NCBI GenBank assembly: GCA_905178155.1
Contig: CAJINV010000001.1
Coordinates: forward strand, 282,344 to 346,343
Source: Amoebophrya sp. A120
Taxonomy: Eukaryota; Protista; Dinoflagellata
Direction of reading: 5' to 3'
DNA length: 64,000 nucleotides
The translations under genes were made by a program, and so were the position numbers. The notes below the pieces were generated by a model. It ran no database searches, had not been told where the DNA came from, and saw only the letters and a list, made by a program, of their open reading frames with translations. Shown here one piece after another: positions 1 through 64,000 of the stretch. Each line of letters starts with the position of its first letter. The first letter of the stretch is position 1.

Positions 1-239
1 CACACGCTGTCCCGACGACCGGGACATGGGATCGACACCACGAAAACATGGCCCCCCGACCTCGAGCATCATCGCCCAGCCAACCTGACCACCCCCAAGC
101 ACTCAAAAAACGGACCGGAGAGGACATCGCGTGCGCCGAACCCGGGCGAGGAGAACACAGAAGGGAAATCCGAAACAGGAGACAACGAAGCCGGCTAATT
201 TGCGAATCGGAAAAGGCAGAAAAGCTGGCTGATTGGTGT

Positions 240-620
240 CTAAAACAACTCCCGGAACGCCCTCCGGAACCTGGCGGACCCCCGAAAAAACCCTTGCTAA
301 TTTGTAGTCTAATTTTTTTGCCCCCCTGTTCTAATTGGTGGTCTAACTTGCGTCTAATTTGCAGAACCCCAAGGCCCCAGACCCTGTCTAATTTGCAGAA
401 CTACGCAAAAAACAAGTGCGATTTTGCCTATGCCCGAGATATAAGCGAAATCACACACGAAATTCCCACCCGATGCAAATTAGCCAACCAATTAGCCAAC
501 CAATTAGCAACAAATTAGGTACCAATTAGCCAGGGCATTTTTCGGGTCCAGAATTGGGTCCGAAACAGATTAGCGGCGGTGTAGAATTTCAAATTAGGAT
601 TTTCCGGGAGGTGTTTTAGC
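240..620. repeat. Imperfect foldback with CTAATT/AATTAG sub-repeats
   Basis: The left half carries repeated CTAATT(TG) and the right half repeated AATTAG, including AATTAGCCAACC-type x3 at ~478-513. Arm matches: aaaacaactcccggaa (242-257) vs ttccgggaggtgtttt (602-617), and cccgaaaaaacccttgctaatt vs aattagccagggcattttttcggg. Confidence 0.5.
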
Positions 621-1109
621 AAGCAAAAGCGGGCCTTCTTCCCGAGGCCCCGCCGATTCTTCCAAGAAGAGAATACCGGACGGCCGCCCCAGGAAAAGGT
701 GGAGAACACATACCAAAGGCATGAACCCCTGTCGCCCCGGCCCCGGAATCAGGGCGCGGGCCCCACGCGGCAGAGGGCACTACACACAGACCGAAGTCCG
801 GGAACCCTGGCGCCCTCCCGAGAGGAATGACAAAACGGCAAAGGCCCCAAATGCGAAGCCTGGCTGCACCTCGGGCCCGGTGCGGATGCACAGAGAGATG
901 CGGCGGGCCCCCGATTGTCGACGCGCCACACCTTCCGGGGCGTTCCCGGTACCCACAAAACACACACAAAGACCGGCGCCACGCCATTGCCCCGGGGGCG
1001 GCCAAACGCGGCCCCCCTGTTGCCAACAAGACACCCATCAAGCTCCCCAATTAGCCCACTTTTAGGAAATAATTAGAAACAGAAACCGCCCGGGGCTGTC
1101 TGCCTGATT

Positions 1110-2950
1110 TGCGAGTTTCCAAGGCCGCCAAGTCAGCCGCCTACACTCCAGCGCCCTGGGCCTCGCCAGAAGGATCGAGGGCGCTGGGACATAGCATGCC
1201 GGAAGGATTTGAGCGCAAGTTGCGCAGGTGTTCGCGCACTTTGCGGCTTCCCGTTCCCTGCCCAAGCCAGCCGCCTACATTCCAACGCCCTGGACCCTTC
1301 TGGTGTGGCCCATAGCGCTGGAACGAATGGAGGCGGCTGGCTTTGCGCGCGGGTAACATGGATGTTCGCCTTGCGAGTGTCCAGGGCCAAGCCCGCCACC
1401 TAGGTAGGCTCCAGCGCTCACTCTGAACCACACCAGAAGGGCCCAGGGCGCTGGAATGCGGGCGGCTGGCTTTGGGCGCAGGCGGCGCAGGTGCTCTCTG
1501 TGCGAGTTTCCGTGCCCAAGACCGCCGCCTACATTCCAACCAAAGAACGCCCGGGGCCACGCCAGAACGAAGGGCCCAGAGCGCCTTCGCATAGGCGGCG
1601 GGTTGGAATTGGGCGCAACTTGCGCGGCTGTTCGCCGTGCGGGCTTCCGTGACCAAATCAAACGCCTATATTCCAGCGCCCTTGGCCTCAGCAGCAGGGC
1701 CCAGAGCGCTTGCAGGCGGGCGGCTGGATTTGAGCAGAAGCTGCGCAGCTGTTCGCTTCGCGAGTTGGCTTCCATGGCCGGGCCAGTCACCTAGATTCCG
1801 GCGCCAACTCTGAGCCGGGTCAGAAGAGTCCAGGGCGCTGGAAATATAGACGGCTGGACTTGCGCGCAAGTTGTGTCGATGTTCCCTTTGCGCGTTTCCG
1901 TGGCCACACCAGCCGCCTACACCCCAGCGCTCTGAGCCCCGCCAGAAGGGCCCAGGGCGCTAGAATGCAGGCGGCTGGATTTCAGCGCAGGCGACGTGGA
2001 TGCTCGCTCTGCGAGTGTCTGTGGCCCGCCAAGCCAGCCGTCTGCATTGATTCACTCCAGCGCACCGAGCCACGCCAGAAGGGCGCAGGGTGTTGCAATG
2101 TACGTAGGCGGCTGGATTTGAGCGCAGGTGGCGCGCGTGTTCGCTCACTCTGCAGCTGCCCGTGGCCAGCCCAGCCGCCTACATTCCCCCCCGCGCCCGC
2201 TTTGAGCCACGCCAGATGTGTCAAACAAGGGCGCTGGAGTGTAGGCGGCCGGGCCCGGTCACTCGAGCAAAAGTGGCGCAGATGTTATGTTCGCTTTGCG
2301 TGAGCCACACCAGAGCGAAGGGTCAGCGAGCGGCGCTGGAGTGTGGCCGCCTGGGCTCAGTCACTTGAGCAAAAGTGGCGAAGATGTGCGCTGTGCGAGT
2401 TTCCGTGGCCAAGCCAACCGCCTACACTCTAGCGCTCTGAGCCGCGCCAGAAGCGTCCAGCTAGCGAGCGCGCTGGAGCATAGACGGCTGCCTGGATTTG
2501 GGCAAAGGTGGCCCCGATGTTTTCTGTGCCTCGGCTCGCCTGCGAGCTTCCACGGCCGAGCCAGCTCTTTAAATTCCAACGCCCTGAGCCACACCGAAAG
2601 GGCCCAAAGCGCTGGAAGGTAGCCGACGGACCACATTTGGGCGCAAGGCGCGCGCGGGCGCAGATGTTCCCGTGGCCAAACCGGCCGCGAACATCCCAAC
2701 GCCCTGGGACTCACCAGAAGAGTTCTGTCCCGGGTGCCGGAAGGTAGGCGGCCGCCCGGGCCGGCTTGGGAGCAAGAAGGTGGCGCAGGTGCCCGCGCTG
2801 CGAGGGGGTTTGAGCGTCCATGGCCAAGCCAACCGCCTTCATTCCCAGCGCTCTGAGCCACACCAGAAGGGCCCACGGCGCTGGAATATAGGTGGCCGCG
2901 GCCGGAGTTGAGCGCAAGTGACGCAGATTTTCGCTGTGCGAGTTCCTATG
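1110..2950. repeat. Degenerate ~120-bp GC-rich tandem array of hairpin units (~15 copies)
   Basis: Recurrent unit gcgagtttccgtggccaagCCAGCCGCCTACATTCCAGCGC..gccacaccagaagggcc..GCGCTGGAATGTAGGCGGCTGGatttgagcgcaagtggcgcag, with an internal inverted repeat of about 25 bp. Confidence 0.85.
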
Positions 2951-4552
2951 GGCCGCTTCAGTTTTTGGCACCCATCGGCGAGGCCGCCTCGCTCTGTTTC
3001 GCCTGGCTGGCAGACTGCCCCCAAACAAGATGCCGGCCGGGGGCCGGCGCGACGGCTTGCGGTGTAATAGGGGCGGGCCCGCCTCGGTTCCCTGTCCAGG
3101 ACGCCTCGCTCGGCCCTGCCGCAACATGCGGCGCGCTTCTCTTTGCGTTTGTTGACTGCCTGCGCGGGTCAACCGGCCGGGCCCTCACTCGGGGCCGCGG
3201 CTGCAGTTCGTTGTTTGTGTGCGCGCCTGCTTGAGCAAGGGGCCGGCCGCCCGGGCCTTGGTGGGCTTTCGGCGCCAAGGCCCGTTTGTTGTGATATGCC
3301 CGGCCCGTCCAAAAGGCGGCCTAGCGGAAGGGCGCGCGCGCGCGCCAGATTCGTGCCGGGGCGGTGCCAGATTGGGCGCTCGAAGCAAGGCCGGCGCCGG
3401 GCCTTGACAAGGGAGACCCAGCAAGGCAGCTGGTTCCCGGTAGTTCATTGATGAGCATCCGAGCCAGATGGCGCCAGGCCCTGGCCAAGCCTGCCAAACG
3501 GCCGGCGCGAGGCCCTAGCGGTGCTGGACGGGGCCCGGGCGCGCCAGGGGCGGCAGGCCGGCGCAAGATTCTGGGTGGCGAGGCCACTCAGCCTACGATC
3601 GGGCTAGCTGATGCCAGCCACCCAGCTCACTGATCGCGGCCGGGGTTGTGCGGCGCAGCTAGATTTATTTAGGCGGAGGATGGAAGCCTGCTAGCCGCGG
3701 CCAGATCCTTCCTGCCTGGCCAATGAGGCGGCTGCCACGCACATTGTGGCCGAGGCGGCGCAAAGCCTTTGCAGGGCCTACGAACGCCATATCCTGGTGG
3801 GCCGAGCCTGCTAGCCGATGCAAAGCAATCGAAAGCATTGCGCGAGGGAGGCAGTCTGGCATAGGCCTTGGGGAGGCGGAGCAAAGGCCTTGGGGAAGGT
3901 CTCGGGGCTTGCCTGCGCTCGCAAAGCCGCTCGCGCTGTCCTCGGGGACAAGCCCTGGCGGGGCCTCGGGGGCGTATGGCCGCTGGGGTTTATGTTTCGA
4001 AGTCAAGTCGCCCTCTTCTTGGGGCTGTTTTTTCTAGCTGCCCACTGTCCATCAAGATAGGGTCGGCCAAACGGCCGACCCCCATCTTGTAACCATAAGT
4101 AACATCAACACTGGCACACCGCACACGAATTTAGAAAATGGAACATATTGTACCGCAAAATGAAACATATTTGAAGTAGCCCCCGTACCGGTGGTGCGAT
4201 CCCGAAAAAAGATGCAGACGTGGTCCTCAGGAGCGTGTCCGCAGGGACAGCGGGCACTGCGTACTTTCAGCTGAAACCCCGGGCAGTACTGCCCCTGGTG
4301 ACAAAGCGAGTGCCCCACACCGGTGTGCATCTTGAGCAGGTTGCCACAACGACCGCAAACGGCGTTGTCTCGCAGAGCAAGGCAATCCTTGCCGCAAACC
4401 TTTGGGTAGTAGTCGGTGGCAGAAAATTTGATCATGGAAGCTAGCTTGATTCTCTCAACTTCTAAATCCTGTGGTCACTGGCGCGTCTTCGTCGTCTTAT
4501 TTCACCTTGATGAGCATTCCGATGCAGCTTTCATCGCAACACGCAGCTACAA

Positions 4553-5113
4553 CTAAGTACGCATCTGTACCTGACATCGCCACAGGCCGCGACATCCCTG
4601 CAACGTCGCAGCGGCTATGGATTCACTGCACCTGTCGCCTGGTTTTTTTCCCCCACCAGTTGAATTTTTGCGTCGGCCAGTACTACAAGTTGTACCTCCT
4701 GCAGCAGTTGCTTCCTTTCCCAACTCGCGAGGAAGATCGTCAACGCCATCCAAAAATTCGTCCTCCGCACTTGCGCTGTTCCTTCTCCGAGTCCGACGGA
4801 AAAACGCGCGGCCGCCACTGACCCCGGTTAGCAATTCCTCGCTTTGTTCCCGGCGTCTTTTCAACTCGACCGCCTCCTGCCGCTCCTCGTCGTACGGGCT
4901 GTCTTCCGGTTTGTAAAATGGTACTGTGGCCTCCAGCAACACCTCGCGCGCCGCCTGGATTAGCTTGAAAGCCTCCGTTGTGCATTCCACGTGGTCGCGG
5001 TTCTTATCGGGATGAAATTTCAGGGCTAGCCGCTTGTAGGCCGTGGCTATCTCATCTCTGCTGGCGGTGCCGTTCACCTCCAGCAGTGCTGCAGCGGTGC
5101 GCGGGTTCATCAT
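4553..5113 (-). CDS. DnaJ (J-domain) protein
   Basis: N-terminal J-domain: LLEVNGTASRDEIATAYKRLALKFHPDKN...EAFKLIQAAREVL, with the HPD motif. The C-terminus is uncertain and may splice to the Cys-rich ORF 4052-4435. Confidence 0.85.
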   Translation of the reverse strand: MMNPRTAAALLEVNGTASRDEIATAYKRLALKFHPDKNRDHVECTTEAFKLIQAAREVLLEATVPFYKPEDSPYDEERQEAVELKRRREQSEELLTGVSGGRAFFRRTRRRNSASAEDEFLDGVDDLPRELGKEATAAGGTTCSTGRRKNSTGGGKKPGDRCSESIAAATLQGCRGLWRCQVQMRT

Positions 5114-5258
5114 CTTGATGTGATTCTGAACAGATACAGGAGAAAACTGCTATTCACTCGTCATAAAAGCTGAAGCGCTCCTGAACTACTGACGATCCAT
5201 TGTTTGTCACACGAAACATGAGTGCTTTTGTTCTACCAAGGAGAAGGTAGAGGCCAAG

Positions 5259-5349
5259 CGCGTTGTTTGGTAATATAGTATATTACCAAACAACGCGAAT
5301 CCGAAAATCTGTGAGTATATTATACTCACAGATTTTCGGATTCGCGTTG
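5259..5349. repeat. Two overlapping perfect palindromes
   Basis: 5259-5297 has 19-bp arms with a 1-nt centre; 5291-5349 has 29-bp arms with a 1-nt centre. They share CAACGCG. Confidence 0.95.
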
Positions 5350-6061
5350 CTGGCGCCGGCAGTGTCTTTCAAATTTTAAAATTTGAAAAAGAATTTTTCT
5401 CAGCCTCAGGTGGCAACGGTTCAACGGAGGAACAAATCTCATGCTCCATCTTCATCGGCAGTTCTTCTACCGGTTCTCCGAGGATTTCTTGGAAAAATAT
5501 TTAGTTCTCTCGCGTTGACTATACCATGATGAAAAGAGCCAGCAGGTGCGGGTCCAGTGAAATATATTCACATTATCGATTGGGATTGGGATTGGGATTC
5601 AGCTGCTCGTGACACGACGGCAAAAGCCAGTACGAAAAAACAATTGAGATACAGAGTCAAAGTGAACGCAAATAAAGGGTCGGACTAATTTTGTCAGAAA
5701 AACAGAAGGAGTGCGAAGCTTTACAATAGTGCATGCGGGGCCTCACCAATTGGATATAGACCTATGAAACCATGTAAAGCGGGTCGTGGTCGTCATGTAG
5801 AAGTACAGAACAGAGCAATTACAATGAATGAGTGACATTAAAGACCTACGTTATGTTGTGCTTGTACAGATATAAAAAGATTGTTCTTACAAATGCTAAT
5901 TTACAGTGGAGTTGTGGACGAGCAGATGATACAACATGTCCATAGTGAAGAACCCCCGGGGGTGGTTCGTCTAAATCTATGGGCAGCAGAGTACTTAATT
6001 TCACTTTTCCTCGTAGTGCGAAATATTTTTGGAACGGTCACGCGCCTCCTTGTGTTTCGTT

Positions 6062-7744
6062 TTAATGTCCAGCCTCCTCGATTGATTGAAGAATGTCGTC
6101 CGCCACGTCTTCCAGCTCGCGGTCGTTGAACTGAAACAGGGCTTTTATCTTCTCTCGTGCGCCGGCGTCGTGGACTAATTTGGCGTACCTGCAGGGGTTT
6201 CATGTTGTCGTGTACGTGATTAAAATTCATAACAACGACAAGTCGAGCTCTTCAGCTTGATGTTAGCGTACGTGTTGTACCACTACACATTTCTCCCCTA
6301 GCGACAACCACAAATCAAGAAAAACTAGAGTACTCTCTAACAATCCGGCGTTCCTCCGTGGGCTCTTCCATGAATTCGCAGATGGTGAGCAGGGCCTCCA
6401 GTTTCAGGTCAAGCATTCGCTGCAGGTCTTCAGTGCCGAGGTCTTTGTACCCCTTCGGCAACTCGAGCAGTTTTACCTGAGAAGCAGAAGGTTTATTTGA
6501 AAAGACACTGATAAAGTTAAGCGACGAAGTCATTTAGGGCGTTTAAAGAATTGTCATTTTGCCTGCTGTGATAAGATAAGGAATTCAGATTGACAGTCAA
6601 GCAAAAAAAATATACGAATCCCTCCACGCCGCCGAGCGAGCAGAGCTTTTGTTTCGCGATATCGTCTTCGAGAATGATGTTTCGCAGAATGGATGCGGCG
6701 GCACAGGCTAAGCCTTCCACGGGGGAGAGCATCAGGGGGACGAGGGGTGTCATGGCACCTGCGTCGAACGCAGCCTGGGCGTTCAGCGGGCTTTCAATGC
6801 ACAGGAAGGACAAAGCGACAACCGCGGTGTGTATGCGGTCCTCTTGCCCGCTGTTCAGGAAGTCCACAAACTTCGTTATGCCACCTGTTGTTCATAGTAA
6901 TACGTTTCTTTGATGTTGTTGTTAATCCATTTCTTTTTATTCTTTTCGATTCGGTTTTTTTGTAAGCGCAAGAGACCTCCCACTGCAGTGTACCATCTTG
7001 ACCACAGATTTTGCTACAAAGTGGATGACGGAGACCAAGAACGAAGCACGCACAAGCACAAGAAGAGCGAAAAGCATTGAAAACAAGTATCGTACCCATT
7101 GTTCTGATTTTGTTTTTCATTTCCGGGTCGTAGGGTTGCAGTTCGGTCGCCGACTCCGCGGTGACGGCGCCCTTGATGGCCAACTGGGTTCCGGCCAGCG
7201 CGCCTATGGTCCGGGGGTTCTTGGCCCACTGGTGCATCTGTTCGTCCGTTTCTATCTTCTCGTTGCTGTCCATCAGAGCGATGAGGGACTCGATGTTGTT
7301 GCCTCGGAAGGCTGCGTCAAACTTCTCCGCGTCGTCGCCACCTGGGGAAAACAGTGCAGAAGAGAATGATTTTGATTTTGTATGACAACTCAAGGCATGC
7401 AAATGCATCTCTACTGAAACGAGCTAGCTACTTCTCCTTTCGCTGCAGCAATATCGTACGCTCCTGACACACTTCTAGTTCTAAGAAGACGAAGACCCGA
7501 CATAATAAACCTAAAGCAAAAGATTATATGATGTCCAGTGGTAAAAAGAAGTACTACCTTCTGAGTGGAAAACCATGCTTTCCTTCTTTGGCTTCTCCTG
7601 CGGCTCCCCTGGAGTTTCCTCCCCGGGTGGCCCGGCATTGACGCTTGATTTCTTCTCGGAGGGTTTCCTCTCGGAAGGAGCTTTTGGTGGAGGAGCCTGG
7701 GGGGTCGGCTTCTCCTCTTCGCCACAGCAACAAGCGGCACCCAT
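6062..7744 (-). CDS. ARO: Armadillo-repeats-only (ARO) protein, 5 exons with GT-AG introns
   Basis: MGAACCC acylation motif. Exons 7744-7558, 7341-7096 (HQWAKNPRTIGALAGTQLAI), 6884-6616 (DRIHTAVVALSFL...ACAAASILRNI...LGGVEGF), 6476-~6334 (VKLLELP...LEAL) and 6188-6062. These match motifs I recall from Plasmodium/Toxoplasma ARO. Confidence 0.9.
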
Positions 7745-8607
7745 CTTCCGAAAAGCGGGCTGAAAGTCAACTCAGGTTCTTCTCGTCGCGCTAGCGCGCC
7801 GTACTCAACTGCAGGACTGATCCAACATGATGGCCCTTGTTGCAAGCGCGAAATAGCATCAAAACACAATAAATGTAGTTGGAAATAATGGTACAGCTAG
7901 GGAGGTGGTCCTGTTATTTGGAGCGATTAGATGCCAATACGGAAGGAATGCAAGTAAGTAAGTACTTACTCGAGTACGTAACGATAACGAAAACGAAGGT
8001 GGGTAGGGCACAAAGGGGCGACACAATCACGATGTCGAGTGCGCACGATTGATTGAGTACGATAACGAGTCAGATTCGAGCGGACGATGACCGAAATCCG
8101 AAAGCACTTTCTTCAATGTCTACGCACCGAAACTGTCACTGTCTTGCTCTTAGCTTAAAATCAGAACGAGGCAACCGAAGCGCAGGACGAGTTGAGCACC
8201 GACCAAGCTAGCTTTTCTCTGCAGAATTTCCTCAAAGATAGTTTGTTGTTGCAACAAATCAAAATTTCTTTTTGGCTGGAAAAGATACCGAAAAGTCGCA
8301 CTTGGTCTGAAACCGATGAAGAAAAAGAGTACTTGGGTGCTGTTCTGTGAACAGCAGATGTAGATTGATATTACATAGTCACATTAAGCAACCAAAAACT
8401 CTGCAACTAGCAGGTCCACTACGAAATTCAGGCACGCGCCGTCTCGTCTGTTTATCTCGCATTGGAAATGAAGTCCAAAAGTGTGGCGAAAGCAAACTCA
8501 ATGCGCTCCGGCGTCGGAGGTGTTTTATCGATGCATTGCAAAAGAAAGAAACAGTCACATTACAGGACACAAACACATACATTTATCCCTTATTCTCAAG
8601 AACTTCT

Positions 8608-9483
8608 TCACGCTCCGGCATTCTTCGCATGAGCAAGCGAAGTCTCGCCGCCCTTCTTGTTTACAGCACCACCGCCGTCCCCGTCCTCCGCAAGAATGTA
8701 GGCAAACTTTTTCCCGCAAACGGAATCGCACTGTTGCTCTAACTTCAGGTAGCGCTGCCGCAACAGCTCCTGCTTTTCCATGAAGAGCTGCTTGGCCGCG
8801 TCGGTTTGGTGCGGTAAAATGCCGACGCAGGAGCTCCTGTTGGTGCTACCTTTTGAAACACTTCCGGGAGAAGTGGACGATGTTGACGTCGTATTTTCAT
8901 TGGAAATCTGTCCGCGATCGCTGTATGCCTATGGATTGTAAAAATGTCTGGGTCTGGAAGAATGCTAGACTTGTCATGCAGGTTTTCCATGACGACCCAT
9001 GTGAATGGGATCTGATATGGAGGACATAGCATGACAGATTCTGTGAGAGTTCTATCATGCCTATCGTCCTGCATTAGAAACTGCCGCTCGATTAGGTCAA
9101 AAGTGGACAGTTTTTGGTAATCATGCAGCACAGATTTTTACATGATTCAGATTTAGCATGACAAGTTGCTTTGTTCCAGACCAAGACATTTTTGCATTTG
9201 ATACGCTGGTGTTGACTTTGAAAATGCAATCGAACAATTGCCGCCTCTCTTCCAGTCCCATTTTCTGGACGTTCTCCTGGCATGTTTTCTGACAGTCTAT
9301 TGTGAGGAAAAATGTCCCCACACCAGAGTCAAGATGGAAAATCTTCGCTCGTTCGTTCGTGTGGATCGGCTCTGCCGACCGGGTAGCCCATCGCCTCACA
9401 TACAAATGACCGACGCGAACCCCGTTGCGGGACATACATATGGCCATATGGCCGCACGGAGGGGCCCTAAGCGCTACATACAT
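8608..9483 (-). CDS. Hypothetical protein interrupted by an introner (start uncertain)
   Basis: The frame ...ERRQLFDCIFKVNTS joins AYSDRGQISNE...KQLFMEKQELLRQRYLKLEQQC...AKNAGA* in frame once the 8930-9203 element is spliced out. Confidence 0.45.
8930..9203. mobile_element. Introner family A (274 bp), no clear TSD
   Basis: TIR tatggattgtaaaaatgtctgggtctggaa / ttccagaccaagacatttttgcatttgata. Here it can be read as a GT...AG intron in the minus sense. Confidence 0.85.
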
Positions 9484-9811
9484 AGTTCACCCTAAGCGCC
9501 TACCACTTCGGTCGGGACTGAGTCTACCTGGTCCTGGGGGTTCACAGCGCACTAGCCCTCTTGCTAGCATAAACAGATTGGGTTCTACAAACTGATCTAA
9601 CTCCTTATGACAGTCAGGCCATCTTAAAGGACAAATCAACCAGCTATGGTTGTTCCGCATGACAAGTTTGCTCTCGTAGTGTAATCCTGTTTAGCTAGTA
9701 GTTCCGAAGCATCACAGACGTAGCATATCATGCTCATCTTAGCATCACAAATTCCCAAACACGAAGGGAAAGTGGCTCTTTTGGGGCGTCGCATCATCAT
9801 CATCATCATCA

Positions 9812-10548
9812 TGTAGTGGACACCCGCACCCAGCGCCACAGGTCAAGGATCCCCTCCCCGGGGGGTGGGCGAGGAAGCACTTTCGGCGACCTCAACATAC
9901 AAAAGCCGAGCGCTACCACGGCAAGTCGCCCCAATAAAAGTGCCAACCAGTCGGGAGCTACCCACCACACCTGATCAGTACAGCCCGGCCTGCTAGCCGA
10001 GCGCGACAGCCCAGTATACAGAACGATCCAGGACCCGACCCATTTTACGCCATAAGTATTTGCTCTCACGGAAGAGACGACGCACCCCTTTGGGCTAAGG
10101 GGCGAGACTCTCCCTTAAGCCGCAACCCCACCCGGACAGGGGGGGCTGGACCATTTGTGCCTTCCCTGCGGCCGGCACGGACGAAAAAGGCAAGTGCGCG
10201 GACCGGAGATGCCAAGCGAACCATTGGCCAGTTGTTTGTCACGCTGACTGGCAACCCACCTGGGGCACAGCGACAGCTTAAAGGTTTAGTTTGTGCGTGG
10301 CAGTCTTAGTGCAGCTACTTGACTTATTCTGCAACAGAAGCAAAGGGTGGGAGGGGGGACGGGGATCATAAGCCGGAATCATCATCATCATGTAGTGGAC
10401 ACCCGCCCCCAGCGCCACAGGTCAAGGACCCCCTCCCCGGGGGGTGGGCGAGGAAGCACTTTCGGCAACCTCATCATACAAAAGCCGGGCGCTACCACGG
10501 CAAGTCGCCCCAAGAAAAGTACCAACCAGTCGGGAGCTACCCACCACA
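9812..10548. mobile_element. Pair of 158-bp direct repeats (9812-9969, 10391-10548); retroelement relic
   Basis: Near-identical copies with TGTAGTGG...CCACCACA ends, each preceded by (ATC)n, separated by a 421-bp spacer. No outer TSD or PBS seen. Confidence 0.6.
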
Positions 10549-12177
10549 CCTTTTTTTGGCATGAGATTTGCATGACAGCTCTGGGGTGGGGACGTTTTTA
10601 AATATGACACAGTCCTTCTTTGCGTCAAAGAACTCCCAAACCCGGCCGCGCATTTGCTGCGGGCGCGCAGCGTTCAGCGTGCTTTCCAGCTCAGCGACAT
10701 CCTTCGGGCGGAAATGCTCCATGATAGTGCGACAGAATAATTCCTTCAAGAACAAGATCTGAGGTGTACTACTCTTCAAGCTACATCACCGTGTAGCTTA
10801 CTACTAGTATGTAAGGGCAGCTTCGCGCAGTGCTGGCGCAAGTAAGTGCGAGCTACACGCGCACGAACTGCATTTGTCTTTCCCGCCAGCATGCAAACTC
10901 GAAACTGATGTCACACACTCGCAACACCAGCATCGGTCGGAAATGTGATGTTTTCTTTACTTTGCGCCAAATAATTTCTTTCTTTTTTTCAGCAGACAAC
11001 AGGACTCGGATACTTTCGAACATCACTACAGCCTGAAAAGATCATCGCAGAGCGGGTGCGACATCGAGATCCGCAGAATCATCTGTATGACAATTTTATT
11101 GAAAAAGCTGGCCCCGTTTCCTTTGAAATGGCCTTGGCCCCAAAGGGACAGTAATATTGATATTTTGCACTGTAGCACCACGTTGCGAAGTCCAAGGCAA
11201 TTCAAATTTCTATATGCAAATCCTGCTGAATAGTATATTTGCTAACTATAGTGACAAATAGAAATTGGCTGGACATTAATTGTGCACTGGCGTACGTGCT
11301 AACTGAGTTCCTGCGAGTAAGTGGCTAGATATTTCTCAACAACTTGCATCCAGAATCTGGTGACCAAAAAACACCCAAAAAAGACCAAAAGACGCGTTGT
11401 AGAACTGAGACTGACTCGGGGTCACAGAAACTTGTTTTACCCGTTTTCCTGTTTAAGTCTTTCCTCACATCTCCCACCACCTCAAAATACTTCTCAAGAT
11501 CTAGAAGAATCAAGCTCAAGCGGCTGTCGTCTTCACTAATTACTTCGGCGTTTAAGGTGTGCGTGTGGGTGTGCGGCTGCCCTGCCAGGCCTGGTTGTGG
11601 TCGGGAAAAAGAAGCATGTCAAAAAAATGACTATCAGGGAGTCCGCTAGATGATTCGCGAGGAAAAAAACAAACAAGAAGAAAATCTATCAATCTATCTA
11701 TCTATTGGGCAACTGGGATTTTAGGAACTTTAGGTGATGCGCCCCGCCCCCCTTCGCAGCTCGCTATAAAATTGACGTTCTGCAGACGAAGCTGTTGCCG
11801 TTCTCTCTTTCTGTTTGGAGTGGTGCGAAGACAAAAGCAATCATAAAGCGAAGATCTCCGAAAAATAAACTACTTCTCCCGCTCTTGCTTTCTATTTCTG
11901 ATGATATCTCCTCCGTTGTTTTCTTAGTTTTTCGCTTTTCCTCATTCTTCTGTCGCAGGTGATCTTCGGACGGTATGGCGAGGTTGATTTTAATTTTTCT
12001 CAAATTCTGTTGGTCACGAACTTGCAGAGAGACATCAAATACCTTCAGGCTTTTTCGAATACCGTGGTAAGTGCAATCCTGCTGAGATCGACGTCACGAC
12101 TTTCCTTACCTTTGGTGGTACTAGAGGCGGGAGGTTTCCTTGTGCCTCCGTGTGTAGCATTTTGTTACTTTGTCCAA

Positions 12178-15007
12178 TCATAGGCTGGTAGCATTTTGTT
12201 TGTACACCTTGTACAATACATATAACAAAGCAACAATACCAAAGAAAAAGGAAATATAGCCGATTACACCAACTACATTCACGAGGCTATTGCCCGAAGT
12301 AACGGCCAGGGTACTTATCCAGGAAAACCCAAAAGAAACCTGTGTGAACGAAGCTGCCGCCGGGCACGAATCCGGCACGCCTGAGGCATCCGCATCGGCG
12401 ACGACGTGGCCAAACTTTTTTGCGTACTTCCCCAGATGCTCCGCGATCGAACTGGTCACGACGAATCCCGCTCGCAGTCCGCTCGCGGGCATGCCGTCGA
12501 GAAACGTTTCCAGGGCGACTGCGCGGGAACCGCCGGTAGAGGCAGCATCAGCGAGCCGCACCGTTTGGTTGATCATAACAGCAAAGTCGCGCCCTGCTGT
12601 AGTGTACCCAGCGCTCGAGCGGTGCAAGCTTCCCAGGGCGTAACTCAAAGCCGAGTCGTCGGCGAGGTCGACCTTGAGCACCTGCGTGGCGTCGAATAAG
12701 GTCGCGAGCGAATCTACCTCGAACTGCAGCGACCTCATCGGCCCGGACACGGGAAAAAGTACTGCCGTGCGCTGGAACGGGTGCAATACGACCGTCATCC
12801 GCCGCAGATCCGCGGCCGTCGCGGCAGGCCACATGTACCGACTGAGACCGTCGGCGTAGAGAAGCGTCTCGTCGAAGATTCGCGAAGCCACGTCCGCGCT
12901 TTTTGGCCCGTGCATGTACGTGTTGAGGGCCAAGTAAGACGCGTCGACTACGCCCTCGGAGGCATTTCGGTGGGACGCCACTATTGCTGGTGGCAGACGC
13001 GTGAGAGCAAGACGCTTCCTTCTTTCCGCCGTTCGCGGCGAAAACAACATCGCGCCTGAAGCTTCCTGTATCAACGTGCTGCCCTGCATCAGTCTCGGCG
13101 AGAACACACGGACACCATTTGCAGAAGCTCCAGAAAACACGTAGATCTGCGCCGCGGACACGCCGCCATCTTCTGTTTCCAATTCAACCCCCCGGCCGTC
13201 CCGCTCATCCACGTCGTTGCCGTCCGCTAATACCAACGGGCTATAGGACGTAAACCGAATGGAAACCCGCTTGCTCCGCTTCATCTCCCTGTACCCCAAG
13301 CAGCGAAACACGCCCCCGGGGTGACAAGTCAGGCGCGCGGTCTTGCCGTTCGTCATGACGCAGGGAAACGGCTGAAGTGGCGTAAATATTTCGCCGAGCT
13401 TCGGCAATTCATGGAGAAACTTGACTGGAATGCGCGCAGTTGCGCCGGTCGTGGTCCTCTTCACGGTCGCGACAACGCTCTTCATGCCGGCCCCCGACTG
13501 GGTGCTTTGCACATCCAGGACGCTGGCAAATGTGCCGTTGAAGAGCGCCGAGTGCGCGGTGGCCGCGCCGGGCGGGAGCACAATCTGAACTCTATGCGAG
13601 TCCAAGGTTTTTCGGATGTCCTGACCGCTGTAGCTGTACTTAAGTGCGGGATTATGAGAAACGTCAAGCAGCGCGCCCAACCCCTTGTCCTCCACGACAC
13701 CGTTGGCACGGACGGCAACCTCCCGAATCGCGTCTCGTGATGCCGCAGCCGAAGCTGGGGGGTCCCGGAACGCCGCCAGCAGCCGCTTGAAAAATTTCGG
13801 CACCGAAACCAGCATCCACTTTAACATTTTGACCGTGTACGTCATCCCGATATTTTGTTTTTCCGCTTTCGCCTCCTCGGGCTGGCCTTGTTGCCGGATC
13901 GCGGCCGTTCCCCGCCTCGTGCGCGTTCTCCGCCTCGTGGCCGATCTTCGTCTTTCCTGGCTCGTGCCCGTTCTTTGCACGAGCGAGCCCATCCCCCGGC
14001 TTGCGCCCGTTTGCCGATTTGTATCCCCGTTCACAACCTTGCTCGAAAAAGCCTCCGGCACTGGGCTTCTTGTGGAGATTGTGGCGTCGTGCTGCTCATG
14101 GTGCTCCTGATCAGGATTGGACTGTCCCTCGTCGTCCACGTAGAAGTCTTGCATCATCTGCGGGTCGAGGCAGTGGAACAGATGACCAGCAAGGAAAAGA
14201 AGTAGCGCCCAGAAGGAGCATCGGAAGTAGTTGTAATACCCCCGCACGTGCACAGATGCGATTGTCTTGCGCAACAACTGCGGGTCATCTTTTTTTTGCC
14301 TCCCTGCGTCGAGGAAAAGGGGGGGGGGGGTTCAGTCGCTTCGTCGCCTTTGAGGATTCCGCACTGTTGTGTGTGAATCTCGTCCCGCTGGCTTCGACAG
14401 TCAACGAATAGCCCAGGACGGACTCGGGGATGGAGAACAGGTCCCTGGCCCGAGCCAGCTCCATTTTCACGTAGAATTGCTTTTCGGTGCTGCTGCAGAT
14501 CAAACTCGTACAGGAGACGTTGCTCGCGGACCTTTTCGTCGAGGAGGAGCACGCTAATGTTGCTGAAGAAACCTCGTCAAGACCGGCCTCGTTTGCCATT
14601 TCTTGCAGGATACTGTTACTGGTGTGCTTCAGCGGAAGCGCATTTTCCGAAACCGCGGCTGCCGCGCCGTCGTCCACCAAGTTGTTACACGCAGTGCTGC
14701 CACCCGCATTTTCAACACCTCGTGCCACACCGGCTGTCCTGTTCAGATTCGCTAGGGTTGCGCTCTGGGTCTGGACGAAGGAACGGGGGAAACAGGACGA
14801 AAAGGAAGGGTTTTGCGAGGCGTTGCCGCCAGTCGAAGACCACGCTTCGTCGCCCTGGGAGGTTCCATCGACTTCATTCTTGATTCGTAATGGATCCTGT
14901 GGAAAAGACGGGAATTCGACGTAACGATCTGCTGTCGAAGTAGAGCTGCTTGCCGCGCGAGTTCCTATGTGTACCGACGCAGCGGAGTGTCCGCCGCTCA
15001 ACTCCAT
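12178..15007 (-). CDS. Hypothetical membrane protein with C-terminal transmembrane helix (probably 2 exons)
   Basis: 699-aa ORF ending VVGVIGYISFFFGIVALLYVLYKVYK. An acceptor-like ccgcag near 14158 suggests joining to the upstream ORF starting MELSGG at 15007. Confidence 0.6.
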
Positions 15008-15964
15008 CCTTATGCTGTTCCACCGCACTCTAGGACACACCCCCGCAACCCGCACCCGCAGAGTCGATCCCCCTTGTTCCGGGTCAGAAGTATTGGAGGC
15101 GGAGAAGTATCGTTTTTTCCGAACTGGATGTGAATGAAGTAAGTACGTATAGCAAACTACAAGTCTGTTGGGTCCATATCTACGAGGACACGGCACCAGC
15201 TATGATCCATCTATCAAGGTAGACATCTTCTTGTTACTTTCCTTCAACAAAAACGACGAACGCCGAAACATCCTCCATATATGATTTTTCGTCGAAGACA
15301 GTACAACTTTTTCTCTTATTTCAGCACTCCAACCTCGTCTATTGCCACCTCTCAGCTTTGTTTCGTTACTGTATCAAGGCTCCCAAAGAACTTCAAAGGA
15401 CGGACTCGTCCTGTCATGCGTTTTGAACATTGATTCGATTCGACAACCTGCAAGTTGTGTGCGGATTTTTTGTTACATCTTTGCTGAACAATTTGTAGAC
15501 AACATTACTTCGCAAAAAGAAGCGCATTTCCTTTATCCCATCTTCCGCAATACGTATTCACAGGGGGCAGCACCAGTTACGATTGCTTCTTGCATTGACA
15601 TACTTTTGGCTTGAAACGATAAACAAACCGATAGCGAAACAAAAAAGCTAGGTTTCTGTGGTTCTAGAAGCGAGCAGAAAAACGTCAAAAATGTATATCG
15701 TGATGTGACAAGCACAATGCGCAGTCTCATAAGCAAGTAAGTAAGTACATTGTTGTATTTTCGTTTTAGCAGACAAGACATTATGTATGATCACAAGCTA
15801 GGGTAAGGCACAAAGACGCAGAAGATATCAGCGTTCTCAAAAGCATCGATCGATATCATTGCAAAATTTGCTGAAGCTGCTCGTCCTGATTTTATCGTTC
15901 CTGAAACGTCTAATGTACTTTTAGCGTAGAAACTGAGAGAAGCCAAAACCAACGTCACTCTCCA

Positions 15965-17127
15965 CTACGCTTCTTTTTCCTTCCCCATTCCGAGCCCACC
16001 ATTTGCATTTTTGGCGTCGCGCTTCGCCTTCCGCATTTCGGCGAGTCGGTGCTGCTCCGCCGTCCACTCCTCCGCACTCATCGACGCCGCGGACGCTTTC
16101 AACATGGGAATCCGCGCGCGGTCCGGCACCTTCTCCGACACGAACATGCTCGAGAGTGCATTGCCCAAAGCCACCCAATCCGAGGCAACACGATGCTGCA
16201 TGCTCTCCAGTCCCTCGTTGATGGCAGCCATTTCGTGCGAGCCGTGCATGCGGGTGGCAACCTGGGAGGTTGTTTCGCGATTTTCATTTTTTTGAAAACG
16301 AAAACCCAATTTTCATTATTATGTTTTGCCCTACTTCTAAATTTAAGTAAAAAAAAAAATGGAAAAACAAAAACTCTCCTTATCTTGCACGCAAAGAGAA
16401 GCAGGGTTAGTTGATGTATGCACACGACCAGTACCCCAATCTTCGCGCACTCCGTGCAGACGTCGTAGTCGCACTCTTCGTAGGGGCAGTGGAAGTAGGT
16501 GGTGCCTGTTGCCATGTAGGGATCCTCCTTCTTCAGCACCAGCGCGCAGTGGTTGCAGTACACCTTCTGGTTTCCGGGCGGCATGTCTCCGACCTTGCGC
16601 GGCTCCATCTGGTGGAACAAACCCATGCCGCCGGGACACACCGGACAGTCCTCCGGGGAAATCTTTGCAAGATCGGAACTCATATCGACCACCGGCGGTG
16701 TCGCATCGATCACGCGCTGGGTCGGCGTGCCGATTTCGTACGTTTGCGTCCAAGAACTTCCGCTACTGCTGGCTCCTCCCGGCGTGTTGGGCGGCAACAT
16801 CGAGGTCATGCTAGTACACGCGCCAGCAGGAGAGTGGGGATCGGAACAACTAGCGCTCGTCGGGGAAGTGGTTGTCATGGTGGAACAAGAACTACTCTTG
16901 CAGACACCACTGGCTGTAGTACTGTCGCGCAACATCTTGGAACTTCTCGGCTCCTCTGGAACGGGTTCGTCATGGAGATCTTCCACCGCATCGAGGAAAT
17001 CGCTGCTCTTTTCTAGAGCCTGCGGCTGGCCCGGCTGCAACCGCAGGCCGAGGGAAAAGCGCGTAGAGAACGCGAGGACTGCGCAAGTAGAAACAGCGAC
17101 GAACCGCTGAACAAGTAGGGCAAACAT
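15965..17127 (-). CDS. ZZ-type zinc-finger-like protein with hydrophobic N-terminus, 2 exons
   Basis: CNHC...FHCPYEECDYDVCTEC motif. GGG|gtac donor at ~16432 and cccag| acceptor at ~16262 join VATRMHGS...KEKEA*. Confidence 0.65.
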
Positions 17128-17469
17128 GATTGGCGAGTTTTTGTTCGATTTTGAGTTTTCAAGGTGACCACGTTGTACTCGAACCGAAGACAATGACGGG
17201 TGAACTGCAACTACACGCTGCGTGTTTCGTAAGTCGTGCCTACAAACATTTGTGAATAGTACTTCAAGTCGTTTAGATGAAGATGTTAATGTTTTGTCGA
17301 TTGGTATGTGACAAAAACCACCACCACCAACTGACCGCAAAAAGGAAAGAGAAAGTGAGGAAGTGATGAACAAGTGCCAGCAACTGTTACTCAGAAACAG
17401 CTTTATTTCGTTTTCAACAAATCTTCTTTCATCCGCCTAGATTCCACTTCTTTCGTGGTAGTTTTACAT

Positions 17470-20400
17470 TTAGCCAAAGCCCGAAAGCGAAAAATGTAGA
17501 CGATTAAGATCCGTCTGGTCTGGGCTGCCGCGGGCTGTTGCTGAGCCAGAGCTCCACAGCGGAAAATTGTACAAGATGTCTGATGCATTTGGACTGCTTG
17601 TGACTGGGATCGATGTGTCCAACAACTTGCCCTTCTCAACTTTACTTCCCTTTTCTTTCCTCGCCAACAGCGCGGCCTTACGCTCGTCGCTATCGAAAAA
17701 GAATCCGTGCTCCGAAACCGCCTTCGCAGAGGCGATCCTTTCCGCGATTTCGATCCGCAGAAGACCTGTGACTAGTTCTTGCGCACTGCTGCCCGCCTTT
17801 TTCCACCAGCGGGACTCGCGGCGCGTGCGACCCAGGACAATAGTGCCGTCGTCGTTCCAAAGCACGGGATCCCGGTGCAAGTCGGCCAGCATCTCGTAGC
17901 TGCCCACGTCAAAGGGGGTCGCACCAACAAGCAGCTCGTAGAAAATCGTGCCCAGGGCCCACAAGTCACTCTTCTCACTGTACGCTCGGTCCTGCAGAAT
18001 CTCGGGCGCGAGATTGCACAGCGTCCCGACCAGGCCCTGCTCCTGGTCGGCAGTCTTATCATTGATGTTCTGGTGACGAAGATCTTCAGGAGAACGCTGC
18101 CTCTGAAAGTTCTTGTCTGGGGTGATGGGGCGGGCTGGCAGTGCTGCTACGCTCTGCTTTGGTGACTGAGGTCCGTCCTGTTCTTCCTGCGCCGGTGCTA
18201 CTTTTTCAGATGTATCGGGTTGTTCCTGCACTAGGCCTTGCCCAGTGTCGGTCGGCGTGGGTGCGTCTGCTCGATCACTTTTCGGAACAGTGGTGTCATT
18301 CGAGCTCTGAAGCTTTGCCCGCACAAACTGCTTGTCAACATCGAGCGTCTTGTTGATTTCTTCTTTTTCGACGCAATTTCCTATGCTAGCCGCATCACCT
18401 CCCAGTGCGGTTCTAAGTAAGAGACGACCAAGTGCAGACGCCTCGCTGCTTGTACCGCTGGTGGAGGGCGCGGCCGGTAATGCATCGCCGGCAGGTGCAG
18501 AGTTTCTTGGGGAACTGCCTTCCCAAATTTTAGCAGGCTGCTCGGAAGACGGAACTGGGACCGAGCCAGCTTCTGCTGCGGCAACTACTGCAACTACAGC
18601 TGGGTGCTTCACAGATGAAAACGCCTGTTCCCTCTTATCAGGCTCAGAAGAGATGCTTCGTAGGCTTCTATGATCGCCATCCTGTTTTGCAGGCACGTGG
18701 ACCACAGGTGTTGCACCAGTGGTCGTGTTTTTGTCTGTATCGGCGACGGAAGAAGCCAGTTTCCCGAGTGCAGCACCTTTGGAGGCCAGTTCATTCGCAA
18801 CCGGGTTATGTGTTCTTTCCTCCTCTGATGCAACCGCCGCAGCCGTGCTTTTGCTGATCGTTGCATGATTGGTGACCTCGGTGAGTCGTGAGAGACCAAA
18901 GTCCAGCAGTACCAACTCCTTGAGGTCGAGGTCCCGAAAGCGAAAATTTTCGATCTTCAAATCTCGGTGAAGAATGCCCGCAGCATGGACGGCGGCCACT
19001 GCGCTGGCCATCATGCTCATGCACCGCCGAAGAAAATCGAAGGTCAGTGTGGGATTGTCGCTCCACGCCCCAAAGCCTGGTTTCGGTGGAGGTAGCGCAG
19101 CTGGCTGCTCCGGGGGGAGCGGCGTTTGCCGCGATACCGCAGCCGGGAGGTCGGCTCCACCATTTGTAGTCGACACAACGGGTGGTCCACCAGGCGTCGT
19201 TCGACTCGATGAAGCACCACCGGCATTGGCAACACTGCCCATACCCTGTTCAGCTGGTCCATTTTTCATCATGTGCTCCCCTCGCAGATTGTTCTGGCGG
19301 CGCAACCCACTAACAGCGACTACCTCGCCCGCGGTTTGCATTGGCATAGCTAGCGGAGCGGTGTTTGGTGACGCGGTGAACTTCGTTGAGTTGCCGCTGT
19401 TGTCTACTCCTGGTCCTGTTGCTGTTTCACCCAGGCCATTAACACCACTCGTCCCCAGCACATTTCTACTACCATCATCATCAAGCACTTTACTCCTGCT
19501 ACTGCTCGACGACGCGCTGAAGGTTTCCGGCGACGAAGCTTGGAGGGTCGTTTGCGCACCTTGAGCAAGCTGGTCTACTCCAGCCTGCAGCCGACTAGCG
19601 CCAGCACCTCCTCCTGCAGCAGTCGGCGAAAAGCTTCGATCTTCGCGGCGCTGCACCGCTAGAAGCGTATTTTGCCCGCCTCTACCCGACACTGCCGTCT
19701 CCAGACTGCGAAACCCGCGGCGGCGCGCGTTCCGGTCCCCCGTGACGGCGTCGAAGTCGCGGTCCAGGGACACAAACTTGCTCGGGGAAACGAGGGACTC
19801 GGAAGATTGCAGGTCGCGATGGAGGCCGACGTCGGAGCCCGCCGTGAACGAACTTTGCCCGGACAGCATGGTGGTGCCGCTGGGTGCGGTTACGGCCCGC
19901 GGCGCAAACTCCAAAGTGTTGTTCAGCGGCGAGTCCGGCAGATCTTGCTGGATAATTCGCGGGCCGAATTGGATGCTGTTGTCATTCGCGCTGTCGCCGA
20001 GAGCCGTTGCAGATGACTGCATGTAATCCGACGAGCTGGAGGACGTATTTTGATCGCCACCGACGGTTAGCGAGGCATCAAGGACCGGTCGAGGGCGGCT
20101 CGTCGTGCTTGATGGGGCGACAGTGTTGACTTCTTGTTCATCGGCAGCTGGAAGATCCAGTTGTACTGCTGTCCCATGGTCTTCCGCCGCCGTAGTTGGC
20201 GGAGACTGCAACAAAGCGACGTGCTCTTGTTCTTCGCCAGCGACCCTTGGTCCAAGTTGGGGCTGATTGGCGCTTGCTGGTTCGGTACTTCTGTTTCGCG
20301 AACCCCCTTTACTCACCCCATTCTTGGGTGGAGTGTCAAGCTTCGCAAGCGGGTCTGGCATTTCCTGCACGGAAAGCACGAGTTCTTGGTCCTTGTCCAT

Positions 20401-21549
20401 ATCATCGGCCAAACTTGCCTCCCGGCTAAAATACACCGGCGAGCCCGCAGACGACGGCCCTCCGCCGGTGAACACGGAACTCGGAGCAGGTGAGCTCCCG
20501 AGGCCCATGCGGTGCCCGTATCCACCAGTTTGGTGACCACGTGCTGCGTCGGTGTCGTTGGCGTCCGGAGAATTTACATGATTCTTCAACCGCCCATTCT
20601 GCATGAAATGCAGCATGTCCCCGAGGTTGCTCGGCCGCGCTCCGCTCGTCTTGTTTGTCGGCGAGCCAAGCAGATTTGCCATGAAGTTCTCGACTTTGTT
20701 CAGTGCGGCGTTCGTGAGTCTTCGCACTGGATTCCTTTTCGTTTCCTCCAAAAATTCGCCAGACAGCATCTTCCCCTGGTACAACATCACACTCCCGGTA
20801 CTACTGCTGTCCGGTCTCGGTCTGAGCGTGCTGGCACTCTGACTCAGCTGACTGGTGCTGCCACCGGGGGTTGTGACGTCGTCGTCGTCGTTTTCGAATT
20901 GTTCGTCCTGATCGACGTCCTGACTGGTGCGGCGCGGCCGGGTGGAGCTGGTGGCAAGGCCGATATTAGGACCGCCCGCGCGGTAGCTGCTGTTTTCCAA
21001 CGTTTGGACCATCACTCCCGCGGCAGCCGTCCCGGGCCCGTAATATTTGCCGGTGAAGTGCTTGGAATTCGACCGCATGTTGCCGGTTTTCTTCTTCGCG
21101 GAGAGCAACTGGCGGAGGTCGGGGCCGCGACATTCCTCCATCAGAACGAAAAGTTTCTCCTCCCACAAATTGAATCGATAGTACTTCACCACAAACGCAG
21201 ACTGGTCACGCAACTTCAGCAGCGCGTTCAAGGTTTTCAGTTGCAGACCCTCGTCGAGAAACAGCATGGTCGGACGTCGCTTCCCCGTGTTTGGAACGAT
21301 CTTCACGCACACGGGCGCAGTGGATTGTGAAGAAGAAGATGCAGTAGTACTGTTTGCCAGTGTAGTTGCATCGTTGATGTTGGGCCGTGCTTGTTTTGGC
21401 GGTAGCGGGTGGCACCGGTACACAATGCCAAATGCTCCAAAGCCGACTTTGAAAGACGAGACGGCAAAATCATTCGTGAAATCGCGATACAGTTCCGCAT
21501 ACGAGTGCAGTGCGTCAATGGAGCCCGGAACCACTGCTGGCTCGGCCAT
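17470..21549 (-). CDS. Ser/Thr protein kinase with large low-complexity insertions
   Basis: GFGAFGIVY, VCVKIV, MEECRGPDL, HRDLKIENF, DFG, GTLCNLAPE and KSDLWALG occur in order in one intronless ORF. Confidence 0.9.
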   Translation of the reverse strand: MAEPAVVPGSIDALHSYAELYRDFTNDFAVSSFKVGFGAFGIVYRCHPLPPKQARPNINDATTLANSTTASSSSQSTAPVCVKIVPNTGKRRPTMLFLDEGLQLKTLNALLKLRDQSAFVVKYYRFNLWEEKLFVLMEECRGPDLRQLLSAKKKTGNMRSNSKHFTGKYYGPGTAAAGVMVQTLENSSYRAGGPNIGLATSSTRPRRTSQDVDQDEQFENDDDDVTTPGGSTSQLSQSASTLRPRPDSSSTGSVMLYQGKMLSGEFLEETKRNPVRRLTNAALNKVENFMANLLGSPTNKTSGARPSNLGDMLHFMQNGRLKNHVNSPDANDTDAARGHQTGGYGHRMGLGSSPAPSSVFTGGGPSSAGSPVYFSREASLADDMDKDQELVLSVQEMPDPLAKLDTPPKNGVSKGGSRNRSTEPASANQPQLGPRVAGEEQEHVALLQSPPTTAAEDHGTAVQLDLPAADEQEVNTVAPSSTTSRPRPVLDASLTVGGDQNTSSSSSDYMQSSATALGDSANDNSIQFGPRIIQQDLPDSPLNNTLEFAPRAVTAPSGTTMLSGQSSFTAGSDVGLHRDLQSSESLVSPSKFVSLDRDFDAVTGDRNARRRGFRSLETAVSGRGGQNTLLAVQRREDRSFSPTAAGGGAGASRLQAGVDQLAQGAQTTLQASSPETFSASSSSSRSKVLDDDGSRNVLGTSGVNGLGETATGPGVDNSGNSTKFTASPNTAPLAMPMQTAGEVVAVSGLRRQNNLRGEHMMKNGPAEQGMGSVANAGGASSSRTTPGGPPVVSTTNGGADLPAAVSRQTPLPPEQPAALPPPKPGFGAWSDNPTLTFDFLRRCMSMMASAVAAVHAAGILHRDLKIENFRFRDLDLKELVLLDFGLSRLTEVTNHATISKSTAAAVASEEERTHNPVANELASKGAALGKLASSVADTDKNTTTGATPVVHVPAKQDGDHRSLRSISSEPDKREQAFSSVKHPAVVAVVAAAEAGSVPVPSSEQPAKIWEGSSPRNSAPAGDALPAAPSTSGTSSEASALGRLLLRTALGGDAASIGNCVEKEEINKTLDVDKQFVRAKLQSSNDTTVPKSDRADAPTPTDTGQGLVQEQPDTSEKVAPAQEEQDGPQSPKQSVAALPARPITPDKNFQRQRSPEDLRHQNINDKTADQEQGLVGTLCNLAPEILQDRAYSEKSDLWALGTIFYELLVGATPFDVGSYEMLADLHRDPVLWNDDGTIVLGRTRRESRWWKKAGSSAQELVTGLLRIEIAERIASAKAVSEHGFFFDSDERKAALLARKEKGSKVEKGKLLDTSIPVTSSPNASDILYNFPLWSSGSATARGSPDQTDLNRLHFSLSGFG

Positions 21550-23917
21550 GCTGAGGTGAGGACTCTGCACGGCGGCTCCACTAACGTGCAGGATGGGCTA
21601 GCGCGACCATGTGATGGATCTAATTCAAACAGCACATCGAGACGGTAGCGGGACATCAAAATCAATGGCGGTGCGTTCTCTCACGCTGTTCTTAGAAAAA
21701 GAAAAACTCGCCGAAAAAGTCCGATGAAACTGACTCTGTCTAAAGTAAGTGAAGAATGACAGGCCAAGAGACGCGCTGCGTGTGCAACACGCAAGAGGGC
21801 AGACCAAAACCAATTAAGCCTGAACACAGACAATCTCCCGTCACCCCACAACACGGCGCCAACAAATGCAAATCACCCAGCCCCTATTTGGTTGGCATGG
21901 GCACAATCTCCAAGAAGCTGCGCCCAGACAATCCAGGCAACCACCTCCTATGCCGGCCGGTCAGGCGCTAAATCATCGGGCGGCAGGGCGCCGGCTCCGC
22001 CTGTGGCGCTTCGAAGGGGCCGCAGGGCTCCGTGCTTAGCAGGGTGGCGCCAACGCCCGAAGGGCCCGCACGCCACGTGCTCCACGGGGAGTGGGTGGGA
22101 ACCAACAACAACCACCGCCCGGCAATCTGCGCCAGCTCGCGTGATCGCGCCCGCCGGGGCAGCCGCTGCGCGCGCGGGCTGTTTAGTGCCACTAAATTGG
22201 GCGGGCGCCCCTTGCTTGCCCGCCGCGGGCCGGCCCCGGTGCTTCCAAACCAGGCACGCAAGGAAGTTGATCGCCTCCAACAAGTAGGCCGGCTGCCCCT
22301 CTTCGCAGAGGCCTGCCGCTGCGCAGCGCCACGGCGTCGGCCGGGCGGCCGTGAAACAATCGGCCCGGGCCCACGTTCGTTGTAAGTATGCCGGGCCGGT
22401 CCGCGGCGTAGTCGTCGCTGGTCGACAACAAGGGGCCAACGCGCTCCCGCCCGGCGTCTTGCCGTTCAGGCGGCCGCGCGCCGTATCTACTCAAGAGAGC
22501 AACAGTCGGAAAATGCGAGTCCTTTGCGTCCGATATTCCCGCAGCTGCCGACCCGTTCGGGGACTTGAGTTCCGGCGTCTGCGCAGGGTTGATGTCCTCG
22601 GCGCGCCCCCCCCCGTGGCGTGGCGGGGCAATGCGCGCCGCGTACACCACCCGGCCCACCGCGTCCGCCTTTGCGGTGGCTGCCGCCTGCGTCGCCGTGT
22701 CCGCGGTGACGCTTCCTCTTTACGTCCACAGCCTCCCAGACTCGCCACGGCCCAAGCGCTCCCCCACCTCCGCCATTCTTTCTCCGAAGCGCCCGAACAC
22801 CGTGACGCGCTCCGCGGGATTTGTGGCGCCGAACTATTGCAAGCAAATACTTAACCCCGCCAGCCGCTGCTGGTCGTGGCGGAAGCTTGAAAGGCCACAA
22901 ACCCACCGCGAAAGCGGGCGCGGCAGGGCGCGAGGCTATGGCGCCGGACTTGGCTCCTTCGCTCGCACATCCCCGCGCGGCGGGCGAGCGCCTTCCATGG
23001 CGGCGAGGCCCTGAAACATGGCGCCGGGCGTCAGGCCCTCACTTCGCCCGAGCGGAAGCACTGGAAGAACTAGCCACGCGACTCGTCCTGGTCGCGCACG
23101 AAGCACGGGCGGCGGCGGAGTTGTTCCGCGAGTTGGTCGAAGCTTTACCCTTTCCGGCCTTCGAGTTGCCTTTTCCGGGTGGCAAAATGCTGCGAATGAC
23201 TGACAGAGGGGCCTCAATGGATTGCACTGATGACTGCGCCGGACTTTCGTTTACAAAGCCAAAAGGAACACACTGCAACTGCTTCACACCGCTCAAAAAA
23301 GCAGCCGGTCGAAGTTCCGCATACATTGCCCGGGCACTCGTCTTCAACGGCGCATGTGAATATCGACTAGCTGCAGTGGCATGGGCACACAAGCGACACG
23401 CTCAAACTCCTGCCAAGTAATCATGTTTGTGTCTGTTGTAGAAGAGCTGACGCCCAACATTGTTTCTCCAATGCAGAAGTGGAAATGAAAAACTACGCAT
23501 TCGTCAGTATTACGGAAAATGTGAAAAGCGAGAGAAATGAGAATGTCTTGGCCCATCGATACGAGGAAGGGCAACATTCGAAAGCACACCGCAGAGCCAG
23601 CAACAGACAATTGCAAAGTTGCCCACGCTGGCATCCACGATATCGACTTGATGTGGTGCTTACTCTGCTCCACTGCTACGTCGAATTACGTAAAAAAGGA
23701 CTCGTTTCTCGATTATAATTTTCCCTGCCCACTAGTGAATCTTTCTCAAGTTTTAAAAAACAGATGGAAAGTCAAACCTGCCCTCTCCTCTCTTCCGATA
23801 CGTTCAACCAAATTGTTCCGGCACAATCCTAATCGTCAATTTTCTGTACTAAAAATTCTACGTCCTCCTGGCACCACGACATCATCTTCATCCCCCTTCC
23901 AACTACGTCCCTCCTTC

Positions 23918-26900
23918 TCATTTCCCTTTCGCGTGCTTCCCTGCTGGTGTTTGGTGAAACAGTGTGTACTTCGCCGTCAAGCTCTTGTTTCCGTCCGGGT
24001 TGCACATCACCGGCGTCTTCATCGGCAACTTGTCCGACGCGATGTGCACGGGCTTGAAAAAGCCGCCGAACATCTTGATGATAGCCGCCTCCTGCTTGTC
24101 TTCCGCCTTGTCTACCTGTGCTGGGAGATCCGGAATGGCCACCTCCACCAGCACCTTGCTGAAGATGAGAATGTGCTCCCCAACTATATCGAATGTAAAA
24201 ATGTCTGGGTCTGGAAAAGTGGAACTTGTAATGCGTGTAATGCATTCCTGGAAAACCTGTGTTGCATGAGCAGCAAAAGAGAGGCTTTCTTTGTCACGCA
24301 AAAAATGCGTGCTAGGCATCAGCAGGCGTCTCAAAAACTTGTCATGCTTGGCTGCCATTGGAAGCGCTTCAATCATGCGCAATTCAGCATCACAAGTTTC
24401 CAGACCCAGACATTTTTGCATTTGATAAACTAGAAACGCCAGCAACTTGTGCTCGGTTTCCCAGTCCCGGAAGGGCTTCATCGCGAACACGCCGAGCCCC
24501 GCGTTCACGATCATGGCCATGGTCGCGATGGCGGCGAAAATGCTCTGCCACGCGCCAATGCTTTCCGCGCCGGAAGGGTAGACCCGCTGCACGACGTGGA
24601 GCTGTCGGTAGGCGATTATGCGGTACTCGATCATGTTGCTGGCCAGGGCGAGCATGGTCAGAATCGGGAGGACGACACTGAAGCAGGTGACCTGACAATT
24701 TATTTTTGGGAGTGAGTGCTATCGCTTATACGATGCAGACGTGACTGTTCTTCTTACTAGTCTGAACCTGAAGATGAATTGTTCCGGGACCGTACGGAGC
24801 GAAGAACGGTAAATGAATAATGAAAGGAGAAAAGCCTAAATCTGAGATACCATCGCAAACTGCACGGTGAGTTCCATGTAATCGTTGAGCATGTCGGAAG
24901 AAACGAAGTCGTCCAACTTCGCTTGCACTTGCAGATAGGTGTAGTTCGCCCCGTCCACTCCCGGCTTCCTCACTTCCTGGTGCACGAGCAGCCGCGTCAT
25001 CACGATGCGCTTGATCAGCATTGCGCCCGTGACCGCCATGTGTACAAGAAAGAACGTCGTCAAGCAAGTTTCCAACGCTAGGATGCAGCTGCCGCCCGGC
25101 CCGGAGCACCCTTCTACGTACTCTTTTGCGAACGCGACGTAGAGAAACGGGTACATGGCGTTGAAAAATTTCACCATCACGACTTTGAAAACCAGGGAGC
25201 TCTGGTACCTCAGGTTTTGTTTCATGGAGTACAGCTACAGTGCCCGTCAAGGAGCGAACAAGTACTTAAACGACCAACACAGACACACAGACGTGCCACC
25301 ACACCATGACATCAGTGACACAAAGCCTTTAAACTAACCTGCTTTCTGTCTTGTGGTTTTCCCTTTCGGTGACTACGACTGCTATTTTTCCCCAGGCCAT
25401 GTCGAGCGCCTTCACCTGCATGGTAATGAGTACCGCGCCGAGTTTCGCGCCCATCTTTATCGCGAACTCGCGGTCGTCCGTCATTTTTATGATGAAGGCC
25501 GTGATTGGGTTATCGCTTGGGTGGTGCACCATCACGTAGCGCACGGACTGGATCACTGCAATACCGCCGATAATGCACGCCAGGAAGGTGCTCATCACGG
25601 AAGCACCCAGAGCGCTCCACCACGTCGCCTTACGGTCGGCGTCGTCTGTTTATTCAGCATCAGGATCAGGACGACGTGCAGGTGCACAACTACATGTACA
25701 TTATGGTACAGATAGCATACGCAAACCAATCAAAAACGTATAAATGTTTCTTGGCGTAAAAATGTCATACCGTGATCTCTATATCCGGATCTTATGCTTG
25801 CCACGTTGTCGTAGTTTCGCGTGCCCCAGACGGTCGCCTGGATGATAGCTTGTCGATTGTAGTTTTCACAGAACTGCGCGGCCCAGAGCGCCATGAAGAG
25901 GCAGAAGCAGTCTTGGATCATCCTGCAATTTTAGTGTTTCAACATGCAGAAATTTTCTTGTTGCTAAGTACTCAGTAAAGTTGTAGGACATCCCACCAGC
26001 GGACGAACCAGATTTAAAACAAACATCCAACGTCCGAAGCAACTCTCTTCACCTTTGTGTTTCCATGTCCAGTCCGAAGAAGCGTCGCGCGAAGAGAATC
26101 AAAGCCACCAACGTTGGCACGACCAGTTGCACGGTGTAAAAGCGGAACCAGTGGAAGAAAAAGGCCATTTCCTCGCCGAAGTAGTCCTTGGCCTCATCGA
26201 TCCGGTGCGAAGGAAACCGCCAGAAGCTCCACCTGTGCCCAAAATTCGTGACCGGGTCTTCCAGCATTGCCACGTCTTTGTATTTGTGGGCCACAAACTT
26301 TTTGATCATCACCCCGAACCGCTCCATGGCGTTGGTGTCGATAAAATGCCCAATTCGTCGTCGCATCATGCGGAGCTTGTCGATCTCGCGGAAATCTTCG
26401 TAGTACGCATCGTTTTCCAGCTCATACCTTTTTGATGATTCGGAGCCCTTTTTGATTTAGATTATCATACAAACTCAGTCTGTGTGGCTTCTCATCATTC
26501 ATCATCAAACGCAAAAAAAAAGAAACGACTCCAGGCAATTATACGTCGTCCAACCCGGCACCGGCACGGGCCCCTGCCCGTCGTTGACGTGTGGGACCAG
26601 CATCTTCCCGTCCTCCCCGACGCTATCTCGAGCGGTGCCTACTGGGTATGCGCTGGCGCGAAGCGCAGCCCGGTATCCCTCCGAGTTTGCTATCAGCTTT
26701 ATCAATTCCGATCGGCGATCGGTACCGATGCAGTAAAACAGCTCATCGTTATCCGCACCTGGGAAGTTTTTATTTGAGGTTGAGTCGGCTTTTCACGGGC
26801 TAATTGTCCATCTAGTACTAGAACCATCGAACATGGCATGAAAAAACTCCTGTCAGTACTTAACGTCGTGTTCACTGTGAGGCCGATTCTGTTTCCGGTG

Positions 26901-27892
26901 AGCAAGTCCATTGCGCGCTCCATGATTTTGGTGTGGAACTCCAGCCGGGTCATGTCTTTCTGGAAATCCACGGTCAAGCGGTCCCGGCTGGTTGGCAATT
27001 CGTGCTCGTTGGCCTTGGGTCGCTGGGCTACGAAAATCTCCTTGGCCATGTTCAAACAGTCCTTGGCCTTGTACACGTCGTCCCAGCCGTACGCTACCCG
27101 GTCGCACTTCGGTAGGTCCGCCTTCGTCTGCGGCTTCGCCTGTTGCCGCAATAGAGCTTTATCGAAAGGAAAAATCCCCCCTCCCCATATCAAAACGGAA
27201 TTTCTGATGCTGGATTTGTGTACACAGATCAGGTTTGTATTGCAGAGAGGCACTGCGGCCAAATCCCCAGGCACGTTAGGGGCGTATAGGTGTAGTTGTT
27301 CAGCATGGCAAGCGGGTCACTTTTAGGGGCAACAGCATGACAGATCGCTTCCATAGTGGGGCGGAAGCTTCTGCCCTTGTCTTCTGGCAATACAGATGTG
27401 ATTTGCGACCTCAAATCAGCAACACAAATTTTCGGAAACATACCATTTCGATATGGGGAGGGGGGATTTTTCCTTACAATAAGCTTCCTCCGAAGTTTTC
27501 AACGGGAAAATCCAGACGTAGTCGCCCAGATATCCAAGAAAAAAACGTTGTAGGTGTAACTTTTTTGGAGGAACAGCATTACAAAGTTGTCTGGTATGAC
27601 AGCAAAAACCTGTCATGCGCAGATAGTACTCGAAAACGCCCTTTAGTGGACCCTACGATGCATGCCAAGCATGACAGACGCAATCATCTTGCATGTTGCG
27701 CATCACAAATTTCCACTAACATACAACGTTTTTTCTCTTGGATACCAGGTCGTCGTCGTTCACCACTTCGACCCCCAAAACATTTATCTTCTCCCGACCG
27801 CGCTCGGCTTTCAGCAGCGGCTGGATGTCCCGCTCGTTGCCACTCTGGGAGGGCAGCGGGCTCTTGCCCGCCGGATCCTCCGGGGCCGGCAT
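23918..27892 (-). CDS. Anoctamin/TMEM16 family protein, multi-exon
   Basis: Motifs KDYFGEEMAFFFHWF, ENHKTESRYQSSLVFK, DYMELTVQF, LALASNMIEYR...AESIGAW and EHILIFSKVLVEVAIPD. Several GT-AG introns plus three introners. Confidence 0.9.
24187..24427. mobile_element. Introner family A (241 bp), TSD aacta
   Basis: Family A TIR; aacta at 24182-24186 and 24428-24432. Removal gives AFLV-GEHILIF in frame. Confidence 0.92.
27160..27481. mobile_element. Introner family B (322 bp), TSD agctt
   Basis: TIR tatcgaaaggaaaaatccccc..ccccatat / atatgggg..gggatttttccttacaata. Removal gives TSEEA-LLRQQAK. Confidence 0.92.
27531..27744. mobile_element. Introner family G (214 bp), TSD ccaga/ccagg
   Basis: TIR tatccaagaaaaaaacgttgta / tacaacgttttttctcttggata. 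Removal gives DDDLG-DYVWIFP. Confidence 0.9.
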
Positions 27893-28520
27893 ATGGTCGT
27901 GTCAGGTCGGGAAACCTCCTAACGCGGACAAGTAGAAAGAGATCCCTGTGATAGGTGAAGCGGGCTCAAGTTGAGGGGAGAGAGATTTACTTTGGTGGAA
28001 AACCGAAGTGACACAGGATTTTATCGCTCTTTGTGTAGCAGCTTCTTCTCATACGCGTGGTGGCACTACGTCCTCCTCCTACCTCTTCCTCACAAAAGTA
28101 AGCTCTCAACACCTCTGGACATTGACGATAGATGCCCTGTGTCTTACGTCGCAGCAAGAAACTGCTCCTCACTCCAGCTCCAGTAGCACTTTCAGTCACC
28201 AGCACCCTGTAACAGAAAGAGAAACCAGTACTGAACCTCAAAAACAGTCATCCTTTTCCTTCCCGCCAAGACTGCGCAGTAAAACAAGTGGACCGTCGTT
28301 CCGAAAAACGTACTTAGCCCCCAGGATTTGCTTGAAGGTACTCAGTTACAACCCTCGGGCAAGTGAATGAATGCGAGCAGCTCCTGGACGAGAGGACCGA
28401 TGAAGCAGGAAATGGAAACCGGCAACCGCACTGCAATTATGGCGGATACATAGTGTTCATTTACGAAACAGGAGGACCACGCCATCGGCCGCGGGGGCAG
28501 GATGAAGTAGTTCTACTTAG

Positions 28521-28860
28521 ATTCTATGTACTTTCGCACCCTCGTCACTCTATCCTCCGTATTTTTTTGCTTTTACTGTATGGCGTTCTCAAACGTTACA
28601 TTCTCAACTGTTACATGAAATTTGTAATGCAAGAATGGCAAAGTGAAAGGGAAAACATTGCGCCTTTTGCATTACAGGTGTGGAGCAGATTATAATGCTA
28701 TCTAGCGCATCGAGAGGTTGTCATGCGGAGAAGGCTTGATCGTGTTAAGAGTGGTAGTGTTTTTGCATGACAAATCATGTAACAGTTGAGAATGTAACAT
28801 TTGAGAACGCCATATACTGTCCTCGTCGGATTTCATCACGTTGAAGATTTCAGAGATTGG
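28521..28860 (-). pseudogene. Duplicate of the Psf3 3' end carrying a family D introner
   Basis: Matches 30631-30990 except for the inserted element. Confidence 0.75.
28579..28814. mobile_element. Introner family D (236 bp), TSD tactg
   Basis: TIR tatggcgttctcaaacgttacattctcaactgttacatg / catgtaacagttgagaatgtaacatttgagaacgccata. Confidence 0.92.
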
Positions 28861-29199
28861 TTGGCAGCAGGGAATTTGTTGTGGGCCATGCAAAGCGCAA
28901 CACCTTTACCCAGCGACACGCCCAACAGCCATCCGGCGGCTGTTCGCTGTAGAGCATGCAAGGAGCCACACTGCGACGGGCGAAAACACGCAACCGCTGC
29001 CGTTTTAAGACGCTGCGCGCCCGCCCACCCTTACTCAGCCGGCGCCAAACATGTGCCCGCCCCCGTGGCTAAAAAGCGCGCGCGGGCACGCACAACAAAA
29101 CGACAACGGGGCCGGCCCCGCTCCCGGCGGGCGCAGCTCATGGGCGCGCACGGCTTCCGAGGTTCTGCAAAGAGGGAGGCGGAAGCAAGCAATTTTATA

Positions 29200-29380
29200 C
29201 AAAACCCTGAGAAAGTAGCACAGAAGCTGCGTCTTAGGGTTTAGAAGCAACAAAATTTACACCAAAACCCCGAAGAAGAAAAGCTGCGTCCTAGGGTTTA
29301 GAAGCCACAAACGTTGCACCAAAACCCCGAAGACACACCCAACTTGATAACAAAATCTCAGAAAGTAGCAGAGAAGCTGC
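29200..29380. repeat. Short degenerate ~60-bp tandem repeat with TAGGGTTTA/AAACCC motifs
   Basis: aagctgcgtc(t/c)tagggtttagaagc..caccaaaaccccgaaga occurs twice, plus partial copies. Confidence 0.6.
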
Positions 29381-29664
29381 AGCGAAACCAATGCAGCCAG
29401 GGGCACCAGGGTGCCGGCAGGTGGGATTCACGAAGTTGATCAAAGATCATCTCTGGCATCATCTAGAAGGACCGGGTCGCAGAAATTAAAACTCAAAAGT
29501 ATGCCTTGTGGTGCACCTGTTGTTCAGTTTTGTCAGAGACAATCATGCCTATGCGACCAATCACAGTTCCGGCGACACCACGTTCACACATAAGGAGCTA
29601 TTCTCCCAGCACATCTAAAGTCCCCTGTTCTCAACTCCCGGGTGGGTAGTTGTTGGGAAAGACT

Positions 29665-29733
29665 CTCGTCACTCTATCCTCCGTATTTTTTTGCTCTTAC
29701 TGTCCTCGTCGGATTTCATCACGTTGAATATTT
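29665..29733 (-). pseudogene. Introner-free copy of the Psf3 last codons
   Basis: Encodes IFNVMKSDEDSKSKKIRRIE* uninterrupted, with a single cttactg site. Confidence 0.85.
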
Positions 29734-30100
29734 GGTCATCGGCCTCTCCAACCCGTCCATCCGCGGCCGACCAAATCGGACCGAGATCGCGATCTCGGGA
29801 CGATTTGGACAACGGCCTCTCCAACCCGTCCATCCGCGGCCGACCAAATCGGCTCGAGACCGCGATCTTGGGACGATTTGGCCATCGGCCTCTCCAACCC
29901 GTCCACCCGCGGCCGACCAAATCGGCTCGAGATCGCGATCTGGGGACGATTTGGTCATCGGCCTCTCCAACCCGTCCACCCGCGGCCGACCAAATCGGCT
30001 CGAGGCCGCGATCTCGGGACGATTTGGTCAGCAGCCCCACCAAACCGGCTCGAGAACGCGACCTCACGCCGATTTGGTCGCCCTCTCCAACCCGGCCCGA
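29731..30100. repeat. 73-bp tandem repeat (4 full copies, then degenerate)
   Basis: tttgg starts at 29731, 29804, 29877, 29950 and 30023. Units contain gatttggtc/gaccaaatc inverted motifs. Confidence 0.9.
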
Positions 30101-30657
30101 AGTGCCAGAGCCAGACGCCCATCCGAACTGACCCGCCGCCCTCCCGCCTCGTCCCCAACCCGGCCCGGCGTGCCGGGCCCCATCGCTTCCCGACCAAACC
30201 GCCACTCCGGGCCGACTTCGGCCGCTCCGACCTCTGGCCCATCCGCGAGCGACCAAACCGGCTCGAGAACGCCTGCGCCCCCCGGCCAAATCGGCTCGAG
30301 AACGCGTTCTCGGAGCGGCTTGGCCCGCCGTCCTCCTACCTCCTCCCCAACCCGGCCCGGAGTGCCAGAGGCGTCGCCCACGCGATCGCGTTCGCGCGCC
30401 CGTTTGATCCGCGGGAAAGGCGCTGCCACAAAAGCTGCGCCAACCCACGATGGATCGCTGGCCCGCTTTTGTTCTTGCGACCGGCGGGCGCGAAAGCTGC
30501 CAAATATTGCGACCCTGGGGAAAGTTTCAGGGTGTGCACTGCACTGTTCGTGAAATTATCCGAGACGCGAAATACGCACCAAGTACAAAGAGCTTACGCG
30601 GCCGCTTATTTAACAGGTGCCCAAGCTGTAATTCTATGTACTTTCGCACCCTCGACG

Positions 30658-31787
30658 TCACTCTATCCTCCGTATTTTTTTGCTCTTGCTATCAAAAGTA
30701 AAAATCCCTGGATGTCTGGAAACTTGTGATGCTGGGTGGCGTCTCATGATGAGGCTACAAATCCTGACTCAGCATGACAAGTTTCTGAGCTCCTAGGTGT
30801 TGCCTGTTCTGCATGACAAACTGCGCTTCTGCATCACAGAAAAACGGAGCTCTTAGGTAACGTGCATGACAGATGTAAGAGTCATGCCAGACAAGCATGA
30901 CAAACATGAATTCTTCCAGACCCAGACATTTTTACAGTTGATACTTACTGTCCTCGTCGGATTTCATCACGTTGAATATTTCAGTGATGGCCAGTTCTGC
31001 CTCGCGAATCCCGAAAAACAGGTTTTCCTCCACGTACGTGAGCATTTGCACGTACAATGGATCCACGTGCTCCGCCACGCCCTTGCGCCCGAGCATGGTG
31101 ATCGTCGCATTCCATCTTGCTTTCGCGGCGCTGAAGAGCTGGTTGCGCAGCCGCGGCCACGCCATTCGTTCCACATCCAGGGGAAGCTGCACGTTGTATC
31201 GATGGAACCTGAAAATGAAGTATTAATTTGTATCAGTTACGACAACATGCTGCATTAAGTCTTAGTTCCTCAAAAATCAACGAAGCAACCAATAACCTAT
31301 CTATGCCCCACCGCAACTAAGTTCTTGTGACGTAGATGAAAACATATCAATCTATCAATTCACAAACACACTGCTTCTATCTATACACGAACGCCATCCT
31401 TGACCCGATTTCGAAGTAGAAGGGCGAAAAATTCCGCAGGTGGACTTTGGACGGGTCACTCGCGAGACTGTACACGAGCGAGTCGCAGTACTGGTTCGGC
31501 GCTTCGAATTGTACTGTCCCCTTGATTTGCCCCGTCGCGGCGTCCGTCTGCGTCAGTCCGATGAGCGCTTGCGCGAGCCAGAAAGGTAGCTTCAGCTTCG
31601 TCCCCGCGGGCAAGGTGAGCTCTTCCGCACTCCCGGTGGTCCGTTGCGCCATGCCGACGCCTTCTAGGAGGTGTGCCGCATGGTACAGAGGGTGATTCGT
31701 TTCGCAGGGAATCAACTCCTCCTCGCTTATTAGCTCCTCCAGATCCCAGTAGTCGCGGCAGGGCGAGTACAAGGAATGCTGCGCCAT
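30658..31787 (-). CDS. PSF3: GINS complex subunit Psf3
   Basis: DYWDLEELISEEELIPC, LPAGTKLKLPFWLAQAL, LASDPSKVHLRNFSPFYFEIG and LTYVEENLF. One GT-AG intron (~31385-31209) and one introner near the stop. Confidence 0.88.
30690..30943. mobile_element. Introner family A (254 bp), TSD cttgc/cttac
   Basis: Reverse-orientation relative of 44899-45150. Removal gives DSK-SKKIRRIE*, identical to the empty copy at 29665. Confidence 0.92.
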
Positions 31788-33045
31788 TTTCTTGGAACCA
31801 ATTGCTAAAGGATCAGAGACGGTAGCATGAGTGTAGGAATCAAGCGCAGCTAGGGTTACTTACATCAATCTCCATCTTAACTGCTTTCGGAGAAATAACA
31901 GCGAGGACGGGCCGGCTCCGAATCTTGTTCAGGTCAGAACCGGACGAGATGCAAACCACAAACTTTCAATCCATCCAGGTGTCGTGGCATGTTGCAGTTT
32001 TCATACGTCACCATCGAGGCTTGTTGTTGTTGACAGCTTTTGATATTTGAAGACAGCAACAGTGCGGCAGCTATTTTCATTTGTTTCAACACACCGGGAT
32101 GCACTTACTGCAAGGTAAGTCACCTACACGACGAGCACAATCTTCAATGCGAACACGAGAAACACGACTGCTGGAGGTTCGTTGATTGCAGCTGTCTCCT
32201 CATTATTTGGCTCCAAACCCCAGGAGGTGTGACCACGAACACGGTGCGGGGGAGGTGACCTTTTTGTACTTCTCATATTGCAACAATGTGTACTACTCAA
32301 TACAGCCTGATCAGCTTTCCGTACCGCGCGTCTTCATCAAGGTACATCTATGTTGTCTTGTTTCAATTCATCATCCAACTTCGGAGTGCCGAAGCACCAA
32401 GAAGCCATGCGGTGGAACAAGCCCAGATGGAACCAGACCGGCAGGCCAGCGCGTAGACGTCTAGCCGAACCCGAAGGCTTCGCTTGGTCCTGGTTCGGTT
32501 GGGCTACGGAAGATATGAAAAGCAATAAACAAAATTTGACAAAACTTGCCTTTAATACTCGCAGTGGATGTGGAAAAAAGACCACCCACTGATAGAGAAA
32601 GACTGGCACTCCGCACGCGTTGACGTAGAAGTTCTACTGGTACAAAACAAGATTGGAAAAAAATAGCGTTTGCGCCTGCAAGTGGCAGATTGAGAGTACT
32701 ACTTCTTACGCCGTTCACTAATTCTAATTTTGGGTTTGTGGATGTTGACGTTCTTTTTCCATTCTACAAATAAGGTGCTCATGCTGTCTTTTGATATGAC
32801 TCATACCCTCACAGCGAAAGTAAAAATGTCCATCGTAATGACACCATGATTGACATTGATTCTCAATGGCAGTGTTAAAAGTAGTGACTCACCAGATTGA
32901 CTGGTGGGGGTTTCATTTGTTCCCACAAAAATCACCACGAATGGCGACGACGCAGCGCTACTTATGTGAGAACGAGGATATTAACAGGCACATCACAAGA
33001 ACAATGACTTGTCTCCCAAACGCCTCCCTCCCTGCCTTGTGCTAC

Positions 33046-36000
33046 CTACATTCGCCTTTTCGGTGGTGAGATATTACCATCTCCGCCTTCAAAACGCGAA
33101 CCCTTGACGGACAGATTCACCTGTACCGGTCGTTTCTTGGTCGCGTTCACGGGAAAATTCCACTGGCCGGTCGCCGTTCCCCGCGGCGGACTCAACACCG
33201 AGGACTCTTCCATCGCCAAACAGGGCAGCGACTTCTTCGCGGCACTCACCGCGGCCATCACCTCGCCGGCCGACGGCTTTCGCATTTTGCGGATGTGGTA
33301 GTGTTATGCATTGCAAAAGTATCGTACTCGTATAAATGCATTACAAATTCCCTCAGCATGAAAAGCAAAATTTGTCATGCGGATTTACCTTAAGAAAGAA
33401 ACTTGTAATGCATGACTGCAATTACTACGAATACGATACTTTTGCACAGGATAAGTGTTCCTTCATCCCCGCGGCGAGTAAGGCGGACAAAGTGCTCCCG
33501 CCGATAGTAGTACTACCGGGCGGCCCTGATGTTGTTGAACCGTTTCCATTGGCGGAAGAGTTTATCTTCATCCCAGCAGATGAATGATCGCCCAGGGTAG
33601 GCACGACAGACTTCGTCGGCAACTGGTCGCTGTAGTTGGCGACGACATCGCCGGGCGCTACTGTACCTGCTGCAGCCGCGGCGTTGATCAGAATCCCTGC
33701 AGTCGTCGGTGTCGGGTTTCTACTGGTCGTGCTTTTTTGGTTCAAATTCAACATCTCCGATGCTGGTGTTGTGCCAGCAGAGTGGTTGTAGTTGTCTAGA
33801 AAATGTTCCTTCGACGCGTGCTGCAAGTTCGTGAAGACCACGCTGCCTTCCTGCAAAAAATCCCTCTGCTGGGCCGAAACCGTCGGCGGTGTGGCCGTAC
33901 TTGACGTTCCGGGGGCTCGTTCTGAGCGCTTTCTATTGCTAGGTACCGTGGTCGACTCGTCAAATCTTAACATTTGGCTGGGAATGGAGCTCGTGTATTT
34001 ACCATTCCCACCACCACCAGCTGCACCGTTCATAATCCCGCTGGTGCCGTTCCCACTCAGGGGCCGACTGTTCCCGACAATTTCGCCCTGCGTGTTGATG
34101 GCCTCGTCCCGCCGCAGCGTGGACCGGAGCTCTTGGCGCCGCTTCTGGGCCAACTGGGAGATGAACTTCTCGACCGAAAAACCATCCCCAGCAAAATCTG
34201 CCTGCTGCTGCTGGACCTGAGGTTCAGGTTTTGTTATTGATGGGCATGTGGGATTTTTCTAGCTATAAACTTCATCGTTTCAGTTTTTTCTGTTCAAGCT
34301 CATCGAGGTCAAACTGTTCTTACAGGTACAGGTCGTAAAGCAAAACTTGTTCATCATTCAAAGCAATGCTTTACCTGATCCAGTTCCATCTGGTGAATGA
34401 TTTGCTGTTGCGGCTGTGTTGCCCTGGTATGCCTTTTCTGTGCGCGCGCGTTCAGGGAGCGCAGGCTGAGTGGCAAATTGCGAATGGCGTCCTTCACCGG
34501 CGTCGGGCCGGTGTGCATGATTTCCGCAACCGTTTTGCCCTTTTGTCCGCTGGCCGACACTGTGCCGCCCGGCGTGCCGAATTCGCCGGGGAAGTTGCCC
34601 TCGATTTTGGACACTGAAATCGGGACGATGACCGACCCGGAAGCAGAGTGCGTCATGATGGGCGTGGTCAACATTTTCACGGATGTTGAATCAACAGAAT
34701 TCATCTTGTGGGGCGTCGCGGTCGCGTTCACAATCTTCGTCGTCGCCAGACTGTGCGGCATGCCGGCGGGACCGGCGACGCCGGAACTAGCTGGTGCGCT
34801 CGGCCTCTTCGTCGGCGCGTTGGAAAGTCCAACGAGGTCCCGTAGGTCCATATTCTTCTGGTGCTTGTTGAGACGGTCACTAATTACGATCCCAGGGTCG
34901 ATTGACTTGCTCTGCAAGCTACTGCTGGCGAGAGAAATCGATGCGGAGTTTTCTTCTTTGCTATTGCCATCGAGCTGCTGCATTCCACCTGCTGCCGCAC
35001 AGTCAACGCCGGTGTCTGGATGCTGCTGCTGTTCTTGTTGATGCGAAAGCACAACGTCGGGATTCGTCCCGAGCACCTCCATTTCGGATGATTCCTCTGC
35101 ACCAGAATACTGTGGTATTTGTTGATCCGCAGCTTCTGCTCCACTGTCAACAACCACGGCGCCGGAATTATTAGTAAAAACAACCTGTCCTCGCTTCTTC
35201 ACCAGATTGGAAATGTGTTCGTCGGCCGAGCTCGCTGGGTCTGAGTGGATCGCGTTTTGACTCGCGTTTCGCGCAACATCGAGCGCGTTGAACGCGTCGC
35301 TCCCGACCGTGTAGATGTTCGGTCCTAGGTTATTACGGGTAGTTGTTGTAATTCCGTTACGGGTGGACGACACGAGCTTCTTCCCCACAGGCACGATGTT
35401 GCCTATCGTAGTAGTTCTTTGCTGCTGAAGCTGCCGTGTCTGTCGCAACAAGCCCACCGCGCTTGTCGGGTTGCTGGCGGTGTTCTGCTATGCATTGCAA
35501 AAGCATCGCACTGGCAGCAATAGTATAAATTGCATGACAAATTTCGGCAAGAAGGAAAGTGGAACTTGTAATGCTGTTTTGCCCTAGGAGAGATATTTGT
35601 CATGCATATTTGCAATTAGTACGGGTACGATACTTTTGCACAGGATATCTGCTCGTCATCAAACGGCCCGACCGTCTCGCCGTTGTGCCACGTTGGCGGC
35701 GGCACGCCGTTCACGCTGCCATTGAAGGAGACCACCTCCTGCACGATGCCCCCGAGATTCAGACTTGCGAGCAGGTTCTGCGCACTTTGGTTGACGGCAG
35801 CGGTATTTATTGTCGGTTGTTGTCCTCCTCCTCCTCCGAGCACCTGCGCTAAGGGCGTGGTCCCCGCACTGCCCCCGTCGCTGGACGAAACCGCGGCGCT
35901 CAAGGCCGCGTTCGGCGACTCTTCCACGATGGTCACGCCTGTCGGTGGCTGCCCGTCCTGCTCAATCGCTGCCCACACAGGCTGCCTTTGACTCCGCATC

Positions 36001-47695: not shown

Positions 47696-50600
47696 TTACT
47701 CTTTCCGCCAGACAGAGAGTTCGCCTTGCAAACAGCACTTGCAGTCCAGAAACAACTCCACCACCTCGGTGTCCACCGCGTCAACACCAGCAGAACCCTG
47801 ATCCGCGTGCTCTTCTCCTGTTCCCTTTACAGCTGCGACGTCCTCCGCTACCGCTTCTGCTTCGAAAAAAATCGTGTACTCGAAAATTCCCTCGCCGGTT
47901 TTCTCGCCCTCTTGCGACTTGTCCACGAACCCCACCCGGCCGCTGCTGCCGCGCGTCTGGATACGTAGCTTGGGCATCTCGGAAGAAAACTTTCCCACCG
48001 GACAGCGCACGAGGATTTGCTCCAGCACGTTCCGCACTTGCTTTGCCGGATTCAACTCGTCACCTTGGGTGATGGTTGGAGAACCTCCTGGAGCGTACAT
48101 TCCGCCAATAGCGGAGGTCTTCGAAAGCGCGTTGACATTTTTGTACTCCATGCGGTAAAGATGCAGATTTTGAAAGCGCACGGGCAACTGCAGCGCGTTT
48201 TGCCAGACGTTCTCGTTCGTAGCACCGTCTTTCAAGGTGATGGCCATGAAGGAAGGGGGACACTGCAGGTGGACAATTTCTTGCTCCAGAACGACGACCG
48301 GCTCAAAATCCTCGGCAACAACGAGCCTCGCGATTAACTGCTTTTCCGCTGGATCTACAGGATCGGCAACAGGAGCCAGAAAAGCAGATTGTGGACTTGA
48401 AGCGGACGAAGTGTTGACCTGTGCCGGAAGAAACGGCTGCACGTGGTCTTGTTCGTTCATCAGCGAATTTTTGGCTGCAGCAGTCGCACTTGGTTCATGG
48501 TTCATCGGCGACGACATGTTATTTACTGTGCCTGCAGATTGCACCTGCACCCCCGTTGAACTTGCTGCTGCTGCTGCACTCATCGGCGGCGACCACAGTG
48601 GGCTATTCGGAAACAACATCTGCTCCCCGGTTGTAAGGTTAGGAGCCCCGGCCACTCCGCTCGGCGTCTGCGCCAGCAAATCCGTTGTGCCCGGTGAGTT
48701 GTAGCTCGGTTTGTTCTTGTGGAGGTCCAAGATGGTCGGCGGTAATAGTCCCGCGGCAGTGGTCCCGCCTTGGCTCTTGTTCGAAACATCCCCGCCAGTC
48801 GACTTCATCGGCATCGTGTCGGGCGATGGGACACCGTGCTGCGACGTTGAACTTGCTCCCGGAGGACCCTCCTCCACTGAAGGCAGTGAGCTGTTGGGCG
48901 AAGGGATCGCCGGCCCGCCGCTGGTGCGGGCCGGCTTAAACACCGTTCCAGAACCTCCGCCGGTACTACTAGAAAGTGCTGGGGTCATTCCTGCGGGTGT
49001 CAACTGACTCTTTCCAACCGACATTGCAGCGCTCGGGGACGATGAAATCGGCTGCACTAGTACGTGCGGGCTTGAAAAGAGATCAAGTTTTGTCGGCGGA
49101 TGGATCGGCGCAGCCTGCTGCACCTCCACGGTGCCCGCCGCGGCAGAGGGAGACGATGCTGAATCCACTTTCTTCACGCTGGAAGATGTTGTTGCAGCCA
49201 AAGCGGTTTCCTTGGTCGGGTCTTTTTGTCGTTCGGAAACCTTCTCCACTTCGATCAGTTGGTCAAGATCCCGAACGCTGGTGGGCGGGGTCCGCTCTTT
49301 CGTCGACCCTCCGACTTCCTCCTCGAGTTGCTCGGCGATGGAAGGTTGCTGCAGGTCCTTCTGGTCCTTCTGCCGCGCCGGCGGTCCTCCTCCTGCATTC
49401 GTACTTTTCTCGTGCGCGGGTAGTTCTAAAACGTTTTCATTTTCCTTCTCCCTGCTAGGCGGGCTGAACGGAGCGTACTGGGGACCACCTTGTACCTGTT
49501 CCTGCTGCTCCATCGCTTTCTTTTTGTTCTTCTTCCCGTAGTTGCGCTTCTCCGTGCTGGCGATAGAAGAGCTCGAGCTGGAGGAAAGCCAGGACGAGTT
49601 CGCCAGAGAGGAAAACATGCTTCCGAAAAACCCGGACGACCCGCTCTTCTGTTTATTTTGGGACTTACCGGACGAGGACGCCGCAGCTGGCGCACCGGGT
49701 GTAGTATTAGTCCCGGTCGTTTGCGCTTGGGTACTAGATTTCGACGAAGAAGTTTTTTGTTCTACTCCCGCTGCAGCAGGCTGCGGTGAGGACGACCCTG
49801 CAGCGGGCTCTAGTTGTTCCTTGGACGAGTGTTTCTTGGATTCCGCCGGTTTTACCAGTACTTCCTCCGACGAGGGCATCGCAAATTTTTCCTCTTTTTC
49901 AAGGCGAGATTGTTCTTTCTCCAATACTTCTGGTTCCGGCGGCGCCGGACTGGTGTCTGGTCTATTCAGATACCCTGTAACCTCCATCAGCCGATCCATG
50001 TAGCTCTTCCCCAGGTCGTCCTGTTTCGTTTTGCCGGGACTCTCGGGAACGTTCTCCTCCGGTGGCACACCGATACTCACGGACGGTGTGTCTGGACTCA
50101 GACTTTCACCCGTACCGGGGATTGTGGCGTTGACTTGCGGTGTGGCTACAAGGGCAACATTGGATGTTTTCGCATTACTTCCACCACTCGTGCCAGAGCT
50201 CTGGCTCGTGCGTTTGGCTTGTTGATTAGCCGGGCTACTAGCGTTTGCACTCGCTGTGGCGTCTGCCTCCTCCTCTTCTCCGGCGAGGAGCACAGCATCA
50301 AACGTGAACTTCTCTGGCATGTCCATTTTATATGGGTTCAGGGTTTTAACCGACTTGCGCAACAGCAAAGGAGTGGCGGTTCCGGACTGTTGTGAAAAAT
50401 GCACACCAGCTCCTTGGCTCGTGCTCGTCGCCACACCGGGTGTAGTACTAACATTAAAACCACCACCGCTGCCGCCATTAGAAGTCACGCTCCCCCGAGA
50501 AGTAGAACTTTGGTACGACACCCGTCGTAGCTGGTCCACCTCGCTCCACCGTGCGGCCGCGGCTGCTGGTGCGTTTCCGCTGTTGACGAACTGTGCAGTT

Positions 50601-51409
50601 GCGGAGAGCACGGATTTGTCAAGACTGTTTTGATGCAATGAATGTTCCTGCGGCGATGCGGTTGTCAAATGCGAATTCTGTCTGCTACTTTCCTCGGACC
50701 GAATTCGTTCCTCGAACGAGAGTAATTTTGTCGCCTTCGGTAGCGCGTTGATAGTCAGCTGGGCGGCGGTAAGCTTTGAGTTGGTGTTTCCGCTGTGCCG
50801 CGAAGTAGGGACGACACAACTTCCGTCGGGCGTGTCAGGAGCTCCGGTGCTATGATTTCCAAGCGGAATCGGGAGGTTCGTCGTGCTTCCGTCGTAATTG
50901 GTTGAAACTAGCGCACGGGTTGTCGTTGTCGTAGACGATGATCCAGACCCGCGGCCGATAGCCGGCTTGTTGCCGCTTGTTCCGGGTAAATACCCCAATT
51001 CTTCCGCAGTTCGCAGTGTGTTCATCCGCTGGCGCTCTAGCATCTCTGCGGCGGTCAGTTTGGTTGTAGCTCCTTTGTTCGACGATGCACCGCTCAGCAG
51101 GCTTCCCACCTGCACGTAGTTCCGGGCAGCTGCCAGGGTGTTCGGACTAGTTGGGGAGGGCTGTGCCGAAGATGATGCTCCGGCATTTGCCTGTAGAAAC
51201 ACCACTGGCTCGTGTTGCGAGGTGGTTCCCCCGAATTCTGACTGCGACATCGACGGCGACTGTGTTTGGCTGTACGACTGAGAATTTGAAGCTTGTCCTC
51301 CGGCGGGAACGGATTCGCTGCCGTCGTCTGGCGACACCTTGGCAGCCACAAAAACCGCCTCGGCTCGCTGCTCCTCCACGACATGGTTGGCATTTTCGAA
51401 GTCCGCCAT
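47696..51409 (-). CDS. Hypothetical large S/T/P-rich protein with a globular-looking C-terminal ~200 aa
   Basis: Uninterrupted ORF of about 1240 codons from MADFENAN. No family recognised. Confidence 0.75.
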   Translation of the reverse strand: MADFENANHVVEEQRAEAVFVAAKVSPDDGSESVPAGGQASNSQSYSQTQSPSMSQSEFGGTTSQHEPVVFLQANAGASSSAQPSPTSPNTLAAARNYVQVGSLLSGASSNKGATTKLTAAEMLERQRMNTLRTAEELGYLPGTSGNKPAIGRGSGSSSTTTTTRALVSTNYDGSTTNLPIPLGNHSTGAPDTPDGSCVVPTSRHSGNTNSKLTAAQLTINALPKATKLLSFEERIRSEESSRQNSHLTTASPQEHSLHQNSLDKSVLSATAQFVNSGNAPAAAAARWSEVDQLRRVSYQSSTSRGSVTSNGGSGGGFNVSTTPGVATSTSQGAGVHFSQQSGTATPLLLRKSVKTLNPYKMDMPEKFTFDAVLLAGEEEEADATASANASSPANQQAKRTSQSSGTSGGSNAKTSNVALVATPQVNATIPGTGESLSPDTPSVSIGVPPEENVPESPGKTKQDDLGKSYMDRLMEVTGYLNRPDTSPAPPEPEVLEKEQSRLEKEEKFAMPSSEEVLVKPAESKKHSSKEQLEPAAGSSSPQPAAAGVEQKTSSSKSSTQAQTTGTNTTPGAPAAASSSGKSQNKQKSGSSGFFGSMFSSLANSSWLSSSSSSSIASTEKRNYGKKNKKKAMEQQEQVQGGPQYAPFSPPSREKENENVLELPAHEKSTNAGGGPPARQKDQKDLQQPSIAEQLEEEVGGSTKERTPPTSVRDLDQLIEVEKVSERQKDPTKETALAATTSSSVKKVDSASSPSAAAGTVEVQQAAPIHPPTKLDLFSSPHVLVQPISSSPSAAMSVGKSQLTPAGMTPALSSSTGGGSGTVFKPARTSGGPAIPSPNSSLPSVEEGPPGASSTSQHGVPSPDTMPMKSTGGDVSNKSQGGTTAAGLLPPTILDLHKNKPSYNSPGTTDLLAQTPSGVAGAPNLTTGEQMLFPNSPLWSPPMSAAAAASSTGVQVQSAGTVNNMSSPMNHEPSATAAAKNSLMNEQDHVQPFLPAQVNTSSASSPQSAFLAPVADPVDPAEKQLIARLVVAEDFEPVVVLEQEIVHLQCPPSFMAITLKDGATNENVWQNALQLPVRFQNLHLYRMEYKNVNALSKTSAIGGMYAPGGSPTITQGDELNPAKQVRNVLEQILVRCPVGKFSSEMPKLRIQTRGSSGRVGFVDKSQEGEKTGEGIFEYTIFFEAEAVAEDVAAVKGTGEEHADQGSAGVDAVDTEVVELFLDCKCCLQGELSVWRKE

Positions 51410-51724
51410 CTTAATATGCGGACGGAGGCAGACGCAGATGAAGTTCTCGTTTTTTTTACATACTGCCAAGCTCTAGTTGTAACCTAAATCCCAAGAAACT
51501 TCTAATGCGTTTTCCTCCTACGAATACGTGGTAGGTACCAGATGCCGACAACAACGAGATGCCAAAAAGCATAGCTTCGGGGGGCGCTCGGTACCAGATG
51601 ACTAACTCCATCTCTATTCGACACGAAACCTCAAACCACCGACGTCGCAAATTCAGATTTTCTTGCGGTTGTCCAGCGCGTGGAGCCACGAAGAAACGAA
51701 CCTCATGCTCATACTCGTCGTCCT

Positions 51725-54700
51725 TCACAACTGCAACATATTAACTCTAAACTTCCCAGAGAAGGAACACTCCGTCTCAACCAGAATCTTGACTACATTC
51801 CAATTTCCCGTGCTCAAGAGCAGCCTCGTCAAGTGCGAGCTACATTGTTCATTTCCTGAGAATGATGCTCCCGATCTACTTGGTGTTCTTGACAAAAGAT
51901 CTACAATCGACCTGTAGGGTGAGCACTGGTGAATAGGTGCGCCCAAATATCCCACAGAAAAAAGCTGGCAGGGCATATTTCTTTGTAATGCAAAAATAAA
52001 TACACAGAAAAATCTGCCATGGGCGGCCTCATAGCATGCTGTTTAGGATACGCAATACAGATTTTCTTGTGTATTTATTTTTGCAATACAAATGTGACCT
52101 GCCAGCTTTTTTCTGTGGGATACCAAAGTGTTGAGCCAGTCGAGTTTGCAGAGCGCATTCTCCCTATCAAACGTAAAAATGTCTGGGTCTAGAAGAATGC
52201 AACTTGTCATACTAAATCTGGAGCATGCAAAAATCAGTGTTGCATGATTACCAAAAGTCGTCCAGTTTTGACCAAGTCGCGAGGGCGTTTTTCATGCAGG
52301 ATAGGCATGAGAGAGATCGCACAGAATCTGTCATGCTAGGTCCTGCATTCCAGACCTCATGGGTCATGGAAAAGCTGCATGACAGAACGCGCATTCTTCC
52401 AGACCCAGACATTTTTACATTCCATACTCCCCGGCGATCAGCATCTCCTTCCACGAGGGTAGTTGAGGCTTTTGTTTCACATTCACTGGGTCTACATTTA
52501 TTGGAGTGGAAGACAATTTGTTTTCACTACGTAGTCGATGGGAGGTAATCCCATCGACAATCTTCCAAGGACGCATGTTGTGGGGGTACCAGAGGGCGAC
52601 CTGACCCCAGTCTATGTAGGGTGACGCAATGGTGTTTATTTTCACCGAAGATACAGTGCTGGTGGTCCCTTGCATGTTCCTATCATTCATCTCATTTTTC
52701 ATTTCTTCGCGTCTCCCCACCCTCGTCCGCAAGGGTGTTGGACCGATTGAAAACGGCGGCTCGAGATGGTCGCTGAGCGACACGGGTACGCAACCGGAAA
52801 AGAACGTTTCATACAGACGCCCGGTGTATGCCGCGAGACCGCGCGGCACCAGGCAGTACTTGCACGTGTCCCCGAGGATCTTTTGATGAATCCTCGTTCC
52901 CATCGGCTGTCCGACATGCAGACCGCCGCTCCCGCTGGTCGAGGCGTGAAGCGCCGCGTGCTGCATGGTCACTCCCTCATACGCCAGCGCGGAAGTAGCC
53001 GCAGTTGGCGTCAGAGCCGCTCTTGAAGATGTGCTGGGAGAGGTTGCTGGTGTCCTCGAATTCATCAGTTTCTCGCGGTTTCGTTCTACTTTTCGGCGTG
53101 TTTTCTTGACTGTGGCTACGTAGTTATCCCATTTTGCAGTCTTGAACTGCAGTTCTTCCACCAGCTCAGACCTCGTCGTTTCGTTCACGGAAACGTACGC
53201 GTTGTTGACTCTGTCACCGAGTTGCCAACCGTGTCTCCCGGTGCGTGCGCGCTGCCCGTGCCAGCAGACAAGCTGCGTCCGATTGGGCCAAACGTAGTTG
53301 CGGTGCTTCAAGTACGCATTCGCCCGGTTATTGTCGACGACCGACGGGACAATGATCGTTGAACCAGCGGATAGAGGAGTTTTTGGTTTTGGTTTTTTCT
53401 CCTGCTTGCTTGCAAGAACATCTTGTTCAACACCAACGCTTATAATTTCTTCATCCCTTCTATTCGCCTTCCCCTCGTCCCCGGTGCGACGGTCGTAGCA
53501 CAAGTCAGTCTCGCAATGAGACAGGTAGTCAAAGAAGCTCTGTGGTGCCAGTGAAACGGTGGTATTCGTTTCCGTCGGCGGCAGCTGCTCTGCTGCGTCT
53601 GCTTTGACAAGCCCTGGCTTGGTGTTATCCAAACTGCTACGAAGAGTTCTTGAAGGTACAAGTACATCATCGACTTGCGGGGGCACAGTAGCAGCTTCCA
53701 TTTTCGTTTCGTCTCCTTCGACCCTTTCCAGCAGATACTGTGCCGCGCTTTCGATAATCTGCACGGTTTCCACCCTCGCCGCTTGCAGCACCGGTCTGCT
53801 CTCCACGGCCAAAATAGTTGCGTCCGACAGCCAGGAGTACCCTTTCAGCCGCGGATCCCCAAATAACGCGGTCCACGCACTGGACGAGAACACCACCACC
53901 GTTTTGTTTAGTTCCGTGAAAATTTTCTCGGTCTTCCCGCGCCGTCGGAACGCTTTTTCCATTTGCAGTCCGCTGAACCGACTGTGCACGTCGATCGCAA
54001 AGTTCTCCGCGCGATCCAAAAACTCCGCGAGGGCGCCGGCATAGTTGACCGGGAGGTCAAACTCTGTAGTTCCACCGGCGTGACCGCCGGGAATCGATAC
54101 CGGCCTCGCAGGGCGAAAAACCGCGGCGTGCCAGGTAGCTTTGGCGCATTCGAGACGCGTTGTCGTGCGTGGACGAGCCTTCATTTTGCTCGTGGTCCTG
54201 TGGGGACCGGGACGGTTCTGTCTTGATGTCCGCCCCGTGGAGTTCCTCGACTGTTCAACGAAGACCTCCTGCGACCGTGGCCGCGCCCGAAGGATTTGGT
54301 TTGCGATGAGGTTCAGTTTTTCCGCGAAGGTTGGAATTGTGTAGAGACGGTCGAAAACATGGACGATAGCAGTATTCTTGCCTTTGTTCTCAACGCGCTT
54401 TATTTCTCCGTCCGGTAGTTTGTTCGCAGACCCAGATCGAACTTCGCCCAACAGCTCGACTCCGCGCAGCCGGACGCGTGTCAGGAACTCTCTTACCGCG
54501 GAATACAGCGCGAAAACGGAAGGTCGCTTCGGCCTCGCCCAGCGCCGAGACACCGCAGCCCGCACGTCTTTCACTTGTTGTGCTGTATGCAAGAGTTCGC
54601 GATGCACGTCGTAGAAGGGGAGAAAGTAGTAGTCTGCTTCCGCCGGGTCCGACACCGTCGTTCCAAATTTATTGTTCACGAGGAACCGATGAAAGTACAC

Positions 54701-56386
54701 ATCCGCCGTGTAGACATTCACCTGCGCAGCCGCCGTCACATAGTCGAATTCCTCGTCCTCTGCGGGGCCAAGCACGTTTTTGTGCACATAAAACTTCGCT
54801 TGCGTCTTTCCCGGAGAGATTTGGAGGGCGGGGCTGGTGCGTGAAGTAGATGTTGTTGTGCCGTCTCCTAGTAACACAGCGAGACCGTGGTCCGCAGGTG
54901 GACCAGGAGCCCCCTGCGCCAGCAACAACTCCCGGGACACGTGCGGAACGCGGCTCCCGGTGGCGAGCAGCACGAGGTAGTCGTAATTCGAATGGTCCAA
55001 GAACAGGTTCCAAAGACAGTCTGTGGCTAGTCGGTCGCGATATTTTCCGGTCACGAGGCGCGCCAAGTACTCCAGTTGTCTCACGCGCGCCCGGCGCTCG
55101 GGCTTACTCACCAGCGGGTGCCGTCCCTCATGTAGTCGGTCCGCACTGGCTCGACGACCCGCGTGGGCGAGGCGCGCGTGAAGCTCGAGCGCGAGGTGTG
55201 AGCGTTCTAGAAACTTCTGTAATTGTCCGGCGGAGCTAGTACTTTTTGGCGGTGATTTTGAAGATGCCGTAGGATCATGATCCGATTGCAACGCTACTAC
55301 ACCAGGCTCCTTCACTGTTTGATTCGTTTTCCACCGTACAGGCGCTGACAGAACTTCCGCCACGGCAGACACATTCCTCGCAAGAAGGTGCGGTCTGCGC
55401 CACAGCGTGCGTTTTCGAAACCGGCGTGCCCGCGCCTGAGTTAGTTTGTCAAGTGCTTCTGCAGACAAAAACAAGAGCTCTGCCGCGGTGGCCTGTGTAG
55501 ACCGCGCCGACTGCTCGTGTTCACTGCGTGGCAAATGGAATAATCCTTGCGACGACGTTGGCTGGGGATTATACTCACCGTCTGGAACTACAGCCGCGTG
55601 TGACTGTGACGAACGTTGTTCTTTTCCTGCCGCAGCATTGTCGTACTTAGGAGGCCAGATCGCGCTACAAAAAGAGTTTGCATTTTGAAGTATTTCCTTT
55701 TCATGGGTCCGTATCCACACCGCAGACGTCTCCGTCTCGTCTCCCGTCGTTGCAGCAGACGCGTGCGCTCTTGTTGACCCTGCGAGGGATCTCTGCCGGA
55801 TACTAGGGACGAGAGTTCTTGAAGAGGCCGCGTTCGGAGATGATGACGGGGAAGAAGTCGGCAACAGGAGACTTTGCTTCACGCGCAACAAGTCCGTATG
55901 CACACGCTGTCGCTGTAGCAGAAGACTCGGTGACTGACAAAAAGAAGAAGTGTCGCGGTTTGGATCGTCCGTTCTTGCAAATGAGTTGAAGCAATTTTGC
56001 GAACCTTCACTGGGTGGACTAACGATGTCTCCACTATCAACATCTTCACCGACGTTTGGGTTTCGGTTTCCGTCCCGGCGACCGACGTAGGCATTCCAGA
56101 ACTGGTCTCGTGCCGCGGCTATAGCTGCCGGACTGCGACCAGGCGTCGCTCCATGAATTCCAATTCCCCGCGTGCCGTCTATTATCTTCCGATACGCAAC
56201 CCACAAAGGGTCGTCCTCACTGGATGAGGGCTCTTCGCGAGTCTCATGCGAGTTCTTTCGGGTAGTGCTTCGTGCGCTTCTGGCCGCAGGGGCCAAAATG
56301 TATATGGTTGAAACAAAAAGAAGTGATGCACGAGGGGGGAGAAGAAACCCAAAAATTCGCAACACAAAACTCCACGGAAGTGCCAT
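51725..56386 (-). CDS. Exostosin-like glycosyltransferase (GT47)
   Basis: Hydrophobic N-terminus; VSDPAEADYYFLPFY; CKYCLVPRGLAAYTGRLYETFFSGCVPVSLSDHLEPPF..IDW. The frame extends to 51725 after removing two introners. Confidence 0.85.
51948..52122. mobile_element. Introner family E (175 bp, almost wholly palindromic), TSD ccaaa
   Basis: Arms tatcccacagaaaaaagctggcagg / cctgccagcttttttctgtgggata extend to about 70 bp. Removal gives WLNTLG-APIHQC. Confidence 0.9.
52165..52426. mobile_element. Introner family A (262 bp), TSD ctccc
   Basis: Close relative of 46178-46439. Removal gives LIAGE-NALCKLD. Confidence 0.92.
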
Positions 56387-56531
56387 CTTCTCCTTCCCTA
56401 GGATCCAAGTATCACCAAGAATTCCTCTTGCAGAAGCAGATTGTCATTGTCAATATTCTTGCGCACTATCATCTCAGAGCTTCTTGGGAAAGCAGATCGT
56501 CTTTGATACCATCTATCAAGATCGGAAACGA

Positions 56532-57387
56532 TTAGGGCGGAAAAATCGGCAAATAGCATCACTTTTGCCAGCGCACTTTTTGGGGGGGTAAAAGATTTTT
56601 TTTGTTGGGGGCGCAACATCTTGGAAGCCGACTCGCCTCGCGTGTCACTTCATCTGTTCCACCGGAAACATGATGGCTGAGCTTTGGAAATGCCGCAACA
56701 CCAGGACCAGAAGCAGGCCACAGCGCCTTCGTTCTGTGCCTTGTCGTTCAGATGGCCGGACGCTTTGTCGTGGGCCCGCTCTTCGAAAAGTGGCCGGGCC
56801 GCCTCCGTGACCGGGGCTTGACGAGGCCCTTCGCCCAGAAAAGGAGGCCCGGCCAGGGGGGGGTGGTCAGGGGGTTGCATTTTTGCCCCTCCCGGACAAC
56901 CCTCCCGGGTACCCCTTCCGGGTACCCTTTCGGTAGCCTATGCCGACCCCCTAATCCCCATTGAAAACTGCCGATTTTGCGTGCCCCAAAATGGTAGCCC
57001 AGAGGCAGCCCAAGCGGACCCCCTTACACCCCCCCTTCGGCACCCCCCCCGGAAGCACTTGACTGCTGGCGCGTCCGCCTTCTCAATATCCGGCCGGAGA
57101 GGGAAGATGAGAAGATATCTGGGCGCGTCCGGAACTGGATGTGGGAGAGGGGGCGCGGCTTCCCGCGCCAGAGGGCCGCAGGCCTGTGCAACTGCAACAA
57201 AGTGCTGTGGTTTTATTTCAAAAAGGGGGGGGCCGGATGGCGGACCGTGGCAACGAAGAGTGGCGCCAGCATCTAAATGGCCAACAGGAAAAAAGCAGTA
57301 GCGACACCCCCAACAGCCATAATTTTTTTGCCCCCCCAAAATGCGCGCTCACAAAAATGATGCTATTTGCCGATTTTTCCGCCCTAA
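56532..57387. mobile_element. MITE-like non-autonomous DNA element (856 bp), 5-bp TSD aacga
   Basis: TIR of about 65 bp: ttagggcggaaaaatcggcaaatagcatca.. / ..tgatgctatttgccgatttttccgccctaa. aacga at 56527-56531 and 57388-57392. Confidence 0.88.
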
Positions 57388-57760
57388 AACGAAAAAAAAC
57401 TTCTTGGGAAACAAGACACGCGGGTGACGTCGAGCAGACTGAAGTGTAAGCGAAGAACGCCAAGCACTTCTAAGAAAAAATGAAAGGAACGCTCTCGCCC
57501 AGGTCGAGCCCCCACAAAAATGAACGCCGACCTCGAGACATAGAGCCCGCCTCAAATTCTAAAGCTGTTGCGAGGTTGTGTCAATGTTCATTCGTGTACA
57601 TTTTAGTGTTCATGATCGGTAACCCCGACGTTTCAAATGCTAGTACTCGCATACTACACCTGGACCTGTTGTAGTAATCATCAGCAGCATTATTTCCCTC
57701 TTCACTATGATTTCATTTGCAACATCGGAGGTCTACTCAACATGTTCTTTAGGACAAACG

Positions 57761-59648
57761 TCAGCTGCCGTCCTTTGGTTGGTTGTCAACCATGAGCTTC
57801 CAGCCGTCCCCGCCCCGCGAAAAGTTCCGCTGCAGGTCCTCCAACTCCTTGGCCCAGCCCAGCTCCTCAGCGAGTTCGCGCACAACGTCGTCACAGCTGC
57901 CTGATAGAAACAGGTCCCGGAAGTTTTTTTCGTGTTCGAACTGGAAACCGCCGGTGCCAAAGTCCTTGCAGGTCCCGACCATCTCGTTATTGATCAAAAC
58001 CCGGGGGGTCTTCAGGTCGCAGTGCGTGATGAGCCGGTTGAAGGGCGCCACCTGCAGGCTGGTACCGAGCACGAGCACGCAGTCGGCAGCTTTGAAGTCC
58101 GCCTTCCGCAGCTGGTGAAAGCGGTCGGGCAGATTTTCGCCGAAAAAGACAATGTCCGGCTTCACCAGCCCATTGCAGGATTCCTCCACGGTCTTGAAGG
58201 CCTCGGGGTTATCGTCCTCCTCCGCATCGGGCGAAGTAGATGTCGGGGGGTTGTTTTCGTCTGTTTGCTGCGCGACAAATTCGAGGTTGCGGATTCGCTT
58301 TTTCACGATGGCGCTACACCTGTATGTACCGATAAATTTTATGAAAATGAAAAAAATGAAAATGATGTATACTCACATCAACTGGTGCCTCCAAACGAGA
58401 AGTTCGGCTCGATGTTTTTTTCGTCGCCAAAATTCCCAAAGAATTATATCAACCGTGTTCAACAACATTCTCGACGATTCGCAAAATCCTATCCCTACCT
58501 TGGCACTATGCCCTTTTCGATATCTTCCCTCCATTTTGTCAGCGACACCTGCGCTCCGCACTCCACACAGTGCACGTCGGCGAAGGACCCGTGCGCGTAG
58601 ACCACTTTTTCGTCCGGCAACCCCGCCTGCTTTTCCAGGGTGTCGATGTTCTGCGTGTACACGCGGCGCAGCAGGTCTTTCTGCAGCAGGAGCTGCAAGA
58701 AAAAGTGCGTGACCGTGGGCGCGAATTTCCCGGGTAGCATTTCCAAGGCCCGCTCGCGGAAAGGCTCCGGGTTTTGCTTAAAGTAGCTGATGTCAAACAG
58801 GGACTCGGGTCGGGACATGCCGTGCTCGCGCCGCAGCTTTTCGTAAAGCCCGTTCTTGCTCCGAAAATCCGGAATCCCGGCGCTGACGGAAATCCCCGCG
58901 CCCGTCATCGCGATATCGTGAGAAAAAAATCCCCCCTCCCCATATTGAAAAGGACACCTGTGATGCTGGATTTGCGTACAGAAATCTACTTGTATTGCTA
59001 GAAGTCCAAGAAGCACAGTTGTGGCCTCAATTTCAGGCAATTTGTCATACTGCTCTCCAGTTCCAGTTGCATCCTGTCATGCTGAAGATGCAAGGCTTTC
59101 TTTCCCACGCAAGCGAGCACTCCAGTCCGCATCTTTTGCTTTCTAGCATGGCAACATGATTTGTGGCCACAAATCATGCTACACAAATCTCCGTTTTAGT
59201 ATGGGCAGAAGGGAATTTTCCTTTTGATACACGACCAGATCCTTCCATAGCCCCTTGCGGATCTTGTCGGCCAGGGTCTTCAGCGATATGTCGTCGTTAA
59301 ACACGGCCGCGCGTTCCTCCTCCGGAATATCAAATGTAAAAATGTCTGGGTCTGGAAGAATGCAAGTTTGTCATGCTTGTCTCACATGACTCCTAAATTT
59401 GTCATGCACATTACCCAAGACCCCCATTTTTCTGTCATGCAGAAACGCAGTTTGTCATGCAGAATAGGCAACACCAAGAAGCTCAGAAACTTGTCATGCT
59501 GAGCCAGCACTTGTAGCCTCCTCATGATACGCCGCCCAGCGTTAGCGTTACAAGTTTCCAGACCCAGACATTTTTGCATTTGATACGGAATCGTGTCATA
59601 CCAGGAGGTGTCCTCTGGTTTTTCAAGTATGAGAAAACTATCGAACAT
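57761..59648 (-). CDS. Sir2-family NAD-dependent deacylase (class I, SIRT2-like); start uncertain
   Basis: VVMTGAGISVSAGIPDFRS, YTQNIDTLE, AHGSF..C..C, KPDIVFFGENLP and GTSLQVAPF. Two introners and one GT-AG intron. Confidence 0.93.
58914..59229. mobile_element. Introner family B (316 bp), TSD cgcga/cacga
   Basis: Removal restores KDLVV-MTGAGIS. Confidence 0.9.
59328..59585. mobile_element. Introner family A (258 bp), TSD cggaa
   Basis: Removal gives WYDTIP-EEERAAVF. Confidence 0.92.
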
Positions 59649-60196
59649 TTTTTCGCCCCAACTGTCACAATCACACTCGATGACTGTGTCTCATTTTGTG
59701 GGATCAATTCGACGCACCATGGTTGAAGATGTGCCGTAGTTTGTTTTCAGTCGAAAAGGTTTGGAGAATTCGTAGGGGGTACAGAATCCGATACGAAACC
59801 GAGAATTCGTGTTGTACAAAAGTATAAGCTATCTCCCAAGTATGTTCAAGTAGCTGTAGTACCAAAGTGCTGCAATACTAGGAATTGCAGGGAGGAATCA
59901 GATCAGATCAGAATATTACCGTTCGGTATGCTCGCACTCGTTGGTTACGGCGGTACAAAAGGAATCTTTAACTTTATCAGTTGTAGCAATTCACGCCTGC
60001 TTCAAGAAGATTCAAAGGGGTGTACGTAGACGACAATAACACGAAAGTGATATTAGGACGACCGATACCGGGCTTTCACTTGGGTTCAATTTGGATGGCC
60101 TGATAATATTTGAAGAGCATGTTCCACGACCGCTATTTTTTTCTAATTCGATCGTGCAGAGAGACGCTTTGCAGAAAGGACTCGAGCAGGGCAGCG

Positions 60197-61087
60197 TCAG
60201 ATTTTTGATTCCATTCTGTCCATGGAAACTCGAAAATTATTCCTTGGTGGCTTCGAGAAGCCCGGCATGCAATGAGCAGGTGAACACGACAGACCAACTC
60301 CATGAAGATTTCGAGACGATCCAAATTGACCGTATGGGCTGCAACAAGAATGATCACTACCTGGACCAAGACGACGACTTCTAGCACAACCAGTAGCAAA
60401 AGTACAAGTTACGCAGCAATTATCTAGATTAGTACTGACAATCGAACTAGGCATGATGCGCCCCTGCCCCGGCACGATGTTCTCACTTTGCAGCCCCTGC
60501 GCGATCGCGCCGATGAGCCGGCGATTCGCCTCGTCGAATGCCTCTTGAAACTGCTGCCACTTCGCGTCCAAATCCGCACTGTATGAGAGTGCACAACTCC
60601 CCTTCGTCCCCCTCATTTGTATGGCATGAACAGCAATACAACCACCAACACAAGAGCAGCCTGCGTATCAATAGATTACGCGCCGAGTGTAATGCATAGT
60701 GCTGCGTATTTGTCATGCAAATCATGCCACAAGGCATCAGCTGGATTTGGGATTTTGCATTACAAATGAGGGGGGGGGTGTGCACTCTCATACACTGGCG
60801 CTCCGGTTTGACCGGTTCACTTTCTGCGCCTCCTGTATGCCCTCCTTTGTCTTGCTCAAATCTGCCAGCATGCTCTGCAGACTGCTGCGCGCCTTGCTCA
60901 CCCGCTCGTCCAAAGACTGGGCCTGCTCCAACGCGTTGCGGGCCGCCTCGGCGCTGCTGGAAGCTGGTGTCGTGCCGCTTCCGCTAGCTTTTTCCTCCTT
61001 AGGAGCTGCGGGTCTGGCAGCGGAGGGGCTGGAGGGAGACGAGCTCCCGGCGAGCAACGCTTTGTCCAGCTGACGTTCGGTAGACAT
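60197..61087 (-). CDS. Hypothetical coiled-coil protein (3' end uncertain)
   Basis: MSTERQLDK...ARNALEQAQSLDERVSKARSSLQSML...NRSAS-ADLDAKWQQFQEAFDEANRRL, in frame after introner removal. Confidence 0.6.
60582..60792. mobile_element. Introner family F (211 bp), TSD cactg
   Basis: TIR tatgagagtgcaca..cccctcatttgta / tacaaatgagggg..tgtgcactctcata. Confidence 0.9.
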
Positions 61088-61770
61088 GTTGACTACTTTG
61101 CCTTTATTGGTCTCGAGACGCAATATAAAAACTTCCAAAGGTGACGATAGACGAAGTTGGTTCTTGTGACGATGGATTGAAGCCAGGAAGAAAAAAAATA
61201 GGAAAAGGCTGAATCGGCATGCTGGAACATGAAAGAAACGAAATCAGAGTCGCATTTATTCTTTACAAACACAAGCACAACAAAAAGAAAACTTGTGCCA
61301 TTTTTTTCGCTCACATTCTCCTCGTTGAAAGTTACTTTTTGTCTGCCCAACCGCACCCAATTCTTTCTTGCCCCTTGTTAGTTCTTGCACTGCCACCGCC
61401 CTCGCCCCCCCCATATTACTTCATTTACATTTGAAGATTACGCAAGGAAATTCAGAAAAGATAGACACAAGCGATTTGACCGACTGTGGCCGGCGAGTAG
61501 ACACGCTCAGAATTGTCTCAGCAGCGACCGATGTTGAGCCGTTTTGAGTAAAGATCTTCGAATCACTTTGCGTTTGCCAGCTTTGACAACACCAACCAGT
61601 AACTGGTGCCTTGGAGAAAATGTACTACACCAGAAGAACAGCCTCGCGTGGAAACTCGGCCACATCTTTACAACTACAACTAGCAGGTCTAGATTTGTTT
61701 CTTTTTCAAGTTTTTGTCGCTGAAAAATCGTTTTCTTCATGATGTCGCGGTTGTAATGTCACATCTTCCC

Positions 61771-64000
61771 TCACACACCGAGCAGCTGTTTCTCGAGGTT
61801 TGCTTTGTGTAAATCTGAGAAGAGTTCGTGTCTCTCCAGGGCCTCGCGGCACGGGAATTTTCGTCTACAAAGGAGGCAGCAGAACTTCTCCCGCCTTCTT
61901 GTCATCCTGCCGTTGTTCCTGTCGTCCTCCTCCTCCTCCTCGGGCAGGAATGCGTTTATTTTACCGCTACGGCTCGCCGTGCTCTCGCTGGAGAGGTTCG
62001 TGCCCCCGGAAACGTCGTCTCCGCCCTCGCTCTTTCGTGGTTTCACTCCAAACGCGTTGAAGTTCAGGGTTAGCTTCTGGTTCCGGTTCGCGGTCGCCAG
62101 TTGGCACAGTGCAGCGGGTTCGGGCACCACGACCGAGTCTTGCTTCGCCGCGTTCGACAAAATGCAAGAGCCACCGTCTAGCGCAGACATCGCCGTCTTC
62201 TCCACGCGCTCCCGGGTTTTTTCCAAACCCTCTCTGTGTCCAGATCCATTCAAATCAAATCAGAAGTGAAATAAATTTTCGGGCGGTGGCTGCACACGAA
62301 ACAACTAAACGCAACAAACTGCGTAGTTCATCATACAAACGAACGACTCATTTTGCGAAAATGAATATAGTAGGTCTACCTACTGCTCTGGTTGATGGTA
62401 CTAAAGTACTTAAGACACTAGATCGAAAAAAATCCCTCAAAAAAAATCACAATCTCTTCCAGCAAGAGAAACTTTTTTATCGACAAAAATTCATCAGTAT
62501 GGTGAGTTAGATACACATCATCATGCTGTCATCAACCATTCATCAAAGGAAAATATGGAACCTCAGGAACATTTGCTTCACGCTGCTCTGGACAAATGTG
62601 TGTGGCCCCGTCGATAGCTTCGTGTTCACTCCCTATTGAGTTGTGTCAGTGTAAGAATTTATAACATTTGGAATGAGGTGGGCGAGCATGAGACGTTCAT
62701 CTTTTCTCCAGAATACGTGACGTGGTTAACGCAAGAGGTACAGGCATTTTTACTATCTTGTTCCCAAAAAGTGGCATTGATTCTATTTGCAGAGTGATAC
62801 TCTTATTCTTCATGATTTTATTTACTTCTATTCATTTTCATATTAACGGTCGAATGAAGCAAGCAGCAGCTCGCTCGTCGAGACTCGATACAGAGCTGCA
62901 TGATATCGGCTTTTTTATTTCGTGATGAAAGCTGATGAAGCGCGATCCGCGTTCTCGTTTTACACGAGCGTCGGGTGACTACTTTTTTTCGTTGCTTATG
63001 ATACGGGGCAGCTCGCATTGTGAAACATTCTGCATAATCTGCGGGAAGACAACTTTGGAGTCGAAAAGTTCTGGTTTGCTTTTCTGGACTTTACTTCCGC
63101 TGGTATCTACTACTGGTATCTGCTGCTCCGGTTCATCGACGGCCGAATAGTAAACAGCAGGCCCCTCCCGCCATCGCAGGTCTTCACTGAATTTTCTAGA
63201 AGTCTTGTTTGAAGGGAAGACTACTTACATGATCAGTACCTGATTCTTGGATATATTGACGTGTTTGGTGTCTTCCAAGTTGTCTTCCTCTTCCGACATG
63301 TGTCCAAAGACGTTCTGCACGCTCATCATCTTCTGCTTGGCAAGCTGTGCCCCTTTGTCGTTCGCGTACTGGAAGGCCAAGGCCGCCTGCTGGGCTTGCT
63401 GCGCCTGCACCGCCTGCGCTGCGGCGAAGTTCGCGACGGCGCTCACGTGCGCGAGTTGCTGCGCCGCTGCTGCCTGGGGAGAGTTATCCGAAAGCACAGA
63501 GAATTCATATGGAGGTAAAAGATTTAGGGCGGCAGAATGATGATTTTTTTCCTTGATACAAGTAAATCCAATTAAAATAACAGCTACGGCGCTCAAGGTC
63601 GTGGCAGCTGCATTTTCTGGCCGTGCGATCGATCCTGTGTTCGTGCCGAATCAAAATTTTTGATTTTTTATCTGGGCAGCTGCAGCTGTACTCTATCTAG
63701 ATCTGTTTTTGCAAGAACAACTCAGCACACCTTTTCAGCCGATGGGGAGATCTTGCTGTCCGCCGCATCATTCTCCTTTTCCTTTTCTCGTCGTAGTCGG
63801 CGTTTCAGGTGTTCCTCAAAATTTTCGGGCTCCAGCTCGTACGCCGGTCTGTTCTTGCTCTCCCGAGGACCAGCCTCGCGCGAGTCCTCCTTCTTGCCAT
63901 CTCGCTGTAGCTGATTTCCCCTCCGGTCGCGATCGCGCCCCCGCTCCCTGCTGGTCCGATCCTTATTTCGTCGGCCGTCCTCGCCGCGTGCACGGGAAGA
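61771..64000 (-). CDS. RBM5/RBM10-like RNA-binding protein, 3' exons (runs off the window)
   Basis: C2H2 finger CLLCRRKFPCREALERHELFSDLHKANLE, typical of the RBM5/6/10 family. Probable upstream exons at ~63240-63480 and ~63730-64000; their linkage is inferred. Confidence 0.7.

Follow-up and report, generated by a model that had tools for sequence, protein, structure and literature searches.

The closest described system comes from the same organism. Introners of Amoebophrya sp. A120 were reported as RNA-validated introns with non-canonical ends, a TAT start and 3–5-nt repeats, their inverted repeat reading TAT, seven variable nucleotides and then AAA; no A120 transposase was found, and general mobilization by a transposase was ruled out (Farhat et al. 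2021, PMC7789003). The window, the whole 64,000-nt (64-kb) stretch of DNA analysed here, is from strain A120, and the A120 protein P0001 is 100% identical to its product; because introners were published from this strain in 2021, the system is already known; an earlier note on this DNA had placed such introners in Amoebophrya genomes. The window elements resemble the published introners in strain, terminal inverted repeats (TIRs), TAT head, mean length (~240 nt) and RNA support, and 5-bp direct repeats appear in the Fig. S19 legend (PMC7789003). Shared, too, are the head in families A, B, C, E, F and H, a repeat within 3–5 nt, removal without GT-AG ends (from contigs whose RNA status is guessed) and the division into families. 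In contrast to the published repeats of varied position and 8–20-nt inverted repeats, the repeats here are strictly 5 bp and the TIRs reach ~53 nt, and a shared motif, indifference to orientation and a first-T asymmetry are added; whereas Farhat et al. reject general transposase mobilization, the present data favor it. New beyond the published system are an empty paralogous site, the strict 5-bp rule, random target and orientation, and the internal motif TGTVATGC.

Other systems share some of these characteristics. In the 2025 PNAS survey (PMC12130899), ‘5-bp TSD, TA/TA termini’ is given for one A120 family, family 38, which at ~810 bp and with Copia/Gypsy-like ORFs is unlike the window elements; the other A120 rows among the 50 of 58 covered are mostly ‘unknown’ with automated duplication calls of 2–6 bp, and these 50 rows name no common motif or single mobilizer. 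Ginger2/TDD elements carry TIRs and an integrase-type transposase, and TDD-4 and TDD-5 make 5-bp duplications (PMC2836005); the window elements fall within their 4–5-bp range, but Ginger ends read TGTNR rather than TAT and no transposase was found here. A TIR hairpin that joins the ends, TSD-like repeats and non-GT-AG borders are also described for the non-conventional introns of euglenids and for those that Fritillaria derived from MITEs, but these prefer certain junction letters (pyrimidine/purine; AG-AC/AT), whereas the target here is random (PMC11282704). With their TIRs, fixed-length target duplication and lack of coding capacity, the window elements are MITE-like.

We consider it likely that these are A120 non-canonical introners: short non-coding TIR elements that make a 5-bp duplication, that are lost with one duplicate from likely RNA contigs, and that are probably mobilized by one integrase-type DDE transposase and probably removed by the spliceosome with guidance from a hairpin.

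Elements in the window

All 18 elements proposed in the earlier note were found at their places, each with TAT…ATA ends, and BLAST reproduced their seven families (A, seven; B, three; C, three; D, two; E, F and G, one each). Two further elements, one of family H and one with TTA…TAA ends, bring the following list, in window coordinates and with no strand assigned.

8924..9203, family A; 6 nt added to the noted start at 8930; perfect 5-bp repeat; unnamed minus-strand gene
9298..10609, family H; TAT…ACA, perfect 5-bp repeat, an insertion of ~1 kb within it; in the gene that also contains 8924
24187..24427, family A; anoctamin gene, Pfam match running 429 then 432
27160..27481, family B; anoctamin gene
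27531..27744, family E; repeat with one synonymous mismatch
28579..28814, family D; partial duplicate of the PSF3 3′ end
29696..29702, empty target site; third copy of the PSF3 3′ end, with one copy of each 5-mer doubled at 28579 and 30690
30690..30943, family A; PSF3 gene, close to its end; one repeat mismatch, ancestral letter in the upstream copy
33305..33453, family C; TTLL gene
35489..35647, family C; TTLL gene
38567..38735, family C; TTL domain, orientation opposite to 33305 and 35489
38806..39041, family D; TTL domain; one mismatch, invariant Gly from the upstream copy
44899..45150, family A; CCA-adding enzyme gene; gone with one repeat from an RNA-like contig (X1 record 1)
45207..45528, family B; CCA-adding enzyme gene; gone with one repeat from the same contig
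46178..46439, family A; PolyA_pol head domain; RNA-like contigs end at its repeat
51948..52122, family F; unnamed gene
52165..52426, family A; unnamed gene
56532..57387, TTA…TAA element; intergenic, 62-nt TIR (56 matches), perfect 5-bp repeat
58914..59229, family B; sirtuin gene; one mismatch, Val from the upstream copy
59328..59585, family A; sirtuin gene
60582..60792, family G; sirtuin gene, in its N-terminal part
8972..60764, internal motif TGTVATGC (wider form AAAYYTGTVATGCW); 64 exact sites, 62 of them within the 19 TAT elements

The element at 28579 lies in the PSF3-tail duplicate and not in any of the genes shown for this stretch. The TTA…TAA element contains no exact TGTVATGC motif and has no Pfam match, and its end was found in 0 of 135 loci searched elsewhere. 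The elements are repeated in families (12,740 contigs of the DNA run X5 match the 64-kb stretch); the A-family end had no match in viral contigs.

Strict 5-bp duplication at random targets

The elements have TAT…ATA ends, strictly duplicate 5 bp, insert with random target and orientation, and are lost exactly as the element plus 5 nt. A 5-bp direct repeat flanks all 19 TAT elements and is perfect at 15; those at 27531, 30690, 38806 and 58914 have one mismatch. The 13 perfect and four one-mismatch repeats counted earlier therefore stand, and the one element listed without a repeat indeed lacks one as placed at 8930; moving its start to 8924 yields a perfect repeat, and thus all 18 noted elements have one. 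Repeat-blind pairing of ends in a second assembly gave a perfect 5-bp repeat in 240 of 381 pairs, against 6 with 3 bp, 5 with 4 bp and none with 6–7 bp. The empty paralogous site in the third PSF3 copy also shows the duplication. Target sequence is unbiased among second-assembly elements, and orientation is random in the two largest subfamilies (13:13 and 27:25), with strands deduced from codon use that was self-consistent in 35 of 38 loci. The strict duplication narrows the class of enzyme and fixes intron borders that annotation leaves vague.

Exact loss from likely RNA contigs

Deleting the elements, each with 5 nt, restores the reading frames and the motifs DVTNLR, MHLTNY, DGLVRL and VVMTGAG, as had been claimed. 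Two sets of contigs from one sample, X1 and X2, come from runs that are likely RNA, a status that is guessed and not on record, and such contigs drop rare forms. They cover 8 of the 19 TAT elements: six are absent from them and two are uninformative, and for two of the six the loss is provably that of the element plus one repeat. In X1 record 1, 51 letters lie between 44893 and 45529 (635 − 257 − 327). Some pieces break off at the repeats flanking 46178 and 60582, and a depth-52 contig reaching 59647 is, at 1310 nt, too short to contain 58914 or 59328. P0001 joins exactly across 60582, 59328 and 58914. These observations support the precise RNA-level removal that had been proposed; of the transcript check suggested with it, the contigs supply the absence of six of eight elements, and neither a lariat nor a joint at read level was observed. 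Of the raw reads in X9 (2026), five matched the window, from another strain or a host. Removal of the element plus 2 nt, which would keep the frame and has a counterpart in the NT-AN motifs of Table S4, predicts other piece ends than those observed and an extra residue that is absent from P0001 and from TTL homologues.

Could the elements instead be removed from DNA, as in ciliate-like elimination, or lie in dead genes whose element-free copies are expressed? X1 and X2 are not recorded as RNA, which leaves room for this. However, the same contigs also leave out a GT-AG intron, with pieces breaking off at 58317, their depth differs from gene to gene and drops to ~0 between genes, and their exon letters show 0 differences; contigs of X5 extend into the element ends with the depth of the flanks, and so the elements are present in DNA; and RNA-seq validation has been published (PMC7789003). 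This alternative is already largely refuted, and we regard it as very improbable.

Ends, hairpins and the route of removal

The head TAT-N7-AAAA is common to families A, B, C, E, F and H, whereas D and G keep TAT with the A run shifted or weak; given this head and the internal motif, the TIRs of the families are not wholly dissimilar. TAT stands at both ends in 214 of 237 second-assembly pairs. The elements fold stably (z from −2.3 to −15.3), although in the minimum-energy fold the ends of 38567 do not pair with each other and three elements have unpaired first bases. The earlier remark that two elements (44899 and 46178) offer no GT-AG register extends to all: neither GT-AG, GC-AG nor AT-AC registers exist on either strand in 20 of 20 elements, so that the GT/GC-AG ends of U2-type introns occur in 0 of 20, and a canonical register was found in 11 of 177 second-assembly elements against 16 by chance.

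In the preferred reading, the TIR hairpin would juxtapose the exon ends whichever way the element is oriented. The element’s first T would supply the U in a relaxed 5′ splice site (N/TAT), and the 3′ site would have no fixed letters. In 186 elements the first T was changed 0 times at 5′ ends and seven times at 3′ ends (p 0.016, with three positions compared, in a test devised after sight of overlapping data). A different possibility is that the same elements leave by a non-spliceosomal route, through a hairpin-recognizing endonuclease plus ligase or a repeat-guided jump, with a cut that slides within the 5-nt repeat. The targets do lack splice signals or a co-opted AG/GT, orientation is irrelevant, and U1 snRNA was undetected in A120. 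Among repeat mismatches, 21 of 32 are synonymous against 40–47% predicted for a fixed cut (p 0.003–0.015), an excess that argues against one fixed register. But the first T is kept at 5′ ends only, like U+2 of a donor; the A120 spliceosome is nearly full, U1 proteins included; and tunicate MITE-derived non-canonical introns are spliced by the spliceosome (PMC11282704). In all three window cases that are informative, moreover, it is the upstream repeat that has the ancestral or conserved letter: in the pattern-matching subset of 120 listed TTL homologues, Gly is found in 115 of 115 and a spacing of 17 in 114 of 115, and sirtuins have Val in 77 of 110 and Ala in 0 of 110 at the 58914 site. For 9298 and the ten other elements at positions below 43800, the kept repeat copy is judged from homologues. 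On balance, we find the non-spliceosomal route unlikely. Mismatched repeats let ordinary RNA reads place the true cut.

An excess of lengths divisible by three (13 of 20 in the window) vanished among second-assembly loci (106:80:101), as did a G before TAT (10 of 19 in the window, 48 of 177 in the wider set). The would-be +1 and −1 letters did not covary (p 0.07). An RNA gene suspected of being the missing U1 was SRP RNA.

A shared internal motif and the mobilizing enzyme

TGTVATGC occurs in every TAT family of the window, with 62 sites in 6,486 nt of elements and two in the 57,514 nt outside (the density outside elements in second-assembly loci, inflated by unmasked duplicates, was excluded). 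Elsewhere 277 of 283 elements contain it, and among these the motif is present in 32 of the 34 that resemble none of the window families; we did not find it in the published literature. Copies are often 31–33 bp apart, and Rayleigh p values for helical spacing come from non-independent copies and one mode.

From sequence, the motif in all TAT families likely marks one mobilizing enzyme. The families would then form one superfamily, and the motif would be a putative subterminal DNA site to which a protein, in the simplest case the transposase, binds; Emigrant/Lemi1, a Pogo-like plant element and not an intron, offers a precedent, since its transposase binds repeated subterminal motifs as well as the TIR (PMC1636448). 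Such a motif could serve as bait for the mobilizing protein and as a simple genome-wide classifier of introners.

An alternative makes the motif an RNA-level signal, a branch point or splicing-protein site under splicing selection, with families derived from several unrelated transposons. GCAUBACA contains UnAC, which we take to be branch-point-like, 33–45 nt from the element end. The 2025 table also places some A120 families in Mutator, Ginger and non-LTR classes (PMC12130899). Yet the motif has no strand bias (292:267), exact GCATBACA is missing from the transcribed strand in 35 of 177 elements, and outer copies are kept alike at the 5′ and 3′ sides (106 versus 92), so that a branch-point role is unsupported; the head and 5-bp rule common across families speak against several transposons. 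We judge this alternative rather improbable.

The earlier note attributed all families to one transposase with a 5-nt staggered cut and suggested looking for long copies that encode it. No transposase turned up in the window, in four long copies or when 571 ORFs were crudely screened for motifs, searches that together spanned 64 kb plus 623 kb, and the long copies had no Pfam match; a single transposase is thus something that we infer. It gains support from the 5-nt duplication and from the shared head and motif, and the enzyme would cut with a 5-nt stagger, like Copia or TDD-type integrases. The published enzyme candidate, given for one A120 family alone among the rows covered, is Copia/Gypsy-integrase-like (PMC12130899). 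A broader proposal, which we hold tentatively and at less than even chances, is that all TAT families of A120, which account for the majority of its non-canonical introns, form one transposon superfamily, that a single integrase-type enzyme reads helically spaced AAAYYTGTVATGC rather than family TIRs, and that the spliceosome removes the elements from any sequence and in either orientation by means of the hairpin and one U alone. If true, one enzyme and hairpin-plus-U removal would amount to a license to insert anywhere in coding DNA.

Element inventory and published status

Two scans of the whole window, one for TAT...ATA pairs and one ignoring end letters, recovered all 18 elements of the earlier note (149-322 nt, GC 0.34-0.48), and BLAST reproduced their seven families. 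The count of repeats held as well: 13 elements have perfect 5-bp repeats and four have one mismatch, and the 18th has a perfect repeat once its start is set at 8924. The inventory was not complete, however, as two elements had been overlooked:

9298-10609, family H element, TAT...ACA, enlarged by inserts of ~1 kb
56532-57387, TTA...TAA element, intergenic

The observation that no GT-AG register gives exact removal extends to all 20 elements: GT-AG, GC-AG and AT-AC ends were absent in 20/20 at six equivalent cut positions each on both strands.

This system is real and already described for strain A120. The accessible portions of Farhat et al. 2021 (PMC7789003) give non-canonical A120 introns with RNA validation, inverted repeats that begin TAT followed by seven variable letters and then AAA, direct repeats of 3-5 nt, and 29,850 repeated copies. 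In those of a 2025 PNAS survey (PMC12130899), family 38 is labeled 'Ginger, 5-bp TSD, TA/TA termini', but the main text describes it without Ginger termini; our comparison with the supplement covered 50 of 58 A120 rows. From these two accounts of A120, the finding as first worded was already known, and only the added rules are new. In the portions seen of two further sources, another Amoebophrya uses GT-AG (PMC12005148) and Amoebophrya is not mentioned (PMC13326754).

The TTA element, in the A120 genome, has an A25-type head (TTA, two purines). Its depth in X5, a contig run behaving as DNA, is 236-340 vs ~45, which suggests that it is present in a few copies; it is near family 38 in size (~810 bp) and might belong to it. 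Within the family H element, the insert region 9345-10560 contains two 158-nt TG...CA direct repeats (9812-9969 and 10391-10548), each with a CAT run ahead of it, and the pair is possibly a small LTR-like element.

Target duplication and a proposed mobilizing enzyme

The PSF3 3′ end is present in three copies (28515-28850, 29664-29731 and 30625-30990): one is empty (29696-29702), another holds family D at 28579 and the third family A at 30690. These insertions are two bases apart, and each doubles five letters that are single in the empty copy; the PSF3 3′ end is a possible insertion hot spot. Scanning a metagenome collection with the A-family end yielded at least 135 loci (623 kb; the 78 among the matches listed are JACKZZ01 contigs), in which families A-G were found at up to 96% identity. 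End pairs in these loci were called without use of the repeat (n=381); 240 have a perfect 5-bp repeat and 47 match at four of five positions, while the remaining 94 include mispaired ends. Among other repeat lengths, 3 bp was found in six pairs and 4 bp in five, whereas 6 and 7 bp did not occur. The empty PSF3 site and the 240/381 repeat-blind pairs bear out the proposed 5-nt duplication. Two family A copies with perfect 5-bp repeats have captured internal DNA (L038:6001-6972, 972 nt; L070:765-1461, 697 nt). Strand could be called by codon use for 177 of 274 scored elements in the loci; among these, target letters show no bias, a canonical register occurs in 11/177, where chance predicts 16, and the 119 elements whose orientation could be assigned are evenly split.

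A 5-bp duplication would fit an integrase-type enzyme, and Copia integrase-type enzymes are likewise compatible with it. The integrase-type TDD-4/5 share this duplication length (PMC2836005, in part). The TAT ends, however, do not match the Ginger termini TGTNR. No transposase was found across the window, among four long copies or by crudely screening 571 long ORFs for motifs, and the portion of PMC7789003 seen reports none for A120. The idea of one transposase type has the strict 5-bp duplication and a motif common to the families in its favor; that a single enzyme serves all of them is a reasonable inference and does not count as a finding.

A motif shared by the elements

TGTVATGC occurs 64 times in the window vs 6 in shuffles, with 62 sites in 6,486 nt of elements and 2 in the remaining 57,514 nt. 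It is present in 19/19 TAT elements and absent from the TTA element; extended, the consensus reads AAAYYTGTVATGCW. Outer copies mostly point inward, 33-46 nt from either element end, and motif-to-motif spacing is most often 31-33 nt (families A, B, C, E and F). In the metagenome loci, 277/283 repeat-flanked elements contain it, including 32/34 of those resembling no window family. Because the motif has no strand preference (292:267) and the sense required for a branch point is missing in 35/177 elements, a candidate DNA-level site is a simpler reading of these sequences than a branch point; there is precedent in a transposase that binds subterminal motifs (PMC1636448, in part). The motif was not found in the accessible text of the Amoebophrya and introner papers searched, where figure S19-S25 logos or supplements could show it. 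GT-AG introns 46530-46719 and 25650-25800 contain one-mismatch copies, and judged by these they could be old introners become canonical.

Exact removal from probable RNA contigs and an annotated protein

Removal was assessed over 43800-63500 with two runs guessed to be RNA (X1 and X2, one sample), the unlabeled DNA-like X5 and a raw RNA run contributing 5 reads. The RNA-like comparison spans 8 of 19 TAT elements and is informative for 44899, 45207 and 46178 (CCA-adding enzyme) and 58914, 59328 and 60582 (sirtuin), not for 51948/52165. X1 record 1 matches 43800-44893 and 45529-46172 with 51 letters in between; because 635 - 257 - 327 = 51, elements 44899 and 45207 were each lost with exactly one repeat. 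RNA-like pieces from both X1 and X2 end at the repeats of 46178 and of 60582. An X1 contig (depth 52, 1310 nt) is assigned by depth to cover 59647, and retaining 58914 or 59328 needs at least 1501 nt. The DNA itself contains the elements, since X5 contigs enter their ends by 23-40 nt with the same depth as in the flanks. P0001, the annotated sirtuin of Amoebophrya sp. A120, matches the sirtuin exon at 100% and joins across 60582, 59328 and 58914, each time lacking the element together with 5 nt. Precise removal of an element with one repeat, as had been claimed, is therefore seen in X1 for 44899/45207 and in P0001 for the three sirtuin elements. Protein evidence covers part of the elements outside the RNA-like comparison: Pfam positions run on across 38806/38567 (TTL domain; 139, then 161 following a 21-residue exon) and 24187 (anoctamin; 429, 432), and the 17-residue spacing is the same in 114/115 pattern-matching TTL homologues.

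Each of the 18 elements has a more stable fold than its shuffled versions (z from -2.3 to -15.3), 17 via the terminal stem. Three cases in the window have the right letter in the upstream repeat: two by homologues (Gly in 115/115 TTL homologues; Val in 77 and Ala in 0 of 110 sirtuins) and one by the ancestral base of the empty PSF3 site. Across 186 coding-confident elements, the first T has 0 changes at the 5′ end, whereas its 3′ partner has changed 7 times (post hoc test, p 0.016). The upstream-repeat cases and this asymmetry of the first T are both compatible with an intron starting at TAT or one base earlier, with T as a donor-like U. In the part of Table S4 seen, the nine commonest A120 motifs all begin NT, which aligner convention may explain. 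In tension with this, repeat mismatches are synonymous in 21/32 vs 40-47% expected (p 0.003-0.015; 0.055 if 50%), as if the cut were not single and fixed and some mRNAs received either repeat copy; this excess may also stem from a third-position mutation bias, and the unchanged first T and the three upstream-repeat cases speak against a variable cut.

Other features of the sirtuin gene and the window

The sirtuin gene (57764-61087, minus strand) has an N-terminal coiled-coil part found too in A25 and relatives. RNA-like depth is ~52 over the sirtuin part vs 8 over the front part, and one contig continues inside the long intron; these features hint that transcription may also start near 59717. 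At 59915-59945, DNA and RNA-like contigs break or continue differently from the window sequence, which suggests repeated sequence within an intron; Rfam gave no match for this stretch. Further features are:

39800-40800, minus strand, clustered U6 snRNA, tRNA (acceptor stem poorly paired) and SRP RNA (model positions 95-253 only, no Alu part); U6 and SRP RNA have a common 14-nt upstream element ~20 nt ahead of their starts
1100-2950, repeat array of ~130-bp degenerate palindromic units
29730-30330, repeat array of 73-bp units
41985-43455, repeat array of 58-bp units

Follow-up and report, generated by a model that had tools for sequence, protein, structure and literature searches.

The window analysed here comprises 64,000 nt of the parasitic marine dinoflagellate Amoebophrya sp. 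A120 (contig CAJINV010000001.1 of assembly GCA_905178155.1, contig positions 282,344-346,343, forward strand), and carries on its reverse strand a DNA-replication gene, that for the GINS subunit Psf3 (Pfam PSF3_N, 30.8 bits with a cut-off of 27, E 2.8e-7). The final ~70-100 bases of this gene are present in triplicate: copy C3 (30631-30988) contains introner A, copy C2 (about 29662/29665-29733) is empty, and copy C1 (28521-28857) contains introner D (Table 1). Sequence comparison recovered all three at the places where the original prediction had put an A-filled, an empty and a D-filled end of Psf3. An exon model ending at the stop of C3 (TGA 30660-30658) is identical to the public protein P0001 (source label: Amoebophrya sp. 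A120), and this is the stop used by the annotated protein. With the elements and one repeat removed, C3 and C1 translate as I(T/S)EIFNVMKSDEDSKSKKIRRIE up to the stop, and C2 translates as IFNVMKSDEDSKSKKIRRIE up to its stop. Self-BLAST between the copies gives matches of 36-60 nt with 92-100% identity (E 2e-9 to 2e-16), a similarity far beyond chance. Over about 103 nt, 3 substitutions and a 3-nt indel separate C3 from C1; two of the three coding differences between them are synonymous, and in C1 a 1-nt change affects the final base of the A target. C2 agrees with C3 at two coding sites and with C1 at the 3-nt indel. An outgroup Psf3 was not found, with a protein search among 19 candidates returning only the window's own protein and a metagenome scan giving 139 pattern matches, 0 of them confirmed.

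Table 1 Features of the Psf3 3' region, in the direction of transcription (window positions).
Feature	Position	Strand	Evidence
Psf3 coding exon 1, ATG at 31787	31387..31787	-	PSF3_N match and P0001 identity
Canonical GT-AG intron 1, 178 nt	31209..31386	-	skipped in X3/X5 contigs, unskipped in X1
Psf3 exon 2; last ~45 nt are the C3 left arm, ending with upstream TSD 30944-30948	30944..31208	-	
Introner A, 254 bp, TAT…ATA ends, ~30-bp TIR, one end degenerate	30690..30943	.	
C3 right arm: downstream TSD copy 30685-30689 (1 mismatch), final codons, stop TGA 30660-30658, 3' UTR start	30631..30689	-	RNA contigs 30524-30685
Repeat piece Y, 66% GC, multicopy in genome	29734..30630	.	contig 29988-30617, depth 356 vs ~42
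Skipped 3' UTR piece, 1,641 nt; ends TT…CC or CT…CC (1-nt slide)	28883..30523	-	X3/X5 joint 28882/30524
Empty copy C2, ~70 bp, stop TGA 29671-29669	29662..29733	-	DNA contig 29667-29727, depth 36.9, 0 differences
Piece Z	28858..29661	.	
C1 left arm and upstream TSD 28815-28819; within 3' UTR	28815..28857	-	
Introner D, 236 bp, 40-bp TIR (39/40 complementary), perfect 5-bp TSD	28579..28814	.	D/left-arm junction in X7 DNA contig
C1 right arm and downstream TSD 28574-28578; silent stop copy 28547-28545	28521..28578	-	
Remaining 3' UTR, poly(A) site 28326	28326..28520	-	X5 contig 28326-28570

Five of the 11 listed sequencing runs (X1, X3, X5, X7 and X9) were compared with the window. X1 consists of DNA contigs, possibly from the very sample behind the window assembly. 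X3 and X5, neither of which is labelled RNA, were treated as RNA because the GT-AG intron 1 is skipped there and retained in X1. X9, raw RNA reads with the same species label, contributed 92 reads, almost all on the terminal repeat of A, and 0 on the bins of the upstream Psf3 exon.

A is flanked by CTTGC (30685-30689) and CTTAC (30944-30948), a 5-bp repeat that is 4/5 identical, and its TIR of about 30 bp has 4 mismatches and a 2-nt indel. TACTG flanks D at either end. The empty copy has CTTACTG a single time, at 29696-29702, and the targets of A (29696-29700) and D (29698-29702) lie 2 bp apart within it. Because this empty site with single copies of the 5-mers is present in DNA contigs, the flanking repeats are true target-site duplications (TSDs), as had been claimed. 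A and D have no BLAST match to each other, and this, together with their different, overlapping TSDs, identifies them as separate events, in line with the claim that two unrelated families occupy nearly one position. A fits the terminal pattern of A120 introner elements, TAT followed by seven variable bases and at least 3 A; D starts with TAT and has its A run two bases later. Both are repeated in the genome and have very high summed contig depth in X1, with 7 copies of A in the window and at least 151 loci outside, and 2 copies of D in the window and 16 outside BLAST matches. Among the matches listed, the 5-bp TSD is exact in 140 of 166 outside elements selected with a filter that permitted one mismatch, and 10 of 109 outside A elements have a TSD mismatch like that of A. 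A scan of the window for TAT…ATA ends with 5-bp repeats returned 18 rows, compared with 0-4 per shuffle in 10 block shuffles; the final list of 18 elements drops 5279-5499 (marginal) and 35489-35608 (overlapping) and adds 8924-9203 and 58914-59229. A and D belong to the known Amoebophrya type of introner with TAT…ATA ends and are likely non-autonomous DNA transposons. Compared with 21 relatives, the 254 nt of A include 8 private columns (6 events), and the flank copies show 4 events over about 103 nt, counts that suggest overlapping, compatible ages. Its TSD mismatch and degenerate TIR end make A somewhat older-looking than D, and A may for that reason predate the copying.

A composite repeat insert of 1.8 kb, missed in the original prediction, is enclosed by the copies. 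Within it, Y holds a 4.1-copy, 73-bp hairpin-forming tandem repeat (29730-30030), and its outer end meets the end of the duplicated segment at about 30631, where homology between C3 and C1 stops. Z is single-copy at 28858-29211; its part 29226-29662 occurs a second time in the genome, with 7 differences in 118 nt, and contains 57-bp repeats carrying telomere-like words. The Y/C2 join has 4-nt microhomology with the 73-bp unit at 29730-29733, and the C2/Z join is near-blunt. Neither Y nor Z has a Pfam or Rfam match at gathering level, and four long ORFs there have no Pfam match. A coding or tRNA-/ncRNA-derived origin of Y and Z was rejected, with only two weak miRNA-model matches far under the gathering score and no tRNA, and a long ORF ending in C2 (29669-30526) was taken as a by-product of the GC-rich repeats. 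Y and Z also have no BLAST match among the at least 151 outside A loci. C2 itself has no poly(A) tail, no flanking repeat of its own and no excision footprint, and ends 4-7 nt past its stop, where it is joined straight to Z. It corresponds to the mRNA across the A junction, but lacks the 3-nt UTR insertion of today's mRNA, which may be younger.

In the mRNA, Psf3 ends in C3, A is removed, 1,641 nt are skipped and poly(A) follows behind C1. All three copies lie within this one transcription unit, which had escaped earlier notice, as had the 1,641-nt skip. Removal of A with one TSD copy (259 nt) leaves the exact empty junction, which is present in contigs of X3 and X5 overlapping those of exon 2 and of the C3 right arm, and P0001 agrees with this removal. 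Four boundary pairs keep the frame, AA-GC, AG-CA, GT-AA and TA-AG, none of them GT-AG, and GT-AA (30944-30686) is likely the one used. Canonical GT-AG removal of A or D was rejected because it would delete one extra base, while the RNA has the exact empty form. D would also be removed from RNA. In DNA the empty-site contig stops at 29727, where the D junction branches off; this branch is absent from both RNA graphs, whose contigs reach 29728. In the runs examined, no contig has a D-spliced junction. X3 and X5 leave Y uncovered at 29818-30502 and the interior of D with little or no cover, to which no weight is given here. The joint 28882/30524 has a depth of 7.7 in X3 and 47.3 in X5 and is absent from X1, and the piece skipped there takes in the whole of C2 and the greater part of both Y and Z. 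The ends of this piece can pair (duplex of -44.2 kcal/mol, with 2.8% of 500 shuffles as low), and their duplex ranks 2/213 and 3/217 against other windows. The piece was rejected as a TSD-flanked element, there being a mere 1-nt repeat at its ends, and we propose that it is dropped as a large non-canonical UTR intron. The poly(A) site is marked by 9 untemplated T ahead of 28326 in one X5 contig (28326-28570).

The three copies form one locus and are not merged haplotypes. Taking contig depth as a rough measure of copy number only, the unique X1 contigs have depths of 41.8-42.9, the empty site 36.9, the Z|C2 junction contig 40.3 and the right flank of C3 about 43 (derived), and the 31-mer common to the three left arms and the D-junction contig has a summed depth of 156, which fits three copies and one junction. 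Record 14 of X3 links 30524-30685 in C3 to 28816-28882 in C1, and record 18 of X5 links the C2 right arm via Z to 28854. Near single-copy depths and an RNA contig joining C3 to C1 place three copies in one genome, and the merging of haplotypes, named in the original prediction as what would overturn it, is not borne out. It is very improbable that A-filled, D-filled and empty alleles of different cells or strains were joined in tandem by the assembly, even though no listed contig covers the whole stretch, no DNA contig crosses Y|C2 or either A junction, Y as given in the window differs at 11 positions from the sole X1 contig over 30092-30502, and one X7 contig of depth 7 passes from the end of D into the gene exon. 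The flanks and the empty site each have about full single-copy depth and not fractions of it, RNA contigs of two samples join C3 to C1 and one joins C2 to C1 in the assembled order, at 30583 RNA contigs agree with the window and not with the X1 repeat contig, and the X7 path crosses a 31-nt stretch common to all copies, which a 31-mer graph cannot phase.

Among the matches listed, 75 of 97 A-family target sites have a T-N-G motif on one side only, at a distance of 13-15 nt from the target centre. Both transcript orientations occur (21 and 14, with 39/74 sites unclear), and the motif was rejected as a splice signal; A/T tracts are not enriched near targets (3/133 near vs 5/133 further out). Neither Psf3 site has the motif; a better target is present at a distance of 8 nt. 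The A site departs from the motif at a single base, a third codon position where the change is synonymous, and the D site lies at the 9th percentile of the background. A sequence-defined hotspot is not supported and was rejected as regards the A motif; the D family is represented by 4 sites. That part of the earlier suggestion, a hotspot with independent gains after duplication, lacks support, and independent gain survives as the best reading. Regional clustering is real, on a scale of 20-100 nt beside existing elements. In the window, 5 of 17 neighbour gaps are at most 100 nt (p 5e-5, at a threshold picked after the data were seen), each of these close pairs consisting of two different families, and at a 500-nt threshold clustering in a set of 17 elements is not significant (p 0.14). 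Around the at least 151 outside loci, an A end has 3.1 neighbours per kb in its nearest 100 nt, compared with 0.55 per kb at distances of 150-800 nt (p 4e-7). For D itself, the surrounding 829 nt are free of neighbours. Under uniform insertion, the 2-bp coincidence has a probability of about 0.0015 per copy, and about 0.05 once a 100-bp copy is struck; it would reflect chance and regional accessibility, not a sequence-defined hotspot.

We consider it somewhat more probable than its negation that a repair event duplicated about 100 bp around the composite repeat insert, and that A and D then inserted independently. A break just past the Psf3 stop codon would have been repaired by template switching, duplicating about 100 introner-free bases around the 1.8-kb repeat patch and a third 70-bp copy; later, A would have inserted in the coding copy (C3) and D, independently, in the 3' UTR copy (C1). 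We infer the repair mechanism, the order with copying before the insertions, and a cut-and-paste transposase activity. Templated insertions at double-strand breaks, arising by template switching or RNA-templated end joining, copy local sequence repeatedly, with microhomology at the junctions and foreign pieces between; in the present case the foreign pieces are long (800-900 bp), and DNA and RNA templates are indistinguishable. The gene would survive because the cell removes A at non-canonical ends, possibly defined by the terminal hairpin, and discards the patch as a large UTR intron with non-canonical ends. This order of events is consistent with the geometry of an insert with duplication, in which multicopy Y stops at the end of C3/C1 homology and poly(A) lies behind C1, with the microhomology at Y|C2 and the near-blunt C2|Z join, with A and D as separate events of compatible ages under real non-uniform targeting, and with published parallel gains within 15 bp for fungal introners (PMC4457414). 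However, it leaves the 2-bp coincidence unexplained, the T-N-G motif is at neither site, and clustering is seen beside existing elements, yet D stands without such a neighbour. A looks older than D and so could precede the copying, and the two synonymous differences among the three between C1 and C3 also fit C2 as a later copy of the coding copy. The DNA contigs that leave Y|C2 and the A junctions uncrossed, the roughness of depth as a measure and the possible identity of X1 with the window's source also weigh against it.

It is possible, though rather unlikely, that A was already in the gene and that the extra copies derive from spliced Psf3 mRNA, a broken end in the 3' UTR priming reverse transcription that jumped between mRNA and repeat templates (Z, Y) to give A-less C1 and C2, with D arriving later. 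The copies do run in the cDNA direction from the break 28521/30631, both Y and Z belong to dispersed repeats, the TSD of A is mismatched, one A end is degenerate, and an A site one base short of the motif at a synonymous third position is expected for an old insertion; but 22 of 97 A sites among the matches listed are without the motif anyway, and the ages of A and the copies overlap. C1 and C2 carry the upstream TSD form, the one that spliced mRNA keeps, but this does not discriminate because it is also the original target form. The 3-nt UTR insertion of the present mRNA is missing from C1 and C2, neither inner end has poly(A), and the 2-bp coincidence is equally unexplained. A coupling of events through the transposase would explain the proximity: the duplication carried A, D was drawn beside A, and A was precisely excised from C1 and C2, or the transposase break itself triggered the copying. 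Insertions around the at least 151 outside loci are ~5.5-fold enriched within 100 nt of an A end, for which a bound transposase attracting insertions is a proposed basis, the site is bracketed by all three copies, and C1 is changed at the last base of the A target. We nevertheless regard this coupling as improbable, since it needs two near-perfect excisions, C2 has no footprint, and the smallest neighbour gap is at least 22 nt in 51 gaps of outside loci among the matches listed. D is not the product of element replacement by gap repair, because its TSD is a new 5-mer. We also consider unlikely a fuller account of the locus as a snapshot of introner turnover. In it, a 3' UTR break would have been patched from spliced Psf3 mRNA with template jumps into introner-free copies, the empty copy would be an alternative terminal exon bypassing A, and a second family belonging to the TAT-ended system with 5-bp TSDs would have struck the other copy anew at an offset of 2 bp, while the A family of that system would recognise a one-sided motif at a distance of one helical turn from the cut.

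The accessible sections of Farhat et al. (2021, PMC7789003) describe introner elements of A120 as repeated non-canonical introns of about 240 nt, with TIRs starting TAT and 3-5 nt direct repeats, and A120 introns as having no fixed splice dinucleotides, with GT-AA among the listed types. A and D share with these the TIRs (at least 8-20 nt), the 3-5 nt boundary repeats and the genomic repetition, and A shares removal at non-canonical ends. The same sections term the flanks direct repeats and argue against general transposase mobilisation in A120, whereas here the empty copy in the same genome demonstrates a fixed 5-bp target duplication; they describe no distal target motif or neighbour clustering, both of which are found here for the A family. 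The 1,641-nt UTR skip lies outside their analysis because introns there were limited to 40-1000 bp. In the available portions of work on MITE-type introners (Gozashti et al. 2022, PMC9860276; 2025, PMC12130899; Polarella ILEs, 10.1101/2020.10.14.339549), these are non-autonomous, intron-creating elements with TIRs and TSDs and several families per genome, and A and D share their fixed-length TSD relative to an empty site. A120 itself, according to the later of these portions (PMC12130899), holds diverse TIR introners, many classed as TIR transposons. Splice sites of the Polarella classes and algal examples are given there as carried or TSD-recruited, GT/GC/GA-AG, whereas A has no in-frame GT-AG removal, and the insertion preferences described are genic, GC-rich and linker-biased, in contrast to the one-sided motif 10 bp from the cut in the A family. 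Fungal introner-like elements include unrelated new introns in a 15-bp window of homologous sequence, as here (Collemare et al. 2015, PMC4457414), but those gains were inferred across species, whereas the present locus has the two gains and the empty state together in 2.5 kb of a single genome and in one transcription unit.

Because the elements and parallel gain are already known, the locus is a telling case and not a new system. The filled, empty and filled triple in one genome is direct evidence that the 5-bp repeats are target-site duplications, in a lineage where introner movement is contested between the argument against general transposase mobilisation in the available text of PMC7789003 and the TIR-transposon class in that of PMC12130899. 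The locus is also a natural test set, since a single transcription unit contains the same exon sequence in three states: intron-free, A-bearing and D-bearing. The dropping of a 1.6-kb repeat patch without canonical ends from the 3' UTR speaks to the tolerance of the splicing system, and the one-sided motif of the A family could serve as a fingerprint for the mobilising enzyme.

The three copies of the Psf3 3' end lie in the window at the positions given in the original prediction. The gene itself is identified as Psf3 by a Pfam PSF3_N match (E 2.8e-7), with C2 and C1 downstream of it. The exon model that uses the stop codon of C3, the copy with element A, is identical to a public protein (P0001) with the source label Amoebophrya sp. 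A120. Read in the empty copy C2, the target of A is at 29696-29700 and that of D, the element in copy C1, is at 29698-29702. The prediction that two different families struck almost one position also holds, with an offset of 2 bp and no BLAST match found between A and D. Both belong to a set of 18 elements in the window that have TAT…ATA termini and lie between 5-bp repeats; in shuffled sequence, the same scan gave 0-4 rows.

Features of the window and their coordinates
Feature	Position	Strand	Remark
Psf3 start	ATG 31787	minus	followed by 178-nt GT-AG intron 1, then exon 2
Psf3 stop	30660-30658	minus	exon 2 broken near its end by element A
Element A	30690-30943		inside C3, near end of Psf3 exon 2
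Y (repeat piece)	29734-30630		between C3 and C2
C2 (empty copy)	about 29662-29733		downstream of Psf3 stop
Z (repeat piece)	28858-29661		between C2 and C1
C1	28521-28857		downstream of C2; carries element D at 28579-28814
380-bp element with inverted ends	240-619
GC-rich palindromic repeat region	1108-2944
U6 snRNA	39859-39964	minus
tRNA-Lys(CTT)	40416-40492	minus
SRP RNA	40573-40730	minus
58/81-bp higher-order tandem array	42005-43455

Contig evidence on the integrity of the locus was drawn from five of 11 listed public sequencing runs. Run X1 was treated as DNA because it retains intron 1. Unique X1 contigs have depths of 41.8-42.9, the empty site is covered by a 61-nt contig with 0 differences (depth 36.9), the junction of Z with C2 by a 68-nt contig (depth 40.3), and the right flank of C3 has a depth of about 43, as solved from the depth table. 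The 31-mer common to all left arms, summed with the D junction, has a solved depth of 156, as expected for three copies and a single junction. Single-copy depth at each site argues against alleles, because alleles would split that depth and not each attain it, with contig depth being a rough copy measure and X1 possibly the assembly's own sample. No X1 contigs were seen across the junction of Y with C2 or across the A junctions, which weighs little because short links into very deep repeats were probably pruned. One X7 contig (depth 7) runs from the end of D into the gene exon, but on the way it crosses 31 nt that all copies have in common and that cannot be phased in the graph. In two RNA-like samples with a study code other than that of X1, X3 record 14 joins 30524-30685 to 28816-28882, the same joint (30524|28882) recurs in X5 at depth 47, and record 18 of X5 runs from the C2 right arm through Z to 28854. 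With the flanks and empty site each near single-copy depth in X1, and RNA-like contigs linking C3 to C1 and C2 to C1, it is highly improbable that misassembly has brought together copies that are not one tandem locus.

Contigs from X3 and X5 skip intron 1, contain the exact empty junction with 0 differences (depth 20.8 and 88.9, respectively), and skip 28883-30523, a 1,641-nt piece that takes in C2 and the greater part of both Y and Z; one X5 contig has 9 untemplated T residues before 28326. Together, these features indicate a main mRNA whose stop codon is that of C3 and whose end lies behind C1. This mRNA lacks A and keeps the duplicated 5-mer in its upstream form. Four boundary pairs yield the observed A junction (AA-GC, AG-CA, GT-AA, and TA-AG), with GT-AA, which is listed among A120 splice types in Table S4 of PMC7789003, probably the boundary used. 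The 1,641-nt piece ends in TT…CC or CT…CC, with no target-site duplication (TSD) at its ends. These ends can pair at -44.2 kcal/mol, a value as low as this occurring in 2.8% of 500 shuffles, and in comparison with other windows the pairing ranks 2nd of 213 and 3rd of 217. Instead of splicing, the skip may reflect reverse transcriptase jumping across Y, which is rich in hairpins. From graph shape alone, D also appears to be removed from RNA. A minor RNA with the C2 right arm and Z (depth 9.7 and 7.4) is either an unspliced precursor or an exon 2-to-C2 isoform, in which case the C-terminal peptide would be unchanged.

At one element per 3.3 kb, the chance of a second insertion within 2 nt is about 0.0015, or about 0.05 once it is assumed that the 100-bp copy is hit at all. 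Searching with the terminal repeat of A found at least 151 loci outside the window, and the 80 itemised by contig all lie in JACKZZ01 contigs. These loci hold at least 166 TAT…ATA elements, 140 of the 166 with an exact 5-bp TSD. A-family targets rebuilt from the matches listed (L001-L151) and the window elements have a one-sided motif, in which T lies 15 nt and G 13 nt from the centre of the TSD, and a consensus of roughly (A/T)(A/T)D-T-Y-G-Y. Among the matches listed, 75 of 97 A-family sites have this motif, where the background rate is 0.11, and so do 16 of 36 sites of other families. Its side (left 36, right 41, both 2) does not depend on how the element is oriented (41 and 42 of 106), and sites with the motif fall in transcripts of either orientation (21 and 14; for 39 of 74 the orientation is not clear), again among the matches listed. 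The motif is absent from both the A and D sites in Psf3, which score at the 66th and 9th percentile of background, respectively, and the site that scores best in C2 lies 8 nt away from that of A. The locus is therefore no sequence hotspot for this motif, and the insertion hotspot of the original prediction falls away in that form; any target preference of the D family would have to be read from 4 sites.

Introners do cluster strongly by region, which shows uneven targeting. In the window, 5 of 17 neighbour gaps are at most 100 nt (p 5e-5, with a post hoc threshold). Among the matches listed from outside loci, the first 100 nt beyond an A end hold 3.1 neighbours per kb vs 0.55 at 150-800 nt (about 5.5-fold; p 4e-7), and none of 51 gaps is under 22 nt. 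Close pairs from different families, 37-93 nt apart with one TSD excluded, lie at 27160-27744, 38567-39041, 44899-45528, 51948-52426, and 58914-59585. D has no present neighbour element within 829 nt, so the 2-bp offset is partly unexplained despite the clustering.

C3 and C1 have about 100 bp in common, and a poly(A) site lies behind C1. The unique contig of the C3 right flank starts at 30602, so the shared Y sequence would end at about 30631, the same point as the end of the C3/C1 homology. This shared limit and the poly(A) site make an insertion the simplest geometry, in which the original gene end and UTR received a Y-C2-Z insert that duplicated about 100 bp. Y is joined to C2 through 4-nt microhomology; one X1 contig of depth 356 covers part of Y, whose 73-bp units add up to depths in the thousands. 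For part of Z there is one further copy in the genome, and this copy diverges directly behind 29662. The insert, duplication, and microhomology resemble template switching during break repair.

We lean towards a sequence of events in which an empty, introner-free Psf3 end would have been copied, with A and D then inserting in two independent events; the independent gains after duplication of the original prediction thus survive as the preferred mechanism. A DNA template would copy A if present and an mRNA template would not. It is possible, if rather unlikely, that the extra copies were RNA-templated from a Psf3 gene already with A. A has 8 private columns (6 events) relative to 21 relatives, and its TSD is mismatched. 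Between C3 and C1 there are 3 substitutions and one 3-nt indel; C2 agrees with C3 at two coding sites and with C1 at the indel. A and D each have at least 3 positions at which they depart from 97% or more of the family depth. Dating from these differences does not decide the order of copying and insertion of A. Coupled insertion and excision is a more doubtful alternative, and still less weight falls to mechanisms other than these and misassembly. At its acceptor-side end (30690-30720), adjoining the TSD mismatch, A has a 2-nt insertion and a 2-nt change absent from 21 relatives, which make this end resemble the B-family terminus.

Elsewhere in the window, an 856-bp element (56532-57387) is related to the introner type but longer; its inverted ends of ~80 bp start with TTA, and it is flanked by a 5-bp repeat. 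A 21-nt word close to the end of this element recurs in Z at 28912-28932 (E 0.003). At 9799-9972 and 10378-10551, a 174-bp direct repeat (96%) that begins with an ATC microsatellite brackets 405 bp. It is a dispersed repeat, because a 97% copy occurs at L025:1162-1345, and is perhaps a small LTR- or SINE-like element. In the minus-strand small RNA gene cluster (39859-40730), a 64-bp repeat lies just upstream of U6 (39972-40035) and SRP (40733-40795).

In their features, A and D match the A120 introners described in PMC7789003 and the terminal-inverted-repeat introners of PMC12130899 and PMC9860276, and parallel intron gains within 15 bp are reported in PMC4457414. In a search of mostly non-subscription introner literature (including PMC7789003, PMC12130899, PMC9860276, PMC4457414, PMC11282704, and 10.1101/2020.10.14.339549), we found neither this Psf3 locus nor the one-sided distal motif nor clustering of introner neighbours reported, with the SI insertion-motif figures of PMC9860276 possibly bearing on the motif. 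The one-sided motif may be a fingerprint of the mobilising transposase. The Psf3 locus is real, well supported, and instructive, and is built from known elements.
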